Assembly: GCA_039811685.1 (NCBI GenBank)
Contig: JBDHZC010000006.1
Coordinates: 64,001 to 128,000 of the forward strand
Length of the DNA: 64,000 nucleotides
From: Armatimonadota bacterium
Lineage (GTDB): Bacteria; Armatimonadota; UBA5829; DSUL01
Direction of reading: 5' to 3'
This document shows positions 1-64,000 of the stretch, one piece after another (within the stretch, counting starts at the first letter, position 1; the number at the start of each line of letters is the position of its first letter). The notes beneath the pieces are model-generated. The model saw only the letters and a list, made by a program, of their open reading frames with translations. It searched no databases and was not told the origin of the DNA. The position numbers and the translations under genes are program-made.

Positions 1-820
1 TTGCAGGAGCAAAGGGGTTATTCTCCTTCTCCTGACCAACTGTAGTTACAGGGCCGTGACCTGGAAGAATCAGCGTATCATCGGGAAGACTGAGAATCTT
101 GGTACGGATGTTTCGATGCAGGTCTTCGTAGGAAACTGCCGCTCCTCCAGCCGACCCGGCAAAAATCGCGTCACCAACCACAGCCAGCGCCGGTTCCGTG
201 TCGGAACGATTTACAACAAACGTCAGCCCCCCGGGGCTATGTCCTTCTGTTTCTCGAACTATAATGCTCAAAGACCCAATCTGAACACTGTCTCCGTCCT
301 TCACGAGCTGGGCGCCCGGGACTGGTTCTTTGGGGGATGCGAGAATCGTTGGGTGATAGTGACTTACGACATCGTCGAGTACAGCTACGTGATCGCCATG
401 CGTGTGCGTGAGCGCCAGGGTATCTACAGTCAATTTGTTAGCGTCCACAAGCTGCTGGATTGCCCCGAAATCAGTGCCTGTGTCGAACAGCACGGCCTTT
501 TCACTGGAAGGGCCCCAGACGAGAAAGGCGTTAACGTAAAAATCGGTGTAGGGTGAGGAAATAACGCGGACGGTCGGCCACAGAGCCGAGCTGTCAGGTG
601 AGTAGATGTCCCGGGCGATTTTGACGAGGTTTTCTCCTCGCAGTCCCAGCGCTCGGCCAATTCTGCCCAGTGCCTCCTCGTCTGGAGCAAACGCGTAGTC
701 CAGAAGCTGCTCAACCTGCTCTGTTGTCAGGCCGGCCCGGGCTGCCAGATCGGCCGCCGAAACCTTCTGTCCCCGCATCGCTTTTCCAACGACATCCCCC
801 AGCGCATCTTCAAGCGCCAT
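1..820 (-). CDS. MBL-fold metallo-hydrolase with N-terminal HTH-like domain (runs off left edge)
   Basis: Not in the ORF track; translated by hand: MALEDALGDVVGKAMRG...LFDTG...THTHGDH...EGHSPGG...VGDAIF...LPGHGPVTTVGQEKENNPF; GAGGAG RBS upstream. Confidence 0.9.
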   Translation of the reverse strand, partial: MALEDALGDVVGKAMRGQKVSAADLAARAGLTTEQVEQLLDYAFAPDEEALGRIGRALGLRGENLVKIARDIYSPDSSALWPTVRVISSPYTDFYVNAFLVWGPSSEKAVLFDTGTDFGAIQQLVDANKLTVDTLALTHTHGDHVAVLDDVVSHYHPTILASPKEPVPGAQLVKDGDSVQIGSLSIIVRETEGHSPGGLTFVVNRSDTEPALAVVGDAIFAGSAGGAAVSYEDLHRNIRTKILSLPDDTLILPGHGPVTTVGQEKENNPFAPA

Positions 821-869
821 CTTCTGCCCTCCTCAACGCTTACGCTTTTTGCGATCACAAAACTATATA

Positions 870-1079
870 GCACACAGGCGTTCCCAACGCAGGAGGCGCT
901 AGACGATACGAGCGCTCACGCTTTCATTCAACACGGAACAAAAAAGTATCTCCGTTTCGTAGAAAAGCGTGGAAGAGATTATTTGGAACCTTTTCTCCTT
1001 TCTGCTATCTGAGCACACGGAGCATCCAATGCATCCGTTTCAGAAGATTGCCCGCCGGATCTCCGGCGGGCTTTTTTTT
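870..1079 (+). ncRNA. Candidate small RNA with two similar hairpins (5' end approximate)
   Basis: Plus-strand terminator with no plus-strand CDS upstream; ACACGGA...TCCGTTTC occurs twice. Confidence 0.4.
1050..1079 (+). terminator. Intrinsic terminator
   Basis: GCCCGCCGG-ATCT-CCGGCGGGC followed by T8. Confidence 0.85.
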
Positions 1080-1145
1080 GTACGCAGGCAGCCGGGCGAA
1101 CCACAGATGGCGCGAAATGATCTTCGAAAAGGAGTAGCTGAGGGG

Positions 1146-1499
1146 TTACTCAGTGATACGTGAGAATTGCACGACAGTCACGATCTCAAGCGGCGTGATG
1201 GTGCGGTCGTAAAGCCGCTCGAGGAGTGTGATCAGGTCATCGATGTGGCGGAACTCCGGGTTCTCTTTCTCAATCTCTCGCCTGGTGAGGTCCTGAATCG
1301 GTTTGACAGCGACTTCATCGATGATCGCACAGAAGAGCTTCTGACGAGGGCCGTAACGCCGCCCCACCGTCACCCACACCAACTGCCCCGGCTCGTACTT
1401 GGCGGTCTTGTCTCCAAGGCGAATGGTCGCCGTTTTCCGTCCCTTTCGCAGGACGTCTCCGTAGAGCTCGGTGTAGAAATTGATAGCGTAATTGGGCAT
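1146..1499 (-). CDS. ASCH domain protein
   Basis: GRKTATIR matches the ASCH GxKxxxxR motif; 117 aa. Confidence 0.8.
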   Translation of the reverse strand: MPNYAINFYTELYGDVLRKGRKTATIRLGDKTAKYEPGQLVWVTVGRRYGPRQKLFCAIIDEVAVKPIQDLTRREIEKENPEFRHIDDLITLLERLYDRTITPLEIVTVVQFSRITE

Positions 1500-1536
1500 A
1501 AGAGTGTGCGGCCCTGACGTGCTCAGAGGTCGCAGG

Positions 1537-1566
1537 ATTGTAACCCTCAGCCGTACCGCCTGTCAA
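1537..1566 (-). promoter_or_regulatory. Sigma70-type promoter of ASCH gene
   Basis: TTGACA-18nt-TACAAT on minus strand. Confidence 0.65.
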
Positions 1567-1662
1567 GGAATTGCGCCGCGCCTGCGCCAACAGCGCGTAC
1601 AGCAATACGAAAACCGGAGAGCGAACCCAGCCTCAGCAGGCCTCAGTCTCCCAGAGCGTCTG

Positions 1663-2010
1663 TCAGCTTCTCGCTTCTACGAACTCTTTGAGTACGACGG
1701 CGGCATTGTGCTGGGTGTCTTTGGCGCCGTAGACGAAGGTCACATCGCCGTTTTGCACAAGCTTCGTCAGTTGCTCAACAGGGGCCTGATTGGCCTGCAA
1801 CTCACCGCGGTAGCGCGCGCGGAACTCCTCCCACTTTGCCGGATCGTGGTTGAACCATTTTCGCAACTCCGGCGTCGGTGCGACATCTTTGAGCCAGAGG
1901 TTGAGAGCAGCTTCTTCTTTGGTTATTCCGCGAGGCCAAAGCCGCTCAACAAGCACCCGGTAGCCATCAGTCAGCTCGGCTGTCTCATAGGCTCTTTTCA
2001 GTTTAATCAT
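1663..2010 (-). CDS. DUF488 (YeaO-like) protein
   Basis: IKLKRAYE...DGYRVLVERLWPRGI...WLKDVAPTPELRKWFNHDP...HNAAVVL. Confidence 0.9.
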   Translation of the reverse strand: MIKLKRAYETAELTDGYRVLVERLWPRGITKEEAALNLWLKDVAPTPELRKWFNHDPAKWEEFRARYRGELQANQAPVEQLTKLVQNGDVTFVYGAKDTQHNAAVVLKEFVEARS

Positions 2011-2350
2011 CTCTGAACGAGCTCCTGTCTGTGGAGATAGAGCTGAGTGTTAACTGGAAGTGCGACCTGCCATTCCAGTTAGTCAGCTTTTTTAGTTTTA
2101 TTTACCCATTTGCGCCTGGTCTGTCCTGTCTATAGAGACTGATCAGGAGCATCTGCAGTGGGCAGTCTTCCAGGCACTGGTAGCGTTCAATGCAGCATGC
2201 CCTATCGCTTGCTTGTAACTGCGGTAATAGCGTGTACAATGTTCAGAAGCAGGCGTTGCGATTTATCCACGCCTGTTGAGGTAGCTCCGAGCCGAGCCTG
2301 GTTGGAAAGGATAGAAGAAACTGGCTTTTGCAGGTTGGACATCAAAGGAT

Positions 2351-2941
2351 GTGGCGGTCTTTGACGTTGAAGACTTTCAGGAGAGAATGAACCTGATTCG
2401 CTCTACCATCACGCCGCGTTTGGCGATGCTGGCCGACGACCTGCAACCGTACCTGAGAGATAAGCCTTTTGATCTGTATCCGCACGTCGCGCGTCATCTG
2501 CGCCGCCGCACGAACCCACCCGATGAGACCTGGGTGGCTTTTTCCCGTGACAGACGCGCGTATAAGAAGTACGCGCACCTGCTGGCCGGTATATCTGGCC
2601 GGGGGCCTTTTGCCCGGCTGGTGATAAAGACTGACGGCATAGATTTCGCCAACCTGCAGGCCCACTCAAGAGACACTGAGATGATTCAGCGCACTGTTTC
2701 TAATATGCAGGACAAAACAGCAGAATTCGGCTTTGAGCTTGAAAGATTCGATGGGGCAAGCTGGGTCCCTGTAAAAATGGCGGATATCTCCGCTGCATGG
2801 GCTGCCGGAACAAATGATTTTGCTCTCGGCGCCCACTTCACCACGGCCGATGCCGCAGAAGGCTCGCTTTTCGTTCGCAAAGTTGCGGATATGTTTGACG
2901 TTCTTACACCGTTTTATGAGATTGGAGCTCAGATGAGCTGA
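2351..2941 (+). CDS. DUF1054 / YktB-like protein
   Basis: YPHVARHLRRRTNPPDETWVAF...RAYKKYAH. Confidence 0.75.
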   Translation: MAVFDVEDFQERMNLIRSTITPRLAMLADDLQPYLRDKPFDLYPHVARHLRRRTNPPDETWVAFSRDRRAYKKYAHLLAGISGRGPFARLVIKTDGIDFANLQAHSRDTEMIQRTVSNMQDKTAEFGFELERFDGASWVPVKMADISAAWAAGTNDFALGAHFTTADAAEGSLFVRKVADMFDVLTPFYEIGAQMS

Positions 2942-2990
2942 TCTGGACTTTTGCGGATTATGCAGTCCACGGCCAGCGACCTGGAACACT

Positions 2991-4091
2991 ATGGGAACAG
3001 CACTTATCCAACAGATTCTTCCGGACGAATACGCGAACATGACCGATGAGGAGGCTGATGAGCGTATCCGGCTGGCCGACACCCTGCTTGGTGACCGGCT
3101 GGTCATTCTCGGTCACCACTACCAGGTAGATGAAATAATCAAGTTCGCGGACTACACGGGCGATTCGTTCAAACTGAGCCAAGAGTCCGCCGCGCGCACA
3201 GACGCTGAGTTTGTCGTCTTCTGCGGCGTCCACTTTATGGCGGAGAGCGCGGACATCCTGGGAGGGGAGCACCAGCACGTCATACTTCCGAACCTGACTG
3301 CGGGCTGTTCTATGGCCGACATGGTCAACCTGGAGCAGGTGGGCGACCTGTGGGACACGCTGGAGGAGGTGACAGACGCCCGTTGCGTCCCTGTCACCTA
3401 CATGAACTCCTCTGCTGCCATCAAAGCGTTTTGCGGCGAATACGATGGCTCAGTGTGCACGTCTTCCAACTGCGCCAAAGTCTTTGAATGGGCGCTGACA
3501 CAGGGCGATAAGATCATTTTCTTCCCGGATGAGCACCTCGGAAGAAACACGGCTCTTGCGATGGGCTTCAGCGAGGATGATCTGATGGTGTGGAATCCTC
3601 TGATTCCACCCGAAGACAACGACCTGGAGAAGCTGAAGCGATGCAAGTTTATTCTGTGGAAGGGATGGTGCTCTGTACACGGACGATTCAGCGTGGAGCA
3701 GATTGAGCTGGCGCGAAGAGACTTCCCCGACATCACGGTCATTGTGCATCCGGAATGCCGGCATGAGGTTGTCGCCAAGGCTGACGGCTTTGGCTCTACG
3801 GCCTACATTGTGAAAAGAGTCAACGAGGCCGCTCCAGGTACCGCGTGGGCAATCGGCACTGAAATCAACCTGGTGAGCAGGCTGGCAAAGCAGCATCCTG
3901 ACAAGACCATCTTCTGTCTGGACCCCATTGTCTGTCCGTGCTCCACGATGTATAGAATCCAGCCGCAGTATCTGGCGTGGGCGCTGGAAAATCTCTTGCA
4001 GGGCAATATCGTCAACGAAATCAAAGTCCCGGAACGGGAGAAGCAATTCGCCCGTAAGGCCCTCGATAGAATGCTGAGTCTGGCCAGCTAA
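2991..4091 (+). CDS. nadA: Quinolinate synthase
   Basis: ILGHHYQ, GDSFKLS, FCGVHFMAE, AGCSMAD, YMNSSA, CTSSN, CSVH, VHPEC, CPCSTM. Confidence 0.97.
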   Translation: MGTALIQQILPDEYANMTDEEADERIRLADTLLGDRLVILGHHYQVDEIIKFADYTGDSFKLSQESAARTDAEFVVFCGVHFMAESADILGGEHQHVILPNLTAGCSMADMVNLEQVGDLWDTLEEVTDARCVPVTYMNSSAAIKAFCGEYDGSVCTSSNCAKVFEWALTQGDKIIFFPDEHLGRNTALAMGFSEDDLMVWNPLIPPEDNDLEKLKRCKFILWKGWCSVHGRFSVEQIELARRDFPDITVIVHPECRHEVVAKADGFGSTAYIVKRVNEAAPGTAWAIGTEINLVSRLAKQHPDKTIFCLDPIVCPCSTMYRIQPQYLAWALENLLQGNIVNEIKVPEREKQFARKALDRMLSLAS

Positions 4092-4559
4092 ACCGAACTG
4101 CAGGGCCGGCAAGCGCTTCTCCGTTTTTTCCGCAAGCATAGCCGGCCCATTTTTTGACACACTTCACAGCCTGGAACCGGCTGTCTTCCGGCCTGAGTAA
4201 ACGCGGGCAAACTCCTGACATTAGAGCGTGAGCGCCAGGCAGCACACGCGTCTTTGTAACCTTCCATCGGCGTACGTTCGCAGATTGGGAACGCTCCTGG
4301 GCAGCCACGAGTCAAATACTCAAAGTTGAGACTTACGGCCTGATCCATAAAGCCAGCGCACAGAAATGTGCGACAACTGTCTAAATTCGCAACGCCGCGT
4401 ATGATATTATGGAAGATAGAGACTGATCTTTTCTCCAACATCGGGCCCGCATTTGCCGAGCCTGTGCATCGCCTGCGCGTAAATCCTGCGGGCCACATCC
4501 GTCTATCTGGGCGGCAAGTAAGCCTTCGATGTGGGGCCGCTTTGACGCAGGATGATTCT

Positions 4560-7500
4560 GTGACGCCAAAACCCGGAGCATTGACTGGATTTCTCGTTGT
4601 CCTTGGCACTGCGCTCTTGTGTACGCGCGCCATCGCCCTGCCCGTTCTACTAAAGAGCGGAGCATTTGACCCTGCGCGCTCATCCGTCCATCTGCAATCA
4701 ACTCCCACCGACAGCTACTACCTGGTGCAGTTCTCATCGGCGCCTGGAGCTGCTGAGCGTCAGGCCCTTGAAGAAGCGGACGCGACGATTCTCGGCTACA
4801 TCCCGGAGAACTGCTATCTTGTTCAGGCGCAGCCGCAGGCGATGCTGGCTGCCGGACAGATACCGGGTGTCGTCTGGACCGGGCCTTACGCCAGCGCGTA
4901 TCGGATTGCGCCGTCCGTGCCCAACACAGATGCGCCCGTTCATATATCCGTCACGACCTTCCCGGGTGTCAGCGTCAAGAAGCTGATTGCTCAGATGGGG
5001 CTCTCGAGGGAATCGCTCATCGCTTTGTCAGCGTCTGACAGCGGGGACATTTTTTCCGTGAAAGCGACGGGGGCTCAAGCTCATGCCTGGACTCGCCTTG
5101 CGGGGGTGCGTTGGATACAACCGCGCATTCAACCAAAGCTGGCAAACGACATCGCCCGCGGCATTATGAATGTGAACCCGGTCTGGACCGATGTCGGCCT
5201 CTACGGGCAGGGGCAGACGGTGGCAGTATGCGACACCGGCCTTGACGTCGGGGCGACCAGTCCATTGCTGGATATAGACTTTCAGGGCCGTGTGAGCGCT
5301 GCGTTTGCCCTTGGGCGCACGGGACTCACTGACGATCCTCATGGGCATGGCACACATGTCAGCGGGTCAGTTCTCGGGAATGGGAAGCTCAGCGGATCTG
5401 ACCCTTCGACTCACAGCTATCTAAACTCTTACGCAGGAGTGGCGCCAGAAGCAAATCTGATTATGCAGAGCGTGCTGGACGCCAATGGCAATCTCGGTGG
5501 GCTTCCAGCAAATCTCGCGACACTGTTCACACAAGCCTATCAGGCCGGTGCGCGTGTGCACACAAATAGTTGGGGCGCAACAGTGGCGGGCGTCTATGAT
5601 ACTGACGCCAGTCAGGTCGATCAGTTTGTCTGGTCACATCCGGATGCAGTTGTGCTGTTTGCGGCGGGCAATGACGGCGTGGACGCTGACAGTAACGGTG
5701 TTATTGATCCGCAGTCGGTCGGTTCTCCAGGCACCGCCAAGAACTGTATCACTGTGGGCGCAACAGAGTCCGTTCGGTCGTCAGGCGGATATCAGTTTCA
5801 ATGGGGGACTGGTTCCTGGGCCAGCAATTACCCAGCTCCGCCCATCAAGAACGACCTGATCTCAGACAACAGTTTTGGCATGGCAGCTTTCTCCAGCCGC
5901 GGGCCGTGCGAAGATGGGCGAATCAAGCCCGATATTTGCGCCCCAGGCACGAATATCCTGTCTGTGCGCAGTCACAATCCTGCGGCTGGTACAGGCTGGG
6001 GCTCGTACAACGCAGACTATGTGTACATGGGCGGAACGAGCATGGCCACTCCTCTGGCGGCGGGAGCGACGGCGTTGCTGCGGCAATATTTCCAGCAGGT
6101 GAAGGGCATTGACCCTTCCGCCGCCCTGATCAAAGCAACTCTTCTGGTAAGCGCCCGGGACCTGACTCCTGGACAGTATGGCGCCGGCTCATCTCTTGAG
6201 ATTCCTGCCCGACCGAACAACGTCGAAGGCTGGGGACGGGTGGACCTGCAGGCGGCTGTCAACCCCGCACCACCGAATACCCTGCAGCTTGAAGACTACA
6301 AAGCCGGTTTACAGACCGGGGAGATCCGCTCTTTCTCTTTCAGGATCGTTACCGCAGGCGTGCCGCTTCGTATCGCCCTGGCGTGGACGGACTATCCCGG
6401 TGACGTGTCTGCATCCAAAGCCCTTGTGAACGACCTGGATCTACAGGTACACGCGCCGAGCGGCCAGGTCTTTGCGGGCAACGGAACGTCAGACCACGCC
6501 AACAACGTGGAAAGCGTGGACATCGCCTCACCTGAGATCGGCACGTACACGGTGACCGTCAGCGGCTACAGCGTTCCGCACGGACCACAGCCCTTTGCCC
6601 TGGTAGCTCAGGGGGGGCTTCCAAATGCCGCACTCTCCGGACATATTACGTCAACATCTGGCACACCAATCCCCAACGCTGCTATTACCGCAACTTCCCT
6701 CAGCGCGGTCTTCACAGCCTCTTCCAGACCGGATGGCAGTTATGACATCGCTGTCATTCCGGACGATTACAGCGTGGAGGTGTCTAAGAATGGCTGGAGT
6801 TTCAATCCGGTATCGCATAGCGTGACAGTACCTGCCGAAGGCGCCGGGAATGTAGATTTTGTAGGGACAGCCTCTCCCGCCTCCATAAGCGGCTCTGTTT
6901 TTGGCGCCCAGACACAACAGGGCTCCGGAACGTGGCAGTCTGTGCACCCCTATCTTAATAACACAAACGACTCCGTCACAATCTCCGGACCAGCCAATGC
7001 TGTGCGCATGCGGGTGCATTTTGCCCAGATGGCGACAGAGAGCGGGTACGACTTTGTAACGATCAGCGACAGCGATGGCGGAAGCGCGACGAGCTATTCC
7101 GGCAATAACAATGACTTCTGGAGTCCCTGGATAGACGGAAACGCAGTGCGGGTGAATCTTTCATCAGACGTCAGCGTGACGCGGTATGGCTGGCTGATAG
7201 ATGCGTTCCAGGCCACCATTCCAGGTTCGCCGATGACAGGCGTCACAGTTACAGACAGTCTCTCCGGCATCTCGAGCGTCAGCGGCCTCGACGGTTCCTA
7301 CGTATTTCCCAGCGTGCAGCCGCTGCCGACGACCCTTTCAGCTTCGATTGCCGAGCACGTAATAAAGCCGTCACAACGCGACATTGCGCCGACACCGGGG
7401 CAGAGCGTGCAGGGTCAGGATTTTGTGGCTATACCAGAGGTTCCGGTCATCCACGTCAAACTGACTCACAGCTACCCGGGAGACCTGGTTATCAAGACCG

Positions 7501-8408
7501 GTGTTGGAACCGTCGCCAACCCGGTTCTGATACGCACTATCTGGAATCGCCAAACTGCGAGCAATCCGACCCTGACCCTCGATATTCCTGTGGATGAAGG
7601 CAATCCCTACTTTCCGCCGAGCGCCGCCCATCCCTGGTTCCTTCAGATCTGTGATCAGTCTGCCTATGACCAGGGCACACTGCTGGAGTTTTCGATAAGC
7701 AGGAACGGGCGAACGTACGGTTCCTTCCAGACTCCCGCGGCGATAAACGATCTGACCTGTGTGACGGTGAGCGTTCCCTCCCAGACTCCGATTCGAATAG
7801 GCGACGCAAAACAGCTTGCCAACAACACCAGTTGCCTGCTGATGGACAAGATAGTGACGGCCGTGTTCGCCGATCGCATATACGTGCAGGAATCGGATCG
7901 CTCTTCCGCTATCTGTGTGCCAGGAGTCTTTGGAGTCACTGCGGGAGACTGCGTTTCTGTACTGGGCGCAGTTGATCTGATGGGGTGCGAGCGGATTGTA
8001 AATGCGGCTCAGGTGCAGAAGACGGCGCAGGGATCCTGGCCGGTGCGCCCGCTGTTCATCGGAGGCAGGAATGTGGGTGGTGAGCCGCTGTCACCCGTGA
8101 CTCCAGGCTTTGCAGATTCAATTGACCTCAACAACATAGGGTTGCTGGTCACTGTGTCCGGCACGGTACGAAAAACTGATGCAGGCTGGTTCTATGTGGA
8201 TGATGGAACTGCGGCGCCAGACGGCAGCGGGTACGGCGGCATACGCGTGGCCGCCGATGTGCTACAGATACCTCAGACTGGAGCGTTTGTTACCGTGACA
8301 GGAATCTCCAACTGCAGAGACTCTGGCTTTGGCGCAGCGCGCATCATCTATCCAAGATCGCAGGAGGACATTGTAGTTCTCCATGACGCACCCTCACCGC
8401 AACCGTAG
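4560..8408 (+). CDS. Secreted S8 subtilase (KP-43-like) with PPC, carboxypeptidase-regulatory-like, CUB-like and P-like domains plus the shared C-terminal domain
   Basis: Triad DTG, HGHGTHVSG, GTSMATP; FAAGNDG, PGTAKNCITVGA, SSRGP.EDGRIKPD; GTG at 4560 gives a signal peptide (ORF is open from 4368). Confidence 0.92.
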   Translation: MTPKPGALTGFLVVLGTALLCTRAIALPVLLKSGAFDPARSSVHLQSTPTDSYYLVQFSSAPGAAERQALEEADATILGYIPENCYLVQAQPQAMLAAGQIPGVVWTGPYASAYRIAPSVPNTDAPVHISVTTFPGVSVKKLIAQMGLSRESLIALSASDSGDIFSVKATGAQAHAWTRLAGVRWIQPRIQPKLANDIARGIMNVNPVWTDVGLYGQGQTVAVCDTGLDVGATSPLLDIDFQGRVSAAFALGRTGLTDDPHGHGTHVSGSVLGNGKLSGSDPSTHSYLNSYAGVAPEANLIMQSVLDANGNLGGLPANLATLFTQAYQAGARVHTNSWGATVAGVYDTDASQVDQFVWSHPDAVVLFAAGNDGVDADSNGVIDPQSVGSPGTAKNCITVGATESVRSSGGYQFQWGTGSWASNYPAPPIKNDLISDNSFGMAAFSSRGPCEDGRIKPDICAPGTNILSVRSHNPAAGTGWGSYNADYVYMGGTSMATPLAAGATALLRQYFQQVKGIDPSAALIKATLLVSARDLTPGQYGAGSSLEIPARPNNVEGWGRVDLQAAVNPAPPNTLQLEDYKAGLQTGEIRSFSFRIVTAGVPLRIALAWTDYPGDVSASKALVNDLDLQVHAPSGQVFAGNGTSDHANNVESVDIASPEIGTYTVTVSGYSVPHGPQPFALVAQGGLPNAALSGHITSTSGTPIPNAAITATSLSAVFTASSRPDGSYDIAVIPDDYSVEVSKNGWSFNPVSHSVTVPAEGAGNVDFVGTASPASISGSVFGAQTQQGSGTWQSVHPYLNNTNDSVTISGPANAVRMRVHFAQMATESGYDFVTISDSDGGSATSYSGNNNDFWSPWIDGNAVRVNLSSDVSVTRYGWLIDAFQATIPGSPMTGVTVTDSLSGISSVSGLDGSYVFPSVQPLPTTLSASIAEHVIKPSQRDIAPTPGQSVQGQDFVAIPEVPVIHVKLTHSYPGDLVIKTGVGTVANPVLIRTIWNRQTASNPTLTLDIPVDEGNPYFPPSAAHPWFLQICDQSAYDQGTLLEFSISRNGRTYGSFQTPAAINDLTCVTVSVPSQTPIRIGDAKQLANNTSCLLMDKIVTAVFADRIYVQESDRSSAICVPGVFGVTAGDCVSVLGAVDLMGCERIVNAAQVQKTAQGSWPVRPLFIGGRNVGGEPLSPVTPGFADSIDLNNIGLLVTVSGTVRKTDAGWFYVDDGTAAPDGSGYGGIRVAADVLQIPQTGAFVTVTGISNCRDSGFGAARIIYPRSQEDIVVLHDAPSPQP

Positions 8409-8448
8409 TGGACTGATCTGGATTTACGACACTGGCGTGAGCGCATCC

Positions 8449-8997
8449 CTAGAGCAACATCGCAGCGGCAATTACAAACGCTGCTGACCAGATCGCCACT
8501 GCAAGCTCTCGCAGGATGAGATGCGGCCAGCAGAGAACCGTTCCGGGCCCCTGGCATGGCCATCTGTGCGGAGCGGTATCGGAAGCCGCCACCTCACTAT
8601 ACTCACGCTCACGAGACCAACCCGGGTCTAAAGGAGCAGCCCTGCCCGGGCCAAAGATGAGCCAGACCGCAGACCCAACGGCCCCAGTAGCGACCGACAG
8701 CAGCAGCAGGCGCAGGCCAACGTGCGCTTGGGACGTCCACCTTAGAGCAAAACCCAGCAGTGCGGCGGCTGCAGCGCCTTTCCACATTCCAGCCAGAGCG
8801 TGATTCCAAAGATTCCTGGACAAAACTCGCAGCGGCCACACTCTATAGAATCCATTTACCAGCACAAACTCAGCCTTCTCGCGTTCATTGCGCGGAACGA
8901 AGAATCCCCTGTTTCGCAGAGCTTTTCGCATGCGCGCGATCTTTCCAGCCAGCCCGGGAGCCACCGCCGGGTCGATACCTGCGGGCAGTGGTTTCAT
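8449..8997 (-). CDS. Hypothetical membrane protein
   Basis: ATGA overlap with the upstream stop at 8994-8997; three hydrophobic segments. Confidence 0.6.
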   Translation of the reverse strand: MKPLPAGIDPAVAPGLAGKIARMRKALRNRGFFVPRNEREKAEFVLVNGFYRVWPLRVLSRNLWNHALAGMWKGAAAAALLGFALRWTSQAHVGLRLLLLSVATGAVGSAVWLIFGPGRAAPLDPGWSREREYSEVAASDTAPHRWPCQGPGTVLCWPHLILRELAVAIWSAAFVIAAAMLL

Positions 8998-10208
8998 TTC
9001 ACGCGGGTATGGCAAGTGATCTCCTCCACATGCTCCAGCGCCTGCATGCTGATTGCGTCTTCAAGGCAGATGCGCGCGCACAGCCCGCAACGGGTGCATT
9101 TGCTGTCGTCCTTCAGTAGCACGGCCACGTGTCCCGCGCCCGCCCGCACCTGAGCGCCAGGCACCATGGCAATTACCTGCTCCGGGCAAATCTCCACGCA
9201 AAGGCCACACATCGTGCAAGCGTCAGCGTCGAAGACAGTATTGATGTCACAACGAAGACAGCGCGCTCCCTGTTGCTGCGCGACAACTTCCGGATAGCTG
9301 AGCATGACTTCGACTGGTTCTGTCATCCGTTCAGGCTTCTGGCGCGGGTACACATCCCAGTTCACCGGCATCCTGTAGGCGGGTAGCGGAATGGGGGTAA
9401 GGGCCCGACAGGTGCGCTCTTCCAGCGTCTGCGCTGTGAGGTGTTCGTGAACCTGACGCGCTACCTGCTGCGCGTTTGCCATAGCATAAATGAAGGGCTC
9501 TGGGCCAATCGCGGCATTCCCCGCAACAAACGTACTCGGCGCATCCACGTGTGGTCCTGGATGTCCGGACGCCAGGACAGCAGCGTCAAACTGAGACTCA
9601 AGCTCGCCCAGAGCTTCCCGGCCGATTTTCTGCGCCAGACGAAGCTCGACACCGAGAAGGCCAATGGCGTCAACCTCCGCCTGAAGGACTGCGGCAGGGA
9701 GAACAGACTCAGGCATAGCACACAGCTGTCCGCCAGCCCGGTTTTTCTCTTCAAACACAACGCAGCGATATCCGAGGCGCGCCAGGTCGTGGGACAGCGT
9801 TAGCCCGGCTGGCCCAGCGCCTACGACAGCTACACTCATGCCGTTTGGCTCCGGATGGGCCGATCCGGACGCGGTAGACAGCTCCAGCCCGTAGTGAGAG
9901 TCCACTAAAGCCTCTGGCCCAAGCTGTTGACAGACAAACGTCTTCAAGTCCCGAATAGAGACAGGAGCGTCAATATTCCGGCGATTGCAGGCATCCTCAC
10001 AGGGCGCAGAACATGCGCGACCGCAGACACTGGCGAGCGGATTGCGCGCCCGGGCAATTCGATAGGCATCCAGGTAGCGCCCCTCGCTGATGGCCACAAC
10101 GTAGCCGCGCGCATCGGTCCCCAGCGGACACGCCACCCGGCACGCGACATTGTGGGAATAATAATCCAAATCCGGCTTGCGCGTTTTGAACTGTTGAGAC
10201 TCTGCCAT
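8994..10208 (-). CDS. GltD/NfnB-like FAD Fe-S oxidoreductase with C-terminal 2x[4Fe-4S], internally shortened
   Basis: CRVACP, NPLASVCGRACSAPCEDAC, VVGAGPAG, RCLRCD, CTMCGLCVEICP, CTRCGLCARIC; GAGGGAG RBS before ATG 10208. Confidence 0.85.
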   Translation of the reverse strand: MAESQQFKTRKPDLDYYSHNVACRVACPLGTDARGYVVAISEGRYLDAYRIARARNPLASVCGRACSAPCEDACNRRNIDAPVSIRDLKTFVCQQLGPEALVDSHYGLELSTASGSAHPEPNGMSVAVVGAGPAGLTLSHDLARLGYRCVVFEEKNRAGGQLCAMPESVLPAAVLQAEVDAIGLLGVELRLAQKIGREALGELESQFDAAVLASGHPGPHVDAPSTFVAGNAAIGPEPFIYAMANAQQVARQVHEHLTAQTLEERTCRALTPIPLPAYRMPVNWDVYPRQKPERMTEPVEVMLSYPEVVAQQQGARCLRCDINTVFDADACTMCGLCVEICPEQVIAMVPGAQVRAGAGHVAVLLKDDSKCTRCGLCARICLEDAISMQALEHVEEITCHTRVK

Positions 10209-10459
10209 AGCTCCCTCTGCCAGAAGCGTCATCGTACTGAACCTGATTCCACGCGGGGACCTAACGACGCTCCATCGCTTTACCCCCATCCGCGGCTACC
10301 GTGCCGAGCAGATCATAGGCTGGTTTACTACGCACGGCAAGAGCTTCTGCGCCGATTACCAGACAGGCTCCACTCCTCGAGGAGCTGCAGGAACGCGAAG
10401 AAAGCATGCGCGGCGCACTCCAGGGGAAGTTTGCGGTAATCACGGGCGGCGCTGGCGCC

Positions 10460-12622
10460 CTAGAACTTCATCCCGAGCTTCATTTCGGCTTCGTATCTCC
10501 GTCTCTGTTCGGCAGCCGCCTCGTCATCGATGCGAGACCCGCTAAGAGACAGATTGAAGTCGCTGCCAAGGTTGCGCGTGACGCCGAGACTGATGCGCCG
10601 GGACGACACGCCCGCGCTCTCCTGCGTCTCGCTGTACTCATAGCCGCCGGTCAGTTGCGTAGCCCGCGCCACTGCGACACCCAGTCCCAGCCGCGTCTGG
10701 AACCACTGCCGCCCGATGGCGTACTCGTCTTTGTAGGAGTAGTCGCCCGTCAGCGCCAGAATTCCGAATGTTGACTTCAGACCGAGCGAGCGGCTGGAGT
10801 ACTGCTGCGGGTTTCCCTTGCTGTCTTCTGGGTTATCCGCCAGAGCCGCAGTCAGCCCGAGATACTTCCAGGGCTCCAGAGTGAAGCTGAGCATCGTGGT
10901 GTCGATGCTGTAGTCTCCGGCGTCCCGGGTCTTGTAGCCGCCTGCAATGTTGAAATAGTCGAGAGGTTTGGCGGAGGCATTGATATCCTTCACCGCCAGT
11001 GTATTATCGTCGGAGTCCGAAAACGCATACCCACCGGATAGTTTCAGGGTCTTGTAAGGCTGGGCATCCAGACGGATGTCGTGCGTGCGAAAGCCTGCGC
11101 TTGCCTGCCGGTCAGTGATGCCGGCGGAAAGCTTCCAGCGGTCGCTGGCAGCAGTCGCGACACGCAGCCCGGCGCTGTTGTCTGCTCCGCCGAGATCGCT
11201 TCCTCGTCCAGCGAAGTTCGCCTGCAGTTCGACAACCTTGAGAGGCCTGGCTTTGACTCCAATATCAACCGCCGTAGTGTCCTCACCTGACTGTACAGTG
11301 TTGGCCTGGAAAGCCGCCGTTAACGCAACGTCCTTGAGTGGCGCGGCGCTGAGGCCCACATTCAACGCGCTGGCGGATCCGGTGGCCTCGGAGTCCGTGA
11401 GCTTCATCCCCGCATTGACAGCCACATCCTTCAGGAGGCTTGTATTCAGCGTCACCTGTTGCGTAGTCGTGCGGCTGAGCGCATCCTGTGGACCCTGAAG
11501 CGTATCCGTCCATACAAACTGTGTGCTGGTTTTCTGGCCGATGGCGGAGGCCAGCTTGAACTCGTTGACCTGCACGTCAGTGACCCCGCTGCCGGTCTGC
11601 GTCGCCGTAGCGGTGCGAGTAAACAGAAAAGCTGTTCCGGGCGCAACGTTGTAGCCAAGCGTGTTGTTGAGCGTTGTCACTGTCTTGGCGCCCCCGGAAA
11701 AATCCCTGCGGTCATAAGACGATCCCAGCGACAGGCGAGAGCCTTCCGGCTTCCACGCGAGCGCCAGATTTTGCTGCCCTTCACCGCCCTTGAAGCCGTA
11801 GTCCTTGGCTGCGGAGAAGGCCTGCCCCGCGCTGACGTATGAGCCCGTGATGCTGAGATCGCCAATCTGCGTCGTGCCGCCAAACCTGGCCGCCGCGCGC
11901 TGCCAGAGACTGCCAGAGTTGGCGGCGCCTCCCTGATCCATATACACGGAAGAGGCAAAGCTGGTGTTGGCGCCAAGCTGGGTCTTGCCCTGAAAGCCCA
12001 GAATGGCGTCTGCAGCATTTGGATCTGTGGCGCTCTGGCGATAGAGAGCACTCATCTGTAAGCTGGAGGAGCCCGAAGAATAAAGATTCAGGGCGAGCGG
12101 AAGGGCAAATCCACTACCACTGCGTACAGAAGTTGCGGGGTCGAGGCCGTACTCCACCTTGGCCATACTGCTGGCGCCCAGAGGCGAGGTGAACGCGATA
12201 GTCCCGGAAGCGGGGTCCAGATTGTAGTCAACTCCGCGCAGACCCGGACGGCCGTCAATCAAAACCGTCTCACGTCCCGGAACGATACCTTTCCACGAGA
12301 GTCTGAACGGACCACGAGAGCCATTGCCGGAAATGACATCCCTCGCAAAACCGCGCTCCAGATCGGAGGAGCCAGCGGCGCTGAGGGTGGTTCCACCAGG
12401 AGAAATCTGTGCCGCACGGCCCACCCCTGACTCGCTGAAGCTCTGCGATGCAAATCCTGCCTTGACGGCAGGCAGCCAGACGGCCGGCAGGCACAGACAC
12501 AGACAAATGGCCTTCCGGCTTAGCGCCGGCAGACCACTGAAGCGCGCGCCCGGTTTTGCTCCAGTCACATGCATCTTTGACTCCGTACTATGAGACGCCC
12601 GAAGACGCATAATGTTTCCCAT
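10460..12622 (-). CDS. Putative outer-membrane beta-barrel protein
   Basis: Hydrophobic leader, alternating amphipathic strands, C-terminal YEAEMKLGMKF ending in Phe. Confidence 0.7.
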   Translation of the reverse strand: MGNIMRLRASHSTESKMHVTGAKPGARFSGLPALSRKAICLCLCLPAVWLPAVKAGFASQSFSESGVGRAAQISPGGTTLSAAGSSDLERGFARDVISGNGSRGPFRLSWKGIVPGRETVLIDGRPGLRGVDYNLDPASGTIAFTSPLGASSMAKVEYGLDPATSVRSGSGFALPLALNLYSSGSSSLQMSALYRQSATDPNAADAILGFQGKTQLGANTSFASSVYMDQGGAANSGSLWQRAAARFGGTTQIGDLSITGSYVSAGQAFSAAKDYGFKGGEGQQNLALAWKPEGSRLSLGSSYDRRDFSGGAKTVTTLNNTLGYNVAPGTAFLFTRTATATQTGSGVTDVQVNEFKLASAIGQKTSTQFVWTDTLQGPQDALSRTTTQQVTLNTSLLKDVAVNAGMKLTDSEATGSASALNVGLSAAPLKDVALTAAFQANTVQSGEDTTAVDIGVKARPLKVVELQANFAGRGSDLGGADNSAGLRVATAASDRWKLSAGITDRQASAGFRTHDIRLDAQPYKTLKLSGGYAFSDSDDNTLAVKDINASAKPLDYFNIAGGYKTRDAGDYSIDTTMLSFTLEPWKYLGLTAALADNPEDSKGNPQQYSSRSLGLKSTFGILALTGDYSYKDEYAIGRQWFQTRLGLGVAVARATQLTGGYEYSETQESAGVSSRRISLGVTRNLGSDFNLSLSGSRIDDEAAAEQRRRYEAEMKLGMKF

Positions 12623-12716
12623 GGCCTCCTTCCTGTGAAAGACTTCGGCTGCACACCGATGCGCACTTTGCCCTGCCGCGTAGATATGTTACACTGAAGC
12701 TGGAGAGGAATGTAAT

Positions 12717-15176
12717 ATGATTCGACTCTACCCTCTGATACTGGCCCTTGCAGGGGTATTGTGGTCTGCGCCCGCTCACGCGCTTCTTGTGTGTCTGGAC
12801 GCCGGCGCCCCGATCAACGAAAGCACTGGCCAGATTCAACTCAACGCGGCAGCGCTGAAGGCTACCGGCACGCAGTACGTTCGCGTAAACTTTATTCTAG
12901 GACCGTGGAGCAATCCCAATGACGCCACCAAACGCGGCCCGCAGAATATGAGCTGGAAGCAAACTTACGACCAGATCATCCACAGCCTGACTTCTCAGGG
13001 GATTGAGGTGTACGCTCTGATAGGTGCGCAGGCTGTCCACAGCTCGGCAGGCGGCAACTACAACAGCGATCAATGGGTCAATGACTACGTAGCAAACTTC
13101 ACCACCATCGTTGGCCAATTCAAAGATCGCGTGCGGGTTTACGAGTCTTTCAATGAACCCAACGACTGGGCCGGCGGCACAACCGCCCAGGTGCAGCCAT
13201 TCTGGTTTGCAAAGATGCTGCAAAACATCTACCTTTCGGTGAAGATCAATAACGGGCACCAGAGTGACCAGAGCTGGCAGGTAACGCTGGTGAGTGGGCC
13301 TGGCTTCAGCCACGACATGGACACCGTCGCCACTTACATGCAGCAGACCTACCAGGCGGGTATCAACCAGCTTTCGTGGACGTCAGTCAAGAACAGCTAC
13401 GGAACGTATCCGTTGGACGGCATCGGCTATCACATCTATGTCGCTCAGGGATCAACAGACACAACCACAGTCCGCAACGCTGTCAACAAGAACCTCAACG
13501 CAATCTGGAGTACAGTCAAGAGCTTTGAGGGGTCCAACACGCCTAAGAAGCTCTGGGTATCGGAGTGGAGCTGGAACACGGCATCGGTTTCAGAGAGTGG
13601 GCAGGCCAGCAATCTGACGACTGTGTTCAATCTGTTCAAAAGCGACGCACGCGTCGCGCTGGCGAGCTGGTTTCAGATTACGGACTTTGGGGCCTCCGAC
13701 AAGTGGGGGCTCTTTCGGGCGGGCGGCCTCACTGAGGCTAACAAGAAGCCGTCCTGGCAGGCCTTCCACGATTTTGCGGGGGCGCAGAACACTCCCGGCT
13801 CCATTACAGGCACAGTGCGTGACACACTGGGCAATTACCTGCAGGGTGTACAAGTAACCGCTTCGCCGGGCGCTTTCTCTACTACGACAGCGGCAGACGG
13901 AAGTTATACTTTATCTAATATACCTGTGGGAACTTATACTGTAGCTGCACAGAAGTTTGGCTACCGCCCTGGCAGTCAAGCGGTGAATGTGACATCGGGC
14001 ACAGCGGCAACGACCTCTTTTGTCCTGGGGTTACCAGCTACAGTCACATCTCCGGCCGGCGCAAAGCAGAGAACGGATGGGAGCTTCGTCAGACTGGACA
14101 ACGCAGTCGTGACCGCAAACTTTGCCGGAGACCGCATCTATATCGAGGCGGCCGATCGGTCCAGCGGCATCGGAGTAACCGGCGCGCAGGCGGCAGTGGG
14201 AGACCGCGTGAACGTGACGGGTACGATGGTAAGTGCCGACGGAGAGCGTGTGTTCACATCGGCCGGCGTTCAAGTGGTTGCCTCAGGCCAGCCTGTCCCT
14301 TTTCCGCTGTCTATGCGCAACTCCACCCTTGGGGGTGAATCATTTGCGGCTCAGGGAGGTGTTGTGGATAATGCGACCACCAATCCTGCCACTCCGGGCA
14401 TTGGGCGCAACAATGTGGGACTTCTGGTTACAACATGGGGAAACGTCACGTTTGTTGACGGTCCGGGTGCGTGGTTTTACATTGACGACGGCTCAGGGCT
14501 GAAAGACGGGTCTGGCCATGTCGGTGTACGGGTCGCGGCTTCCGGGCTCACTTTGCCCGCCGAAGGGAACCTGGTGCGCATCACAGGTATCAGCGGAGTG
14601 ACGCGGATTGGCTCCAACAATGCCAGAATTGTGAGGGCGCGGCAGCAGAGCGATATTGTAAGGCTCTACCCTCAAACGCTGGAGCCAATCGTCGGCAACG
14701 CCAGTTTTGAGGATGGAGCGCTTGCGCCCTGGAGCGCCTGCGGGTCAACGGATAACATTATTACGGGGACGTGGTTTGGTGGAATCACGGCGCACTCTGG
14801 CAATGCCTTCGCCGGCACGGCCACGAACGGAGGAGTGCGGTCCGGTGGCTACTACCAGACGGTGGCTGTGGAGCCGGGCACGTCCTGTGTGGCCAAAGTC
14901 TGGAGCGCGGTATTTCGAGCTGCCAATTCCACCACATCCACGCTGTCGCGTATCGGGATTGACCCGAGTGGCGGAACGAATCCCGCTTCAGCGAACATCG
15001 CCTGGTCCGCCTGGGACATGCAGAGCGCAGACTACACCTTCGTCTGGCGGCAACTCCAAACACCTGCGGTTACCTCGATTTCTTCTACTGTGACTATCTT
15101 TCTGGACTTTCAGCAAAGCGAAAGCGCGGGCTGGCATGTCAACTGCTTCGACGACGCAACGCTTGAGGTCCACTGA
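12717..15176 (+). CDS. Secreted clan GH-A-like glycoside hydrolase + carboxypeptidase-regulatory-like domain + shared domain + CBM-like domain
   Basis: Signal peptide; FNEPN acid/base, GYHIY, LWVSEW nucleophile; GNASFEDG...FDD jelly-roll tail. Confidence 0.8.
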   Translation: MIRLYPLILALAGVLWSAPAHALLVCLDAGAPINESTGQIQLNAAALKATGTQYVRVNFILGPWSNPNDATKRGPQNMSWKQTYDQIIHSLTSQGIEVYALIGAQAVHSSAGGNYNSDQWVNDYVANFTTIVGQFKDRVRVYESFNEPNDWAGGTTAQVQPFWFAKMLQNIYLSVKINNGHQSDQSWQVTLVSGPGFSHDMDTVATYMQQTYQAGINQLSWTSVKNSYGTYPLDGIGYHIYVAQGSTDTTTVRNAVNKNLNAIWSTVKSFEGSNTPKKLWVSEWSWNTASVSESGQASNLTTVFNLFKSDARVALASWFQITDFGASDKWGLFRAGGLTEANKKPSWQAFHDFAGAQNTPGSITGTVRDTLGNYLQGVQVTASPGAFSTTTAADGSYTLSNIPVGTYTVAAQKFGYRPGSQAVNVTSGTAATTSFVLGLPATVTSPAGAKQRTDGSFVRLDNAVVTANFAGDRIYIEAADRSSGIGVTGAQAAVGDRVNVTGTMVSADGERVFTSAGVQVVASGQPVPFPLSMRNSTLGGESFAAQGGVVDNATTNPATPGIGRNNVGLLVTTWGNVTFVDGPGAWFYIDDGSGLKDGSGHVGVRVAASGLTLPAEGNLVRITGISGVTRIGSNNARIVRARQQSDIVRLYPQTLEPIVGNASFEDGALAPWSACGSTDNIITGTWFGGITAHSGNAFAGTATNGGVRSGGYYQTVAVEPGTSCVAKVWSAVFRAANSTTSTLSRIGIDPSGGTNPASANIAWSAWDMQSADYTFVWRQLQTPAVTSISSTVTIFLDFQQSESAGWHVNCFDDATLEVH

Positions 15177-15314
15177 AAAATTCTTTCTACAAAAAACCAG
15201 TATTGCAAGTGATTGACAGCAACGGTCTCAAGTGGTAGCCTTGATTGATAATGCGGGAGGAGCCGGGGGATGGATCACATGTCCGAGCACGCCCCGCAAA
15301 GAAAGGGAGAAACG

Positions 15315-16079
15315 ATGAAAGCTTCTTTTAGCCTTCTGGTCCTGGCTGCGACTGCTGTGTGCGCTAACGCAGCGCCAGTCGTAACCACCACCCAGGGTAA
15401 TGACGGCGATCTGGCAAAAAGCCCCAGCGCGATTGATCTGATTGAAGGCAAGATTGCGACAGAGCTGCCCGGAGACAAGGGATGGCATCCAGCCAATAGC
15501 GACCCACTGGATAAGTTGCCAGCGTTCACTGACGGTCAGGGAATGCGCGCAACCGGTCTGACCGGTTTGCTGAACGACTTTCCAGGCCCGGGCACACCGA
15601 CCAAACTTATTCAGTACGATCTGAACTCTCCCACAGACATCTGGGAGATTGACGTGTTCTCTGGCAACAACGGCAGAGACGGCCGCGTGTTTCACACTTA
15701 TACGGTGGCCTTCTCAACAGACGGCGCCAATTACAGCAATCCGATCTACGTGCAGTCGCATCCCTCTGGCACTCTCAACAACGCGAACAACAATCAGTGG
15801 GCGAGAGTGTTGACGCAGCTCACGGATAGCGCCGGCCCGCTGGCGACTGGTGTCACCAACCTGCGCTTCAGCTTCTACGCAGTGGACAACACTCAGGGAC
15901 AGATGCGGGATCCGTTTGACGGTGTTAACCCGTTTACAGGTATTGACGACGGACTGGGCGCACCGATCTCATCTCCATTGATTCTCGAGATTGATGTGGT
16001 TCCGGAGCCGGCTTCCGTAGCCGCGATGGCCCTTGGGCTGACCGGATTTGCCGCGACCTTCCGCCGACGGCGCGCGTAA
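15315..16079 (+). CDS. PEP-CTERM protein
   Basis: AAGGGAG RBS, signal peptide, C-terminal VVPEPASVAAMALGLTGFAATFRRRRA. Confidence 0.93.
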   Translation: MKASFSLLVLAATAVCANAAPVVTTTQGNDGDLAKSPSAIDLIEGKIATELPGDKGWHPANSDPLDKLPAFTDGQGMRATGLTGLLNDFPGPGTPTKLIQYDLNSPTDIWEIDVFSGNNGRDGRVFHTYTVAFSTDGANYSNPIYVQSHPSGTLNNANNNQWARVLTQLTDSAGPLATGVTNLRFSFYAVDNTQGQMRDPFDGVNPFTGIDDGLGAPISSPLILEIDVVPEPASVAAMALGLTGFAATFRRRRA

Positions 16080-16850
16080 ATCCAGCGTTCAAGTCATGGG
16101 AAGCGCAGTGCCCACTCTGCGCTTCCCCTGCCGAAAGGAACAATCGATGAAAGGCTATTTTCTGCCGCTTGCTGCCGCTGTGCTGGCAGTATCTCTGAGT
16201 GCCCCCGGGATCACTGCACCCGTTGTCGTGACGACGCAGGGTGAGCTGGGCGATCTGGCAGCCGCCTACAGCACCACTGATCTGATCGAGGGAATGATCG
16301 CAACCGAGCTGCCTGGCGACAAAGGTTGGCATCCTGCCAACGCCGACCCCTTGGACAAGCTGCCGGCTTTCACTGACGGACAGGGCATGCGGCCAAGCGG
16401 CCTTACGGGCCTTCTGAACGATTTCCCAGGCGCGGGCACACCGACAAAGCTGATTCAATATCAGTTTGACAGCCCAAAAGACATTGACGAGATTCGTGTT
16501 TTCAGCGGGAACAAGAATAATACTGACGGACGTGTTTTTCACACTTACACTGCAGAGTTCTCACCCAACGGGATAGACTTCACGCCGCCGATCTATGTCC
16601 AGTCGCATCCCTCTGGCACTATTAACAATGACGCCGGAATATTCAACCACTGGCACAACGCGTTGACGCAGTTGACGGACGATTCCGGAAAAGTTGCTTA
16701 TGGCGTGCGCTATTTGCGACTCAAATTCTATTCCGTTGACAACACCGGTGGTCAGATGCGCGATCCGTTTGACGGCGAGAACCCGTTTACCGGTACGGAT
16801 GATGGATTGAGCGCAGGCTTTGTCTCTCCGTTGATTCTGGAGATCGACGT
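15375..16850 (+). repeat. Tandem duplication of a ~210-codon domain (about 15375-16000 and 16218-16850)
   Basis: Long identical peptide runs with mostly third-position DNA differences. Confidence 0.9.
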
Positions 16851-17493
16851 GTTCGGCGCCAACAGTGTTGCGCAGCCAGTTGCCACTATTGGCGAAGCGC
16901 GCGCAAAGCCGCTGGGGATGCTGGTTTCACTGAGTGACAAGGTTGTCACCAAGAGCGCTACAACCGAGTTCTTTATGGAAGAGGCGAACCGCAGCGCCGG
17001 AATCAGAGTAGTTTCTGCAGAGAACCCACCGGCAAACCAGAAGGTGTCGATCACGGGACAGATTGTAACCTCGTCCACCAACGGCGAGAAGTATCTGGAA
17101 GCCACGGGACAGCCTGCCACTGTTGGGGCGGCTGCGACAGTTGGCCCACTCGATATGCGAAACGGCGTCATCGGAGGTCAATCCGCAACTGGTAGCGCAG
17201 GGCTGGCGACAGATGGTCTTCTGGTCACGACATGGGGCAAAGTCACCGGCATTGATATTGGCAACAGCGTCGTGTACATTGACGATGGCAGCAATGCAGC
17301 CAACGATACGCCGGTCGGAACTTTAGGCGAGCAGGTCGCGGGGCTTAAGGTCGGTCCTGGTGATGTGTTCAGCCTCCTGCCGGGTCAGTATGTCGGTGTG
17401 ACGGGGATTTCCCGTCTGGACGCCGGCGGCCTCGGCATTATCCGACGCGTAGAGCCGCTGGACTTTGGCTCTTCTATAGTGAGTCTCGACTGA
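16147..17493 (+). CDS. Secreted paralog of the upstream PEP-CTERM protein ending in the shared C-terminal domain
   Basis: AAGGA RBS; N-terminal domain nearly identical to upstream gene (IATELPGDKGWHPAN.DPLDKLPAFTDGQGMR). Confidence 0.9.
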   Translation: MKGYFLPLAAAVLAVSLSAPGITAPVVVTTQGELGDLAAAYSTTDLIEGMIATELPGDKGWHPANADPLDKLPAFTDGQGMRPSGLTGLLNDFPGAGTPTKLIQYQFDSPKDIDEIRVFSGNKNNTDGRVFHTYTAEFSPNGIDFTPPIYVQSHPSGTINNDAGIFNHWHNALTQLTDDSGKVAYGVRYLRLKFYSVDNTGGQMRDPFDGENPFTGTDDGLSAGFVSPLILEIDVFGANSVAQPVATIGEARAKPLGMLVSLSDKVVTKSATTEFFMEEANRSAGIRVVSAENPPANQKVSITGQIVTSSTNGEKYLEATGQPATVGAAATVGPLDMRNGVIGGQSATGSAGLATDGLLVTTWGKVTGIDIGNSVVYIDDGSNAANDTPVGTLGEQVAGLKVGPGDVFSLLPGQYVGVTGISRLDAGGLGIIRRVEPLDFGSSIVSLD

Positions 17494-17519
17494 ACTATTC
17501 CTGAGCCGCTTTTCCTGCT

Positions 17520-17550
17520 GAGCCGGAGTAAACCTCCGGCTCTTTTTTTT
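17520..17550 (+). terminator. Intrinsic terminator
   Basis: GAGCCGGAG-TAAAC-CTCCGGCTC-T8. Confidence 0.85.
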
Positions 17551-17627
17551 GTACCGATGTTAAGGACTTCTTCAGAACGCCCGTCATACTCAGCAGAAGG
17601 CCTTCGAGACAACAGCAAAACAGGATA

Positions 17628-18047
17628 ATGAGGAGTATGAAAAATAGAACACTGGCTCTCTTAGCCACAGCCTTTGTGCTGATAACCTCCGTGGGAGTCT
17701 GGGCAGCGGACACTCACCCGAAAACTCAGAACGGGCGACTCGATCCGCAGGCAAGACACCGCGCCATAGGCTGTCTGCAGAAAGCCGCAGACGCCGCCGG
17801 CGTAACTCCGGAGCAGAAGGCTCAGATTAAACAGATCAACGACAAGTTCCGGGCGGACGTGAAGGCCTTGCGCCAATCTGACCTGCCTCAGGACCAGAAA
17901 CGCGCAAAGTTGCGCGAGTTGAGGATCGCGCACCGCGAGGAGATCAAGAAGGTTTTGACTACACAGCAACTGACGGCGATCAAGAAGTACATGAAAGAGA
18001 ACTGTCCGCGAACTGGCGACGCTGCCCGACAAGGCAAAAAGGCATAG
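17628..18047 (+). CDS. Spy/CpxP-like periplasmic helical protein
   Basis: Signal peptide; VTPEQKAQI and VLTTQQ (LTxxQ) motifs. Confidence 0.7.
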   Translation: MRSMKNRTLALLATAFVLITSVGVWAADTHPKTQNGRLDPQARHRAIGCLQKAADAAGVTPEQKAQIKQINDKFRADVKALRQSDLPQDQKRAKLRELRIAHREEIKKVLTTQQLTAIKKYMKENCPRTGDAARQGKKA

Positions 18048-18092
18048 CGCCAAATCTGACCAAACTTACATCTGACCCACACACGCACTCAA

Positions 18093-18125
18093 AGGTCCCG
18101 CCTTTCACAGGCGGGACCTCTTTTT
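18093..18125 (+). terminator. Intrinsic terminator
   Basis: AGGTCCCGCCT-TTCAC-AGGCGGGACCT-CTTTTT. Confidence 0.8.
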
Positions 18126-18225
18126 GTCAAAGGCAGGCAGGAGTTGACAGGCACTCCTGCAATCAGACAACCTCTTCGCACGAGATTCCTTTCAGTTTGA
18201 ACAAGGGGTGCGAAAGAAAATGGAT

Positions 18226-19197
18226 ATGCAGTACACACAACTTGGCCGATCCGGGCTGAAGGTCAGCCGCTTCTGCCTGGGCACAATGAACTTTGGCCCT
18301 GTCACCAGTGAGGCCGACAGCCACAGGATTATGGATCGCGCACTGGAGCACGGTATCAATTTCTTTGATACCGCCAACGTCTACGGCTGGGCGCTGGGGG
18401 AAGGCATTACGGAGCAGATCATCGGACGCTGGTTCGCAAAAGGTGGCGGCCGGCGCGAGAAAACTGTGATTGCAACCAAGCTCTACAACGAGATGGGAAA
18501 CTGGCCGAACGAATCCCGCGTGTCCGCCCTGCACATCCGCCACGCCTGCGAAGGCAGTCTGAAGCGCCTGCAGACTGACTATATCGACCTTTACCAGATG
18601 CACCATATCGCCCGTGAGTGCCCCTGGGAAGAGGTCTGGCAGGCATTTGAAAAGCTTTACAACGACGGCAAAATCCTGTATGCAGGCGCCAGCAACTTTG
18701 CTGGCTGGCACATTGCCAAGGCACAGGAGGAAGCGCGCAAACGCAACTTCATGGGCCTGGTCTCGGAACAAAGCCTTTACAACTTGAAGGCGCGTACGGT
18801 GGAGTTGGAAGTGCTGCCAGCCTGCCAGGACTACGGCCTGGGTGTGATCCCGTGGAGTCCGCTCGGCAGCGGGCTTTTGGGCGGGGCTTTGAAGAAAGCA
18901 AGCGAGGGCCGGCGCGCTCAGGAAGGCGTGCAGCAGACCATTGAAGCTCACCGTCCCCAGCTTGAGAAGTATGAAAAGCTCTGCGCGGACATTGACGCAG
19001 AGCCCGCCAATGTGGCGCTGTCGTGGCTCCTGCATCAGCCCGCTGTGACTGCGCCCATCATCGGCCCGAGAACTCTGGGGCAATTGGACAACACTCTTCG
19101 CGCGCTTGAGGTCAAACTGAGCGAAGAGACGCTCAAGAAGCTGGACGATATCTGGCCGGGACCGGGAGGAGCTGCCCCTGAGGCCTACGCCTGGTAG
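18226..19197 (+). CDS. Aldo/keto reductase
   Basis: LGRSGLKVSRFCLGTMNFG, FDTANVYG, IATK, SLKRLQTDYIDLYQMH, PWSPL. Confidence 0.95.
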   Translation: MQYTQLGRSGLKVSRFCLGTMNFGPVTSEADSHRIMDRALEHGINFFDTANVYGWALGEGITEQIIGRWFAKGGGRREKTVIATKLYNEMGNWPNESRVSALHIRHACEGSLKRLQTDYIDLYQMHHIARECPWEEVWQAFEKLYNDGKILYAGASNFAGWHIAKAQEEARKRNFMGLVSEQSLYNLKARTVELEVLPACQDYGLGVIPWSPLGSGLLGGALKKASEGRRAQEGVQQTIEAHRPQLEKYEKLCADIDAEPANVALSWLLHQPAVTAPIIGPRTLGQLDNTLRALEVKLSEETLKKLDDIWPGPGGAAPEAYAW

Positions 19198-19259
19198 GAC
19201 GCCCCGTTTCACCGCCGCTGCGATGACAGTCGGGTCTGATCTCGCAACGACGCATTAAT

Positions 19260-19292
19260 AAAGCGCGCCGCTTTACCGCGGCGCGCTTTTTT
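19260..19292. terminator. Terminator between convergent genes
   Basis: AAAGCGCGCCGC-TTTACC-GCGGCGCGCTTTTTT. Confidence 0.8.
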
Positions 19293-19313
19293 TAGAACAG
19301 GTTCGTCGAGAAT

Positions 19314-20582
19314 CTACACCCAGCCGCGCAACTTCATGGCCTCGGCCACGCGTTGGATGGAGACCATGTAGGCGGCGGTCCGCATATCAACGCCAAACTC
19401 TGTCGACGTGTTGAGAACCGCGCGGAACGCTTCGGTCATCTTACGATCCAGGCGGTGATGTACCTCCGCTTCCTCCCAGTAGTAGCCACTCGAGTTCTGC
19501 ACCCATTCAAAGTACGAAACAGTGACTCCACCGGCATTACACAGGAAGTCTGGAATTACAAACACGTTGTTGTTAAACAGGATCTCGTCAGCCGCGGGAG
19601 TCGTCGGGCCGTTAGCGAGCTCTGCGATAATATTAGCTCGAATACGGGAAGCATTGTGTTCCGTAATGACCTCTTCCAACGCGGAAGGCGCAAGAACTTC
19701 TACATCCAGCTCCAGCAACTCATCATTGCTGATCTGCTGAGCGCCAGGGAAATTGGCCACAGTACCCGTGCGCCGCTTCTCATTTACGAGTGCCTGTGGA
19801 TCAAGTCCGCCGGGGTTATAAACTCCTCCGCGCGTATCACTGACAGCGACAATCCGGCATCCGAGAAGGTCGTGGAAGAGTGTCGCCGCATACTGGCCAG
19901 CGTTGCCGAATCCCTGAATGGCAACCGTGCTTGACTTGAGGTCCAGCCCAAGGTGCTCCGCTGCCTCACGGACCGTATAAGCCCCACCCCGGGCAGTGGC
20001 ATCGCCACGCCCGGCGGATCCGCCGATAGCCAGCGGCTTGCCCGTAATAACTCCGGGCGCATGGTGGCCAACGATGGTGGAGTACTCATCCATCATCCAG
20101 GCCATAATCTGCGGTGTGGTGTACACATCTGGAGCGGGAATGTCTTTATCTGGACCAATGAAGCGGCTGATTGCGCGCACGTAGGCGCGGCTCAACCTCT
20201 CAAGCTCCGTCTCGGAGAGAGATTTCGGGTCACAAATGATCCCACCCTTACCGCCGCCCAACGGAATGTCCACAACGGCGCACTTCCACGTCATCCACGC
20301 GGCAAGCGCGCGCACGGTGTCAATCGTCTCCTCAGGATGAAAACGGATGCCGCCCTTGTTCGGACCTCGAGCGTCGTTGTACTGCACTCGATAAGCATTG
20401 AACGTCCGGCAAGATCCGTCGTCCATCTTGATGGTGAGGGTAACGTGCATCTCACGCGCCGGCTGTCGCAGCGCAGTGTGAATGCCAGAGTCGAGTTTAA
20501 GGATTGCCGCAGCCTTGTCAAGCTGCTGCTGTGCTATATGGAAGGGGTTGATCTTCTCTTCCAACAGTTGTGCGTGGGCCAA
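19314..20582 (-). CDS. gdhA: Glu/Leu/Phe/Val dehydrogenase (glutamate dehydrogenase)
   Basis: [66 protein letters not shown] before TTG 20582. Confidence 0.95.
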
Positions 20583-21043
20583 TGTCGTTCTCCTCAAGTG
20601 GTAACGCCGAGAAGGCTACGCATGAAAGAAGTATGGCGCACGACTATGTGCTGGTAAGTAGCCAGCGGTCTCCCGCTCTGCATTGCCAGTGCAGGCGTTG
20701 TGAGCAAGGAAACATCTCAGAGATCCAAACCAGGGGCTTTGTTCGCGTGCTCTTGCGCGCGATGTCTGATCAGACTCTTTTGCCTCAGAATGGGCAAATC
20801 ATGCACAACCTTACATTTCGGGAAGTACAATTTAGCAAGATTACGCGCTCTGCGTCAAGATATGAAGATACAAAAATTCAGTCTTTTCAGGGGGACAACT
20901 CACTTTTTCGAGCCAAAACAGACGCAAAATGCCTTGACGCGCAGATTTTCCACTTGTCTCAGCTTGCTCTATGAGCGCCTACAATACGGGCGAGAACAAG
21001 GGTTTTTGCGGACGCCCCAATAAGACGAGCCGGGGGAGATGCG

Positions 21044-22078
21044 ATGAGAGCGGCTGTGCACACCGATGCTTTTGAACTGAGTTTGCAGGACTGGCCGGAC
21101 CCGGAAATCCGGGCGCCGGATGACGTCATTGTCCGAGTCGGATCGGTGGGCATTTGCGGAAGCGATAAGCACGATCTGGACCACTTCCCGGCGCGTCCGC
21201 AGATTCCGGGCCACGAGTTCGCCGGAGTCATCCATGAGGTGGGCGCTGATGCGGCTGGTTTCAAGCCTGGCGACCGTGTCCTGGTCAGGCCGCATACGCG
21301 GTGCGGAAAGTGTGGAGAGTGTCTCAAGACACCTCGCGGAGAGTGTCTGTCCCCGGGAGTTTTTGGCTGCCGTGGTGTGCAACACCCACCCGGCGCTATG
21401 GCGGAGCAGATACTGGTCCGGGCGGAAAATCTCTGGAAAGTCCCAGACAATATTCCGCTTGCGCACGCTGCCCTTGCCGACCCTCTGGCGGTCGCCATTC
21501 ATGCCGTAGAGCGCGGGCCGTCCGTACGTGCAGAGACCTGCGTTATTATGGGCGCCGGGGTCATCGGGCTGTTGCTTGCACAGGTGCTGCGGCTTGACGG
21601 CGCCGGTGAGGTCGCGCTGGTGGACGTGCTGGCGTCTCACCTGGAAGTGGCGAGGGGACAGGGTGAGTTCCTGACATTTTCGGGCGATGACCGGGAAAAG
21701 CTCGAAGGTGATCTGAACGCGCTGAAATCCGGAATCTTCTTCGAGCTCGCGGGCGGAGAGGCTCCGACGCTGGATGCTGCCATTCAGTGTATCCGCCCGG
21801 GTGGGACCGTGCTGCTGGTGTCTCAACGTCCAGGTGGCGCATGGATCAATTATCAGAGAGTAATGGGTAACGAGCTGAACCTGCACGGGGTCGCGGGGGT
21901 GTCGGACGAGGCCTGGGAGCGCGCCGTTGAGTTGCTGTTCTCCGGGCGAATCAACGCAGCGCCGCTGATTACCCACACCTACCCGCTCGAAGAAGCGACC
22001 CGGGCGCTTGACACAGCCTGTCACGGAGACTCGCTAAAGGTCTGTCTGTCACCTAACCCGGACCTGATGGGATGCTGA
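21044..22078 (+). CDS. Zinc-dependent alcohol/polyol dehydrogenase
   Basis: GICGSD, GHEFAG, CGKCGEC..C, GAGVIG. Confidence 0.92.
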   Translation: MRAAVHTDAFELSLQDWPDPEIRAPDDVIVRVGSVGICGSDKHDLDHFPARPQIPGHEFAGVIHEVGADAAGFKPGDRVLVRPHTRCGKCGECLKTPRGECLSPGVFGCRGVQHPPGAMAEQILVRAENLWKVPDNIPLAHAALADPLAVAIHAVERGPSVRAETCVIMGAGVIGLLLAQVLRLDGAGEVALVDVLASHLEVARGQGEFLTFSGDDREKLEGDLNALKSGIFFELAGGEAPTLDAAIQCIRPGGTVLLVSQRPGGAWINYQRVMGNELNLHGVAGVSDEAWERAVELLFSGRINAAPLITHTYPLEEATRALDTACHGDSLKVCLSPNPDLMGC

Positions 22079-22890
22079 GGCTCGGTCTGGATTCCTACAG
22101 TCTGCACCGGACTCTCGACGCCCTTGAGCCCTACTCCGCCGTTCGCGTCTTTCTGAAAAAAGTGAAGGAACTGAAGCTGGATGGCTGGCAGTTCGACCCG
22201 AGGCACCTGGACGGCTGGAACAAAGACCTGGTGCGGGAAATCGGCGCCATCAGCCGGGGCGAGGGGCTGTATCTGGAGCTGGGCAGCGGGGGATTTGAGC
22301 ACGACCACCTGATTGGACGCCTGGAGATGGCTGCGCAAGCCGGGGCGAGGAGCCTTCGCACTTTTGTAGCGCCGGAGCGGATTGCCGTAGGCGCCGAGCG
22401 AGTCAGGGAGATTGCCGGGTTTGCCGTACCACACCTGACTCGACTCGCTGCAGCCGCCTGCGACCTGGGCGTTCCAGTCGCGGTTGAGAACCACGAAGAC
22501 CTCACGAGCGAAGAGCTTCAGCAAATGCTGGAGGCTATCGGCAGCGATTGCGTTGGTGCGTGTCTGGACGCAGCTAACGCTTTGTCCGTTGGAGAAGACC
22601 CCGCCGAGTGCGCGCGCCGCCTAGCTCCGTGCACAATAGCCTGCCACCTGAAGGATTGGAGTGTGCGCGTGCAGGACGGCAGACTGGAGCGGACCACCAG
22701 GCCGTTCGGCAGCGGTGACGCCAGATTGGACGAGGTCTTTAACCTGCTGCGCGAAACCAGACCAGAGCTGCCTATCACTGTCGAGCAACCCTACATAGAT
22801 CCGCGCGATCCCGGAGCGCCGGATAACGAAGACGCCGCCGTACGTCAGGCAGTTGAATACGTGCGCGGTCTGGAGAGCGGCCAGCCCTAG
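22072..22890 (+). CDS. Sugar phosphate isomerase/epimerase (TIM barrel)
   Basis: AVENHED, CLDAAN, CHLKD, TVE metal ligands; overlaps upstream gene. Confidence 0.85.
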   Translation: MLRLGLDSYSLHRTLDALEPYSAVRVFLKKVKELKLDGWQFDPRHLDGWNKDLVREIGAISRGEGLYLELGSGGFEHDHLIGRLEMAAQAGARSLRTFVAPERIAVGAERVREIAGFAVPHLTRLAAAACDLGVPVAVENHEDLTSEELQQMLEAIGSDCVGACLDAANALSVGEDPAECARRLAPCTIACHLKDWSVRVQDGRLERTTRPFGSGDARLDEVFNLLRETRPELPITVEQPYIDPRDPGAPDNEDAAVRQAVEYVRGLESGQP

Positions 22891-22909
22891 CTTCTAAGGA
22901 CGTTCCCAG

Positions 22910-24727
22910 CTATTGCCGTCTGACGACGAGCAGCCAGTCTTCATTATCCGGAGCATTGAAACTCGCTTCGACCGGTCCTCGAACCTTGCTCTGAGATAGA
23001 AGCGCCTTCGTGCCCTCACCTGTCCGCGGGTTGAACCAACCGGCAGTGAAATTCCCTTCCGGCAAATCGAGTTGAACCAGGCCGCCAGAGGGTTTGTACA
23101 CGAGGTACGTCCTACCCTCTTCGCACAATACGTAATCGTCTTCAGCAGATGTGAGGCGGTCCCGCGTGAACAGGCGCTCAATCGGAATCTTCTGCTGGCG
23201 GAAGAACTCAAGAGCGATATGCGCATATTTCCACGACTCCTCGCGACTTCTCCAATCCTCGCAGAGCAAATCGTTGCACGGGAGCGCATAGCCGAAGTAG
23301 TACTCAACGCCTGCGCCGCCCGCCATCAGGTTACCCCAGAGGGTGCGCTTGCGGATATCGTCTGCGCTGCGCCCGATGGCCTTCGGGTCGAACCCGTCAT
23401 AGCCTTTATCCGGAGGTACACCCGTGTCCGCGCCGTTCTGCTCATCGCTCGCCACAACCCAGAGCTTTCCAGCCCTCGTGGATTCCCACACCCACCAGAT
23501 CGTGAACCCGTGTACGTCGTCCCAGCCGTTCTGAAGGGAAGCTCCGGTCAGATCGGACGCTTTGCCAAGATGCGCCTTGTAGAGCTTCTCCTGATCGCCG
23601 GGAAAAGTGTGCAGGGCGATGTTGTGACCGTACGGGTCATGCTTGTGGAAGAACGCGGCCATCGCCTTTTGCTGGGCCACTGTTTGAGAGTTCTCTTCCC
23701 CGAGATTCCACGTCAGCCCCTGAAGATGGCCGAAGCGCGCGATCAGTTCCCTGTAGTAGAGCCTGCGCTCCGTGCCAAGTTCGCCACCGTCCAGGGACTC
23801 CGGCACATCGTTGTCGTTCTCCGTTTCCTGCGTCTTAAACTGGAGATGTATGCCTTTTGCCTGCGCGTGCTCGAATACAATAAGCCACTGATCGAGCTTC
23901 GAACAATCATAGCGGGTTTTCTGGTTGCGGGTCACAAATGGCCAGACATTATCGCCGTCTCCTCCGGCGTTGTACGTGAGGAAGGAAACCGTATTCATCC
24001 CCTGTGAGGCGAGATAGTTGATGGCGCCAATAAGTCCGCGACCCTTGCCAGCCTTCCAGACCGGATCGCCAGGTCGCCAGTCGCGCACGTGCGCCTGGAA
24101 CGTCTTCAGCGGCGTTTTGAGCGTGGAGGTCCCGTCGAAGTCCTTGTAGGCAAGCAGCGTCTCCGGAGAGTCCGGCCCCGCCTTCAGAAAGTACTCCTTC
24201 GAACCCGCGAAGCGCAGATAGCGCTCGCCAACATACTGCAACCATCCCCTTGCGCGAAAGTCCGGCCACCTCTTGTCAGAGGGCGCAACGCGAACGGAAC
24301 CGGTCTCACCGTCAAAGAAGCCCGCTGAGACACCGGCCCTGGGGTCCTGACTTACGGCAATATCAGGGCCTTTTCGGAAGGAGACGTTGTAATCCCACAG
24401 TCCGGTTTCATTTGGACAGAACTGCGCGCGCCAGACGCGCCCGGAGGAAGCGGAAGTCTCCGCTGCCCGGCCATCCGCCGCATAGTAACCGTAGATGAGA
24501 TAGGTCTTTCCCGTTGCCTTGTGGCGAAAGGTGACATTTAGTCTGTAATCGAGAAACGGATTGGGATCGGCGGTTTCACTTGTATCCGGACCGGCAAAGC
24601 TCAGACTTAGAGTGTGCCACTGCTTGAGCTCTCCGCTAACCCTGGCGCCCGCCCGCACGGAAGGTGCAGTGACGGCGCACAGGGCAGCGAACAGAATGAC
24701 GGTCGTGAGTCTGGCAGGAGAAAGCAT
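22910..24727 (-). CDS. Secreted DUF5060-type protein with putative glycoside hydrolase core
   Basis: Signal peptide; NPFLDYRLNVTF, WNLGEE, LWGNLMAGGAGVEYY, WFNPRTG. Confidence 0.75.
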   Translation of the reverse strand: MLSPARLTTVILFAALCAVTAPSVRAGARVSGELKQWHTLSLSFAGPDTSETADPNPFLDYRLNVTFRHKATGKTYLIYGYYAADGRAAETSASSGRVWRAQFCPNETGLWDYNVSFRKGPDIAVSQDPRAGVSAGFFDGETGSVRVAPSDKRWPDFRARGWLQYVGERYLRFAGSKEYFLKAGPDSPETLLAYKDFDGTSTLKTPLKTFQAHVRDWRPGDPVWKAGKGRGLIGAINYLASQGMNTVSFLTYNAGGDGDNVWPFVTRNQKTRYDCSKLDQWLIVFEHAQAKGIHLQFKTQETENDNDVPESLDGGELGTERRLYYRELIARFGHLQGLTWNLGEENSQTVAQQKAMAAFFHKHDPYGHNIALHTFPGDQEKLYKAHLGKASDLTGASLQNGWDDVHGFTIWWVWESTRAGKLWVVASDEQNGADTGVPPDKGYDGFDPKAIGRSADDIRKRTLWGNLMAGGAGVEYYFGYALPCNDLLCEDWRSREESWKYAHIALEFFRQQKIPIERLFTRDRLTSAEDDYVLCEEGRTYLVYKPSGGLVQLDLPEGNFTAGWFNPRTGEGTKALLSQSKVRGPVEASFNAPDNEDWLLVVRRQ

Positions 24728-24982
24728 AAATCGGACTCTCACTTATCGTTGTGGCACGTTGGTGAATGCCAGCGTAGCCTGTAATCTTGATGATTAATTC
24801 GGCGAGCACAAGTGAAAATCATCCAGAAAAGACGGTTCTCGTACGAAGACGCCGTCCGCCTCCCGCTGCAGTTTGTCCTCTTACCCGGTAAGAGTCTCCA
24901 AACCAGTACTCACAAAAGAGCGCGAGGGACGTATCTATTTCTTAGAAAATTCAAATATTTACTGAAAGAATATGCTTAATCG

Positions 24983-25012
24983 TTGACACGAGGGGCTTGG
25001 AGGCCGTAGAAT
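24983..25012 (+). promoter_or_regulatory. Sigma70-type promoter of nos operon
   Basis: TTGACA-18nt-TAGAAT. Confidence 0.7.
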
Positions 25013-25064
25013 TGGCGCGAACCACACGCGAGTGAGCATACGATAGAGTGGCTGTCGTATACTC

Positions 25065-25082
25065 TTGTGCATTTTTGCGCAA
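25065..25082. promoter_or_regulatory. Rex-like palindromic operator
   Basis: TTGTGCA-TTTT-TGCGCAA versus Rex consensus TTGTGAA-N4-TTCACAA. Confidence 0.45.
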
Positions 25083-25214
25083 AGGTCGCGATTCTATAGC
25101 AACCAAGTCCGGATGTCCGCCGGCAAAAGACCTGACACTTGTTCTTTCTGTCGTGGCAACTCTCCGCTGGCTGTCCGGAAGCGTCTTACCTCACGAAAGC
25201 AGAGGAGGAGTGAA

Positions 25215-27251
25215 GTGGCTTACGAGACTTCTGACAACAGCAAGACCTGGGCTGTCGTGGCAGCCATTGTGGTCGTTGTGTTCGCAGCGATTGGCTGGCT
25301 GATTTTTCGGCCAAGCGGTGAAGGCGGCGCACAGGGACCGGGTGGCGCTACCCTGACAAGAATGCCGGGTGACGCCAACTCCATTATCAAGAATCGCCAG
25401 ATGTCGCCTGAGGACGTTCTGGCGGCGCTGACAACCTACATGCCCTCCGGCAAGCATGACGACTACATGATGTTCGCCTCTGGTGGGCATGGTGGCCAGG
25501 TGCTGGTGATAGGCGTGCCTTCAATGCGACTGCTCAAGGTGATCGGGGTGTTCACTCCGGAGCCGTGGCAGGGCTGGGGTTTTTCGGAAGAAACCCGTGC
25601 CGTGATCAACGGCAAAGCTGGGGATGGCACTGATCTGTTGTGGGGCGACACGCATCACCCGGCCTTGAGTGAGACCAATGGCGAGTATGACGGCCAGTTT
25701 CTCTTCATCAACGACAAGGCCTCAGCGCGTGTCGCAGTCATCGATCTCCGAGACTTCGAAACCAAGCAGATTGTTAAGAACCCGCTGGCCATCAACGACC
25801 ACGGCGGCGCCTTTGTCACTCCGGACACCGAATGGGTTATTGAAGGCGGTCAGTATGCGCATCCTATCGGTGGAAAATACGCGTCCCTGGCTGATTACAA
25901 GAAATCCTACAGGGGGTTGGTCACCTGCTGGAAGTTCGATCGCAAGAAGGGCCGCATAGACCCGTCCAAATCCTTTGCTATTGAGTTGCCACCGTACTGG
26001 CAGGATCTGTCGGACGCCGGCAAACTTGTGAGTGACGGGTGGATATTCCTGAACTCGTTCAATACGGAGATGGCCACAGGCGGCGGAGAAAAGAAGGGCG
26101 GCGTCTGGTTTGAGGCCGGCACAACCCAGCGTGACATGGACTACCTGCACGTCATCAATCTCAAGAAGGCCATCGCGACAGCGGCTGCAGGCAAGACGAC
26201 CACCATCAACGGATTCCGGATGATCCCGCTGCAGACTGCAGCCTCTGAGAGCATTCTGTACTTTGCCCCAGAACCCAAAAGCCCGCACGGGGTGGATGTC
26301 ACCCCTGGCGGCGAGTATATGGTAGTCTCCGGCAAGCTGGACCCACATGTCACAATTTTCAGCTTCCAGAAGATGATGGATGCTATCAAGAACAAGTCAT
26401 TCTCCGGGAAAGACCCTTACGGCGTCCCGATCTTTGACTTCAAGAAGGTTGTGGAAAAGCAGGTGGAGTTGGGCCTGGGGCCACTTCATACGCAGTTTGA
26501 CGACAAGGGATACGCCTATACGAGCCTTTTCCTGGACAGCGCTGTGGCGCGGTGGTCACTGGGTGGGCCGTACGAAAAACTCCACTCAGATAAACCGTGG
26601 ACGCTCGTCAAGAAGATACCTGTGCAGTACAATGTCGGACATCTTGCCGCCGCGGAAGGTGATACCGCCAAGCCCGCCGGTCACTTCCTGGTCGCGTTGA
26701 ACAAGTGGTCGGTGGACCGGTTCGCTAATGTGGGCCCTCTTCTGCCGCAGAACCTGCAGCTCGTGGACATTTCCAATCCCGGCGATAAGATGCAGGTGCT
26801 GTATGACATGCCCATTGGAATCGGCGAACCTCACTATTCGCAAATCATCAAGGCCGACAAGATCAAGGCGTGGGACGTGTACCCTGAGATCGGATGGTCG
26901 CCTGTTACGCAGAGCAAGTCTCCAAAAGCCACGACTGTTGGCCAGGAGCGCATCGTGCGCAACGGAAATACTGTTGAAGTGTTCATGACGGCCATCAGGA
27001 GTCATCTGAACCCGGAGCATGTCGAGGTGAAGAAAGGCGACAAGGTGATCTGGCACGTGACGAACGTGGAGCGAGCGCGCGACGCAACGCACGGATTCGC
27101 GCTGTTCAATCACAACCTCAGCCTTGAACCGGGTGAAACGGAGACTATCTCCTTCACAGCGACGAAAGAGGGAGTCTATCCGTACTACTGCACGGAGTTC
27201 TGCTCAGCGCTTCACCTGGAGATGACCGGGTATCTTCTGGTGAAACCGTAG
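25215..27251 (+). CDS. nosZ: Clade II nitrous-oxide reductase
   Basis: CuZ His motifs DTHH, NDHGG, SPHG, PLHT, VGH, EPHY; CuA HGF...CTEFCSALHLEM; FASGGHGGQ; GAGGAGGAG RBS before GTG; no Tat motif. Confidence 0.97.
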   Translation: MAYETSDNSKTWAVVAAIVVVVFAAIGWLIFRPSGEGGAQGPGGATLTRMPGDANSIIKNRQMSPEDVLAALTTYMPSGKHDDYMMFASGGHGGQVLVIGVPSMRLLKVIGVFTPEPWQGWGFSEETRAVINGKAGDGTDLLWGDTHHPALSETNGEYDGQFLFINDKASARVAVIDLRDFETKQIVKNPLAINDHGGAFVTPDTEWVIEGGQYAHPIGGKYASLADYKKSYRGLVTCWKFDRKKGRIDPSKSFAIELPPYWQDLSDAGKLVSDGWIFLNSFNTEMATGGGEKKGGVWFEAGTTQRDMDYLHVINLKKAIATAAAGKTTTINGFRMIPLQTAASESILYFAPEPKSPHGVDVTPGGEYMVVSGKLDPHVTIFSFQKMMDAIKNKSFSGKDPYGVPIFDFKKVVEKQVELGLGPLHTQFDDKGYAYTSLFLDSAVARWSLGGPYEKLHSDKPWTLVKKIPVQYNVGHLAAAEGDTAKPAGHFLVALNKWSVDRFANVGPLLPQNLQLVDISNPGDKMQVLYDMPIGIGEPHYSQIIKADKIKAWDVYPEIGWSPVTQSKSPKATTVGQERIVRNGNTVEVFMTAIRSHLNPEHVEVKKGDKVIWHVTNVERARDATHGFALFNHNLSLEPGETETISFTATKEGVYPYYCTEFCSALHLEMTGYLLVKP

Positions 27252-27285
27252 GACTGTTCGGGAGCACCCTTACGAGACGCAGAAT

Positions 27286-27939
27286 ATGAAAAAACGACTG
27301 AATACAATTATCGGACCGCGAGTGCCGCCCGATCTCCAGAAACAAGACTCTCTGAGGTTTCTGCTCCCGACACTACTGTTGTCGCTTTCGGTGGTGTGCC
27401 TGCTGGTAAGTATCTCTCAGCCTTACTGGCGGCTGAAGCTGCACGCTCCCCAGTATCCTGGAGGGTTGTCCGTGCAGGTTTACCTCACCCACACCACCGG
27501 CGACGTCAAAGAGATTGACGGACTGAACCACTATATCGGGATGAAGTCTTTGTCGGAAGCGGCAAAGCTGGAGAGGTCCATAAGCGTCGCCGCTGTGCTG
27601 GTGCTGGCAGTTCTATTGCTGGGGGCGACATACGTTCACACACGGTGGGCGGTCTTGCTGGTCATCCCGTGCCTGATCTTTCCATTTGGATTTCTGGGGG
27701 ACCTGTACTACTGGTTGCGGGCTTTTGGGCTGAACCTCAATCCAGAAGCCCCGCTCAATCATGCGGTCAAACCCTTTGTGCCAACGATTCTCGGAGAGGG
27801 ATTCGTCGGGCAATTCAAGACAGTCGCATCCGTTGACAGCGGGTTCTACCTGGTGTGCATGGGTTGCGTGCTGGCGATTGCCGGGTTGTGGTTCCATCGC
27901 CTTGCGTACAAGCCTCTGCAGGACCAGGCCTTGTCGTGA
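27286..27939 (+). CDS. nosB: NosB membrane protein
   Basis: W.LKLHAPQYPGGL, EIDGLNHYIGM, four TM segments; directly follows clade II nosZ. Confidence 0.88.
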   Translation: MKKRLNTIIGPRVPPDLQKQDSLRFLLPTLLLSLSVVCLLVSISQPYWRLKLHAPQYPGGLSVQVYLTHTTGDVKEIDGLNHYIGMKSLSEAAKLERSISVAAVLVLAVLLLGATYVHTRWAVLLVIPCLIFPFGFLGDLYYWLRAFGLNLNPEAPLNHAVKPFVPTILGEGFVGQFKTVASVDSGFYLVCMGCVLAIAGLWFHRLAYKPLQDQALS

Positions 27940-30104
27940 GATCTGCTTTTCTTGCTGCGCTGCCAGTCGGCTTCGCGGCGCTTTTGTGCGCCGGGTCCCT
28001 CGGAGCCCGCACACTGACAGTCACACCTTCAGACAATCTCCAGGCTGCGCTGGCCATGTCTCGCGCAGGCGATACGGTGCGGGTTGTCGGCGGTCACCAC
28101 CAGGGCCACTTCAAGGTTTCTGTACCAATGACGCTGGCGGGTGAGAACAGCCCGATTCTGGACGGTGGTGGTCATGGCACGGTGCTTGCTATAGATGCGC
28201 CCGATGTCACCGTGCGCGGATTCCATCTTCGCGGAAGCGGCGACTCCCTGGATATGGAAAACTCCGGCATTGTCGTTCTGGCGCCGCGAGCCCGAGTTGA
28301 GAACAACACAATTTCTGATGCGCTCTTTGGCATCTTTCTGCGAAAGGCCGACGATTCAGTTCTCAGGAGTAATCAAATTACCGGCAAGGACCTGGATGTG
28401 CCACGCCGGGGAGACCTGATCCGCATCTGGTACAGCAATGGTGTGACAGTTGAGGATAACACCCTGAGCCAGGGGCGCGATGCGGTCCTCTGGTACTCAC
28501 AAGGCTTGAAGATTCGGCGCAACCGCGCCCTCAACAGCCGCTACGGGCTTCACTTTATGTACTGCGACGACGCAGACATCGAGGGCAACACTCTATCCAA
28601 CAACTCGGTCGGCATCTTTTTGATGTACAGCAGGAGACTGCGGCTGGTCGGCAACACGATCGCGAGCAACCGGGGTCCAAGCGGCTACGGTGTGGGTCTG
28701 AAAGATATGGACGATGCGTTGATTGAGAACAACGCACTCGTGGACAACCGCATCGGCATCCACACGGACAGTTCTCCAAGAGAGATTGACAGCATTCAGA
28801 CAATAGCGCGAAACCTTATCGCCTACAACGATGTTGGCATCAGCATCCTCCCAGATACGCAGCGCAACTACATAACCACAAACAGCTTCCTGGAGAACGG
28901 GGAGCAGGTGCAGGTGGCGGGATCCGGCCAGTTGCAGGGCAACATTTGGGCAGAGCGCGGCCGGGGAAACTACTGGAGCGACTACGCAGGTTACGACAGG
29001 AGCGGGCGAGGTGTGGGGGAGGTACCCTACCGATCGGAAAGTCTCTTCGAGAATCTCACACAACGAGCGGAGGTCTTGAAGGTGCTGGCTGGCAGCCCGT
29101 TCCAGGTAGCGCTGGACTTCGCGGCTCGCGCGTTTCCTGTGTTCAGACCTGCTCCGAAACTGACCGATCCCAATCCGCTTATGACGCCTGTGCTGCCGCA
29201 AGGCGTCCCGGCACTCCCGCGTAAACAGGGACGAGGCCTGGCTGGCACAGCAACTGGTCTGATGCTTGCGCTAGTTGCGATCGCTGGCCTGCCGCGTGCG
29301 CAGAAGGACCCTCGGCGTCCGAGACGTCTGCGCACACCGACCGCTGATCCACTCATCGAAGTGGAAGCTCTCACAAAAAGATTCGGCGCAATCGAAGCGG
29401 TCAAGGGCGTCTCCTTTGCGGTAAGACAGGGAGATGTCGTAGCTCTGTGGGGCCCAAACGGAGCTGGAAAGACCACCGTACTTCGATGTCTTCTGGGTCT
29501 GTTTCCTTTCAGTGGCCAGGTCAGGGTGGTCGGCGTAGATATGCGATCCAGAGGGCGTCTGGCGCGCAGGTTTATCGGATTTGTTCCGCAAGAGCTCAGC
29601 TTTCACGACAGACTCTCGACGGCGGAGACACTTGAGATGTACGCTCGTCTGAAGCACGCGCCGCTTGCCCGGGTTAAAGAGTTGCTTGAAACTCTCGGAC
29701 TGATGGAGCATCATCGCAAGAGCGTGCGCGCGCTGTCTGGAGGACTGAAGCAGCGGCTGGCTCTGGCGTGCGCACTGCTGTCGGACCCGCCCATTCTGCT
29801 GCTGGATGAGCCGACCTCCAATCTGGATCAGGCCGCCAGAGACGATTTTTTGAGTTTGTTGTCCGATCTGAGCCGCGCCGGCAAGACTCTGGTATTCACG
29901 TCACACAGACCCGAAGAGGTCGAGTCGCTTGCGACACGCATTATCCTGATGGAAAATGGCAAGATTGTCCGGGATACCCAGATCAAAGGAACTCCCTCTG
30001 AGGCGGTCACGGATGCGGATGCTCATTCTGAGTTGAAAGACGCCACAGATATTCTTGCGTCCGCGAACCCGAACGAGTGCGGCCTTGCTCTGGAGGGACA
30101 TTAG
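27936..30104 (+). CDS. nosD: NosD-NosF fusion (beta-helix, TM helix, ABC ATPase)
   Basis: RYGLHFMY, GNYWSDY; TM ATGLMLALVAIAGL; GPNGAGKTT, LSGG, LLLDEP, TSH; single ORF; GTGA overlap with nosB. Confidence 0.92.
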   Translation: MRSAFLAALPVGFAALLCAGSLGARTLTVTPSDNLQAALAMSRAGDTVRVVGGHHQGHFKVSVPMTLAGENSPILDGGGHGTVLAIDAPDVTVRGFHLRGSGDSLDMENSGIVVLAPRARVENNTISDALFGIFLRKADDSVLRSNQITGKDLDVPRRGDLIRIWYSNGVTVEDNTLSQGRDAVLWYSQGLKIRRNRALNSRYGLHFMYCDDADIEGNTLSNNSVGIFLMYSRRLRLVGNTIASNRGPSGYGVGLKDMDDALIENNALVDNRIGIHTDSSPREIDSIQTIARNLIAYNDVGISILPDTQRNYITTNSFLENGEQVQVAGSGQLQGNIWAERGRGNYWSDYAGYDRSGRGVGEVPYRSESLFENLTQRAEVLKVLAGSPFQVALDFAARAFPVFRPAPKLTDPNPLMTPVLPQGVPALPRKQGRGLAGTATGLMLALVAIAGLPRAQKDPRRPRRLRTPTADPLIEVEALTKRFGAIEAVKGVSFAVRQGDVVALWGPNGAGKTTVLRCLLGLFPFSGQVRVVGVDMRSRGRLARRFIGFVPQELSFHDRLSTAETLEMYARLKHAPLARVKELLETLGLMEHHRKSVRALSGGLKQRLALACALLSDPPILLLDEPTSNLDQAARDDFLSLLSDLSRAGKTLVFTSHRPEEVESLATRIILMENGKIVRDTQIKGTPSEAVTDADAHSELKDATDILASANPNECGLALEGH

Positions 30105-30934
30105 TGGATCCAAGCGTCGTCCTCGTACTGGCTCAGAAAGAGCTCAAAGACTCCTTCCGCAGCCGCTGGTTTGTCGTTTTTGCAGGAGTGTTTGCAGGGC
30201 TGGCGCTGGCGCTTGTGGCGTTCAGCATGTCAGGAGCGGCCAGCTACGGAATCTCCGGATTTGGCCGCACGGGGGCTTCGCTGGTCAACCTGGTGCTTCT
30301 GATTGCGCCATTGATGGGGTTGACTCTGGGGGCGCTGGGGCTGGCTGGAGAACAGGAGAGAGGTACGCTGGCGTATCTGTTAGCGCAGCCACTCGGAATG
30401 CTGGAGTTGCTGGTCGGCAAGTATTTGGGCATGGCGCTGGCGATTCTTGGCGCGTTGTCGGCGGGCTTTGGCGTCAGCGCGGTGGTCATTCTCGCCCAGG
30501 GCGGATATGCGGATGGCGGCGACTTTCTGGCTCTGATGATACTCTCGTATCTGCTGGCGCTCGTCAGCCTGAGCCTCGGATTCCTGCTGGCCAGCCTTGT
30601 GCGAAGCAGCGTGACGGCGCTTGGCGCGGCGTTATTTGTCTGGCTGATGCTGGTATTTGTGGGGGATCTTGGCCTTATGGGCACGGCATTGGTGCTGCGG
30701 TTTAAGATAGATACTCTTTTTGTTGCGGCGCTGGTCAATCCGCTGCAGGTTTTCAAGATGGCGTCAGTGATCCGGCTTGGCACTCAGCCGGAAGTTCTGG
30801 GTCCGGTTGGCGTCTATGCGTCGCGCACGTACGGGTCGCATTTGATGGCGCTTCTGGTAAGTATTCTGCTGGTCTGGATTGCGGCGCCACTGGCCGGGTC
30901 GGTGGCCTTGTTCAGCAGACGAGGCGCCGCGTGA
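30104..30934 (+). CDS. nosY: ABC permease NosY
   Basis: LAGEQERGTLAYLLAQP...GKYLG; multiple TM segments; operon position. Confidence 0.9.
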   Translation: MDPSVVLVLAQKELKDSFRSRWFVVFAGVFAGLALALVAFSMSGAASYGISGFGRTGASLVNLVLLIAPLMGLTLGALGLAGEQERGTLAYLLAQPLGMLELLVGKYLGMALAILGALSAGFGVSAVVILAQGGYADGGDFLALMILSYLLALVSLSLGFLLASLVRSSVTALGAALFVWLMLVFVGDLGLMGTALVLRFKIDTLFVAALVNPLQVFKMASVIRLGTQPEVLGPVGVYASRTYGSHLMALLVSILLVWIAAPLAGSVALFSRRGAA

Positions 30935-31395
30935 AGGCACGTTGGCTGGTGCTGCTTGCTCTGACGACGGCATTTCTCAACGCTGGATGCGCCCGCCAGG
31001 ACCCAACAGCCACACCGCCACAGGTGCGCTACGGACAGGACCCCTGCACCGAGTGTTCGATGATTATCAACGAGTCCAGATACGCTTCTGCGCTGGTGAC
31101 GGCAGATGGGCAAACGCTACTGTTCGACGATCTGGGAGAGCTTGGAGCTCACGCGAGAAAACTCGACAAACCACCGCTCATGGTGTGGGTGCGCGATTAT
31201 AGCCGTCCAAAAGAGGAAGCATGGCTGAAGGGCTCGCAAGCAGTGTTCGTTCAGAGTCCACAATTGAAAACCCCCATGGGATACGGATTTGTGGCTGTCG
31301 CTTCAGAAAGCGAGGCGAAAAATCTGGCCGTCGAGACGAAAGGGCGCGTTCTACGTTTGAAGGAGATCCTTTCTGCGGAAGAACAACTGCGCTGA
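30931..31395 (+). CDS. nosL: Copper chaperone lipoprotein NosL
   Basis: Lipobox LNAGC; CTECSMII, FDD, TPMGYG. Confidence 0.92.
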   Translation: MKARWLVLLALTTAFLNAGCARQDPTATPPQVRYGQDPCTECSMIINESRYASALVTADGQTLLFDDLGELGAHARKLDKPPLMVWVRDYSRPKEEAWLKGSQAVFVQSPQLKTPMGYGFVAVASESEAKNLAVETKGRVLRLKEILSAEEQLR

Positions 31396-31448
31396 GACAG
31401 AATTTTCCAGACATGGTATCTTGTCTGGAATCTTGTAAGGAGGAATGA

Positions 31449-31946
31449 GTGAAACTGAGTAACCCAAAGTGGGTAATGTTTGCGGCGCCAACAGTCTTGG
31501 CGATGGCATTGGTAGCGGGCTGCGGTGGCCCGAGCACGGAAAGCTCGCAGAGTGGGTCTTCGTCGTCTGGCTCTTCAACCAGCGCGCCAGAAACAACGGC
31601 TCCGTCGTCCACAGCTTCAACGCCTGCGGGTTCGACGACCACGGCTTCCAGCTCTTCAGCCAGTGATGAAGCCAAAGGCAAGGAGCTGTTCGGAAAGACA
31701 TGTGCGACGTGTCACGGCCCGAAGGGCGAAGGCATGCCGGGTCTGGGCAAGGACCTTATTACGAGCAAGTTCGTGAAGTCGGAGACAACCGACAAGCTGG
31801 TCGCTTTCTTGAAGGTGGGGCGCCCTGCGACGGACCCGCTTAACACGACCAAAGTTGATATGCCGCCAAGAGGCGGCAACCCGGCTCTCACAGACGATGA
31901 TCTGAAAGACATCGCTGAATACGTCAGACAGATGAATAAGGGCTAG
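31449..31946 (+). CDS. Monoheme cytochrome c lipoprotein
   Basis: Lipobox LVAGC, Ser/Thr-rich linker, CATCH, distal MPP; AGGAGG RBS. Confidence 0.9.
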   Translation: MKLSNPKWVMFAAPTVLAMALVAGCGGPSTESSQSGSSSSGSSTSAPETTAPSSTASTPAGSTTTASSSSASDEAKGKELFGKTCATCHGPKGEGMPGLGKDLITSKFVKSETTDKLVAFLKVGRPATDPLNTTKVDMPPRGGNPALTDDDLKDIAEYVRQMNKG

Positions 31947-31976
31947 AGCCTCTTACAAGGGAAAACGAGCCATTTG

Positions 31977-32007
31977 CGGCTGGTCGCACTTGCGGCCAGC
32001 CTTTTTT
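31977..32007 (+). terminator. Terminator of nos operon
   Basis: GGCTGGTCGCA-CT-TGCGGCCAGCC-T6. Confidence 0.75.
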
Positions 32008-32237
32008 GCCTGTCAAGTGCCACTGTCGCAATGAATCAGCGTGGCAAGCGACTGCAAATCGTGGAAGGGTTTCTTTGGAGTGTGAGGCGCCTGCCGAGGA
32101 TTTGTGGCGGTGGGCGGTGGGCCACTCCGGAGACGCGGAGAGGGCAGAGTCCCGAAAAAGCTTGTGTGGACCGGACTTCTGATGTATCCTTACTATAGTC
32201 ATCCACTAAGCGTAGTCCCTGCTGAAGGAGGTCCCCA

Positions 32238-34655
32238 CTGAAGTACCTGGCCTGTACCCTCGCACTTTTCTCTCTTCTTGGCATCACTCCCGCCTCGTCG
32301 AACCCTTACGGTATCGCCGGAGCAGGGCAACTCTCAAAGCTCGGCATGCCCGCCGGATGTCTTGAATACTCATGGGATTCTCTGGGCCCTTCCTCGCAAA
32401 TCGAGATGTGCCGGCCCAATCACTACTACGAATATCTCGGCATTGCGACGCGGTGGTGGGGCTGGAACCAGAATACAGGACAGATCAACAATCCCTCGCA
32501 GCTTGCCACATGGATATCCACACATCCGGGCAAGATATGGATCATTGGGAACGAACCTGATCTGAACAGCCAGGACGGCCTGACGCGCGAACAGTACGCG
32601 GCGATGTTCAAAACCTACTACGATTTCATTCGACCGCTGGATCCGAGCGCCAGGTTCGCTATTGCCGGAATTACCGGTGGGTCCAACAACTGGTCTCTGA
32701 ACTACAGCATCGAGTGGTACGGCTACGTTCTCAACTACTATAAGACTACCTACGGATATCCGATGCCTGTGGACATCTGGAACGTTCACTCCTACGCCGG
32801 GGCGATGCAGATTGAAGACCCGGACCAGCCGATTCGCGACTTTGTACAGCCCTTCGTCAACTGGTGTCACACGGTGGACAACGGTCGTTATGCGGGCGCA
32901 GAGGTGTGGATCACTGAAATGCCAATCGGTGAGTGGATGGGCGCTCTCAATCAGGAGTGGATCATCTGGTTTGCTGAGCGCTATCTTCCACGCCTGGAAC
33001 AGTCAGGAGTTTCAAGGTGGTTCTGGTTTATCTCACAGGCCTGGGATTCCTACACGAACGTTGGACTGGTAAACTCAAACGGGACAGTGTCTGCGCTTGG
33101 GCAGGCGTACGCAAGCCTCGCAAACAGCTATCCCAACCCTGTTCCACCTGTGGAGCCATTTGTTCCACAACCCGCGCCACAGTACTTTCAGGACAGCTTC
33201 AGTTCCGGAGGACTCAGTGACCCGTGGATGGTCAAGGCGGGCGTCTGGGTGACGCAAGGTGGAGCAATTCGACAACAGCGAGTAAATCCTGAGTTCGAGG
33301 GCGAAACGTGTGTGCTCCAACACCGGTATTCCGATTTCTCAGCGGACCTGGACATGCGTGTCAACAACGCCACTGATACCGCAAACTGGGTTGGCTTCGT
33401 GTTTCGCATGAACGGGCGATTTGAGTCCATTACACGGAGCGGATACCTCGTTTACATGCGGCGCAACGGAGCAATCGGCCTTTATAACATCATTGACCAT
33501 ACCGTGCAGGAGATACCAGCCGCAGTAGCCGACGGATCGCAGTGGCAAAACTTCCGGGTTACCGTGGTTGGCTGGCGCATTCAGATCTGGGTGAACGGCG
33601 CGCTCCTGATAGACTGGACAGATACGAACCACCGCTTCGGTGAAGGGTATCTTGCGCTACAGGTCTACCGCACCGACAGCAGCTACCGCAATGTGCGCGT
33701 GACAAAGCTGCCGAATGGCCCGAGTGTTCTGCAGCCGGCCCTGACAAATAGCCAGGACACCCTTACGGCGTCCTGGGCGCTGGATCAGCCTCCCTGGGGG
33801 ATTACCGAAACGCAGTACGCTGTGGGGACTACTGCGGGAGGAACAGACACGCGGGGCTGGACCAGCGTGACCGGCAACACCCTCACCGCCACCAATCTAA
33901 GTCTGAATGCCGGCGCCAGATACTACGTTTCGGTGCGGTTCAAGGACACGTTCGGACTTTGGAGCAGCGCGGGTACTGGCGGTGGGACAACTGTTCTCCC
34001 GCCAAAGGGACAGCCCTCTCCGGTCGCCGCCGCCAAAATGAAGGCGGACGGGCAGCCCATTGAGCCGTTCATCGGTATTATCAGCGCGGGGACAGACGCT
34101 CTGGGGACCGTGCTTTATGTTCAGGACCTCGACCGCGCCTCTGGGATCCGGGTCGCGACGACAACTCCAATGACCGCAGGAACGGTTGTCAATGTGGCTG
34201 GAAAAGTAAGTAGTGTCGGCCCGGAGCGAACCATACTTCCAACCGGCATTACAGTGCTCGGCAGCTTGCCGCCACCCACCCCTTTACATCTTGCGGTGAT
34301 GAATGTTGGCGGCGCGGACTGGAAGAACAGCTCGGGCGGCGTCTATCAATATGGAGTTCCGCGCAGCCTGGCGCTGAATAACGTGGGTTTGCTCGTGAGT
34401 GTCTCCGGGCGAGTGACGGATTCGCGCGGATTTTCGTTGACGGTCTGGGACGGCTCCGCCTGGGATACCAGCAGTCCTCCGAAAGACATCTTCGGTTCAG
34501 ACGGAGTCCTGGTTGCGACGCGCGGCCTTGTGACGGTACCTCTGGGCGCAATGGTTAGAGTGACAGGAATCTCTTCGCTCAGAACAAGCGTTGCGGGAAT
34601 AGCGCCGCAGCTTCTTATCCGCACAGCCTCAGACGTGGAAGTGCTTACGCCCTAG
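32238..34655 (+). CDS. Secreted clan GH-A-like glycoside hydrolase + DUF1080/lectin-like + FN3-like + shared C-terminal domain
   Basis: GNEPD, WNVHSY, VWITE; AAGGAGG RBS then in-frame CTG giving signal peptide MKYLACTLALFSLLGITPASS. Confidence 0.8.
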   Translation: MKYLACTLALFSLLGITPASSNPYGIAGAGQLSKLGMPAGCLEYSWDSLGPSSQIEMCRPNHYYEYLGIATRWWGWNQNTGQINNPSQLATWISTHPGKIWIIGNEPDLNSQDGLTREQYAAMFKTYYDFIRPLDPSARFAIAGITGGSNNWSLNYSIEWYGYVLNYYKTTYGYPMPVDIWNVHSYAGAMQIEDPDQPIRDFVQPFVNWCHTVDNGRYAGAEVWITEMPIGEWMGALNQEWIIWFAERYLPRLEQSGVSRWFWFISQAWDSYTNVGLVNSNGTVSALGQAYASLANSYPNPVPPVEPFVPQPAPQYFQDSFSSGGLSDPWMVKAGVWVTQGGAIRQQRVNPEFEGETCVLQHRYSDFSADLDMRVNNATDTANWVGFVFRMNGRFESITRSGYLVYMRRNGAIGLYNIIDHTVQEIPAAVADGSQWQNFRVTVVGWRIQIWVNGALLIDWTDTNHRFGEGYLALQVYRTDSSYRNVRVTKLPNGPSVLQPALTNSQDTLTASWALDQPPWGITETQYAVGTTAGGTDTRGWTSVTGNTLTATNLSLNAGARYYVSVRFKDTFGLWSSAGTGGGTTVLPPKGQPSPVAAAKMKADGQPIEPFIGIISAGTDALGTVLYVQDLDRASGIRVATTTPMTAGTVVNVAGKVSSVGPERTILPTGITVLGSLPPPTPLHLAVMNVGGADWKNSSGGVYQYGVPRSLALNNVGLLVSVSGRVTDSRGFSLTVWDGSAWDTSSPPKDIFGSDGVLVATRGLVTVPLGAMVRVTGISSLRTSVAGIAPQLLIRTASDVEVLTP

Positions 34656-34834
34656 AGCAGTTTTGACAACTCTGGCGAGCTCAGGCAGCGGCGAATCGCC
34701 TGCCTGGAGTGGAGAGAAACTCCGCGCCAAATTGAGAAGCCGGATGCCTGAAGAAATACTTCTTCTGCCCAGACATCGACCAAGGCTCACCCAATGCGTG
34801 TGATGTGAAAGCAGAGAGCGAGCCCTGGAACGAA

Positions 34835-35491
34835 TCAGGAAGGAAGCAGCGTGTAGAACGTATAGTTTTCCGCGCTTTTTAGACGTCCATACGGATAGTA
34901 CTGCACGTGCCCGTCATAGAAGAGGAAGTTCAGTCCTTCTCCATTGTTGTGCGTGTAGTGATCCTGCACTGGCGGGTCGTGATCGTCCTGATAATTGGTG
35001 CTGCCCAGGACGTTTCCGGCAATGTGCCATTCAGTGAGAAGCACCCACTGCGCCGCACTCCCTGGAATTTCCGAAAGTTTGATTCCTCTTCCGTACCTGC
35101 CATCTTTGAGCGCGCGCTGATCGTTCATTGAGTAGCTGCGCGGCAACTTACCAGGTTGGCGCTTCACGCCGTCACTAGGACAGCGAAACAGCTTTTCCGA
35201 CTTGACATACGATTGGATCATCGTATCCCAGCTCGCCCATCCTCCTCCACTCAACGGAGCGGCGCTCGCGGGATAGAAGCCCTGGTTATCATCCGCGTAC
35301 TGCAGAAATGCCAGACCAAGCTGCTTCTCGTTGTTCATACAGGAAGTCCGCCGTGCGGATTCACGGGCCCGGCTGAAAACCGGGAAAAGAATCGCTGCCA
35401 GAATTGCGATAATCGCGATAACGACCAGTAACTCAATGAGCGTAAAGGCGGCCACGCTCCGTCGAGCGCGACCAGTTGCTCTGTGATGCAT
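34835..35491 (-). CDS. Prepilin-type N-terminal cleavage / DUF1559-type protein with H-X9-DG-like motif
   Basis: [55 protein letters not shown]. Confidence 0.9.
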
Positions 35492-35814
35492 GTCAGTGTC
35501 CCCCAATAACAATGACTGTCAACCCGCGTAACAGGTTCCAGTCATATAGCCGAAGGCCTTGCTGTGGCTGCGCCACCTTGTGTCGAAACCAGCTCGTTTG
35601 CACAAGCGGCCGTTCTGGCAGCGCGACTGCTGAAAGCGCAGCGCTACTGCAGTCGAGCCAGAATACCATATCGCCCGGAGAATTTACAAATCCCTTTTCA
35701 TACGCGCCACAGATTCTCACTCTCAACCTCTACCAATTAGCATGCTATCAGCGTAACAGGTTGCGGAACAGTGCCGCCAGGATGGAGAAACGCCCGCCAG
35801 GCGGAGCTTCCGCG

Positions 35815-35843
35815 TTGAAGGCGCCAGGCGCTCATGATATAAT
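35815..35843 (+). promoter_or_regulatory. Sigma70 promoter of rpmH operon
   Basis: TTGAAG-17nt-TATAAT with TGn extended -10. Confidence 0.8.
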
Positions 35844-35873
35844 GCGGCACGCGAAAAGTCTTCGGAGACAGGA

Positions 35874-36020
35874 ATGAAAAGAACGTATCAACCCAAGGTG
35901 CGGCGCAAAATGCGTGTGCACGGATTCATGAGCAGAATGTCCACTAAAGGTGGCGTCAACGTTATCAAGCGTCGCAGGCTGCGCGGACGCAAGCGGCTGA
36001 CTGTGCGGCGCATGGGCTAG
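35874..36020 (+). CDS. rpmH: 50S ribosomal protein L34
   Basis: Below the ORF cutoff; [48 protein letters not shown]. Confidence 0.97.
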
Positions 36021-36046
36021 CGGGAAACCTTCAGGCAAAGAGGCTC

Positions 36047-36511
36047 TTGCTCTCACAAACACACAGGCTGAAGGCTGATCGGGATTTCCGCTTGGTTCAC
36101 GGACGCGGACGCAAGTTCGTCACCCCTTACTTTTTTGCGCGCGCGCTTCAGAGAATGTCCCGGGTGGAGGGAGGCCAGGAGCCTCGCGGAGCGCGTTTTG
36201 GTTTTTCAGCCTCGGAGCGCGTGGGCTCCGCCGTAGTCCGAAACAGAGCCAAGCGCCGGCTCAGGGAAGCAACACGCACATACTTGAGCCAGACGGCGCG
36301 CGGCGGTGGCGAAATAGTCGGGTGTAAAGACTCGATCGCGGGGTGGGACTTCGTCATAAGCGCCCGGGAAGCCGCCGCAACAGCCCCTTTTTCTGACCTG
36401 GTGACTGAGATTGAGCGCGCGATACGCAATCTGAGCTCCGCAAACAAGCCCACGCAACGGCAACCGCGCAGACACTCGTTGCAGAATGGACGCGATGGAG
36501 TCAACACATAA
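36047..36511 (+). CDS. rnpA: RNase P protein component
   Basis: [13 protein letters not shown] (RNR motif); follows rpmH. Confidence 0.93.
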
Positions 36512-36752
36512 CCCGGCCCAGAATGCTGCCCACAGATCGCCTGTGCAATCAGCAGCCCTGTTCGCAATCAGAGGCGTGTACCAGAGGCTCTCTGCAGTTA
36601 CCCCGAAAGTGTGCCGATTCCAACCGTCCTGCTCGGAATACATGGCCCAGGCTATCGAGAAGTATGGCGTGCTCGTCGGATTCTGGATGGGCTTGAAGAG
36701 GCTGCTGAGATGCCATCCTTTTCACGAGGGCGGCTTTGACCCTGTTGAGTAG
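36486..36752 (+). CDS. yidD: Membrane protein insertion efficiency factor
   Basis: [10 protein letters not shown]...[16 protein letters not shown]. Confidence 0.95.
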
Positions 36753-36776
36753 GCGGGTCGCCAAGGAGTTTTTTTA

Positions 36777-37994
36777 TTGTTTTTGAGACGCACCGTATCC
36801 ATTGGCGCTGCCGTCGCGAGCGTTCTGCTGGTGTTCATGGCTTCACAATCGGGGCGCGCGGACACCGCGGTGGATTCACAGCTTGCCAGTATACAAAGGT
36901 CCATCTCGGAAGCCGCCGCCAAGCCAGACAAGCCTCGGCGCAAAGCACTGGATGATCTGAACACGAAGCTCCAGAGTATTGTCAAGGCAAACTCGGCGGA
37001 TACGGTTGTGACGCACCACGCGCAGCTTCTTCAAGCCGAGATACTGGAGAAGCGGGACAAAGACCCCGTGAGCGGCTCACAGCACCAGGCGGCCGTAGCG
37101 TACCGCCGGCTGGTAGTGACAGCAGGTCCCGGGGCTATGCAGGGGCATCCGCATGACGGATGGCCTGATGAGTACGTCCAGCAGGCGTATGAACAGTACA
37201 AGCTGAGCGCGACCCGCATCGACAAGGCGAACCAGAGCAAGCTCGAGTACAGATTTCTGGACTTTCTTGTCTCGCTGACAGGCCGGAATAAGCACTACAG
37301 CTACTGGCTGGCGATTTTTGCGGTGACGCTTCTGGTCAAGCTGATTATCACGCCTCTATCTCACATGCAGTTTGAGTCTATGCGCAATATGCAAAGACTC
37401 CAACCGAAGCTGGAGAAGCTGCGCAAGGAGTTGGAAGACGACCCGCGCGAGTTTCAAAAGCAGCAGTGGCAGCTCTTCAAAGACTACAATGCCAATCCCC
37501 TGATGGGGTGTCTGCCGCTGCTTGTCCAGCTTCCTTTTCTGATGCTGCTGTACCGGATGATTCGCGTCTATGAGTTCCAGTTCGCAAAAGGCGACTTTCT
37601 CTGGATCGGCAGCGCTTTATCAATGAAAGTCCCGGGTATAGGAGCGAGCCTGGCAGATCCGGACTGGATTCTGCTGGTGCTCTACGGGGTGAGCATGTAC
37701 ATTTCCACCAAGATGAGCTCAGCGGCAACGGTGGACAAAGCTCAGGCCGACCAGCAGAAGATGATGGCCTTTCTGATGCCTGTCATGCTTTTGTTCTTCT
37801 TCAAAGACTTCGAGTCCGCGTTCATTCTTTACTGGCTCGTTCTGAACATTCTCACGACGACTCAGCAGTATTTTATGCTGAACAAGCCAGTCCCTGCGCT
37901 AGCCCTTGAAGATGAAGAGCCTGTTATCACTCCGGTCCAAGCCACAGCCGCTGTGGCTGCTACTAAGGGGCCACGCCCTCGGAAGAGGAAGTGA
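36777..37994 (+). CDS. yidC: Membrane protein insertase
   Basis: MQRLQPKL, NPLMGCLPLLVQLP, FLWI, LYW; operon context. Confidence 0.93.
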   Translation: MFLRRTVSIGAAVASVLLVFMASQSGRADTAVDSQLASIQRSISEAAAKPDKPRRKALDDLNTKLQSIVKANSADTVVTHHAQLLQAEILEKRDKDPVSGSQHQAAVAYRRLVVTAGPGAMQGHPHDGWPDEYVQQAYEQYKLSATRIDKANQSKLEYRFLDFLVSLTGRNKHYSYWLAIFAVTLLVKLIITPLSHMQFESMRNMQRLQPKLEKLRKELEDDPREFQKQQWQLFKDYNANPLMGCLPLLVQLPFLMLLYRMIRVYEFQFAKGDFLWIGSALSMKVPGIGASLADPDWILLVLYGVSMYISTKMSSAATVDKAQADQQKMMAFLMPVMLLFFFKDFESAFILYWLVLNILTTTQQYFMLNKPVPALALEDEEPVITPVQATAAVAATKGPRPRKRK

Positions 37995-38117
37995 CCGGCC
38001 CGGACAGATCCCGATGCTCTCGGGCGTGCTGGCGGCGTCGAAGACTGTTCTCGCGCACCTATAGATTGCCGAGAATTGGCGACGCTGCAGCGTGCAGAAA
38101 GGTACACACATAGAAAG

Positions 38118-39431
38118 ATGCGCAGTGTTGAGACAACTGGCAAAACGATTGAAGAAGCAAAGCAGAAGGCCGTTCAAGAGCTGAATGTGCCTGAGCAGGA
38201 GATTGAGTTTGAGGTGCTGGAAGTCGGCGCTAAGGGGCTGTTTGGACTGCTTGGCGGAGCCCCGGCCAGAGTGCGGGCGACGCATTATGAGATCAAGCGC
38301 CACCGCCTCTCCTCAACGCAGGCATCCCCACGCGTAGGCTCTCCCATTGTCGAAGAAGAGGATTCCGGCGCCCGGTCTCACCGGGGAAGGTCCCGATCCA
38401 GCCGATCAGGCGATACCGGAAGGAGCGAAGGACGCGGGCGCAGCCGAGGCGAGGGACGATCCGGCGAACGGCAGTCTGGTGATCGCGCAGACTCAACCCA
38501 GCAGCATTCGGACGACGGACGCGCCCGGCGCGACCGGTCGAGCCAAAGAACGGACCGAGCGGCTTCGAGCAGGACAACTCCTGATCACCCTCAGCCCACA
38601 TCGGCTTCGGAGTCCGAGTCCCGGCCGAAACCGCAGGAGAGCAGTAGAGGTTCTCGAGGCGCTCGCTCGTCGCGGGAGAGTGGCCGCGGCGCAGCAAGAT
38701 CCGGCGCTGACGGCGGGCAAAGGCTTGAGAGCCAACACAGCTCTGACGAACGAAGCGCCGAGCAAGAGTCTTCCCGTGAGCGCAGGCAGTCTGGCGAAAG
38801 ACAGACGTCTTCCACGCGATCTTCGGGGGGTAGGAGATCGTCACGAGCTTCGTCGTCGTCAGAGACGAGGCCGTCAGTCGCAAAGTCATCCGACAAAAAC
38901 AAACAGGAAGCAGGGACGGACAAAGTGAACATTGAGGCGCGTTCGGAAGAGGCGTTGGCGCTTGTGAACAGGATTCTGGATGCTGGAGAGCTGGGCGCCA
39001 GGGCGCAGATCGCCACCGCCAATGCCAGCGGCAATGCCGGTGGCAAGGCCGACGGCAACGGTCACGACGGAATCGACATTGACATTGAAGGCGGTGACAG
39101 CGCCCTGCTGGTCGGGCGTCAGGGACAGTGTCTGGATGCGCTGCAATTTCTGGTAGGCATTATCGTCAACAGACGCAGTGACAGCAGAGTGCGCGTCACT
39201 CTGGACGCAGACGGCTTTCGGCGAAAGCATCGAGAAACGCTCGAAGCAACCGCCCTGGACCTCGCGCAGCAGGTCATCGAGCACAACCAGGAAGCCGAAC
39301 TGGAGCCACTGCCGGCTCGAGATCGACTCATTATTCATAACGTGCTCAAAGGACACGCGGGCGTCTACACGTACAGTGAGGGCGAAGGCGAGGATCGGCA
39401 CGTGATTATCTCGCCGAAAGAGTCCGAGTAG
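38118..39431 (+). CDS. jag: Jag/KhpB (EloR) RNA-binding protein
   Basis: Jag_N GKTIEEA..KGLFG; KH LVGRQGQCLDALQ; R3H RDRLIIH...SEGEGEDR. Confidence 0.92.
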   Translation: MRSVETTGKTIEEAKQKAVQELNVPEQEIEFEVLEVGAKGLFGLLGGAPARVRATHYEIKRHRLSSTQASPRVGSPIVEEEDSGARSHRGRSRSSRSGDTGRSEGRGRSRGEGRSGERQSGDRADSTQQHSDDGRARRDRSSQRTDRAASSRTTPDHPQPTSASESESRPKPQESSRGSRGARSSRESGRGAARSGADGGQRLESQHSSDERSAEQESSRERRQSGERQTSSTRSSGGRRSSRASSSSETRPSVAKSSDKNKQEAGTDKVNIEARSEEALALVNRILDAGELGARAQIATANASGNAGGKADGNGHDGIDIDIEGGDSALLVGRQGQCLDALQFLVGIIVNRRSDSRVRVTLDADGFRRKHRETLEATALDLAQQVIEHNQEAELEPLPARDRLIIHNVLKGHAGVYTYSEGEGEDRHVIISPKESE

Positions 39432-39587
39432 GCATGTGGGCGCGCCTGCTCACGCAGCGCAAATGAGTGTGTTGCCATATCCAGCACCCCCGTCTGACGC
39501 TTGGCGCTGAGGCTGTGAGGCCGTGAACAAGAAGCCTGGTCGCTCCCGGGAGCGCACTGTTTTGTCTCTTTGACTCATCTGTCAGTT

Positions 39588-40943
39588 ATGTCTGCTTCGG
39601 ACACAATCGCGGCACTGGCGACAGCTCCAGGGATGGGGGCTGTCGCCATTGTTCGCATTAGCGGCCCACTGTGCCTGCAAATTGCAGAGTCAGTTGGCAG
39701 GCTGACGCCAGAGACCCTGAAGCCTCGAAGCGCGCGCCTGGCGGGAGTGCGCTCTCGGGACGGCGACGAGGTGGACAGAGCGCTCTACACTTTCTATCCT
39801 CAGCCCGCCAGCTTTACAGGAGAAGACTGTCTGGAGATATCCTGTCACGGCGGGTATGCCGCTGTACAGGCCGTGCTTGCAGCAGTCATGAGCGCAGGAG
39901 CGCGGCCTGCCGAACCGGGTGAGTTTACGCGGCGCGCTTTTGTAAACGGCAAAATGGACCTCGCACAGGCCGAGGCCGTAAACCAGCTTATCAGGGCCAG
40001 AACGCAGACGCAGCGCGCGGCCGCCAAGCACACGCTGGACGGCGCGCTTTCTCACCGCGTGAGAGGTTGCTCAGAAGTTATCACACGCATTGCAGCGACC
40101 CTTGAAGCCAGCATAGACTTTCCGGAAGACGTGGATGAGCCTGATCGCGCGGTGCTAGCAGCCGAGCTCAGCGCGGCGATCGAGTCACTGGAGCGCACAG
40201 TTGAGCTGGCGTCCAGGGGGCGCATGCTCTCTGCGGGCATACGCATGGCTATTGTCGGACGCCCTAACGTCGGAAAGTCCTCACTCCTGAATCTTCTTGC
40301 TACGCGCCCAAGAGCCATCGTGAGCGATATCCCCGGAACAACAAGAGATTTTCTGGAAGAGACTGTAGAGATCGGCGGTCTCTGTGTGCTGGCGATAGAC
40401 ACGGCGGGCATTCGAGACACAGCGGACATTGTTGAACAGGAAGGGGTAAAAAGGGCTCTGGAAACGCTGGAGCAGGCGGACATTGGGCTGATCGTGCTGG
40501 ACGCTTCAGAGGGTTTGAGGCAGGTGGACATCGAGGTTCTGGACAAGGCCGGAGATCGGGCAGTGGCAGTCTGGAACAAGACGGATATCGTGCGCGCCTC
40601 CCCGGACGACCCGCGAATTCCTCCCAGCGTGCCGTGCGTGCGAATGTGCGCCTTGTCAGGCGAAGGGCTCCCTGAACTGGAAGTGGCGGTAATATCCCGG
40701 CTGGGCGCGGGCAGCGGCTTTTTCGACGAGGCTCTGGCGGCCACCCAGCGGCAGGTCGCAGCGCTTGAGCGAGCGCGGGAACATCTGCGTGTAGCGGAAG
40801 AAGCTGTCCGGTCGCCTTACGCGCTGGATCTGGCCGCTATTCAGATTCAGACAGCACGCGGCGCTCTGGCTGAGATTACAGGCGAAAATGTGGTGGACAG
40901 CCTGATTGACACGATCTTCTCGACCTTTTGTATCGGAAAGTGA
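39588..40943 (+). CDS. mnmE: tRNA modification GTPase
   Basis: DTIAALAT, SFTGED, GRPNVGKSS, GTTRD, DTAG, NKTD, FCIGK. Confidence 0.97.
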   Translation: MSASDTIAALATAPGMGAVAIVRISGPLCLQIAESVGRLTPETLKPRSARLAGVRSRDGDEVDRALYTFYPQPASFTGEDCLEISCHGGYAAVQAVLAAVMSAGARPAEPGEFTRRAFVNGKMDLAQAEAVNQLIRARTQTQRAAAKHTLDGALSHRVRGCSEVITRIAATLEASIDFPEDVDEPDRAVLAAELSAAIESLERTVELASRGRMLSAGIRMAIVGRPNVGKSSLLNLLATRPRAIVSDIPGTTRDFLEETVEIGGLCVLAIDTAGIRDTADIVEQEGVKRALETLEQADIGLIVLDASEGLRQVDIEVLDKAGDRAVAVWNKTDIVRASPDDPRIPPSVPCVRMCALSGEGLPELEVAVISRLGAGSGFFDEALAATQRQVAALERAREHLRVAEEAVRSPYALDLAAIQIQTARGALAEITGENVVDSLIDTIFSTFCIGK

Positions 40944-41042
40944 GTGAAGGTCTGCTCCAGAGAACAGGCGTTGGAGATATCTTGTGCAGGCGGATGAGTT
41001 ACCCCACCCCGCAAAAAGACAAAGCTACGTGAGAACAGCTCT

Positions 41043-41738
41043 ATGTGCGGACGATACACACTGACCGAAGTCAGCCCGGAGGCGCTTAGGAAGATATTTC
41101 TTCTCCAGCACGTGCCTGAGCTTAGACCGCGCTACAACATCGCTCCCAGCCAGGACATTGCGGTAATCAGAGAAGGCCGCGACACGGGCGCTCGCAACGT
41201 GGAGATGCTGCACTGGGGGCTCATTCCGTCCTGGGCAAAAGAGGAGAAAATCGGCAATCGGATGATCAACTTGCGCGCCGAAACAGTCGCGCAAAAGCCA
41301 GGATTCAAAGGAGCGTTTCGCTACAGGCGCTGCCTGATACCCGCAGACGGCTTTTACGAATGGGCACTACCAGACTCCAGCCCCCGCAAACAGCCCGTGT
41401 ACATCAGGAGAATCGACGCGCAGCCTTTCGCGTTTGGTGGTCTGTGGGATCGGTGGGTGAGCCCGGACGGAGCTGATATCGAGTCCTGCACGATCATTAC
41501 GACACAGCCAAACAACCTCATCAGTCCGCTGCACGACAGGATGCCCGTGATCATTGGGCCACAGAACTACGCGGAGTGGCTCAGCCCGGAAAACCACGAC
41601 ACCCAGACTCTGCTGCGGCTGTTGGCGCCCTCCCCATCAGAGGAGTTGGAAGCGTACCCGGTGAGTCCAATCGTCAACAATCCGCGCAACGAAGACCCCG
41701 CGTGTATCGCACCCTTGGCACAACCGAGCGGCCAGTAA
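41043..41738 (+). CDS. SOS response-associated peptidase (SRAP/YedK, abasic-site crosslinker)
   Basis: N-terminal MCGRY, YNIAPSQ, WGLIP, GFYEW, HDRMP. Confidence 0.95.
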   Translation: MCGRYTLTEVSPEALRKIFLLQHVPELRPRYNIAPSQDIAVIREGRDTGARNVEMLHWGLIPSWAKEEKIGNRMINLRAETVAQKPGFKGAFRYRRCLIPADGFYEWALPDSSPRKQPVYIRRIDAQPFAFGGLWDRWVSPDGADIESCTIITTQPNNLISPLHDRMPVIIGPQNYAEWLSPENHDTQTLLRLLAPSPSEELEAYPVSPIVNNPRNEDPACIAPLAQPSGQ

Positions 41739-41746
41739 GGAATTCG

Positions 41747-42964
41747 CTAAAAAACTTTCTCCATCTGCTGGTTAAGAAGCACCCCGTAAAGCACGTCGTA
41801 AGCCTTCTTTGCTACCTGATCTGCCGGCTGGCCCGCCAGGGTGGTATCCTCCGGCTTGACATCAATGAGCAACTCTCCTCGGGCGGTGACAGTGGCGGGA
41901 TTCGCGCTCTGCCGGACATCCCGCGTGCGCAGATCTTCATTCAGCAGCGCGTTTATGTGTTCAGCGATAGACTTTGCGCGGTCTTCTGAGGACTGATCGG
42001 TCTTTGCGGGGGCAAACATCATCTGCCCATCGAGCCACACTTCAAAGAGGTCTTTGTCCTTTTCGTTCTGCTTGACGGAAGCGACCGGGCCCTTTGTTAC
42101 AGCGCGACGATTGATTGGGATTCCCAGACCAATGAGCCTGGCTTCAAGCTCATGCGCCCGGTCAGCGGCGAAGGGGTGAGTCTGATAGACCCCCCAGTTG
42201 ATGGATGGCCGTAGAATCTCATCGCGCGCCAGACGCTCCATAAAAGTAAGCATGCCAACAGGGTTGTACTTAGACCGTGTGAGCAGCGCAAGACCAGTCA
42301 GATCCGCGTCTTCCTCCGCCTGACGTGAATATCCGTTGAGTCTGGCCAACTGGACAAAGCGCGCGCCCATCAGGACGTTGCCCGTATTCTCCGGCGAAGC
42401 GCGTGCCGCGATCATAGCGACCAGGACCATGGCCAACTGGTTCATCCCTTTGGCCTGCTCCTTGATGAGCGAGAGCATGTGGTGATGGGCAATGTGGGAG
42501 ATTTCATGCGCCAGGACCCCGGCCAGTTCGTCGTCCGACTGGACGTAGTCAATCAACCCTTTGTTGACGTAGACAAATCCCCCCGGCATTGACAGGGCGT
42601 TGACGTCCTTGTCATCCAGCACTTTGAAAGTGTAAGTGAACTTTTTGACCGCGGAAGACCCGTAGGTGGCGGGGAGCTCCTGGGCATTAGCGATATCCGC
42701 CAGTTCCTGACCGATACGCGTCACGCGACCGACGTATGCCTCATCCGTGACCAGTTTGTACTGCTTCTCAAGCTCGGCGGAGGCTTCTTTACCGATTTTG
42801 ACCTCATCCGTGCCTTCTTTGGCCTGAGCAACAGGGGCGAAAGCAAACAAGCAGGTAACAAGAAGCGCGCTCGCCACCAACACAGCGCGAGCGCTAACTC
42901 GGCCTTCTACGATTGCGTTCAGACTGAAGCGCACCGGAATTCTCCTATCACCTGGACTCATCAT
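41747..42964 (-). CDS. M48 family metallopeptidase
   Basis: NALSMPGG, AHEISH, EEDAD, THP. Confidence 0.9.
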   Translation of the reverse strand: MMSPGDRRIPVRFSLNAIVEGRVSARAVLVASALLVTCLFAFAPVAQAKEGTDEVKIGKEASAELEKQYKLVTDEAYVGRVTRIGQELADIANAQELPATYGSSAVKKFTYTFKVLDDKDVNALSMPGGFVYVNKGLIDYVQSDDELAGVLAHEISHIAHHHMLSLIKEQAKGMNQLAMVLVAMIAARASPENTGNVLMGARFVQLARLNGYSRQAEEDADLTGLALLTRSKYNPVGMLTFMERLARDEILRPSINWGVYQTHPFAADRAHELEARLIGLGIPINRRAVTKGPVASVKQNEKDKDLFEVWLDGQMMFAPAKTDQSSEDRAKSIAEHINALLNEDLRTRDVRQSANPATVTARGELLIDVKPEDTTLAGQPADQVAKKAYDVLYGVLLNQQMEKVF

Positions 42965-43158
42965 GGACTTTGACGCACAAAGCCAAGCGTACGTTCCTGT
43001 CCACCATTTTGGCGTTTTGGCTCAGATTCTCCCACAAGCCCTATATCGCGTGTGCGCGAGCGCACTTGAGACCGCCATTCCGCCAAAACCCCGTACTCTG
43101 CTGAGGCTCTGTCAAGACGGTAAGGCGGAAGTACACAGTAATTCTGGAGGATGAAACG

Positions 43159-43875
43159 ATGAGTGGTCTGGCACTGGCGGTCTATTTGCTGTATGCGGCC
43201 CAGAGCATTGCTCCGGGCTCCGCGCAGCACACCAGAATCTCCGCCGTAAAACCTGGCATGTCTCAGCTCAGGCTTGCTTCCGATAGCAGCAAGCCCACTC
43301 AGACGGCGCATCTGGTTCTATCTTCCAGTGCTGAATCAAACGCTCAGACGCCAGCGCACAGCGCCTCCCTGACCAGCGCGCCCGCGAATCAGCGAGCGAT
43401 GCCAGCAGCAATGACTGGCGATGAGATACGCTATCTGGAGCTTACAAACAATGAGCGCAGGCGAATTGGGTTGAAGCCGCTCGCTCAGGACCTTCTCCTC
43501 ACCTTCATTGCTCGACGCCACAGCGAAGAGATGCACCGTCTGGACTACTTTTCCCACGAATCTCCCAACAGCGCCGAACGCACGCCTATGCAGCGATATC
43601 TGGCGCAGATCAAAGGTCAGCCCTCCTACGCTCTGGTGGGGGAAAATCTGTTCTACTGCTCGCGTGTGGATGTCAATCGTGGCCACAGGGCCTTTATGAA
43701 CAGCCCCGGACACCGCAGCAATATTTTGGATCCGCGCTTTGAAAATATGGGTGTCGGCATCTTCAAAGCACCGGACGGAAGTTTCTACGTGACCGAGATG
43801 TTTCTGGCCAACCACCAGGCCAGACAGGCCCGGGCGCCCAGCCAGTCCACAGAGCAGCCGCAGCCAGGCGGATGA
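43159..43875 (+). CDS. CAP/SCP domain protein
   Basis: NNERRR.GL.PL, YFSH, GENL, MNSPGHRSNIL. Confidence 0.9.
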   Translation: MSGLALAVYLLYAAQSIAPGSAQHTRISAVKPGMSQLRLASDSSKPTQTAHLVLSSSAESNAQTPAHSASLTSAPANQRAMPAAMTGDEIRYLELTNNERRRIGLKPLAQDLLLTFIARRHSEEMHRLDYFSHESPNSAERTPMQRYLAQIKGQPSYALVGENLFYCSRVDVNRGHRAFMNSPGHRSNILDPRFENMGVGIFKAPDGSFYVTEMFLANHQARQARAPSQSTEQPQPGG

Positions 43876-43886
43876 AAATATAACTG

Positions 43887-44345
43887 TCAGCTGAGCGTGA
43901 AGTCCGCGCCCGCTTTCTGCAGTCCTTCCAGAACCACACGGGCGTTGTCTGAGAGTAAGTACTGTTTGGGCGTGCCGCGATCGCTGTACCCAATAAGCAG
44001 ATCGTCCACCATTGGCCACGGCTGTCGCTTCACAACGACAGTCTTGATGGAATCCAGCGGAATGTCCAGACGGCTGAACGCATTGCGGTAGTTGACGATA
44101 AAGCGGCGGTTGGTGATTATCACTTCCCACGGTGTGAACAGCCACCCAATTAACGGCCCGGATTTACCGAACCTGTGGTGGAGCACGGCCTTCTCCCGCG
44201 GCCGCGGACGCGCTCTGGGCGGTCCAAATCCCCATGCGCGCACGGCTATTCCCAGATAAGCGAAGTCCATCCACGCGCCAAACAGCAAAGCGCCCAGAAC
44301 AAGGACGCCCAGAATCACAAAAACGTAGAGCGGTATTTCTAGCAA
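43887..44345 (-). CDS. Hypothetical membrane protein, possible PH-like domain
   Basis: N-terminal TM; IITNRRFIV...DIPLDSIKTV. Confidence 0.55.
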   Translation of the reverse strand: MLEIPLYVFVILGVLVLGALLFGAWMDFAYLGIAVRAWGFGPPRARPRPREKAVLHHRFGKSGPLIGWLFTPWEVIITNRRFIVNYRNAFSRLDIPLDSIKTVVVKRQPWPMVDDLLIGYSDRGTPKQYLLSDNARVVLEGLQKAGADFTLS

Positions 44346-44505
44346 ATGGTCTTCCTGAAACAGTGAGTGATATGCGGGAAAGCTCAGTCAAATTGCGCCA
44401 ACCCTCAGCACAGGTATTGTAGCCAATACTGCGCTGTCCCTGCCGTCTGTCTCCTCTACGCTCACCCAACTTCGCCCCGGAGGAGCCGCAAGCGGGCTAC
44501 GCGGG

Positions 44506-45408
44506 TCATTTTCCCTCCATCGCCTCCAGCAGACCGCCCGGCCCGGTGTGCGGTATCGTAACATGGTTGACGCCGCGCAGCTCATGAAAACGGATGGACG
44601 GCGACAGCAGTGGGAGCGAGCGCCCCATCGTGACAGGAATGACACGGTCCTGATCGCCGTGCAAGATAACGATGCGGGGAGCTTGGCGGCGCTTCAGCAA
44701 CTGCCTGATACGCGCCCGGTTGTCGTAGCGGTCGCGAAGCAGATGGGAAAGCGGCCAGCCCACGCGGCGCAGGGCCATGTCATACGTGCTGGTGAAGGGA
44801 GAGGCCAGTACGACCCGCTTCACCGGATGACGCATGTCAAAGAGCAGGCTGGTGGCGCAGCCGAGGGAATGTCCCACGCTGCCGATGTTCTGCTCCAGCC
44901 GGGGGACCGGCGTCGCCAGATAGGCAGACAGCGCCTTCAGCGCTCCTTCGCTTCCAGCGAGGATGGTCCCGGGAGAGGGGGTCCCTTCTGAGAAGCCGTA
45001 CCCCGGATAGTCCACCAGAAGAAATCCTGCGAAAGGGTCGCGCCTGCGGGCCTCGTTCACAAGCGGCAACCAGCCGAGAGCGACCGAGCCATTTCCGCCG
45101 AACATCACCCACAGGCGCCTGGGGGCATGGCTCGGCAGAAGAGCGGGTTCCACGTAAAAGGACTTCTGTTGCCAGACCTGGCCATCCGGGGAGATGCTGT
45201 AGGAGAGCGGGACGACTCCGGGCGGAAGCCTATGGAGCGTGCCCGCGGGATAGTGAGCGCGCTGATAGAGGATTCTGCCCTGCGACAGATAGAGTAGCGC
45301 CACCGCCGTCACTGCGGCGAGCAGCAGACTGCGCAAAAAAACAGGCCAGGTGAGTTGCCTGGCGATCAAGCCGCGGAAGCGCGCATGAATCGCATGGGCT
45401 CTACTCAT
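44506..45408 (-). CDS. Alpha/beta hydrolase
   Basis: FGGNG, DYPGYG, GHSLG, HGDQD.VIP, H. Confidence 0.88.
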   Translation of the reverse strand: MSRAHAIHARFRGLIARQLTWPVFLRSLLLAAVTAVALLYLSQGRILYQRAHYPAGTLHRLPPGVVPLSYSISPDGQVWQQKSFYVEPALLPSHAPRRLWVMFGGNGSVALGWLPLVNEARRRDPFAGFLLVDYPGYGFSEGTPSPGTILAGSEGALKALSAYLATPVPRLEQNIGSVGHSLGCATSLLFDMRHPVKRVVLASPFTSTYDMALRRVGWPLSHLLRDRYDNRARIRQLLKRRQAPRIVILHGDQDRVIPVTMGRSLPLLSPSIRFHELRGVNHVTIPHTGPGGLLEAMEGK

Positions 45409-46702
45409 ACCGAAGCGCGGCAATCGGGTCCACGTAGGCGGCGCGAATGGCAGGATACAGTCCGAAGATCACGCCCACCCCACTGGCAACCGACAGCGAG
45501 AGCGCAATGGCATGGACGCTGACCACTGTTTTCCACCCTGCGTACTGAGCAATAAGCTGTGCGCCTCCCACGCCCAGTCCCACTCCCAGCACTCCGCCAA
45601 AGATGGTGATGACCAGAGCTTCCAGAAGAAACTGGCGGACGATATCCGGGCGCGTCGCGCCAACGCAGCGCCGAATCCCGATCTCGCGGGTTCTCTGGGT
45701 GACGGTGGCAAGCATGATGTTCATGATGCCGATGCCGCCGACCACCAGCGAAATACCGGCGATAGCCCCCATGACGATGTTGAAGACGCGCTGAGTTTCC
45801 TGGCTCTGACGGATAAGCTCGGAGGGAATTTCTATGGCGTAGTCGTCCACATTGCGGTGCCGGCGCCGGAGAATATCATTAATAACCTCCGCCGTCACCG
45901 GAGCTGCGGCTTCTGAGCCCGCGAGCACCACAACGCCCGACAGCGGCGTGTTGTCACGAGCCTGTCTTGCCGTCATAGCGCGCAGAAGCTGCATGACGGC
46001 GTTTGCATTCGTCGGCACCGGTTGTTCAGAATATATCAGGAAGTCTTTCATAGCGACTTCGATGGGGATGTAGATGTCGAAGTCCTGATCCGGTATCTCG
46101 ACCACAGTGCTGGACGGAACGATTTTCTCCGCCAGAGAGCCGACTACCGTAAACACTTTTCCTGAGAGCTTGACAGTACGTCCTACCGGATTTTCAAAGC
46201 CAAACAGGCGGCGGCGAACTCCAGACCCCAGAACGCACACACTGGCCATTGATATGGAATCATGCTGGGTGAGAAAGCGTCCGGCGGCCAATTCCGATCG
46301 CGTGACATTCCTGTAGCCAGCCGCCGTACCGAGAACCTTCGCCTGAACCGGCGTGCCGACAGTCTGCAACTCCGCCACCACCTGGCGCACAGGCACAACG
46401 TCCACAGCGTACGACAGAACCTGCCTTATCGCCACGACGTCACCGTAGTTAAGACCATACGGGGACTTCTCCTGAGCTTTCTCAAGGGCCAGTCCCGCCA
46501 TGGACTTGCGCTCCACGCGGATAACATCCACTCCGAGCAGCTTGAGCTGAGCCATCGCTTCCAGGCGCGCTCCTTCGCCAATGGACACCATCGCAATAAC
46601 TGCCGCCACACCGAAGATGACTCCCAACATCGTGAGAAACGAGCGCAACTTGTGCGCAAGTATCTCCGATAGCCCGCTGACGACAGCTTCCCAAACGCCC
46701 AT
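45401..46702 (-). CDS. MacB-type ABC permease (no ATPase domain)
   Basis: HKLRSFLTMLGVIFGV, GGIGIMNIML.TV.QRTREIGIR, DPIAALRYE. Confidence 0.93.
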   Translation of the reverse strand: MGVWEAVVSGLSEILAHKLRSFLTMLGVIFGVAAVIAMVSIGEGARLEAMAQLKLLGVDVIRVERKSMAGLALEKAQEKSPYGLNYGDVVAIRQVLSYAVDVVPVRQVVAELQTVGTPVQAKVLGTAAGYRNVTRSELAAGRFLTQHDSISMASVCVLGSGVRRRLFGFENPVGRTVKLSGKVFTVVGSLAEKIVPSSTVVEIPDQDFDIYIPIEVAMKDFLIYSEQPVPTNANAVMQLLRAMTARQARDNTPLSGVVVLAGSEAAAPVTAEVINDILRRRHRNVDDYAIEIPSELIRQSQETQRVFNIVMGAIAGISLVVGGIGIMNIMLATVTQRTREIGIRRCVGATRPDIVRQFLLEALVITIFGGVLGVGLGVGGAQLIAQYAGWKTVVSVHAIALSLSVASGVGVIFGLYPAIRAAYVDPIAALRYE

Positions 46703-46705
46703 AGA

Positions 46706-48112
46706 TCAGGTCTTCTTCACCGAAGGAACAGGTACGTTCGCCTTGCCCGTGGCCGACTTGCCGCCAGGCCGGCTGTTTTCAGAGTCCGCGGGCGTGGCCC
46801 CTCTGGACGGGTCCCGCAGGGCAACCGCCTGACCGGGTCTGAGGCCTTTGGTGACGACGATGAAGCTGTCGTTCCGCTTTCCGACTTCGACAGTGCGCGC
46901 CGAAAACTGCGAGCCGCGTTTGACGTAAACGATCTTTTTCCCATCGCGCTCCTGCACGGCTTCCAGCGGAACATAGCTGCACTTTGGCGCCATGTCGGAG
47001 ATGATCTCGGCGTTAGCAGTCATACCCGGCCGCAGCTTCGAAGGGCCTTTGGTGACGACTTTGACGGTCACCTCAAAGTTTTTTCGTCCTGGAGTTCCCG
47101 AAGACGACTCCCACGGATTGACTTCGGTAGCCAGCGTGGAGATGTCCGTGACACTACCCGAGAACTTCGCCCCGGGCAAGGCATCCACGGTGAGACGCAC
47201 CTTCTGCCCCACCCTGACCCGGGCAATATCAGCTTCATCCACATTCACAGTTACCTGCATATTGGCCAGATCGGGAATCTGAAGCAGCGGTCGGCGCGGC
47301 CCCACAACATCTCCCTCCTTGGGCTTGCGGACGCCGTCTCCCATCCACATTTTGGTCAGGACCACCAACCCATTGCCGGGGGAGAGGACTCGCGCCTGCG
47401 CAAGCTTGCGTTTGGCCTCATCCGCCTGCTGGCGGGCCATAATCATGGCGAACTCGACGTTTTGAAGGTTGGTCTTCTCCTGTTGCTCCTTGTTCTGAAT
47501 CTCCTTCTGTTTGAGCGAAAGGGACGCCTCACCCTTTGTGACCGTCAACTCCTTTGAGCGCACTTCGATGTCCGCCAGGTCCACTTCTGTCTGCGGAATC
47601 AATTTGTCGGCGGCGAGACGCTTTTTCTTCTCCAGTTGTGTCCTGGCGCGTTCAAGCTCCGCCTTATTGAAGTCCAGGTCGGCTGTCTGCTGCTCAAGCT
47701 CGGTCTTGTTGGATTCCCCCAGAATCTCAAAGGCGAGTCTGGCCTTCTCGAGATTGGCCCGCGCGTTGCCATAGGCCAGCGTCTCCTTATTGGCCGCTTC
47801 TTTGAGGGGCTGTTCGTCGAGCTGGATTACCAGATCGCCTTTTGACACTGTCTTGCCCTCCGGGACCAGATACAATATCTTCCCCTCGGTTTCCGGAGAA
47901 ACGGCGACGCTGCTCTGAGACTCAACCGTGCCGAGTTCTTTGACACTGATGACCAGATCGCCAGTCTTTACGAGAGCCGTGGGCACAAAGGCCTCTTTCT
48001 TATCTTCAGGAAACCATTTCCGCCACTGATCGGGCACAGTTCTGTACCCAACCCAGACAACGGCGGCAAACAGCAGCCACTTCACGACAGACCAGAGTAT
48101 GCGATTTTTCAA
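46706..48112 (-). CDS. Efflux periplasmic adaptor (MacA/HlyD-like)
   Basis: EGKTVSKGD, coiled coil, VDEADI, LRPGMTA. Confidence 0.9.
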   Translation of the reverse strand: MKNRILWSVVKWLLFAAVVWVGYRTVPDQWRKWFPEDKKEAFVPTALVKTGDLVISVKELGTVESQSSVAVSPETEGKILYLVPEGKTVSKGDLVIQLDEQPLKEAANKETLAYGNARANLEKARLAFEILGESNKTELEQQTADLDFNKAELERARTQLEKKKRLAADKLIPQTEVDLADIEVRSKELTVTKGEASLSLKQKEIQNKEQQEKTNLQNVEFAMIMARQQADEAKRKLAQARVLSPGNGLVVLTKMWMGDGVRKPKEGDVVGPRRPLLQIPDLANMQVTVNVDEADIARVRVGQKVRLTVDALPGAKFSGSVTDISTLATEVNPWESSSGTPGRKNFEVTVKVVTKGPSKLRPGMTANAEIISDMAPKCSYVPLEAVQERDGKKIVYVKRGSQFSARTVEVGKRNDSFIVVTKGLRPGQAVALRDPSRGATPADSENSRPGGKSATGKANVPVPSVKKT

Positions 48113-48121
48113 GGAAACACC

Positions 48122-49693
48122 TTATGACTTCTCAGGCGGCTTCGAGTCGCCTTCGACAGATGTGGACGTTTGCCCGCCCTGCGACGCAGACCCCTCCAGG
48201 CCACCGCCTGACACTTCCGCGGCCAGATCCCGCCCGACGGCCAGGTACAGGTTTATGCGGGAGAGGTAGTAGCTGATTTGCGCTGACAGAAGGCTGCTCT
48301 TTACGCGCGCCAGAGACACCTGCGCATCCAGCAAGTCTCTATTGAGCCGCAAGCCCTCCTCCACCATCCGTTGCGCCGTTGTCAGATTCTTCTGCGCAAC
48401 GTCCAGATTTGCTTCGAGGATGTCAATGGAAGCCTCTGCCGCATCCATCGAACGCGTAGCTTCCAGAACTTCGTTCCTAATCTCCTGGCGCTGAAACTCC
48501 CGCTGCGTCAGGAGCTGATCCAGGCTTCGCGCTGCCATCAGCTTTCGCTCGCGGCGCGAGACGCTGCCCAAGGGCATGGTGTATTCGAGTCCGGCGGTCC
48601 AGCTTGTCGCAGACGTATAGCTGTCTGACCCGCCAAACCCCAGACCGGCTTTCGTGAAGCCCCCAACGGCATTTAACTGTGGCTGAAGTCCGTTCGAGGC
48701 GAGATCTAGATCCAGTCGCTGACGCTTGACGCCAATATCCACGACGGACAGATCTCTGCGCTTCTGGAGGGCTTCCTCTACCAGCTCCGCCGGGTTGAGC
48801 TTCACACGCTCCTGCGGAACCGTATCAATGAGATCGGGCTTTTGTCCCACTTTGAGTCCCATGCCAAGGAGCAGCGCGTCCAGCGCATCCTGATAAGCGC
48901 GCTTGCGCGACACCAGCTCATCCTCACTCTGCGCAAGCTGGATTTCCGCCTGTGAGACTTCGATCTCCGCCACAAGACCCTCTTCCAGTTTCCGCCGGGC
49001 CATACGCACGGTCTCTTTGGAGATTTCTATGTCGGATTCGCTGACCGCGATAAGGTCACGCGCGCGGACGGCCTGGAAATAGTTGCGCACCGTTGTTTGC
49101 ACGAGACTCTGACGCGCGAGAAAAAGTTGATCATCACTCATGAGCACGTCATACTCAGCGTTGGTGATGCCCACGGCCGTATCCGACAGGCTCCCCGCCC
49201 CCTGTATTAGAGGGCGGCGATAGCGAAGCTGCATCGTGGAGGTGTAATTTGAGGTGCTTGCAGGAATGACGGTCGCGCTCAGTGAGTCACCAGAGCGCAA
49301 CTTCCACGCCAGCTCACTGCCCGCGCTGGCGCTCATCTCCGCCGACCCGCCGCCGACTGAGCCTTGTGAGAGACCTGCAAATACGCTGGTAGTCCGCAGC
49401 TCACGCGCGCTCAAAAGTCCGGAGCGCGCTGCCAGATAGCTGACTCGAGACTGCTTGAGCTGAGGGCTGTTCTCAAGAGCCAGACGCACTGCTTCCTGCG
49501 CTGTGAGCTTTTGCGGAACAGGCGCCTGTGACAGTCCAGAGGCTTGTGAGGACTCGGCCACTGGAAAGGATAGGCCCTGCTGTGGTTGAGCATCCGTCGG
49601 CGCCGCCTGCACCGCCGGAGAAAGAAGCAAAAGCGCCAGTGAAATCAGATAAGCCAACGCACGCACTCCCAAAACTGATGCTCGCGCTTCCAC
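48122..49693 (-). CDS. TolC-family outer membrane protein
   Basis: AVRLALENSP, two OEP-like repeats, DLLDAQ. Confidence 0.88.
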   Translation of the reverse strand: MEARASVLGVRALAYLISLALLLLSPAVQAAPTDAQPQQGLSFPVAESSQASGLSQAPVPQKLTAQEAVRLALENSPQLKQSRVSYLAARSGLLSARELRTTSVFAGLSQGSVGGGSAEMSASAGSELAWKLRSGDSLSATVIPASTSNYTSTMQLRYRRPLIQGAGSLSDTAVGITNAEYDVLMSDDQLFLARQSLVQTTVRNYFQAVRARDLIAVSESDIEISKETVRMARRKLEEGLVAEIEVSQAEIQLAQSEDELVSRKRAYQDALDALLLGMGLKVGQKPDLIDTVPQERVKLNPAELVEEALQKRRDLSVVDIGVKRQRLDLDLASNGLQPQLNAVGGFTKAGLGFGGSDSYTSATSWTAGLEYTMPLGSVSRRERKLMAARSLDQLLTQREFQRQEIRNEVLEATRSMDAAEASIDILEANLDVAQKNLTTAQRMVEEGLRLNRDLLDAQVSLARVKSSLLSAQISYYLSRINLYLAVGRDLAAEVSGGGLEGSASQGGQTSTSVEGDSKPPEKS

Positions 49694-49869
49694 TCACCAA
49701 AGATGCGCCATCCACGAAGTTCTCGACACAACAGCGTTCTTCCTGTCACCGATTTGCGTGCAGACAACAGTGCGGCCCACAAAAACAAAGCGGCCAGCAG
49801 TACCCTCGCTGGCCGCTTCGAACTCACTATGCACATTTAGGACCCTGATGCTCATCCATGAGAGGGCGC

Positions 49870-50133
49870 CTAGTCCGCCAGCTTCAGCCCTGCCTTTCGA
49901 AGCTGCCTGGCTATCGCGGCGTTGTTTTCAATGATAAGCTGAGCGGCCAGTTCGGCCGAGTAGTCAAACATCCTTGACAGACACTCATTGGCATAGGACG
50001 ACAGAGCTCCTCTCACGTCTCTCGACTGCTGTGTGATGCGGTCGAGATCGGACAGGACAGCTCTGCGGAAGTCTGCCGCCAACGCTAACTTCAGCTCATC
50101 AGCCCGCCGTGTGGCGTCAATGCCCACTTTCAT
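49870..50133 (-). CDS. Small helical hypothetical protein
   Basis: 87 aa; AGGGAG RBS and own promoter. Confidence 0.65.
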   Translation of the reverse strand: MKVGIDATRRADELKLALAADFRRAVLSDLDRITQQSRDVRGALSSYANECLSRMFDYSAELAAQLIIENNAAIARQLRKAGLKLAD

Positions 50134-50237
50134 GTTTGATGCTCCCTACAACGATTACTCTTTCGGAGTGGGCGGCTCCATATAATGATCTTGAGGAGTT
50201 GGGCGGCTCCTCCTGTTATCTATGAGGAAAGTGCTCT

Positions 50238-50266
50238 ATTATAGATAGAGCCCACGGCGAAGGCAA
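50238..50266 (-). promoter_or_regulatory. Sigma70 promoter
   Basis: TTGCCT-17nt-TATAAT on minus strand. Confidence 0.7.
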
Positions 50267-50432
50267 GAGGTTGAGCAAAAAAACTGTGATTCAACAGCAG
50301 ATTTTTTGAGACAGACTGAGAGCCCCTGAGACGAGCCCGATCTGAGCCGGAGCATTTGAGCGCATATGAAGGGCGCCAGAAGCAAGCCCGACACCGACCA
50401 GAGGCGCCGGGCTTCAAAAGCTAATGCAGGAT

Positions 50433-51431
50433 CTACTTTGCGCCCGGGATGACCCAGGTGTGCATGCCTTGTGGCATATGGCATGATGCGCAACTCATCT
50501 CGGGTGTCAGCTTTGGATGCTTAGGACTGGCTACGTCGCTGGCGTGGCAACTGTTGCACAGCTCGGTCTGAGGCTTCTTCAGTTGAGCCGGCTTGTCCGA
50601 GCCTTTCCCGTGCATTTCGTGGCAGGTTATGCAGGTGACGCCCGCACCGGAGTGTTTGCTGTTCACCCACTCGTTGTACTGCTGCTTGTTACCAGGACCG
50701 TTGACCTTGTCCAGAACCAGGTAGCGGCCGAGATCGCTGCCCCACTTGTAACCCTTCGCGTAGCGCACCGTACCGTCAGTGCTTGCTCCGGTCGCGTGGC
50801 ACTGCCCGCAGATCATCGCCTGACGGGCGGGGGCGAGCGTCTTCGGATTTCCGATTTTCGTCCTGTCGGCCGTCTTGGCGTGTGCGCTGCCCGGACCATG
50901 ACATGCTTCGCACGTCACGCCGAGATCCGACCACGCGTGAGTCTGAGGATTGAAGCCTGTGGTATGTTTGGGAATAAGCTCTGTGGTAGCGTCAACGACA
51001 TCCTGCGGCTCCCACTTCGAGGCCGTCTTGTTCCACTTGCCTCTGAGAGTCTTCAGGTCTTTGTCCACGTATATCTGATAGGAGCCGTCGTTGACTATGT
51101 AAGCGACGTCAGCCTGACGGATGGGAGAGTCTTCGTCAAAGGTAGCGAGCATGGCTTTTGGCGTGTCGGCTTTCTGCATGGCATAAGGGTGTTTGGTCTT
51201 CACGAACGCCTCAACAACGGCCGGCGTCTGCACTTTGTGGCAGACCATACACACTTTGTCCATGCCAGCCGTATACGTGGCGTCGGCCGGCGGATCGGCA
51301 ATGGCCATATGCGCAACACCCAGCACAACTGCGCTCAACGTCACGCTACCCGCCACCGCCACTGCAAGCTTTGTCACTGGAGTCAGACCCACTCTGATAA
51401 CCTTTCCTCCGGTTAGAATGACAGGCAGCAA
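50433..51431 (-). CDS. Multiheme cytochrome c with six CxxCH (start may be GTG 51392)
   Basis: CMVCH, CEACH, CGQCH, CITCH, CNSCH, CASCH; signal or TM segment. Confidence 0.9.
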   Translation of the reverse strand: MLPVILTGGKVIRVGLTPVTKLAVAVAGSVTLSAVVLGVAHMAIADPPADATYTAGMDKVCMVCHKVQTPAVVEAFVKTKHPYAMQKADTPKAMLATFDEDSPIRQADVAYIVNDGSYQIYVDKDLKTLRGKWNKTASKWEPQDVVDATTELIPKHTTGFNPQTHAWSDLGVTCEACHGPGSAHAKTADRTKIGNPKTLAPARQAMICGQCHATGASTDGTVRYAKGYKWGSDLGRYLVLDKVNGPGNKQQYNEWVNSKHSGAGVTCITCHEMHGKGSDKPAQLKKPQTELCNSCHASDVASPKHPKLTPEMSCASCHMPQGMHTWVIPGAK

Positions 51432-51529
51432 GCCACCCGTCAGAGTACTTTCCCTTTAGCCTTAGACGCTCCCAAACCCTGCTTTCGGCGCGCTTGTATG
51501 TAGCTTTTCTGAGAACAAAATGAGACGGC

Positions 51530-52243
51530 TCAGTGCACTACGCGCAGCCAGTCCGCCAGAAGAAACCAGACACGGCCGATCAAGAGCGACATTCTGGCCA
51601 TAACGGTGGACCCGAACATTGCCCCGAACGCGAACATCAGCATCCAGCGACCAATGCGGGCTGAACCTCCAGCCGCCTTGTGTTTGTTGTAGTCGTAGCT
51701 AAAGAAAAAGTAGCTCAATACTGTGAGCAGCACAAAAACGAACACCGCGTTGTTGAGCGCCCCGGAAACTGAGAGTGACGCTTGCGGTGTGTGGGGCGCG
51801 ATTGAGGCGGCGGTCCCAGCAGCGACGGCGTAGCTGTGATGCGGCCACAAAGGCTTCAGGCTGGCGACAATCTTGGGGAAGTTGTTGCCAGCAAAATCCT
51901 GGAACATGAAGCCAACCGCCAGCCCCATGACAATGCCGAAAGCCAGGCGGCTGATCCAGTTGTGCTTCTGGGAATAGATGAAGTAGAACATCCCGCCCCC
52001 AACAAGCGCAAACGCCCACCACCACTGCCCCTGATCCCACATCGGGACCCACCACTTCGGGATGAGCACCTCCGAGACAATCAGAAACAGCCCATAGCCA
52101 ACCGCCAGCCCCAGATAGAAATGCTCGAAGACGCGATAGACCACGTTTTCGCGGTACAGGAATGTGTAGATCGCCAGCGTGCAAATGGCCCCTGCCCAGA
52201 TGATGGCCCTCTCGCCGGTAAGCAGATGCAGCAGATCGCTCAT
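51530..52243 (-). CDS. Conserved hypothetical polytopic membrane protein
   Basis: FLYRENVVYRVFEH, IGRWMLMFAFGAMFG.TVMARMSLLIGR; ATGA coupling. Confidence 0.8.
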   Translation of the reverse strand: MSDLLHLLTGERAIIWAGAICTLAIYTFLYRENVVYRVFEHFYLGLAVGYGLFLIVSEVLIPKWWVPMWDQGQWWWAFALVGGGMFYFIYSQKHNWISRLAFGIVMGLAVGFMFQDFAGNNFPKIVASLKPLWPHHSYAVAAGTAASIAPHTPQASLSVSGALNNAVFVFVLLTVLSYFFFSYDYNKHKAAGGSARIGRWMLMFAFGAMFGSTVMARMSLLIGRVWFLLADWLRVVH

Positions 52244-53073
52244 GAGGACGCGCCTTTTGCGGCACGGGAAAGAAAGTAGCCGGCGTTGGCCAAAACGACA
52301 AGCCCAATCATCAATAGCTCGGCAAATGACAGCGAGTTGCTCCAGCGAAGTCCATTGCCTGGAATTCCCAGCAACTTCTCATACTGAGCCGCTCCGACCA
52401 TGCCGGGCAGCATACCGACGATCTGATTGGCGTCCAGAGGATCGTATCCCTGTGCCACCATAACTGCCGTAGGCGCATAACCAAGTGGAACGCCGTAGGC
52501 CTCGTGCGCAAATGCAATCAGGTCGCTGATGCCTCCAACAGGCGTGATGTGCGCAATGAAGCCGACATCGCGAATCGTCTTGATGCCGCGCATAGCCTTG
52601 AGCTTCTCAATCGGCACGCCTTTGTAGTCCTGTTTTACAGTTGCGGGAAGGTTCTTGCCCAACCCCTTGAAAAACGACGGCAGAGGCACGACACGCCAAC
52701 CCCAGTTCACCCAGTCATCTCCGTACTTCTTCCCCTCCTTTTGCGCAATCTTCTCCGCCAGGTTCTCCATCAAAGTGGACGTCTGGGGCGCGAAAGGCAG
52801 GATCGCAAAGGGGATGTTGCGGCGAAAGAGGTGCGTCATCAGAGCTGCTGTCTGCGGCTGGCTTTCGGCAATAGTGCCTGCCCCCCAGTCTCCCGTAAGA
52901 ATGGCGATCTGACCGTGGGGGATGTGCTCAACTGTGTCATAAACGCCCTGGACTTCCGGGTTCACGACTGTGGGCATCTGAAACCGGACAAACATCGGGA
53001 TAGCGACGACGACAACCAGCAGCAGATACATAATCCGCCGGTCAATTGTCTGGATAGCAAGAAGGTATTTCAT
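52240..53073 (-). CDS. Conserved hypothetical membrane protein
   Basis: IDRRIMY + TM, soluble domain, KYGDDWVNWG, GMVGAAQYE, C-terminal TM. Confidence 0.8.
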   Translation of the reverse strand: MKYLLAIQTIDRRIMYLLLVVVVAIPMFVRFQMPTVVNPEVQGVYDTVEHIPHGQIAILTGDWGAGTIAESQPQTAALMTHLFRRNIPFAILPFAPQTSTLMENLAEKIAQKEGKKYGDDWVNWGWRVVPLPSFFKGLGKNLPATVKQDYKGVPIEKLKAMRGIKTIRDVGFIAHITPVGGISDLIAFAHEAYGVPLGYAPTAVMVAQGYDPLDANQIVGMLPGMVGAAQYEKLLGIPGNGLRWSNSLSFAELLMIGLVVLANAGYFLSRAAKGASS

Positions 53074-53076
53074 CTC

Positions 53077-53994
53077 TTAGACGTCGCGCTCAAAGTAGCT
53101 GCCACGCTCGAGGGAGAGCCAGATGCGAAGGCCAGTCGCCAGCATGCCCACCGCGAGTCCAAAATTGATACCCCTCTGCGCCGCTGCGTTCGGCTGTCTC
53201 AGAACCCATTGCCCAACGCGCTCGATTCTCAGATTTGACAACAGACCATGATCCGGCAGCCAGCTTGTCAGCCATGCGCCGACCGGAATCTGGCTCAGCA
53301 TCACCAGAAGCGCCGCAGCCATCATAATGCTGGCTTCGAAGCTGCGGATGCGAAAGGCGCGGTACGCTGCTGAGATAATAAAGAAGGCAATTAACGAGAA
53401 CATTGCGGCGTCGAGCTGGAAGAACAGCCCGCTCGTCGCGAACGCAAAGAGGTCCGGAATTCCAGAAAATTGCTTGAGATATCCGGCAAAGATCATGAAC
53501 GCCAGCCCGAGAAAGAAGAATGAACTGGCAAATGCGCCCTTGGTGACGTGGACGACGTTTCGGAAGTGAAGGTGGATCAGATTCCACAATCCCAGCGCGA
53601 AAGTAAACGCCCCGATAACCTGCCAGACCGTATTGACATTCTCCAGATACAAAGACAGCCAGTTCTCATCAGGCGCCAGACGCGAGTTGGACGCCAGAGG
53701 GCGCAAGAACCACCCGAACAGAGCGCTCATCGTCCGGTTCCACGGGGAGTGAGAGGCGAGCACCGTCTCTGCAGTTGCTTTCGGTGGCAGGAGAAACTCC
53801 AGGCTGAAGTACAGGCCGGCAATGAACGTGGCGGAGACGATCAGGGGCTTGCGGAAGCGCTTGGGTGTCTGCGTCAACAGAGCTATGAAGAGGCCGCCAG
53901 CGAACAGGCATCCGGCAATGTAGAGCGCGTTGAGTTTGTGATTGGGCTGCGCCTGGAAAAACGCCCCCAGCGGCAGTGCAAGACCTGTGCTCAT
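53077..53994 (-). CDS. Conserved hypothetical polytopic membrane protein
   Basis: MFSLIAFFIISAAYRAFRIRSFEA, PNAAAQRGI; ATGA coupling. Confidence 0.8.
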   Translation of the reverse strand: MSTGLALPLGAFFQAQPNHKLNALYIAGCLFAGGLFIALLTQTPKRFRKPLIVSATFIAGLYFSLEFLLPPKATAETVLASHSPWNRTMSALFGWFLRPLASNSRLAPDENWLSLYLENVNTVWQVIGAFTFALGLWNLIHLHFRNVVHVTKGAFASSFFFLGLAFMIFAGYLKQFSGIPDLFAFATSGLFFQLDAAMFSLIAFFIISAAYRAFRIRSFEASIMMAAALLVMLSQIPVGAWLTSWLPDHGLLSNLRIERVGQWVLRQPNAAAQRGINFGLAVGMLATGLRIWLSLERGSYFERDV

Positions 53995-54827
53995 CCGCCC
54001 ACCGGGAGTGAAAAGAATTCGACGACTTTCAGCAGAGCCGCTGGCCAGTGCCGATCAAGCCCGAGCTGCGCTCCCAAAGCTGTGCCACCCGAGATTCCCG
54101 CCACAGTGACCGAGATAACCCCCAGAACGACACATGCGATAAGCACCAGCTTGGCCCAGTCCTGCCCAACGAGGCTTCCGAGCAGGGTCGGCTCTTTGGA
54201 GAGGTAAGCGCTTCCCGCGTAGTACTCATCTCCAATAATTGTGTAATCACATGCGGCGATGAAGAACGGAAGCTGCGCAGTCTCCGGCGTCCCGGCTACC
54301 TGGATCGCGCCCACATGGTGCCCCGTCTCCGCCAGAATGAGCGACTCAGCAAAGAAGTTGCCAAAGTAAAAACAGCTCGCCACACGCTCCCTCGTCATGA
54401 CGCCCACGGAGGCTGACGCATACGCAAACTGCTGGTCGGAGAGAAACTGGATGTCCTGGGGTTCGTACAACTCAGGCGTTCCTTCGTGCGTGTAGGCTTC
54501 CCGCGCGACTTCCTGAGCGATCGTGAAAAGCACCGCATCTGCCAGCGCAACAATAACCCGCGTCCGGAACTTCGCAGCCAGCCGCAAAATGTGCGACAAA
54601 ATGGACATTGACTGCAGCCCGACGATATTGAGTCCCTGAATGCCTGGAGAGTAGAAGATCGCCCGCCCCATTTCAGTCGCGCGCCCGACAGCTTCGTCAA
54701 TGGCCTGCAGCCCCGGAATCTTTCTAATGAACAGCTCCGCGCCGCGACGCGCGGACACAATCTTGTAAAGAATCAAAAAGCACAGAATGAACTCGATCAG
54801 AGCAACAGAGAGATTGGCGTGCTTCAC
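53991..54827 (-). CDS. DUF6754-like membrane protein
   Basis: IRKIPGLQAIDEAVGRATEMGR, AESLILAE.G, QLPFFIAACDYTIIGDE.YA.SAYL (family recalled from memory). Confidence 0.75.
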   Translation of the reverse strand: MKHANLSVALIEFILCFLILYKIVSARRGAELFIRKIPGLQAIDEAVGRATEMGRAIFYSPGIQGLNIVGLQSMSILSHILRLAAKFRTRVIVALADAVLFTIAQEVAREAYTHEGTPELYEPQDIQFLSDQQFAYASASVGVMTRERVASCFYFGNFFAESLILAETGHHVGAIQVAGTPETAQLPFFIAACDYTIIGDEYYAGSAYLSKEPTLLGSLVGQDWAKLVLIACVVLGVISVTVAGISGGTALGAQLGLDRHWPAALLKVVEFFSLPVGG

Positions 54828-55123
54828 GTCGCTTCCTTTACCCGCGCCGCGTGCATCGCTTCGATATGACCGATCAGCCTTTCAGCGCCTCCGTCCTGGT
54901 ACATCAGTCTTGAAAACTCTCCCACACCGTCCAGCCCAAAGACCGGCGCCAGCACGGGTGAGGCCACAAGCAGCGCCTGTCCGGCCAATCGGGATAGGGG
55001 GCGGTGCATATCAAGGAACAGAATTGCCGGTGTGGCCAGGCCAAGCCGGACAACTCTGCGGGCAATCCTGCGGCACAGCTCCTCGGCCTGCTCCGGCGCC
55101 AGCGGCTCATTCAGATCAATCAA
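54824..55123 (-). CDS. Small hypothetical protein
   Basis: GLATPAILFLDMHRPL; coupled to both neighbours; start approximate. Confidence 0.7.
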   Translation of the reverse strand: MIDLNEPLAPEQAEELCRRIARRVVRLGLATPAILFLDMHRPLSRLAGQALLVASPVLAPVFGLDGVGEFSRLMYQDGGAERLIGHIEAMHAARVKEAT

Positions 55124-55586
55124 CGGCGGCCGCTTCCTGACTTCGGCAGCGCTGCACAACATCCAGCACTTCCTGCCGGTTCCCAGCAAACCGAAGAAAA
55201 ACTCCGCGGTAAACCTCCCTGCGAGAGCGAACGCTCAGAGGAGATAGCTTCACGCCATCGCCTGCCAGCCATATTCTGCGCACGTTCTCCCAGCCGATTT
55301 CGCTGCGAGAAAACAGACAGCGAGCGCCCGCGCTCTTCGCGCTGATGAAGTAGTGCACGGGAAATAGATAGTCAGCCACAGAAGCCACAATGGCAGCCCC
55401 CACCACAACCGCAGCGCCCCAGCCGAACATGGAGGCTCCTGCCCAGCCTGCGACCAGAACGCAGCCTATCACCACGGGTAGGCGGCGCGGGTCTTCTCTG
55501 AGCCGGTGCGTACTCCACTGCAGCACAGGCACGTGCGCGCATGGACTAAGGGTTTCTAATTCGAGAGTTGTGTGGCAATCTGACAT
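55116..55586 (-). CDS. Hypothetical two-TM protein
   Basis: Two TM segments then GVKLSP...YRGVFLRF. Confidence 0.7.
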   Translation of the reverse strand: MSDCHTTLELETLSPCAHVPVLQWSTHRLREDPRRLPVVIGCVLVAGWAGASMFGWGAAVVVGAAIVASVADYLFPVHYFISAKSAGARCLFSRSEIGWENVRRIWLAGDGVKLSPLSVRSRREVYRGVFLRFAGNRQEVLDVVQRCRSQEAAAVD

Positions 55587-55714
55587 AGTCTGAGCAAGAA
55601 GTCAGTAGACCGCGAAAGCGCGTTGGCGCAAATACTCCCGCGTGGTGTTGGACACAGGATTCTATCTGCGCACGCAAAATCCCTGCAATCTCATCCGAGA
55701 CGTTTTGCCAGCCG

Positions 55715-57625
55715 CTAGCGTTTGTGAGAATCGGCGGTGCGAGCGCACAAACTCATCGCCCGATCCACAATCTGCAGGACGCTCAACCCGCATTCCTGTT
55801 TTTGCCTGTCCGGAGAATCGTGCTCGATAAACCGGTCGGGCACGCCAATTCGCGCCACGGAGCAGTGCGGAGAGCTTTCTGACAAGAGTTCGGCCACAGC
55901 ACTGCCAAACCCGCCGACGACGCTGTTCTCCTCCAGCACAACAACGCGTCCACACTTCTGGGCGGCAGCGCGAATCCGCTGCTCATCCAGCGGTTTGACA
56001 AACAGCGCATTGATCACTTCCGAGGAGACTCCACGCGTGGCAAGCTGCTCAGCGGCCTCCTGCGCAAGCGGAACCGTGGACCCTACAGCGACAATAGCAA
56101 GGTCCTCACCAGTTCGCAGAGTCTGACCACGCCCGATCACCAGAGGCCTTGGGACGCGCTTCTCCCACTCCTGCGGGCACGCTCCTCTCGGATAGCGAAT
56201 GGCAATCGGGCCATCGTGCTGCATAGCCGTCAAAAGCATATCCCCGAGTTCGTTCGCCGTGGAGGGCGCCATTATGACCATGCGGGGCATCAGGCGCAGG
56301 TACGAAAGGTCAAATACGCCGTGGTGTGTCGGGCCATCGTCACCCACCAGCCCAGCGCGATCCAGACAGAAGACAACTGGCAGGTTCTGGATGCACACGT
56401 CGTGCAGCACCTGATCAAACGCGCGCTGCAGGAAGGTGGAATAGATAGCGACAACCGGGCGCATGCCCGCTGCAGCCAGCGACCCGGCAAAGGTGACGGC
56501 GTGCTGTTCCGCGATAGCAACGTCAAAAAACCGCTCTGGGAAGCGCTGCGCAAAACCCGTCAGACCCGTTCCATCCGGCATGGCAGCCGTTATCGCGACG
56601 ACGCGCTGATCATCGGCGGCAATATCCTCCAGATACTCGGCAAAAACTTTGGTCCAGGTCGGGTTCCCGGACTTCTTCTCCATCTTCCCGCTTTCGGTGT
56701 CAAAGGGCGTTACGCCGTGGAAGCACCGGGCGTCGTTCTCCGCATACTCACAGCCCTTGCCTTTCACCGTAACCACATGCACCAGCACAGGCCCTTTGAG
56801 CGCCTTGACTCCTTCAAAGACCTCTATCAGCGTTTCCGTGTCGTGCCCATCAATAGGCCCGACATACGTGAAGCCCAGATGCTCAAAGACCGGACCGTCC
56901 TTCGGAGAAACCAGATGCGCCATCCCCAGCTTGAGCCCCTCCGCAGCCTGGTGGATGGCCCGGCTGCCCACTGGCATGTGCTCAACGATGCCTTTCGCCC
57001 GCTGCTCGATCTCTTGCACAAAGGGCCGGGATCGCAGACGGGCAAAGTGTGTTGAGAGCGCACCGACAGCCTCCGCAATGGACATGGAATTGTCGTTGAG
57101 GATCACGGTCATGTCCGTTTTGAGCTGCCCGGCGTGATTGAGCGCCTCTATGGCCATTCCAGAAGTGAGAGCGGAGTCGCCAACGACAGCGACGACATCC
57201 TCGTGAGTGCCCTTGAGGTCGCGGGCCTGGGCGTATCCCAGCGCTGCTGAGATGGCCGTCCCGGCGTGTCCGGCCCCAAAGGCATCGTAGGGACTCTCCT
57301 CCATGCGGCAGAAACCCGAGAGCCCCCCGCCCTGTCGAATCGAGTGGAACTGGTCTCTTCGGCCGGTCAGCAGTTTGTGAGGGTAGGACTGGTGTCCAGT
57401 GTCGAAGATGATGGTGTCTGTGGGCGCATTCCAGACTGTATGGATCGCGATAGTCAACTCTGAGCATCCGAGATTGCTCGCAAGATGGCCGCCGTTCTTG
57501 GAGACGACGCCAAGCACCTGTTCCCGGATCTCCTCAGCCAGTGTTTTCCGCTCCGCTGGCGTCAGCTCTTTGAGATCTGCGGGAGATTCAATCCGTCCCA
57601 AGACACTTTTTCTCTCGTGTGACAT
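55715..57625 (-). CDS. dxs: 1-deoxy-D-xylulose-5-phosphate synthase
   Basis: GGHLASNLG, DTGHQSYPHK, GDSA..GMA.EALN, IAEQH, YSTFLQR, DGPTHHG. Confidence 0.97.
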   Translation of the reverse strand: MSHERKSVLGRIESPADLKELTPAERKTLAEEIREQVLGVVSKNGGHLASNLGCSELTIAIHTVWNAPTDTIIFDTGHQSYPHKLLTGRRDQFHSIRQGGGLSGFCRMEESPYDAFGAGHAGTAISAALGYAQARDLKGTHEDVVAVVGDSALTSGMAIEALNHAGQLKTDMTVILNDNSMSIAEAVGALSTHFARLRSRPFVQEIEQRAKGIVEHMPVGSRAIHQAAEGLKLGMAHLVSPKDGPVFEHLGFTYVGPIDGHDTETLIEVFEGVKALKGPVLVHVVTVKGKGCEYAENDARCFHGVTPFDTESGKMEKKSGNPTWTKVFAEYLEDIAADDQRVVAITAAMPDGTGLTGFAQRFPERFFDVAIAEQHAVTFAGSLAAAGMRPVVAIYSTFLQRAFDQVLHDVCIQNLPVVFCLDRAGLVGDDGPTHHGVFDLSYLRLMPRMVIMAPSTANELGDMLLTAMQHDGPIAIRYPRGACPQEWEKRVPRPLVIGRGQTLRTGEDLAIVAVGSTVPLAQEAAEQLATRGVSSEVINALFVKPLDEQRIRAAAQKCGRVVVLEENSVVGGFGSAVAELLSESSPHCSVARIGVPDRFIEHDSPDRQKQECGLSVLQIVDRAMSLCARTADSHKR

Positions 57626-57631
57626 AAGGCT

Positions 57632-58420
57632 TTAGACTTCTTTATTACCGGAAGGAGAAGGGCGCCGATCAAGCAGAATCCGCTCTGCAAGCGCGAAGTC
57701 GGTCAACTGATCCAAATCTTCACCGATCTCTGGCTCATCACAGACAAGCGCGCGCAGTCTGCCAGGCATCGCTCGCTCAGCCGCCGACTCCAGAGCGCGG
57801 ACACTGACTGCGCCGCTCCATATCTTCTGAGCTGCGATCACTTTCAGCAGCGTCCCGAAACCGACCATTCTCGCCAGCTTCAGCGGCTCTTTCCTGGCTT
57901 TGTAAAGGTCTTGAATGCGGGGCTCGGCGCGAAGGGCAAAATCCTTGTCTATAAGTACTGCATTTCCGCCAGTGAACGTTCCTTCCCTTACTCGAAGAAA
58001 GGTGCGCTTCAGCTCTGGATACCTGGCGTCACAGTCCTGCTTGCGAATGACAGGATAGACAAAGTCTGCGCTCAGTTCAAGCCCCCTGTCCACCAAGCGG
58101 CAAATTGCGGGGCCTTCGATCAGTGGAATGTCAGAGCTGGCCACCAGAATATCCGGCCCGCGCGCCTCGCGCACGCCTCGCATCATATTCTCCAGAAATG
58201 TCTCGCCAGGTTCAATCTGCACATCTCCGTCTCTGGCGTGAGGGCCGACTGTGATAACCCGGCTGATGCGCTGCGAGGACCGCAGAGCCTCCAGAACCCA
58301 GTCAATCATCCGTCGCCCGGCAACTGGCACATCTGATCGCCACTCCACATCGAATGCCTTGCGCACCTCCTCAGTAGCAGGCGCGCCAGCCAGCAGCACG
58401 CATTCAAGTTGAGACGGCAC
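57632..58420 (-). CDS. MobA-like NTP transferase domain protein
   Basis: VLLAG, GRRMIDWVLEAL, SSDIP, GTFTGGN, DLD; GTG overlaps ispE stop. Confidence 0.8.
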   Translation of the reverse strand: MPSQLECVLLAGAPATEEVRKAFDVEWRSDVPVAGRRMIDWVLEALRSSQRISRVITVGPHARDGDVQIEPGETFLENMMRGVREARGPDILVASSDIPLIEGPAICRLVDRGLELSADFVYPVIRKQDCDARYPELKRTFLRVREGTFTGGNAVLIDKDFALRAEPRIQDLYKARKEPLKLARMVGFGTLLKVIAAQKIWSGAVSVRALESAAERAMPGRLRALVCDEPEIGEDLDQLTDFALAERILLDRRPSPSGNKEV

Positions 58421-59277
58421 TAAAGGGCGCTCCGCTCTGGCAGGCCTGAAGCCACTGCGCGCCAAACATCCGAGAAGTCTTCCGTAGCGCGCTCTGCTGC
58501 TTCACGAGTCGGGAAAATCCCAAACACCGCAGACCCGCTCCCGCACAAAAGCGCCCCCCGTGCACCGGCCCGCTCCAGACGGGCTTTCAGGTCTGCAATC
58601 TCCGGAAAACGACTGAACACTGCCATCTCGAAGTCGTTGCCCAGGAGACCGGGCACAGCATCGCTATCCCCGCTTTCAAGCGCCTGAGCCATCCGCGCAG
58701 CAAAGTGACCTTTCCTCACGCCGCCCGCTTTGTCCAGCTCGCGATAGGCCCAGCCGGTGGGCACTCCGACATCAGGCTTCACAATGAGAAAGTGCAGCTT
58801 CATCCGCGTGCGGACAGGTGCAAGCTCTTCCCCGCGCCCCCTGCCCCTCGCGCAGCCTCCCTCCAGAAAAAACGCGACATCAGATCCCAGAGTTGCGGCA
58901 AGGTGTCTCAGGTTCTGGCTAGACTGGCTAAAGTGAGCCGCCGCACGCAGAGCCGAGGCAGCATCCGACGAGCCACTGCCCAGGCCAGCCTCCACGGGGA
59001 TGCGTTTCCAGAGCCTTTGACTCACGCCGGAACATCCGGGCAGTGCATGCGCAGCTTTTACGACGAGATTGTCCGCCCCGGACGGCGCAATTCCTTCTTC
59101 CAGTTTGAAGTCAAATGAACCTGGTGTTGAAGCGACTTCCAGCGTATCCGCCAGGTCTATTTCGTAGAAAACAGTATCAATATCGTGGAAGCCGTCCGGA
59201 CGGGTACCGTAAACATCCAGCGCCAGGTTGACCTTGGCATAGCAGGACAGCGTGAGGGGCGTGGCGTTGACATTCAT
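58420..59277 (-). CDS. ispE: 4-diphosphocytidyl-2-C-methyl-D-erythritol kinase
   Basis: AKVNLAL, DGFH, IPVEAGLGSGSSDAA, LGSDV, NDFE, GSGSAVF. Confidence 0.96.
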   Translation of the reverse strand: MNVNATPLTLSCYAKVNLALDVYGTRPDGFHDIDTVFYEIDLADTLEVASTPGSFDFKLEEGIAPSGADNLVVKAAHALPGCSGVSQRLWKRIPVEAGLGSGSSDAASALRAAAHFSQSSQNLRHLAATLGSDVAFFLEGGCARGRGRGEELAPVRTRMKLHFLIVKPDVGVPTGWAYRELDKAGGVRKGHFAARMAQALESGDSDAVPGLLGNDFEMAVFSRFPEIADLKARLERAGARGALLCGSGSAVFGIFPTREAAERATEDFSDVWRAVASGLPERSAL

Positions 59278-59325
59278 AGGAGCAGACGCATTATAGCAGT
59301 TGCGCCTGCCACATGGAAACGATCT

Positions 59326-60057
59326 TCAGTACGTCCACGGATAGGTTGCGGCCGGTGAGAACTTCACGTTGCCGCCCTTGATCATCAGCGAAAGCACGCC
59401 CTGGTCGCCTTTCATACTCATCGCATGCAGGAAGTCAGACACAACCGGCCCACCCATCTCCTTGGCTGTCTGCCGGCTCTGGGCGGAAAATTCATTGTTC
59501 AGGACAATGCCCGGATCGTCCAGATCAACGTCCAGCCTGCCCGGGGAGAGGTAGTCGTTTGGACCGTAGATGTGTGGCCAGAAGTGATAACTCGCCTGGA
59601 AGAACTGGGGTGGATTGGTCCCAGGAGTCTGAACAAGAACGTAACCCGTGCCCGGATCGTTGACTTTGCTGGCCTTCACGCACCAGAAGACTTTGCCAGT
59701 CTTGGCATAGGGATAGAGTGGGCCAAGGCCGTCATACTGTTTCTTGAAGTCTGTGGTTCCTGGCCACGATTTGGGAGCGGGAGGCATGAAACCTCTAAAA
59801 TCGTCCGCATACTGAGTGAGGGCGATGTAAATCTGGTGCAGATTGCTGGTACACGTCGCCAACCTTCCCCGCTCTCGCGCCTGGGCAAAGACTGGAAAGA
59901 GAATGGCCGCCAGTATAGCGATGATAGCTATGACAACCAGCAGTTCAATGAGTGTGAACCCTCGCCTGGACTCTCGGAGCGGAATGCGCAGACTGCACGG
60001 CGCGGCTTCTGCGCGAACGAAGATGGCTCGTTTCGCACTTCGCATTTCTTGACTCAT
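59326..60057 (-). CDS. Prepilin-type N-terminal cleavage / DUF1559-type protein
   Basis: [37 protein letters not shown]. Confidence 0.88.
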
Positions 60058-60345
60058 TTTAATCCCCCTGTGCCCCACCACCTCTTCATACTACTGCTGA
60101 GACTCTGCAAAGTCAATACAGAGAAAGTCTTGTGAGGGAAGCTTGAAATCTCCGGGCAGAACTTGTGAAATACTGGACAACTTCGACACGGTCCCGGCAA
60201 TCGCATGAGGCGCCGGAAGGCGCCGTCTGGAGGCAACTACTGCGTAGTGGAGACGCCGGTCTAAGCTGCGTGAGAGAGGGTTCACAGGCAAAACAAGCCC
60301 GGCGCGAAGCGCAGAATTTATCACATCTCAGACCCTTGGATTTCA

Positions 60346-60375
60346 TTGGAACTCCTGTGCAGTGTTTGCTATAAT
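60346..60375 (+). promoter_or_regulatory. dnaA promoter
   Basis: TTGGAA-18nt-TATAAT with TGn extension. Confidence 0.6.
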
Positions 60376-60466
60376 TGCGGCCGGTGGAGACCATGCCGCC
60401 GCGGCAAAACTTCTCCCTGCCGGACCAAGGGAGAAGGTCTGAGTAGTCGTCAGGAGAGGGGTAGGA

Positions 60467-61861
60467 GTGCGTCAGAAAAACCAGTTGCGATTCGGAGAGG
60501 AAGAGAGTCTGATTGCACTGCGCACAGCCTGGAGCCGGGCGCTTGAGGATCTGGAGCGCCAGATCAACAAGCCTCTTTTCGAAAGCTGTCTCAGCACCGT
60601 TACGCCAATCGCGATGGAAGGGGAAAACGCAGTCCTCAGCGCGACCAGCGAGTTTGCCAAGTACTGGATTGAGAACAAGTATCTCTCGACAATCCAGCAA
60701 GCTCTGAGCGCTCATCTGGGCCTGCCAGTGAGAGTATCTGTACGGCTGGTTCAAGATCAGTCTCAGCAAGGTCCGCTGGACAATCTGGAGGCTCCAGAGC
60801 CCAGAATCGAGCGCAAGCCTGGCAAAGGTGAGCTTGAGTTTGTCCTCAACGAGCACTTCACCTTCGACAACTTTGTTGTGGGCGCATCGAACCGGATGGC
60901 GTTCGCCGCGAGCCAGGCCGTTGCGAAATCTCCTGGCGCCAGCTACAACCCGCTGTTCATCTATGGCGGTCCGGGGCTGGGGAAAACTCATCTCCTTCAA
61001 GCGATCGGGCATTTCGTACGGAAATACCACCCGGACATGGGCATTCAGTACACGAGCGCTGAGACGTTTACGTGTGACTATGTGGCGGCAGTCAGCGACC
61101 GCAAGACCGCACAGTTCCGGCGTCGTTATCGGAACATTGACGTATGGCTGGTGGACGACATACAGTTTCTGGCGGGCAAGGAGCGCACGAAAGAGGAGTT
61201 TTTCCACACTTTCAATTCACTGCACGAAGTCGGACGGCAGATCGTTCTCACCAGCGACAAGCCACCCAAGGAACTGGAGTTGGACTTGCGTCTGTCATCG
61301 CGCTTTGAGGCCGGCCTGGTCGTAGACGTTGCTCCGCCGGACCTCGAGACGCGCATGGCCATCATCCAGTCCAAAGCTCAGAAGCGCGACATGACCATTC
61401 CCAACGATGTTGTGCTTTACATGGCGCGTCTGATCCGCTCCAATATCCGCGCCATCGAGGGCGCTCTGCTGAGGATTCACGCCTACGCGGCGATGATGCA
61501 CGAACCCGTAAGCACCGACATGGCAACGGACATCCTTGCCCGTTATTTTGAAGAACCAAAAGAGAATATCATCACGCCAGACACTGTGCAGGAAGTCGTC
61601 GCGCGGCACTTCAGGGTGGATGTAAAAACCCTTAACAGCCCGTCAAGACAATCCGATGTCGTGATGGCGCGGCAGGTGGCAATGTACCTCATCCGCCAGC
61701 TCACGCAGTCATCGTTGCCCACTATTGGCAAAGCGTTCGGCGGCAAGGATCACTCAACAGTGCTGCACGCCATCAACAAGATCAGCAAGCTGGTGCTGCA
61801 GAACTCTCAGGTTGCGGACGATATCAGCGCTCTCAGCCGCGAGCTTCAGTCCGGCAACTGA
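60467..61861 (+). CDS. dnaA: Chromosomal replication initiator
   Basis: FTFDNFVVG, YNPLFIYGGPGLGKTHLL, VDDIQF, SRF, NIRAIEGAL, RQVAMYL, GGKDHSTVLHA. Confidence 0.97.
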   Translation: MRQKNQLRFGEEESLIALRTAWSRALEDLERQINKPLFESCLSTVTPIAMEGENAVLSATSEFAKYWIENKYLSTIQQALSAHLGLPVRVSVRLVQDQSQQGPLDNLEAPEPRIERKPGKGELEFVLNEHFTFDNFVVGASNRMAFAASQAVAKSPGASYNPLFIYGGPGLGKTHLLQAIGHFVRKYHPDMGIQYTSAETFTCDYVAAVSDRKTAQFRRRYRNIDVWLVDDIQFLAGKERTKEEFFHTFNSLHEVGRQIVLTSDKPPKELELDLRLSSRFEAGLVVDVAPPDLETRMAIIQSKAQKRDMTIPNDVVLYMARLIRSNIRAIEGALLRIHAYAAMMHEPVSTDMATDILARYFEEPKENIITPDTVQEVVARHFRVDVKTLNSPSRQSDVVMARQVAMYLIRQLTQSSLPTIGKAFGGKDHSTVLHAINKISKLVLQNSQVADDISALSRELQSGN

Positions 61862-61883
61862 CCTTAGCAGCGTTTCCCCATTC

Positions 61884-61919
61884 AAAAAAAGCGCTGACCG
61901 GAATCTCTCTGGTCAGCGC
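61884..61919 (-). terminator. Intrinsic terminator of PEP-CTERM gene
   Basis: Plus strand A7-GCGCTGACCGGA-loop-TCTGGTCAGCGC, so the T-run is on the minus strand. Confidence 0.8.
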
Positions 61920-61948
61920 ACAGAACTCAGGTTAGCTGTAGAGCTGGA

Positions 61949-62701
61949 CTACTTGCGGCGCCGGAACATTGTCCCGGCAAATCCGACGAGCCCGGCGCCC
62001 AGAGCCAGCATGCTGGCGGGCTCGGGGGTGACGAAGGTGATATCGTCGTAGTACATTCCCGCGCCGTTGTTCGAGAGGCCGCTGCCAATACGAACAAACG
62101 TCAGCGGATAGGTATTTGCGGCAGGCAGAGTAATGTCGGCAAAGAGGTTGCCATCCAGCCACATCTGGAAGTGGCCATCCCCGCCCTGCTTAATACGCGC
62201 TGTATGCCAGCCAACCGAACGTGAGAAGCCGGTGTTGAACCAGCCGGCTGCCGGAGGCGTGCCACCATAGAGAATGCGTGCGTTGTACTGAGCTGTATTG
62301 GCAGGCGCTGCATTGTAGTTGCCAATGGCAAAGAGCTGTTGCAGTGTCCCACTTATGCCGCCACTGGAGTAGCTGCCCAGCTGGATCCAGTTCCTCTGGC
62401 CGGTATTGATGGCGGTGTCGTAGAAGCTCCAGGACAGATCCCAGTCCTTCTCGGCGTTGTTAATCTGATGCCAGATGTAGCCGATTGGTGCAGACCCAGT
62501 AGGAGCAGATGCAATAAGAGCGCTGTGAGTCGGGCTCACAGACTGGTCTGATGATATAGCCACCCCAAACGCACCGGCATTCACCTCGTTCCACGCACCG
62601 AGGCCACTTTCAAAGTCCTCAGTCCACGTGAAGGACGCGGCGCTTGCAGAAACCGCCGAAGCGACTATCAGTGCGGCGCCCAAAGCGAAGAGACGTCTCA
62701 T
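61949..62701 (-). CDS. PEP-CTERM protein with lectin-like domain
   Basis: AAGGAG RBS, signal peptide, C-terminal TPEPASMLALGAGLVGFAGTMFRRRK. Confidence 0.92.
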   Translation of the reverse strand: MRRLFALGAALIVASAVSASAASFTWTEDFESGLGAWNEVNAGAFGVAISSDQSVSPTHSALIASAPTGSAPIGYIWHQINNAEKDWDLSWSFYDTAINTGQRNWIQLGSYSSGGISGTLQQLFAIGNYNAAPANTAQYNARILYGGTPPAAGWFNTGFSRSVGWHTARIKQGGDGHFQMWLDGNLFADITLPAANTYPLTFVRIGSGLSNNGAGMYYDDITFVTPEPASMLALGAGLVGFAGTMFRRRK

Positions 62702-63232
62702 AGGTTTTCTCCTTCTACATCAGGGCAGCTTGGTGCCCTTGTTTATTCAGGGCTCCGTTCGCAGCCCCCACATACGGAGAGATCGTTGTCTCTCCTCCGG
62801 GCAGCTCTCAAAGGACGCCACTCCGGTGTTTCCTCATTGAATGCGGCCGGACAATCGGCCTTCGCAGCCGGATTAACGGCCACACGAATCGGGCATGGCT
62901 GGCTTTCTTGCCACCTGCCACGCACCCGGGACTTGCGCCAGCGATCTCCCTCGGCCCGAAAAAGACATCGGAGCCAACCGTGGAAGCTCACACCTCCATG
63001 CGAACTGCTGGAAACCGGGGCGGATGATACAGGCAGGCCTCTCAGGCCACCTTGCCCTGGACCTCTAGCGGGTCTTCTGAAGAGAAACAGATTGGAACAC
63101 GCCGCCGCACATCACTGCGTCACCGGTTCCGCTGATTTTCCCACATTTATTGTCTTATATTCTGCCGGCCTTGTCAACGCATCGCGCCAATTTAGGTATA
63201 TTCTACAGGCTGGCGAGTGTGGTGGTGGGCGT

Positions 63233-63261
63233 TTGACACGATGCGGGCGCATGGCTAAGAT
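63233..63261 (+). promoter_or_regulatory. Sigma70 promoter of translin gene
   Basis: TTGACA-17nt-TAAGAT. Confidence 0.7.
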
Positions 63262-63288
63262 GATCGAAAGCGGTTTAGTTTAACGGGT

Positions 63289-63921
63289 ATGGACCAACTC
63301 AGAGCTATTGCAGAGAAGCTCCGGCAGACGCTGGAGGACAAGAATACGGTGCGGGAACAGGCGCTGAAACTCTCTCGCGAGGCTATCCGGTGCTCCGCAA
63401 ACTCCATCCGCGCAACGCACCGCAGCCAGTGGGATGAGGCAGAAACTTTGTTGGCCGAGTCCAGGCGGCGCGTGCGGGAGTGTCAGGAGCTGTTGCAAGA
63501 CCACCAGGACATCTACTACGCGGGTTATACGCAGGATGCTCAGAAAGAGTACGCGGAAGCAGAGCTGGCAATGGCGATAATGCGCGGGAATCCCCTCAAG
63601 AGCGCGGAGGAGCTTGAAGTGGAGGCCGCCCCGTATCTGAACGCGCTTGGAGAGGCGATTGGCGAGACGCGGCGGCATGTGCTGGACGTCATGCGCAAGG
63701 GCGATCTCGCGCGAGCAGAAAAGCTGCTGGATATTATGGATGAAGCGTACTACACTCTTGTGACATTCGACTATCCGGACGCCATTACAAACGGACTGAG
63801 GCGCACGACAGATATGGTGCGCGGTGTGCTGGAGCGCACACGCAGCGATCTAACGGTCAGCATGCAACAGCGGGAGTTGGAGAAGACGATTGCTGAGGCG
63901 GTGAGCAAACTGGAACGCTAG
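63289..63921 (+). CDS. Translin/TRAX (C3PO) family protein
   Basis: REQALKLSR..IR.S...IR..H, QKEYAEA, YLNALGEAIGETRR, LRRTTD..R..LERTR. Confidence 0.88.
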   Translation: MDQLRAIAEKLRQTLEDKNTVREQALKLSREAIRCSANSIRATHRSQWDEAETLLAESRRRVRECQELLQDHQDIYYAGYTQDAQKEYAEAELAMAIMRGNPLKSAEELEVEAAPYLNALGEAIGETRRHVLDVMRKGDLARAEKLLDIMDEAYYTLVTFDYPDAITNGLRRTTDMVRGVLERTRSDLTVSMQQRELEKTIAEAVSKLER

Positions 63922-64000
63922 GTTGCGCTTTGCGCCTGGGCAAGGTTTGGACGGCCGGTTACCGCGCGTGGAAATGACGCCTGGCAGCCGGTCTTTTTTC

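Follow-up and report, generated by a model that had tools for sequence, protein, structure and literature searches.

Four proteins encoded in the window, the entire 64,000-nucleotide stretch of DNA from an uncultured Armatimonadota bacterium analyzed here, share a domain of ~200 aa that is a predicted tandem OB fold and most likely serves not as an enzyme but as a tether of its carriers to the slime layer of the producing cell. The domain is without a Pfam or NCBIfam entry and is thus uncatalogued. The carriers, the domain copies, and two PEP-CTERM genes of the window are as follows (domain coordinates are HMM envelopes converted from contig C6 positions).

4368..8408, + strand: carrier 1, S8 protease; Peptidase_S8, PPC, CarboxypepD_reg, and a terminal tandem OB domain (Pfam scan)
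7797..8384, + strand: tandem OB domain copy 1, in carrier 1, with the stop codon 7 residues downstream (HMM envelope, alignment)
12717..15176, + strand: carrier 2; signal peptide, presumed N-terminal barrel, CarboxypepD_reg, tandem OB domain, and 168-aa tail (Pfam scan, ORF reading)
14055..14669, + strand: tandem OB domain copy 2, internal in carrier 2, modelled with AlphaFold2 (HMM envelope)
15270..16079, + strand: PEP-CTERM sister gene of carrier 3, ending in a PEP-CTERM tail; passenger 68% identical to that of carrier 3
16147..17493, + strand: carrier 3; signal peptide from ATG 16147, passenger without a Pfam family, C-terminal tandem OB domain (Pfam scan)
16888..17487, + strand: tandem OB domain copy 3, in carrier 3 (HMM envelope, alignment)
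32238..34655, + strand: carrier 4; Glyco_hydro_cc, 3keto-disac_hyd, and tandem OB domain (Pfam scan)
34023..34649, + strand: tandem OB domain copy 4, in carrier 4 (HMM envelope, alignment)
61952..62701, − strand: second PEP-CTERM protein of the window (PF07589, E 3.2e-5)

The other copies are 29–41% identical to copy 1, with 30 invariant columns in the ~200-residue four-copy alignment, and the ordered motifs described in an earlier note on this DNA fall among these columns. That note had placed the copies at 7791–8380, 14040–14670, 16879–17490, and 34017–34652, in agreement with the HMM envelopes, and had correctly described the domain as C-terminal in three proteins and non-terminal in carrier 2, and the passengers as different (Pfam scan). 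The similarity is far beyond chance, since a profile of the four copies matches 83 places in the 3.42-Mb genome; after one iteration, 84 carrier ORFs were obtained. The claim that all four window carriers have signal peptides stood for carriers 2 and 3. Carrier 4 has no signal peptide when translated from the annotatable ATG at 32346, but an in-frame CTG at 32238, which follows AGGAGG (32226–32231) by six bases, would give a hydrophobic signal-like N-terminus and is the probable start. The true start of the S8 protein is uncertain because its signal-like hydrophobic segment sits ~70 residues inside the longest ORF.

The N-terminal region of carrier 2, previously called a glycoside hydrolase, gave no Pfam match, CarboxypepD_reg being the sole Pfam family in the passenger of this protein; only from motifs do we take the N-terminal region to be a clan GH-A-like barrel. 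The model for Kustd1514-type anammox S-layer glycoproteins (NF052345) matched carrier 2 with E 2.2e-12, far below its 1400-bit cut-off, and was rejected. The match spans residues 356–516, that is, CarboxypepD_reg and the first ~70 residues of the domain, and NF052345 was absent from domain-only scans of 30 copies.

We next consider the carriers of the whole genome. A signal-peptide-like N-terminus was found in 74 of the 84 ORFs, so that almost all carriers appear to be exported. Few genomic copies and frequent cytoplasmic carriers, either of which the earlier note would have taken as refutation, were thus not seen. Most carriers are multi-domain enzymes of 450–1,400 aa. The passengers of 53 of the 84 carriers were scanned against Pfam, and S8 proteases, GH39-like, GH10, alpha-amylase, GHL10, and arabinofuranosidase-like domains were identified, together with EEP and metallophosphatase domains, GSDH, FGE-sulfatase, beta-helices, and PQQ propellers; 20 of the 53 matched no Pfam family. 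The domain lies at the extreme C-terminus (tail ≤7 aa) in 71 of the 84 carriers and is followed by 13–38 aa in 3 and by 164–469 aa in 10. One non-terminal copy is located directly after the signal peptide, before an FGE-sulfatase domain, and one carrier consists of a signal peptide and the domain, with nothing else. Among 206 public relatives, the domain is C-terminal in 151 and also occurs at N-terminal or internal positions, and 26 contain 2 or 3 copies, many of which directly follow one another.

The AlphaFold2 model of copy 2 (pLDDT 89, pTM 0.86) consists of two blocks of five strands, and each half aligns to solved OB domains with Z 9.6–10.8 and rmsd 1.6–2.0 over 71–88 residues. The first half scored Z 10.2 against AsnRS-N and Z 9.6 against YgiW; the second scored Z 10.5 against AspRS-N (rmsd 1.7 over 82 residues). 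There is also homology between the two halves. On this model, both halves are five-stranded closed beta-barrels of the OB-fold superfamily and the domain is a tandem OB fold, which bears out the two OB-fold-like halves proposed before. Foldseek on the domain model returned tandem-OB proteins, and the HIN-200 domains and Deinococcus SSB are likewise tandem OB pairs.

No Pfam or NCBIfam family reached threshold on the domain, consistent with the earlier note, which recognised no named family, and a match to a characterised catalytic or carbohydrate-binding family, looked for as a refutation, was not found in these collections; domain-only Pfam scans matched no CBM family. By contrast with this lack of a name, 6,388 public cluster representatives match the domain. 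Pfam PF01336 (tRNA_anti-codon) was rejected, with 0 of 4 window copies matching even at E up to 10 and weak matches in 7 of 30 genome copies (best E 8.5e-5). The N-terminal region of the ExeM/NucH nucleases (NF033681), matched by 3 of 30 copies with best E 0.056, was rejected as well. The RPA14 sequence matched with E 0.005, and the N-terminal region of an EEP nuclease structure (PDB chain 9sf8_A) matched the first half with E 0.058.

Conserved polar and aromatic positions were observed on the beta2 strand, at the start of the beta2-beta3 loop, and in the beta4-beta5 turn of the barrels, which together form the usual ligand face of OB folds. In 82 aligned copies (numbering of 12717..15176), 77 have an aromatic residue at position 475 (Y in 63), and R481, E510, D591, and S593 are found in 59, 70, 78, and 66, respectively. 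OB folds bind oligosaccharides and nucleic acids, and the nearest structures are nucleic-acid binders (HIN-200, RPA, SSB, MCM-N, AspRS-N). The domain could therefore be a substrate- or matrix-targeting module, CBM-like or binding extracellular DNA, that attaches to a common polymer of sludge flocs and concentrates enzymes there independently of the producer's envelope. The weak links to 9sf8_A and ExeM/NucH, the tandem copies and variable position typical of binding modules, and the many glycosidases among the carriers are in line with this explanation. However, the same domain occurs on proteases, phosphatases, dehydrogenases, and FGE-like proteins, which have no common substrate, no characterised Pfam carbohydrate-binding family was matched, and DNA binding is at odds with a mostly acidic domain (median pI 5.17, pI <6 in 60 of 82 copies, median net charge −4). 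The explanation also leaves the exchange with PEP-CTERM and the co-occurrence with exosortase, both described below, unaccounted for, and we consider it unlikely. Each half has the same fold as the nucleic-acid-binding OB families (PF01336, RPA14/RPA32, HIN-200, and bacterial YgiW/BOF), but sequence similarity is marginal, and those families are mostly cytoplasmic or nuclear, whereas the carriers here are exported and mostly acidic. YgiW is periplasmic.

The C-terminal position of most copies could also point to an outer-membrane translocation signal similar to the T9SS CTD, with a class-specific machine that would bind the domain, transport the cargo through the outer membrane, and perhaps cleave off the tail afterwards. 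As is the case for T9SS cargo, the domain is carried by dozens of unrelated secreted enzymes in each genome, and the lineage has an outer membrane (a TolC-like OEP is encoded in the window), so that cargo needs an exit route. Similar to the T9SS CTD (Por_Secre_tail) of Bacteroidota, one beta-rich C-terminal domain is attached to diverse secreted enzymes within one lineage. The T9SS CTD is a single beta-sandwich of ~80–100 aa that is strictly terminal and removed by a sortase-like step, whereas the OB domain is a 200-aa tandem barrel that is sometimes N-terminal, internal, or repeated. Membership in this family was rejected: Por_Secre_tail matched none of the four window carriers and 53 further carriers, and 13 of 84 copies here are non-terminal, with 2–3 copies in 26 of 206 relatives. 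A stable double barrel of 200 aa is also large for a signal, three ordinary secretins in the genome make a type II route available, and no dedicated machinery stood out among the neighbors of carriers. The sole strongly enriched neighbor family, DUF1559 pilin-like genes, is retained in genomes without the domain, and an ORF with a prepilin-like N-terminal motif was found at only 1 of 78 loci in other genomes. A translocation signal is thus distinctly improbable. The comparative evidence favors attachment rather than export, because the domain is also seen at N-terminal and internal positions and in 2–3 tandem copies; such variability in position and number is more in keeping with a binding module than with a secretion signal that is cleaved off.

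The relation to PEP-CTERM was examined in the window and across the genome. Genes 15270..16079 and 16147..17493 are similar up to a single junction, after which one continues into PEP-CTERM and the other into the OB module. PEP-CTERM-like ORFs were collected by a regular expression (PEP motif, hydrophobic helix, basic cluster), which gave 59 matches, and 4 were removed by eye to leave 55. The PEP-CTERM proteins here are mostly 200–320 aa. A homologous passenger was present in a carrier for 13 of the 55, and the expression detected PEP-CTERM in 0 of the 84 carriers. As judged from these sequences, the OB domain is interchangeable with the surface-sorting PEP-CTERM tail. The two tails occur in the same genomes and are swapped on paralogous passengers, but PEP-CTERM is a ~25-aa motif with a transmembrane helix and basic tail, processed by a membrane enzyme, whereas the OB tail is a soluble folded domain.

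In this genome, a PEP-CTERM gene was located within 500 bp of 21 of the 84 carriers (5.8 ± 2.4 under random placement), and 17 of the 55 PEP-CTERM genes were within 500 bp of a carrier (5.8 ± 2.2 under random placement). This enrichment would agree with a protein-protein assembly module, dockerin-like or self-associating, whose tails bind a scaffold such as a PEP-CTERM jelly-roll protein, or each other, to form a multi-enzyme coat. OB folds often mediate protein-protein contacts (RPA, CST, and RMI cores). In addition, distant relatives in other classes of Armatimonadota contain the OB module internally, and their C-terminus, from a motif read by eye, is presumably a dockerin-like repeat pair, so that anchoring is not necessarily the task of the OB module in every protein that has it. 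However, the adjacent PEP-CTERM proteins are heterogeneous and do not make up a single enriched family, and for 4 of the 17 adjacent genes the best-matching paralogue is the neighboring carrier itself, which makes a partner role less likely for those. By raw count, adjacency was weak in other genomes (PEP-CTERM within ~4 kb at 9 of 78 carrier loci). We regard an assembly module as very unlikely. Dockerins on non-cellulosomal enzymes are likewise small C-terminal modules common to diverse secreted enzymes but have another fold, a calcium-binding repeat pair, and none was detected by Pfam in the four window carriers.

Multi-copy expansion of the domain was seen only in the window organism's own class of Armatimonadota, which agrees with the lineage-specific, highly multi-copy domain proposed earlier. 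All genome records in which the domain was found carry the label metagenome-assembled genome (MAG). Within the class, the domain was present in 48 of 53 genomes, exosortase (PF09721) was present in the same 48, and the remaining five lacked both. These five represent three genera that lie within two families, and the other members of those families have both. Envelope proteins as a whole have not been lost from the five, as each has 11–94 DUF1559 pilin-like matches, but S8 proteases are nearly absent from them (1, 1, 0, 0, and 0), and the joint loss may therefore reflect general loss of secreted enzymes rather than specific dependence. Sampling across the phylum detected exosortase in 142 of 201 genomes, whereas the expansion is confined to one class, indicating that exosortase is at most necessary and is insufficient. 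All three exosortase genes here are located in EPS-type loci with a polysaccharide export protein, a chain-length determinant/tyrosine kinase, a priming glycosylphosphotransferase, and EpsI, several of these matches being below curated equivalog cut-offs.

The tether reading builds on direct results for fold, copy number, exported carriers, and taxonomic range, and on the PEP-CTERM tail swap and exosortase co-occurrence; from them we infer binding itself, the identity of the ligand, and the final location of the carriers. It is quite possible, though by no means assured, that the domain tethers its carriers non-covalently to a layer of exopolysaccharide or protein that is linked to exosortase. 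The presence of one module on many unrelated exported proteins, its variable position and copy number, its exchange with the PEP-CTERM tail, its co-occurrence with exosortase genes that lie in EPS-type loci, and the conserved positions at the usual OB ligand face all argue for this, whereas the acidity of the domain counts against it, since an anionic polymer would be difficult for it to bind unless cations formed a bridge. A single OB barrel would have been duplicated to produce a folded, non-catalytic module, carried by Sec-exported proteins as a retention tag. In both barrels, the conserved beta2/L23/beta3 faces, with their Tyr, Asp, and Arg positions, may be the sites of non-covalent binding to a component of the extracellular layer that the cell itself makes, the likeliest being the exopolysaccharide or PEP-CTERM protein layer from the exosortase-linked EPS loci. 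Proteases, glycosidases, phosphoesterases, and lectin-like proteins would thereby be kept on or near the producing cell.

The closest analogue for this probable mode of action is the SLH domain with its pyruvylated secondary cell-wall polymer (SCWP; CsaB-dependent). Both are non-catalytic modules that occur singly or up to three times, at the N- or the C-terminal end of many unrelated exported proteins; SLH holds non-covalently to a polymer made by the cell, and its presence tracks the genes that make the polymer, as suggested for the OB tail. They differ in that SLH is helical and of unrelated fold, that the marker is exosortase/EPS here and CsaB there, and that the present host has an outer membrane. 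No SLH match was obtained in domain-only scans or in scans of whole carriers, which covered the four of the window and 53 others. A more far-reaching reading, possible but doubtful, is an undescribed form of diderm surface display in which the tandem OB tail would recognise the polymer of the exosortase-linked EPS loci, and members of the class would be coated non-covalently with 20 to >60 different enzymes. Such a system would be an SLH-SCWP counterpart of different fold, operating alongside PEP-CTERM sorting and evolutionarily exchangeable with it.

Soils, sludge, and sediments commonly contain Armatimonadota, and the domain may bear on how these bacteria place their degradative enzymes. It marks an estimated 2–3% of genes across a whole class, and thousands of public protein clusters match it. 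Once defined, it may help annotators to mark the surface or extracellular proteins of the class, serve as a handle on the role of the poorly understood exosortase-linked EPS systems, and possibly be used as a modular tag by which enzymes are tethered to a polymer of defined kind.

Two further similarities between carriers and PEP-CTERM proteins were observed. A 166-aa tail on another carrier (contig C7), nearly equal in length to the 168-aa tail of carrier 2, matched the passenger of a small PEP-CTERM protein. The passenger of 61952..62701 showed weak similarity to part of a carrier on another contig.

Four plus-strand ORFs of the window (4368-8408, 12717-15176, 16048-17493, and 32346-34655) were translated, the true start of the third probably being the ATG at 16147. 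Their last ~200-250 residues could be aligned; measured against the first copy, identity was 29-41%, and 30 columns were invariant, the motifs described in the earlier note being among the conserved stretches. The coordinates proposed there for the four copies of this tandem OB domain agreed with the hidden Markov model (HMM) envelopes:

7797-8384, plus strand, tandem OB copy 1 (HMM envelope)
14055-14669, plus strand, tandem OB copy 2 (HMM envelope)
16888-17487, plus strand, tandem OB copy 3 (HMM envelope)
34023-34649, plus strand, tandem OB copy 4 (HMM envelope)

As had been noted, the domain was terminal in three of these proteins and penultimate in one, 12717-15176, in which 168 residues followed it. 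The differing passengers (the parts outside the domain) were also borne out by a Pfam scan: S8 protease, PPC, and CarboxypepD_reg in 4368-8408, CarboxypepD_reg alone in 12717-15176, no Pfam family in 16147-17493, and Glyco_hydro_cc with 3keto-disac_hyd in 32346-34655. The label of glycoside hydrolase formerly given to 12717-15176 was not supported, as its N-terminal part had no such match in Pfam. The signal peptide claimed for the fourth protein was absent when translation began at ATG 32346 and would be gained if the in-frame CTG at 32238, six bases 3' of AGGAGG, were the start.

When searched against Pfam, the four copies gave nothing, even at an E value of 10, except one chance-level match to DUF5818. 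Among 30 copies from the genome, the OB-fold family PF01336 was the commonest Pfam match (7 of 30, best E value 8.5e-5), and NCBIfam gave only marginal matches of the ExeM/NucH and YgiW types. The AlphaFold2 model built from the 30-copy alignment (pLDDT 89, pTM 0.86) consisted of two five-stranded blocks with a disordered loop (residues 98-109) between them. The best Foldseek matches were tandem or single OB proteins (HIN-200, RMI2, Deinococcus SSB, RPA, and CST). In a structure search independent of Foldseek, each half aligned to OB domains with Z of about 10: residues 85-205 to AspRS-N (Z 10.5, rmsd 1.7 over 82 residues), and residues 1-83 to AsnRS-N (Z 10.2) and YgiW (Z 9.6). The two OB-fold-like halves suggested in the earlier note were thus correct. 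The halves also matched each other in a profile-profile comparison (92% probability, E value 5e-7, 51 columns); the tandem module is therefore the product of an internal duplication. The family is uncatalogued, its fold a known one; the portions of the literature reached by full-text searches on Armatimonadota/Armatimonadetes, PEP-CTERM, exosortase, OB-fold/secreted C-terminal domains, and flocs contained no description of the domain. Two candidate identities were rejected. DUF5689, a protein-atlas lead found on 22% of the members of one cluster, was absent from the Pfam matches of the 30 copies at E values up to 1, and the match to Kustd1514, which had suggested an S-layer identity, was due to CarboxypepD_reg in 12717-15176, as the domain by itself gave no such match.

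In the barrels, a conserved set of Tyr/aromatic, Asp, and Arg residues lay on strand beta2, where the beta2-beta3 loop begins, and in the turn between beta4 and beta5. Because the domain is acidic (median pI 5.17; pI below 6 in 60 of 82 copies), DNA is unlikely to be its ligand.

Counting with a profile built from the four copies, a check proposed in the earlier note, gave 83 matching sites in the genome (3.42 Mb); one round of iteration brought the result to 84 ORFs, taken from stop to stop, two of them short fragments. The domain ended at most 7 residues from the stop in 71 of the 84, and was followed by tails of 13-38 aa in 3 and 164-469 aa in 10. In one carrier (a protein bearing the domain), the signal peptide led directly into the domain, with an FGE-sulfatase domain after it, and a free-standing form consisted of signal peptide and domain with nothing else. 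Our own hydrophobicity heuristic found a signal-like N-terminus in 74 of the 84 ORFs; the other ten included the gene with the putative CTG start at 32238, one ORF truncated by a contig end, and the two fragments. The Pfam scan of carriers covered 53 of the 84. At least one family was matched at E ≤ 1e-5 in 33 of these 53 and none in 20. Among the passengers were S8 proteases, GH39-like, GH10, alpha-amylase, GHL10, arabinofuranosidase-like, NAGPA, EEP, metallophosphatase, GSDH, FGE-sulfatase, beta-helix, PQQ propellers, and the lectin-like Laminin_G_3 and F5/8-C. Targeting to an external polymer is a conceivable role for the domain, which we consider rather unlikely beside the tethering discussed below.

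PEP-CTERM tails, the C-terminal sorting tails linked to exosortase, were sought with a regular expression; of 59 ORFs found, four were dropped by eye as false, and none of the remaining 55 was a carrier. According to two papers, PEP-CTERM proteins are trafficked to the cell exterior by exosortases (PMC12188702), and floc formation is linked to a PEP-CTERM gene (PMC9850573). One of the 55, 15270-16079, and the gene after it, 16147-17493, had passengers that shared 68% identity up to a single junction, past which the former gene had a PEP-CTERM tail and the latter a linker followed by the tandem OB domain. Genome-wide, 13 of the 55 had a homologous passenger in a carrier. Seventeen of the 55 lay within 500 bp of a carrier versus 5.8 ± 2.2 under random placement, a crude null (500 trials, maximum 15); from the carriers' side, 21 of 84 had a PEP-CTERM ORF within 500 bp. 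A PEP-CTERM-like ORF was present in the flanks of just 9 of 78 loci from other genomes. Many PEP-CTERM tails started straight after a last strand of the [F/Y]DD type. In the genome under study (G000), the carrier at C7:164393-167215 continued for 166 aa beyond its OB domain, and this tail showed homology to the passenger that a small PEP-CTERM protein carries (C4:335353-336030; E value 2.4e-11). The tail at window 14670-15173 and those of three further carriers, all 164-168 aa long, may be the same domain.

Within the class of the window, 48 of 53 genomes matched the domain at E ≤ 1e-10, most with 16 to more than 60 matches and three with just one to three. Exosortase (PF09721) was found in exactly these 48 and was absent from the five genomes without the domain:

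G108 and G209, one family, neither domain nor exosortase
G117, G153, and G230, another family, neither domain nor exosortase

Other members of both families have domain and exosortase, a distribution suggesting that the two were lost together on two or more occasions. The link is limited by the presence of exosortase across the phylum (142 of 201 genomes) and by the near absence of S8 proteases from the same five genomes. All three exosortase genes of G000 were located in EPS-type loci. In one such locus on contig C2 (L197), a CsaB-like polysaccharide pyruvyl transferase gene (4103-5368, minus strand; E value 3.9e-22, below the curated cut-off) lay ~3 kb from an exosortase gene. In other phyla, the ligand of SLH domains is produced by CsaB.

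Several features speak for a ligand-binding retention module over a secretion signal that is cleaved off: the variable position and copy number, the free-standing form, the exchange with PEP-CTERM tails, the co-occurrence with exosortase and EPS loci, and the conserved Tyr/aromatic-Asp-Arg set. In our favoured reading, advanced tentatively, the domain would be such a module on exported enzymes, and the carriers would be held non-covalently on an exosortase-linked exopolysaccharide or protein layer. The window also encodes a MacB-type ABC permease, an HlyD-type adaptor, and a TolC-like outer-membrane protein, which point to an outer membrane in the host; a multihaem cytochrome adjoins them (45404-49693 and 50436-51431 in all, both minus strand). 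Despite the mostly terminal position, export across that membrane is an unlikely function of the domain, as a retention module would fit better than a cleaved secretion signal. As a localisation module common to many exported enzymes, the domain is probably a new part in a known kind of system.

Among representatives of protein clusters drawn at 50% identity, 6,388 matched the profile at E ≤ 1e-3, and the number was 2,179 at E ≤ 1e-30. Of 206 relatives in which the domain was complete, 151 had it in terminal position (tail ≤10 aa), and 26 carried it two or three times, frequently in head-to-tail order. All source names stating a phylum were Armatimonadota or Armatimonadetes. The 78 loci, obtained from species-representative genomes with a three-row domain alignment as query, all came from MAGs: 56 were titled Armatimonadota/Armatimonadetes, 21 "bacterium" or "uncultured bacterium", and one Acidobacteriaceae. 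Across the phylum, 35 of 201 sampled genomes matched, with multi-copy matches only in the window's own class and single, mostly weak ones elsewhere. In public relatives P0107, P0131, P0116, P0135, P0158, and others, the domain was followed by a short basic tail (16-30 aa), towards the end of which a [N/S]PR...R motif recurred. Armatimonadota of other classes had single distant relatives (locus L192, 1006-2970, and locus L194, 1048-3228, both minus strand) that contained one or two internal OB modules, and one of these had the GHL10-type passenger start seen in carriers of G000. Their ends carried what we take, by eye, to be two dockerin-like calcium-binding repeats. With the OB module internal and ahead of such repeats, its role outside the class may differ.

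Protein-protein assembly, in which the domain would join carriers to partner proteins, appears improbable. The neighbours considered as partner or machinery were DUF1559 pilin-like proteins, one family of which had 15 of 37 members within two genes of a carrier in G000 (hypergeometric p 3e-7). They were rejected: the five genomes without the domain retained many such genes, and an ORF with a prepilin-like motif occurred in only 1 of the 78 loci from other genomes. Two prepilin-type members lay in the window:

34838-35512, minus strand, DUF1559 gene (N_methyl + SBP_bac_10, by domain content)
59329-60081, minus strand, DUF1559 gene (N_methyl + SBP_bac_10, by domain content)

A five-member exported family shared a conserved C-terminal motif containing ENPACC, and three of the five adjoined carriers (p 7e-3). 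Members in G000 included:

C8:119612-120460, ENPACC-motif protein
C8:17011-18006, ENPACC-motif protein
C2:530398-531648, ENPACC-motif protein

Directly upstream of the fourth carrier, a nitrous-oxide reductase cluster (25065-31946) encoded NosZ-like (nos_propeller + cupredoxin), NosY-like, NosL, and cytochrome c proteins. Its 749-aa ORF combined NosD with a NosF-like ABC ATPase, which may be a real fusion or else reflect a missed stop or start. The order rnpA, yidC, jag, mnmE, then dnaA ~20 kb on (36047-40940 and 60467-61858) indicates that the window probably contains the replication-origin region.

Follow-up and report, generated by a model that had tools for sequence, protein, structure and literature searches.

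In a 64,000-nucleotide window of an Armatimonadota genome (contig JBDHZC010000006.1, positions 64,001 to 128,000), two neighbouring genes encode diverged copies of one putative lectin-like exported domain, which ends in a PEP-CTERM sorting signal in gene A and in a predicted tandem OB-fold module in gene B. The two tails are exchanged at a fixed junction and the same kind of exchange recurs elsewhere in the genome. The explanation that we regard on balance as probable, if only by a modest degree, is that A is covalently sorted and B is docked non-covalently via its OB module.

Anatomy of the gene pair

Genes A (positions 15315–16079) and B (16147–17493) are adjacent open reading frames on the forward strand, as are the upstream gene and the hairpins described below, and they share a mature domain of ~210 aa, as an earlier note on this DNA had proposed. 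Gene A encodes 254 aa, comprising a signal peptide (residues 1–19; the N-terminus, by direct sequence reading, is MKASFSLLVLAATAVCANA), a CBM32/discoidin-like cargo (residues 20–228, nt 15372–15998) and a PEP-CTERM signal (residues 229–254, nt 15999–16076). Gene B encodes 448 aa, in which a signal peptide (residues 1–24) and the corresponding CBM32/discoidin-like cargo (residues 25–235, nt 16219–16851) are followed by a tandem OB-fold module of 213 aa (residues 236–448, nt 16852–17490). Its reading frame is open from a TTG at 16048, and an AAAGGA ribosome-binding site precedes the ATG at 16147. Between the two genes lies a GC-rich hairpin (16098–16127; 11-bp stem, 8-nt loop, −26.8 kcal/mol, z −3.7) without a T-run behind it; a second organism that has the A–B tandem carries a different, stronger hairpin at the matching place (−55.8 kcal/mol, z −6.8). 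A terminator-like hairpin (17520–17552; 9-bp stem with 7 GC pairs, then a T run) is found 3′ of B.

BLASTP aligns A and B over the signal peptide and the ~210-aa domain with 162/235 identical residues (69%, E 5e-108), and in both proteins the alignment ends at ...SPLILEIDV, exactly where similarity had been said to stop. Past this point gene A continues as VPEPASVAAMALGLTGFAATFRRRRA. Read directly from the sequence, its end has the layout VPEP-ASVAAMALGLTGFAATF-RRRRA, that is, a PEP motif, a hydrophobic span and a terminal basic cluster. Residues 229–253 of 254 score above the cut-offs of PF07589 (21.7 bits, cut-off 20.7) and TIGR02595 (22.7 bits, cut-off 16), confirming the earlier reading of this VPEP-TM-RRRR tail as PEP-CTERM. 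Gene B matches no Pfam or NCBIfam family, and hence has no PEP-CTERM match at its C-terminus. Three exosortases are encoded in the same genome; all match PF09721 (189–196 bits) and score above the TIGR02602 cut-off, and none of the subtype models assigned any of them to a specific Xrt subtype over its cut-off.

The gene upstream of A (12717–15176, 819 aa) encodes a signal peptide and a glycoside-hydrolase-like head, a CarboxypepD_reg domain (residues 362–437) and an internal tandem OB module (residues ~439–644, nt ~14031–14648), after which comes a C-terminal region of ~175 aa. Orthologues of this gene in genomes G001 and G005 have the module at the C-terminus and a single PEP-CTERM cargo gene next downstream. 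The upstream protein matches the Kustd1514 S-layer family (E 2e-12); we rejected an S-layer identity because the CarboxypepD_reg domain accounts for the match, 0/80 isolated modules matching this family.

The cargo domain and its tails

A structure model of the cargo (pLDDT 95.3) was compared with the PDB using Foldseek, which returned CBM32/discoidin entries 7blg, 5zu6 and 4a42 as well as neuropilin b1 (probability 0.98–1.0, TM on target 0.4–0.56). The cargo of A and B is predicted on this basis to be a galactose-binding-domain-like β-sandwich. Although its fold matches CBM32 and discoidin domains, the cargo is larger than usual (212 aa against ~140 aa), and its score against PF00754 (F5_F8_type_C) is 19.2 bits in gene A, below the gathering cut-off of 28.2; the Pfam scan gave no PF00754 match for gene B, and a precomputed match exists in 2/118 relatives. 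From the modelled fold, A and B are putative small exported lectin-like (sugar-binding-like) proteins.

Four kinds of tail follow the common junction in the cargo family (n=121): a tail of ~76 aa in 88 members, PEP-CTERM in 26, dockerin-like repeats in five and the OB module in two. The two members with the B form represent two organisms, and no B-type gene was found in 40 relatives among the matches listed. In relative P0062 the dockerin-like tail falls short of the cut-offs of PF00404 (21.4 vs 22.9 bits) and NF041540 (19.2 vs 29 bits), and P0035 and P0088 match only an acidic double-disulfide repeat, again below cut-off. A quick IQ-TREE search on the cargo placed B with P0004 (support 100) as sister to A with P0005 (support 98), the whole being nested within PEP-CTERM members. 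Relatives from another genus hold a single PEP-CTERM copy at the place of A and B.

Divergence and selection

The earlier note had called the two mature domains nearly identical. This proved too strong, as they share 72.5% amino-acid identity and the genes 67% nucleotide identity. The alignment covers 228 codons, of which 80 are unchanged, 82 differ only synonymously and 66 change the residue; with 114 synonymous and 109 non-synonymous differences by Nei-Gojobori counting, the description of the differences as mostly synonymous holds only roughly. Per site, dN is 0.25 and dS 1.9 (saturated), with dN/dS about 0.13, values that are rough since dS is saturated in every comparison. The A/B tandem recurs on a metagenome contig from the second organism, with dN/dS of 0.05 in the cargo and 0.13 in the module. 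Alignment and dN/dS, the check that had been suggested, thus bear out the claim that both copies are under selection, which, judged from these ratios, is purifying. Of the family columns conserved at ≥90% (n=91), gene A retains 89 and gene B 84. With dS near 1.9 and only 67% of nucleotides identical, a recent duplication or recent gene conversion of A and B can be rejected.

Fold and relationships of the module

In an AF2 model of the gene B module (pLDDT 93.1), OB domains are the structural matches of residues 1–90 and likewise of residues 94–208 (Z 10–11.5, rmsd about 2 Å), and the module is predicted to consist of two complete five-stranded OB barrels in tandem. The module of B matches the middle of the upstream gene (30% identity, E 4e-17), and the proposal that B ends in a ~200-aa domain shared with other proteins was correct, since its 213 aa also find matches in 83 other ORFs. 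No Pfam or NCBIfam model covers the module in scans of 80 isolated copies, of which seven match PF01336 and three match BOF (PF04076) at E ≤ 0.01, the module of B giving no BOF match. A lead from the Atlas features towards DUF5689 (0.88, under the 0.9 level) was rejected, as 0/80 modules match PF18942 at E ≤ 0.01. Profile comparison links the module to YgiW, to RPA14 and to the N-terminal OB domain in 9sf8, a solved endonuclease/exonuclease/phosphatase protein (E 5e-5), and the Foldseek list includes the tandem-OB DNA binders POT1, RPA70 and HIN domains such as 4jbm. Isolated modules have a median net charge of −3, and the charge is positive in 16/84.

Across databases the module amounts to 5291 cluster representatives at E ≤ 1e-10, some of the proteins carrying two to six copies. 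A search for the donor of the module in B gave best matches of 37–40% identity within the genome and 49% in relatives; at this level of in-genome identity a recent in-genome donor was rejected, and none was found.

Carriers of the module and exchange of tails

The module occurs in 84 ORFs of the 3.4-Mb genome (B and 83 others). No further domain follows it in 73 of these, where ≤26 residues remain, and in the other 11 it is internal or N-terminal. The C-terminal position is a strong bias and not a rule because of these 11 copies and the database proteins with two to six modules; for the same reason the module is more readily understood as a binding domain than as a terminal sorting signal. By a crude rule, 68/84 module ORFs begin with a signal-peptide-like N-terminus, compared with 30% of background ORFs. 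The Pfam cargo scan, which took in 53/84 module proteins and 20/39 PEP-CTERM proteins, identified subtilases, glycoside hydrolases, amidases, phosphoesterases, a nuclease-type fold and β-helix proteins as cargo of the module. Among exported proteins of this bacterial class, no end domain is commoner than the module. In the 84 module ORFs it never occurs together with a PEP-CTERM-like end. Proline is the last residue in 28/73 terminal copies, against 6.5% of background ORFs.

To census tail swaps in this genome, the tails were masked and 39 PEP-CTERM proteins were compared with the 84 module proteins. Cargo was shared between 12 of the former and 15 of the latter. In six pairs, four of them adjacent genes, the homology stopped no more than 25 residues from the module start. 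One of these six is a second tandem pair, with 59% identity over 263 aa, and this type of swap is seen in at least five cargo families of the genome other than that of A and B. Other tail-swapped pairs, on whose existence the earlier note had made its proposal depend, were therefore found. Comparison across sequences gives good support to tail exchange at a fixed junction and to a localisation-type role of the module, because six pairs were recovered, four kinds of tail follow the junction, and the module is terminal in 73/84 copies on unrelated exported enzymes. To this extent the proposal of an alternative localisation module is upheld, short of proof. A search of passages of the myxosortase preprint (10.1101/2023.06.07.544157) found no mention of tail swapping.

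Link with the exosortase system

All 53 genomes of the class have either both module and exosortase (48 genomes) or neither (five), and the five that lack them also have no PEP-CTERM match. Most module-bearing genomes of the class hold 20 to more than 60 copies. PEP-CTERM genes lie <500 bp from a module gene in 14/39 cases, compared with 4.0 ± 1.9 (maximum 12) in 2000 random placements. In G001, 12/40 lie within ≤2.5 kb (4.0 expected; 1/5000 simulations reached 12), while a 1-kb threshold gives 5/40 against 2.0 expected (258/5000 simulations), which is not significant. The PEP-CTERM proteins that adjoin module genes are CBM- or lectin-like, and in one instance an X25 starch-binding PEP-CTERM protein adjoins a module-bearing α-amylase gene.

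The earlier note had inferred that one cargo is sent to two envelope destinations. The co-distribution of module and exosortase in 53/53 genomes and the placement of PEP-CTERM genes beside module genes argue against two independent routes and suggest, at the level of gene content and order, a single surface system to which proteins attach either covalently or non-covalently. The phyletic coupling is based on only 2–3 independent losses (genera g8, g15 and g11), and the five genomes without either component also have few or no S8 proteases (0–1 each); a general loss of an exported-enzyme lifestyle could explain the joint loss. Similarly, the adjacency, whose null model is random placement, could stem from a tendency of exported-protein genes to cluster in general. 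In a sample of the phylum outside the class, module matches are weak and few (1–3 per genome), while exosortases are widespread; exosortase can evidently do without the module.

Discussion

We suggest that the two genes, which follow a glycoside-hydrolase-like gene, are tandem paralogs of long standing that encode a small exported lectin-like protein. A would retain the ancestral PEP-CTERM signal, would presumably be processed by one of the three exosortases and would remain bound to the envelope. For B, a single replacement of this signal by the ~200-aa module, exactly at the cargo end, appears to have taken place. The module itself, we infer, is a binding domain that is folded, escapes cleavage and retains exported proteins non-covalently on a shared surface or matrix component; this component may depend on the exosortase/PEP-CTERM system and would most likely be a polysaccharide or glycosylated layer. 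One lectin would then be made in two forms, covalently sorted and non-covalently docked, and it is this assignment of function, ligand and final location that goes beyond the gene anatomy, folds, junction, swaps, selection, adjacency and coupling described above.

It is also conceivable, with an appreciable minority chance, that the module targets substrates or polymers in the manner of a CBM, or binds extracellular DNA, such that the enzymes go to their substrate or to matrix DNA and not to the envelope, and B is a two-headed cross-linker (lectin plus OB module) and not a readdressed A. OB folds bind both oligosaccharides and nucleic acids, the profile matches include 9sf8, YgiW and RPA14 and the Foldseek list the DNA binders POT1, RPA70 and HIN, and internal and multi-copy modules exist. 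A preprint proposes DNA binding for DdbD, a surface DUF5689 protein with a resemblance to p202 HIN (4JBM) (10.1101/2025.03.18.642099). However, substrate targeting would not usually involve one module family spread over proteases, amidases, phosphoesterases and glycoside hydrolases of such varied specificity, and the mostly acidic charge of the modules speaks against general DNA binding. Coupling with exosortase is not expected of a DNA binder either, and none of 80 modules matches DUF5689. A further point against this reading is that the module stands in for PEP-CTERM and dockerin-like tails at one junction.

The terminal bias of the module across many unrelated exported proteins, its lineage-specific distribution and the excess of terminal proline would also suit a C-terminal secretion or sorting signal which, like the T9SS C-terminal domain in Bacteroidota, is recognised and cut off by an outer-membrane machine of its own. 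We consider this very improbable, given a well-folded module of ~200 aa with two complete OB barrels, purifying selection along its whole length, and the internal, N-terminal and repeated copies; Por_Secre_tail is absent among the Pfam families listed for 80 modules, and the search for machinery, which covered exosortase, gave no candidate for such a machine. Least probable of all is ordinary duplication with domain shuffling, in which the tails have no bearing on localisation and both proteins do the same job in the same place. Exported multidomain proteins do exchange domains freely and the B form is rare in its family, but A, B and the module are under purifying selection, a second organism still has the tandem at a divergence where dS is saturated, and the same kind of swap is found in at least five other cargo families.

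If A is sorted and B docked as we favour, the pair bears on the question of how a little-studied phylum keeps many exported hydrolases near the cell. We found no literature linking the module, or PEP-CTERM, to this phylum, and the tail swaps provide a first comparative handle on the role of the module, which stands at the place of PEP-CTERM, dockerin-like and other end modules and travels with exosortase. An unknown domain is thereby turned into the testable hypothesis that it binds an exosortase-dependent surface or matrix component, for which A/B and the pair on contig C5 are natural matched pairs and ready-made experimental controls. A wider proposal, to which we give a low probability, is that the tandem OB tail is the docking half of an undescribed exosortase-dependent surface-display system, in which PEP-CTERM lectins and a polymer form a cell-bound layer and ~80 OB-tailed enzymes per genome dock to it non-covalently. 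Tandem pairs such as A/B would then be the anchored and the dockable version of one lectin.

Comparison with known systems

Gene A is a regular member of the PEP-CTERM/exosortase system (PF07589, TIGR02595; PF09721, TIGR02602). The module takes the position of the PEP-CTERM signal in B, as it does in five further cargo families, but being a soluble folded domain of ~200 aa without a transmembrane helix or a PEP motif, it cannot serve exosortase as a substrate of the known type. Exosortase systems are known to accompany exopolysaccharide loci. The BOF/YgiW-YdeI proteins (PF04076, TIGR00156; PDB 1nnx) are likewise extracytoplasmic bacterial OB folds, and 1nnx aligns to the first barrel of the module (Z 10.3, rmsd 2.1 across 78 residues); they are, however, single free-standing barrels of ~110 aa, whereas the module fuses two barrels into one unit with which large enzymes end. 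The surface tandem-OB protein DdbD is described as resembling the HIN fold, and the HIN entry 4jbm is also among the Foldseek matches of the module; the DUF5689 model matches none of the 80 modules.

The T9SS C-terminal domain (Por_Secre_tail), a β-sandwich of ~70–100 aa that is cleaved off, is similarly a lineage-specific end domain common to dozens of unrelated exported proteins per genome; the module is twice the size, consists of two OB folds and can be internal or repeated, and Por_Secre_tail does not figure among the Pfam families matched by 80 modules. Dockerins and GC-type dockerins (PF00404, NF041540) are folded non-covalent C-terminal docking modules of exported enzymes and lectins, and dockerin-like repeats follow the same cargo junction in 5/121 family members. 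Their Ca-binding helices are nevertheless unrelated in fold to OB barrels, the matches of the relatives fall under the curated cut-offs, and we know of no cohesin-like partner for the OB module. In function, the display system outlined above would resemble cohesin–dockerin or SLH–polymer anchoring, built in this case from OB folds.

Results

Genes A (positions 15315-16079, 254 aa) and B (16147-17493, 448 aa) are adjacent open reading frames on the same strand, and a ribosome-binding site precedes the start codon of each. BLASTP alignment of the two products gave 162 identities in 235 positions (69%, E 5e-108), with similarity stopping at SPLILEIDV in each protein. Beyond this point gene A encodes VPEP, a hydrophobic span and then RRRRA, a PEP-CTERM tail that scores above the curated cut-offs (PF07589, 21.7 versus 20.7 bits; TIGR02595, 22.7 versus 16). 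The 213-residue tail of B aligns to the middle of the 819-aa product of the upstream gene (12717-15176; 30% identity, E 4e-17) and matched no family in Pfam or NCBIfam. The anatomy described in the earlier note, tandem paralogs with swapped tails, was therefore borne out, although 'nearly identical' overstated the resemblance of copies that share 67% of their nucleotides. The 228 aligned codons comprise 80 identical ones, 82 with synonymous differences alone and 66 that change the residue. The dN/dS check (dN 0.25; dS 1.9, which is saturated; dN/dS ~0.13) confirms purifying selection on both copies.

The tandem also occurs in a second organism. On the metagenome contig L116, the last part of an A-type PEP-CTERM gene lies 85 bp ahead of a B-type gene, which is followed by the reductase gene also present downstream of B in the window. 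Identity between B and this counterpart is 77%, with dN/dS values of 0.05 for the shared domain (the cargo) and 0.13 for the tail (dS ~1.7), and the last 103 codons of A gave 0.12. Purifying selection acts on the two copies and on the tail domain of B, and the A-B arrangement is old. The A-B spacer has a strong GC-rich hairpin without a T-run (window 16098-16127, −26.8 kcal/mol, z −3.7), as does that of L116 (328-380, −55.8 kcal/mol, z −6.8); their positions are equal and their sequences differ. Such a hairpin may set the A-to-B expression ratio or stabilise the upstream message. Between the terminator of B and the aldo/keto reductase gene, the forward strand (17628-18047) encodes a small exported protein of 139 aa with repeated LTxxQ-like motifs that resembles the Spy/CpxP type; this gene is absent from the corresponding place in L116.

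Within the 3.42-Mb genome, tblastn detected the cargo in genes A and B only. With the B cargo as query, 453 of 1441 candidate database proteins matched at E <= 0.001. The AF2 model of the cargo (pLDDT 95.3; alignment of 121 sequences) resembles CBM32 and discoidin domains in the PDB (probability ~1, TM on target 0.4-0.56), and the cargo scores against Pfam F5_F8_type_C below cut-off only. We read it as a putative lectin-like β-sandwich on the basis of this model. Of the 91 family columns conserved at 90% or more, A keeps 89 and B keeps 84. The best 120 of the 453 relatives are 59-87% identical, unusually high conservation for a set spanning proteins labelled by their sources as Verrucomicrobiae or Phycisphaerae as well as the window's own phylum, whereas the gene at the syntenic position in the neighbouring genus is just 51% identical and lies on a long branch (0.97). 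This uneven divergence suggests lateral transfer or uneven rates.

Motif rules and manual reading served to classify the tails found at the same junction in 121 rows, which comprise A and B, 118 proteins from the database and the gene in syntenic position in G001, a genome of another genus. A tail of ~76 aa ending near ...FFRLR was present in 88 rows, PEP-CTERM in 26, Asp-rich dockerin-like repeats in five (dockerin models scored below cut-offs only) and the domain found in B in two, namely B itself and database protein P0004. The ~76-aa tail, exemplified by P0016, P0037 and P0094, follows the pattern ...L.LsW......vQ....L..p.W.dL.PQP.i...G.tN........FFRLR; two examples scanned had no Pfam or NCBIfam match, and the tail may represent a further end module without a name. 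The source of some proteins with this tail is given as Verrucomicrobiae. In a quick maximum-likelihood tree built from cargo sequences, with a midpoint root only, B and P0004 (support 100) are sister to A and P0005 (support 98), the joint node having support 90, and PEP-CTERM rows occupy the deep branches. The tree requires six tail changes, compared with 30.7 when labels are shuffled. The related genus g2 has one cargo copy, with a PEP-CTERM tail, downstream of its 12717-15176 orthologue. From the tree and this single copy we infer that PEP-CTERM was the ancestral tail here, and that the domain found in B replaced it once, after tandem duplication.

To characterise this domain (the module), we ran a three-round profile search on our own set of 9196 ORFs (minimum length 90 aa) from the source genome, and found it once each in 84. 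No more than 26 residues follow it in 73 of these, and in the other 11 it is internal or N-terminal, with 44 to 473 residues after it. Proline is the last residue in 28 of the 73 terminal-module ORFs, compared with 6.5% of 1681 background ORFs; module-terminated proteins usually end in ...R.R..sDI.v..P. In the AF2 model (pLDDT 93.1, 80 aligned copies) each half is an OB fold (Z 10-11.5, rmsd ~2 Å). Foldseek returned tandem-OB proteins such as POT1, RPA70 and HIN domains, and the profile matched among PDB sequences 9sf8, the N-terminal domain of an endonuclease/exonuclease/phosphatase protein (E 5e-5), as well as RPA14 and YgiW. Among the 80 modules, Pfam matches were to the generic OB family PF01336 (seven), RMI2 (four) and BOF (three), and NCBIfam matches to YgiW-type models (three) and ExeM/NucH (one). 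We read the tail of B as a folded domain with a binding role rather than as a short signal.

A Pfam scan covered 53 of the 84 module proteins and assigned at least one family to 39, leaving 14 with none at E <= 1e-4; no family fell over the module region itself in the 53. Carriers include four subtilases, two cell-wall amidases, a metallophosphoesterase, an EEP-fold protein, glycoside hydrolases (GHL10, GH5-type, GH39, α-amylase, glucoamylase and arabinofuranosidase), β-helix proteins, β-propellers and an FGE-sulfatase-type protein. By a crude rule, 68 of the 84 ORFs have a signal-peptide-like N-terminus, compared with 30% of background ORFs.

The same genome encodes three exosortases, generic TIGR02602 members of which none reached the cut-off of a named Xrt subtype, and 39 PEP-CTERM matches, all above cut-off. 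No ORF among the 39 and the 84 carries both tails; PEP-CTERM ORFs are small (median 247 aa) and module ORFs large (816 aa). With tails masked, 12 PEP-CTERM proteins have cargo in common with 15 module proteins. Homology stops within 25 residues of the module start in six PEP-CTERM/module pairs, four of them adjacent genes. On contig C5, another tandem pair with 59% identity across 263 aa splits at ...YIGL(N/D)(R/K)P, one copy continuing into VVPEP and the other into the module, and in one non-adjacent pair (35% over 182 aa) the limit of homology is the PEP motif and the module start. Other swapped pairs therefore exist, and the absence of such pairs, which the earlier note named as a refutation of its reading, does not hold. 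Where a second family was present among the 20 of 39 PEP-CTERM proteins scanned, it was CBM- or lectin-like (X25 starch-binding, CBM_4_9 or Laminin_G_3). At C4:293713-300103, two module genes, one of them for an α-amylase, flank the gene of a PEP-CTERM protein that contains a pullulanase X25 starch-binding domain; this looks like a small starch-capture cluster of one anchored binder and docked enzymes.

Among database cluster representatives, the module profile matched 9141 at E <= 0.001, 5291 at E <= 1e-10 and 2688 at E <= 1e-30. The closest Atlas clusters are labelled Armatimonadota. Some database proteins have two to six copies, in tandem three to six times in examples such as P0122, P0143, P0144 and P0207; such repetition is consistent with a binding domain that gains from avidity. 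Of 151 sampled genomes of the phylum, 43 had matches. Twelve genomes of the window's class, including the source genome, had at least 21 each and three others of the class none; the remaining 31 matching genomes had just one to three, mostly weak. Class-wide, 48 of 53 genomes have the module at E <= 1e-10, mostly in 20 to more than 60 copies (one to four in three genomes), and exosortase (PF09721) is present in the identical 48, with no discordant genome. The five lacking both (G011, G021, G014, G020 and G185; completeness 84-99%) have no PEP-CTERM match. Since they span three genera in two families, they represent only two to three independent losses, and since they have 0-1 subtilase each, a loss of exported enzymes in general could account for the lack of both features. 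In the source genome 14 of 39 PEP-CTERM genes lie within 500 bp of a module gene, compared with 4.0 ± 1.9 (maximum 12 in 2000 trials) under random placement, a proximity to which any overall grouping of genes for exported proteins could contribute. In G001, a closed genome, with three short fragment rows of 69 module matches dropped, 12 of 40 lie within 2.5 kb (4.0 expected; 1/5000 simulations); at 1 kb the excess was not significant (5 versus 2.0; 258/5000).

Discussion

The module occupies the same site as PEP-CTERM, dockerin-like and other end modules. The exported enzymes of one bacterial class share it, and its distribution follows that of the exosortase system. Retention without a covalent bond, on some component of the surface or matrix that requires the exosortase system, would be the most economical mechanism; A would then be the form of the lectin sorted by exosortase, and B the one that docks. 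The proposal of an alternative localisation module is thus supported by the tail swaps, the class-wide sharing and the exosortase link, whereas its 'two destinations' are softened: A and B may be attached in two ways, possibly to the same layer.

Three less probable explanations compete with retention. The module might target a polymer or DNA, in keeping with its likeness to POT1 and RPA70; its mostly acidic charge (median net −3, positive in 16 of 84) is a point against DNA binding in general. It might, with low probability, be a cleaved secretion signal; the terminal position in most ORFs favours this reading, and the internal or N-terminal copies count against it. Neutral shuffling, also unlikely, would leave tails exchanged without consequence; the recurrent swaps and the purifying selection on both copies and the module speak against it.

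Our literature search found no paper joining PEP-CTERM with Armatimonadota, and only unrelated work on Armatimonadetes with exosortase or Armatimonadota with OB-fold. Exosortase is associated with exopolysaccharide loci. Among the 80 modules none matches DUF5689, the family of the surface protein DdbD, which a preprint proposes to bind DNA and to resemble p202 HIN (10.1101/2025.03.18.642099).

Follow-up and report, generated by a model that had tools for sequence, protein, structure and literature searches.

The six-gene cassette

The window (the whole 64,000-nucleotide stretch of DNA analysed) contains a cassette of six co-oriented genes, all on the minus strand at 51530..55586, which we labelled from 5' to 3' as g1, g2, A (DUF6754), B, C and D. 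The accessory member g1 (55116..55586, 156 residues) encodes a membrane hairpin of two helices and a predicted cytoplasmic domain that is weakly bPH-like. The small protein g2 (54824..55123, about 99 residues from a likely TTG start) has no clear transmembrane (TM) helix; it is a core member and likely an adaptor between the ATPase described below and the membrane unit. A (53991..54827, 278 residues) is a short-form DUF6754 protein in which a Rossmann-like domain, predicted to be cytoplasmic, lies between two TM helices. B (53077..53994, 305 residues) is polytopic, with six core helices, one extra N-terminal helix and the motifs SAAYRAFR and LERG. C (52240..53073, 277 residues) again places a Rossmann-like domain between two TM helices, but this domain is predicted to face outward, and C is likely a membrane-anchored receptor. 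D (51530..52243, 237 residues) is a six-helix membrane protein with invariant E40 and R217 and a glycine-rich last helix.

The genes are tightly joined, as an earlier note on this DNA had claimed. Coordinates and junctions read off the sequence gave 4-nt overlaps at g2/A (GTGA), A/B and C/D (both ATGA), and a 3-nt gap at B/C. The g1/g2 junction hinges on the start of g2. Its longest open reading frame begins at 55189, while the TTG at 55123, which gives 99 residues, sits 9 nt behind AGGAAG and is likely the true start. With this TTG as the start, g2 overlaps the end of g1, with its stop codon, by 8 nt.

Hydrophobicity averaged over alignments revealed two TM segments each in g1, A and C, six to seven in B and six in D, with a single weak one (1.48) in g2, which agrees with the five membrane proteins counted earlier. 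Inspection of the six translations by eye found no Walker A motif, CxxCH or cysteine cluster, in line with the stated lack of ATPase, heme and Fe-S motifs. The charged motifs singled out before were both present and conserved, namely GRATEMG and CDY in A, SAAYRAFR in B, GAAEYE in C and ENxxYRxxEH in D. A Pfam search settled the DUF6754 identity of A, which matched PF20539 over positions 9-249 of 257 with 325.8 bits (cut-off 27; E-value 2e-97). A is thus a full-length member of a family that itself has no assigned function. None of the other five proteins reached the cut-off of a Pfam or NCBIfam family. Scanning for promoters gave one site upstream of ispE and none immediately in front of g1. 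In three metatranscriptomes, RNA contigs matched only brief stretches of g2, A/B, B, C and D, and these do not show co-transcription.

Gene order, co-occurrence and distribution

We compared the best 80 of more than 633 matching loci; because the closest matches were taken, this sample is biased to one phylum. The order A-B-C-D was kept in 73 of the 80 loci and was cut by contig ends in five more, while A lacked B-C-D directly behind it in two (L049 and L087). In one protein (P0008), B was joined behind A. The synteny of the four core genes, the A-B fusion and the lack of a match to any known transporter family uphold the earlier view of an uncharacterised, conserved multi-gene membrane unit. 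The four genes had also been said to occur together in diverse anaerobic bacteria and archaea. Their co-occurrence held in bacteria, but "anaerobic" was too narrow, as loci came from Armatimonas, Chthonomonas, Fimbriimonas and Capsulimonadaceae, which we take to be aerobes. The dxs, ispE and cytochrome genes that flank the cassette have no lasting association with it; a tie to these and the nucleotidyltransferase gene was rejected, as all four occurred together in 1/80 loci.

Two further genes, E and F, joined the cassette in some loci. The full order g1-g2-E-F-A-B-C-D was found in 5/80 loci, with g2 directly before E in four more, and the same linked order was also seen in genomes of the source genome's own phylum (e.g., G080, G113 and G149). 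Among 53 g2 loci, g2 lay upstream of A in 44 and upstream of E in nine. In the source genome, E and F are on another contig than the cassette.

Co-occurrence was followed in 151 own-phylum genomes and in a second set of 131 Planctomycetota-centred genomes, whose kinship to one another is not given. In the own phylum, DUF6754 was present in 132 genomes and PF13941, the family of E, in 134: both in 132, neither in 17, the ATPase alone in two and DUF6754 alone in none. Exactly the same 132 genomes carried g2. F was present in all 24 system-positive genomes where it was not near E, and in 0/17 negatives; g1 was found in 125/132 DUF6754-positive genomes, with strong matches in 0/19 negatives. The second set showed A, E and g2 together in 32/131 genomes, none of them in 97 and a partial set in two. 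Its 34 DUF6754-positive genomes had E in 32, g2 in 33 and g1 in 16, and neither g1 nor g2 occurred in the 97 negatives. Gene order and co-occurrence in both sets thus overturned the possibility that g1 and g2 lie outside the system. Very probably, all eight genes (g1, g2, E, F, A, B, C and D) form one system, and their subunits presumably assemble physically.

The numbers of membrane units and ATPase sets differed. In 21 own-phylum genomes, DUF6754 was matched two or three times but g2 strongly only once, and tandem A-B-C-D units followed one E-F pair in four loci (L091, L093, L107 and L111). Of the 17 system-negative own-phylum genomes, 13 came from one family (0/13 positive), so only about five independent losses are implied. 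The system was also found in at least 10 other named bacterial groups, with the core about 45-60% identical across phyla. Some loci had peptidases, an oligopeptide-binding protein or glycine cleavage genes as neighbours, but overall the neighbours were very mixed. We found no paper on this system and none using the term DUF6754.

Subunits A and C

The AlphaFold2 models of A and C had pLDDT values of 91.8 and 95.5, and the order of helices and strands in C matched that in A, in line with the shared TM-domain-TM layout noticed earlier. A and C are predicted to have a two-helix Rossmann architecture in common, with their domains on opposite sides of the membrane. The K+R value around TM1 of A was 0.2 before and 4.6 after the helix; in C it was 3.4 before TM1 and 3.7 after TM2. 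Long A homologues had N-terminal extensions in 111/120 cases, some annotated as FN3 or beta-propeller, and their N-termini were signal-peptide-like, in agreement with the topology from charge bias. The A of the window is the short form, without the outer N-terminal domains usual in the family.

Mean column identity was 51% for A (inner-facing) and 30% for C (outer-facing). Such a difference would be expected of an A that binds one common partner and a C that recognises different cargoes. The invariant residues of C were E70, T202, Q217, G220, G227 and N263. A had a single invariant Cys (C193) and no conserved His, and no PTS family matched it in Pfam.

Sequence homology between A and C was borderline, with a profile comparison probability of 9.5% and a score reached by 1/30 shuffles; pairwise BLAST gave no match. 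Searching the PDB by sequence yielded no relative for either, and Foldseek, a check suggested earlier, returned no meaningful match for the models of these two soluble-domain subunits. PDB entry 1kjn (MT0777) aligned with A (Z 10.4, rmsd 3.5, 134 residues), tying with many unrelated folds, and with C (Z 10.3, rmsd 3.3, 139 residues). RCK/TrkA-N chains scored Z 9.3-9.7 with A and 8.0-8.5 with C, level with unrelated Rossmann folds, and no Pfam match to TrkA_N was found. At 8-10% identity, the likeness to 1kjn and to generic Rossmann folds (sirtuin/DHS-like, RCK/KTN, GT-B and SDR) is not informative on function.

Subunits B and D

We aligned 63 homologues each of B and D. The charge bias of B alternated along its helices and that of D predicted both termini outside; the two are predicted to cross the membrane six times each in opposite orientation. 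All nine large insertions in B and D, mapped by eye, fell in predicted outer loops, which fits this topology. Invariant charged residues were located within membrane helices (E40 and R217 in D, R212 and R215 in B). No column of B, C or D reached 40% conserved Cys, and no flavin or Fe-S motif was found.

At an E-value of 0.01, no family was common to more than 3/63 B or 1/63 D homologues. B had no relative in Pfam or the PDB and only unnamed Atlas clusters; D had no Pfam family or named Atlas match, and in the PDB only an Rh ammonium transporter at an E-value of 0.03. Neither they nor their homologues matched CbiQ, for B and D themselves at E-values up to 1. A complex prediction for A, B, C and D with D as partner scored 0.62, and a control with C replaced scored 0.51; these scores were given no weight in judging whether the subunits bind.

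RnfAE/NqrDE and mannose-PTS IIC/IID are paralogous subunit pairs of opposite orientation. B and D likewise have six helices each and are predicted to be oppositely oriented, and they are accompanied by A and C, a like-fold pair predicted to face opposite ways. In contrast to those systems, there are no conserved Cys, flavin, Fe-S or phospho-His sites and no family match, and B/D homology was undetected. An origin of A-B and C-D as one inverted duplicate found no support in the B/D comparison (profile probability 0.4%; score reached by 19/30 shuffles).

Small proteins g1 and g2

Positive charge was found both before and after the TM hairpin of g1, and 4/41 of its homologues matched bPH_6 weakly (best E-value 0.0018). 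Homologues of g2 formed 3377 clusters at 50% identity, and g2 had no Pfam match. One protein (P0297) is a g1-g2 fusion.

ATPase E and its partner F

E is a long GlmL/MutL-type protein that matched the whole PF13941 profile (1-450 of 450; E-value 9e-128, 427 bits) and keeps the actin-fold nucleotide-binding motifs DCGSTTTK, DIGGATTD and GSGG. D11, G13, S14, T15-17, K18, D286, G288 and G289 were invariant in 11 sequences. A weak match to hydantoinase/oxoprolinase was also obtained, and no relative was found in the PDB by sequence. GlmL/MutL (PF13941) is a chaperone that reactivates B12-dependent glutamate mutase. E differs from it in being about 130 residues longer (593 residues, compared with 464 for a classical short MutL in genome G094), in pairing with F and g2, in tracking the membrane unit and in having no mutase match in its genome. 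The source genome is 97% complete and had no match to PF06368, PF09043 or PF01642, although no positive control backed the search for the aminomutase.

F contains barrel-sandwich domains that are weakly RnfC_N/NqrA_N-like and has no Pfam family of its own; PDB matches were limited to weak barrel-sandwich, RraA-like and KOW hits. The aligned F sequences lacked conserved His or Cys. A role as biotin/lipoyl carrier, as in Na+-pumping decarboxylases, was rejected, since 5/11 aligned sequences have S, N, R or T in place of the hairpin Lys. In 40 own-phylum loci, no neighbour of E other than F was conserved. E with its partner F is probably the missing energy source of the cassette.

Proposed function

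The reading that we tentatively put first, a little short of an even chance, is that the system imports an organic nutrient at the expense of ATP, with peptides or amino-acid derivatives as a weakly founded leading guess for the cargo. A, B, C and D would form the membrane unit, and g1 and g2 two accessory subunits. Capture of the cargo would fall to C, with help in other lineages from the variable outer domains that A, B and D carry there; the way through the membrane would be formed by B and D. On the inner side, g2 and F would position E on the highly conserved domain of A, and ATP binding and hydrolysis by E would pry the unit open to release the cargo inside, much as remodelling of B12 enzymes is ascribed to its relative GlmL/MutL. 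Several A-B-C-D units would draw on one E-F-g2 set.

In group II ECF transporters, the EcfAA'T module is common to many S-components. The present system likewise has one energising set per genome and one to several membrane units. However, its ATPase is actin-fold, not ABC; there is no CbiQ/EcfT or S-component match, and each repeated unit consists of four subunits, whose soluble domains are predicted to lie on both sides of the membrane. ABC ATPases, as used by ABC importers and ECF transporters, are absent from the eight genes, and the co-occurring ATPase is PF13941. Possibly, though with still less assurance, the system represents a new primary active transporter class and would be the first in prokaryotes to run on an actin-fold (ASKHA) ATPase in place of an ABC, P-type or AAA enzyme. 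It would combine a mirror Rossmann pair, with C as receptor outside and A as ATPase dock inside, with one E-F-g2 motor for interchangeable A-B-C-D units, and would occur almost throughout its phylum and frequently in many uncultured phyla.

Several observations weigh against an importer. The neighbours of the cassette are very mixed and those of E, apart from F, are not conserved; the A of the window lacks outer binding domains; and homology is borderline for A/C and undetected for B/D. That nearly all genomes of the phylum keep the system, mostly in one copy and with its genes scattered, would suit a housekeeping role in the envelope equally well. An outward machine that exports, flips or assembles an envelope component (a lipid-linked glycan or surface protein), with E as motor, is the foremost alternative, if an unlikely one. 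This would fit retention in 132/151 genomes even where E, F and g1 are scattered, a DUF6754 protein fused to a PMT-like glycosyltransferase (P0101) and glmU upstream in one clade. Yet whole lineages lack the system (all 13 genomes of family f7 and 97/131 Planctomycetota-centred genomes), no envelope pathway gene recurs across lineages, and tandem paralogous A-B-C-D units with differing outer domains suit varied ligands better.

We consider it rather improbable that the system is a transmembrane receptor without transport, in which C senses a ligand, A relays the signal inward and E-F-g2 acts as nucleotide switch or kinase. The predicted like-fold domains outside and inside, the RCK/KTN regulatory domains that tie among the fold matches, the many receptor units per single E and the weakly PH-like g1 are consistent with it. 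But no DNA-binding, cyclase or two-component gene is among the eight or recurs beside them, and the twelve helices of B and D, with invariant charged and glycine residues, suggest a pathway.

The earlier note had favoured a secondary transporter or ion-translocating complex. Such a gradient-driven machine, with E only an assembly or repair chaperone, now appears improbable, since E and F accompany the cassette with hardly an exception in two phyla and lie within the operon in other lineages: E is missing from none of the 132 DUF6754-positive own-phylum genomes and present in 32/34 of the second set. The absence of conserved Cys in B and D, of flavin or Fe-S motifs and of any transporter or respiratory family match also speaks against it. 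In its favour are the six genes without an ATPase, the invariant charged residues in the B and D helices, the weakly RnfC/NqrA-like domains of F and the description of GlmL/MutL as a chaperone (PMC4682846).

Slightly less probable again is vectorial phosphorylation, with A-B-C-D as facilitator and E as a kinase that traps a solute such as an amino sugar. Many ASKHA proteins are sugar kinases, and E has ASKHA motifs along with its weak hydantoinase/oxoprolinase match; NAGPA-like and GH3 genes follow E-F in the source genome's family, and nanE-, nagB- or glmU-like neighbours occur in a few loci. These neighbours are clade-limited (3-4/40 E loci), though, F offers no conserved His or Cys for phosphotransfer, and the closest described relative of E is a chaperone, not a kinase. 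It is very improbable that E, despite its strong MutL match, is an ordinary B12 mutase reactivase unrelated to the cassette, or that the system handles cobalamin: the source genome has no match to glutamate mutase E, lysine/ornithine aminomutase or methylmalonyl-CoA mutase, E is longer than the classical short MutL, and cobalamin-binding cap domains persist in 17/17 system-negative genomes, which means that the use of B12 does not follow the distribution of the system.

Judged by sequence, this is a conserved system of many mostly uncultured bacteria that matches no studied family. Its membrane subunits are all without a studied relative, and 132 of the 151 own-phylum genomes sampled carry the system. 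The parts list is now definite, comprising eight genes, with six essential-looking partners and the accessory g1, and Armatimonas, Chthonomonas and Fimbriimonas are presumably cultured carriers, so direct testing is possible. If the system is an importer, many "glutamate mutase L" annotations would need reassignment, because the long form occurs here without a mutase. An ATP-driven importer of this kind would also couple ATP to transport in a novel manner and account for a core function of many uncultured bacteria.

Gene organization of the cassette

The window carries a head-to-tail run of six minus-strand genes: g1 (55586-55116), g2 (likely 55123-54824), A (54827-53991), B (53994-53077), C (53073-52240) and D (52243-51530). 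The tight coupling described in an earlier note on this DNA was borne out, with overlaps of 4-8 nt at four junctions and a 3-nt gap at the fifth. Its assignment of A to DUF6754 was also correct (E-value 2e-97), and no match above the cut-off was obtained in Pfam or NCBIfam for g1, g2, B, C or D. Five of the products are membrane proteins, as proposed, and g2 is probably the remaining, non-membrane one.

The position between ispE/dxs and a multiheme cytochrome gene holds in the window, but it is not conserved elsewhere: among 80 loci compared, these genes occur together with the cassette only in the closest relative, L033. A functional link to the flanking dxs, nucleotidyltransferase, ispE and cytochrome genes was therefore rejected. 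The MobA-like nucleotidyltransferase gene (PF12804; 57632-58465, minus strand) sits between ispE and dxs, a placement conserved only in L033. The cytochrome (50433-51431, minus strand) is a secreted multiheme cytochrome c with six CxxCH motifs, whose best matches, the DmsE and GSU2203 types, were below the cut-off; it is not a system member. We also noted an 87-aa ORF with no Pfam match (49870-50133, minus strand), where RNA contig depth reached its maximum for the 10-kb stretch analysed in each of three metatranscriptomes. It may represent a small gene, or an RNA, that is strongly expressed.

Conservation of gene order

All families were mapped onto the best 80 of more than 633 DUF6754 loci. 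As the earlier note had stated, the last four genes stay together, and A-B-C-D was complete and in order in 73 of these 80 loci. A contig end interrupted the series in five, and B-C-D was missing behind A in two (L049 and L087). We detected g1 in 42 and g2 in 53 of the loci. The position of g2 showed no exception, being upstream of A in 44 loci and upstream of E, a GlmL/MutL-type (PF13941) actin-fold ATPase, in nine; g1 was always directly upstream of g2. The full order g1-g2-E-F-A-B-C-D, in which F is the partner of E, was found in five loci (L085, L091, L093, L098 and L107), two of them with one or two small genes inserted. Judged by gene order, the window cassette is this operon minus E-F.

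A different arrangement was seen in L100 (10001-20727), where g2 and an E gene are flanked by two A-B-C-D units pointing towards one another, and the E gene is split into two pieces on opposite strands. This is possibly an inversion or a misassembly.

Co-occurrence and copy number

In 151 genomes of the same phylum, DUF6754 and PF13941 were both present in 132 and both absent from 17, while two had only PF13941 and none had only DUF6754; a single family accounts for 13 of the 17 negatives, and many sampled genomes are drafts. The distribution of g2 was exactly that of DUF6754 (the same 132 genomes). We found g1 in 125 of the 132, with one weak match among the other 19 (25 candidates scored per genome). 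Among positive genomes in which F is not near E, all 24 that were chosen contained it; so did both E-only genomes, and none of the 17 negatives did. Joint absence of A, g1, g2, E and F was noted in family f7 (13 of 13 genomes) and in G006, G010, G118 and G139. In a Planctomycetota-centred sample of 131 genomes, DUF6754 (34 genomes), E (32), g2 (33) and g1 (16) all fell inside the same 34 and none occurred in the other 97, as raw counts in which relatedness among genomes is not accounted for.

Two or three DUF6754 matches but only one strong g2 match were found in each of 21 own-phylum genomes, and several of the 80 loci had tandem A-B-C-D units behind a single E-F. These patterns suggest that g2 behaves like part of a module shared with E and F. 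Fusions joined A to B (P0008) and g1 to g2 (P0297), although single fusions may be sequencing artefacts. Four genomes of the second phylum (G177, G201, G220 and G237) had two g2 genes and at least two E genes, and their DUF6754 matches were of two types, one short and one longer-scoring, which suggests that the system has two subtypes with a separate motor for each. G151, G177, G201 and G237 also carried a long but more distant paralogue of E (660-700 bits).

The putative ATPase E and its partner F

In the genome of the window (G000), E (contig C3, 145564-147345; 593 aa) is the sole GlmL/MutL-type gene, and F (147358-148485; 375 aa) directly follows it. The actin-fold nucleotide motifs are preserved in E. 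F gave weak matches to barrel-sandwich, RraA-like and KOW domains, and the aligned F sequences showed no conservation of any His, any Cys or the hairpin Lys. F lay near E in 16 of 40 own-phylum E loci, and no other neighbour was conserved across those 40. The group 3-8 kb upstream of E (C3, 137733-142250), read by eye as two trkA-like genes, a universal-stress-like gene and an APC-type transporter, is not conserved near E elsewhere.

According to PMC4682846, MutL/GlmL acts as a chaperone that reactivates glutamate mutase. PMC5167688 contains an annotation of three Dictyoglomus genes as 'glutamate mutase', and PMC3958899 gave a match in its reference list. E is likewise a PF13941 member. However, G000 gave no match to glutamate mutase E, lysine/ornithine aminomutase or methylmalonyl-CoA mutase, E is longer than a short MutL (593 against 464 aa), and B12 use shows no correspondence with the presence of the system. 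On these grounds the genomic context of E is not that of a classical reactivase.

Predicted structure and topology

AlphaFold2 models of A and C (pLDDT 91.8 and 95.5) revealed the shared layout noted earlier: a membrane helix, a six-stranded α/β domain and a second membrane helix. Generic Rossmann folds matched both models and no match clearly stood out, with MT0777 (1kjn) near the top (Z 10.4 for A and 10.3 for C). The A and C profiles aligned in register, weakly, at a score reached by one of 30 shuffles, and profile comparison with shuffles detected no homology between B and D.

From charge bias, the A domain is predicted inside and the C domain outside, the B core N-in/C-in, and D N-out/C-out. 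Two features agree with this topology. N-terminal extensions occur in 111 of 120 long A homologues, and 10 of 11 inspected by eye open with signal-peptide-like stretches; the large insertions in B and D, also placed by eye, lie within predicted outer loops in nine of nine cases. Among the outer additions are FN3, β-propeller and FG-GAP domains. In one fused protein (P0101, 709 aa), a PMT-like (GT-C) glycosyltransferase domain precedes DUF6754. Taken together, these predictions give a twelve-helix core between outer and inner Rossmann-like domains.

Possible role and cargo

Gene content, order and co-occurrence show the eight genes to be one system, including a putatively nucleotide-binding actin-fold protein, and at that level its composition is well supported. 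Our best guess on its role is an importer, a tentative reading to which we give a little under an even chance. C would capture cargo outside, B and D would form the pathway through the membrane, and E with g2 and F would act on A so that the cargo is released into the cell. Export by the same machine may apply instead, as may a signalling role, vectorial phosphorylation, or secondary transport with E as a chaperone. Uptake is favoured by the conserved inner face against the variable outer face (mean column identity 51% for A and 30% for C), by the varied outer domains and by the pattern of many units with one motor.

For the putative importer, hints of cargo from neighbouring genes are weak and mixed. 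Among the 80 loci, Xaa-Pro peptidases lie directly downstream in three and an oligopeptide-binding protein nearby in six, and amino-sugar genes are near the system in a few. By raw count, ten of the 80 loci, representing more than one phylum, have glycine cleavage and/or lipoate-protein ligase genes no further than 10 kb from DUF6754 (L046, L050, L055, L068, L075, L081, L085, L091, L098 and L104). The gcvP gene immediately precedes g1 in L085, L091 and L098, and the ligase gene directly follows D in L091 and L104. Six loci encode, near the system, a large secreted protein whose N-terminal domain is carboxypeptidase-regulatory-like (L104, 4402-7260, with relatives in L085, L091, L098, L103 and L108). 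Such domains are common in TonB-dependent receptors.

Relation to known systems

By the features examined, the eight-gene system is none of the ABC, ECF, Rnf/Nqr or carboxylase systems. Group II ECF transporters, in which one motor serves many units, have that logic in common with it. In the literature searched, which covered few subscription journals, we found no publication on the system and no mention of DUF6754, PF20539, PF13941 or MTH777/DUF1890. The system is real, widespread, unstudied and outside every known class. To this, analysis of the window locus adds two points: g1 and g2 are members, which brings the system to eight genes, and the predicted orientations of A and C in the membrane are opposite.
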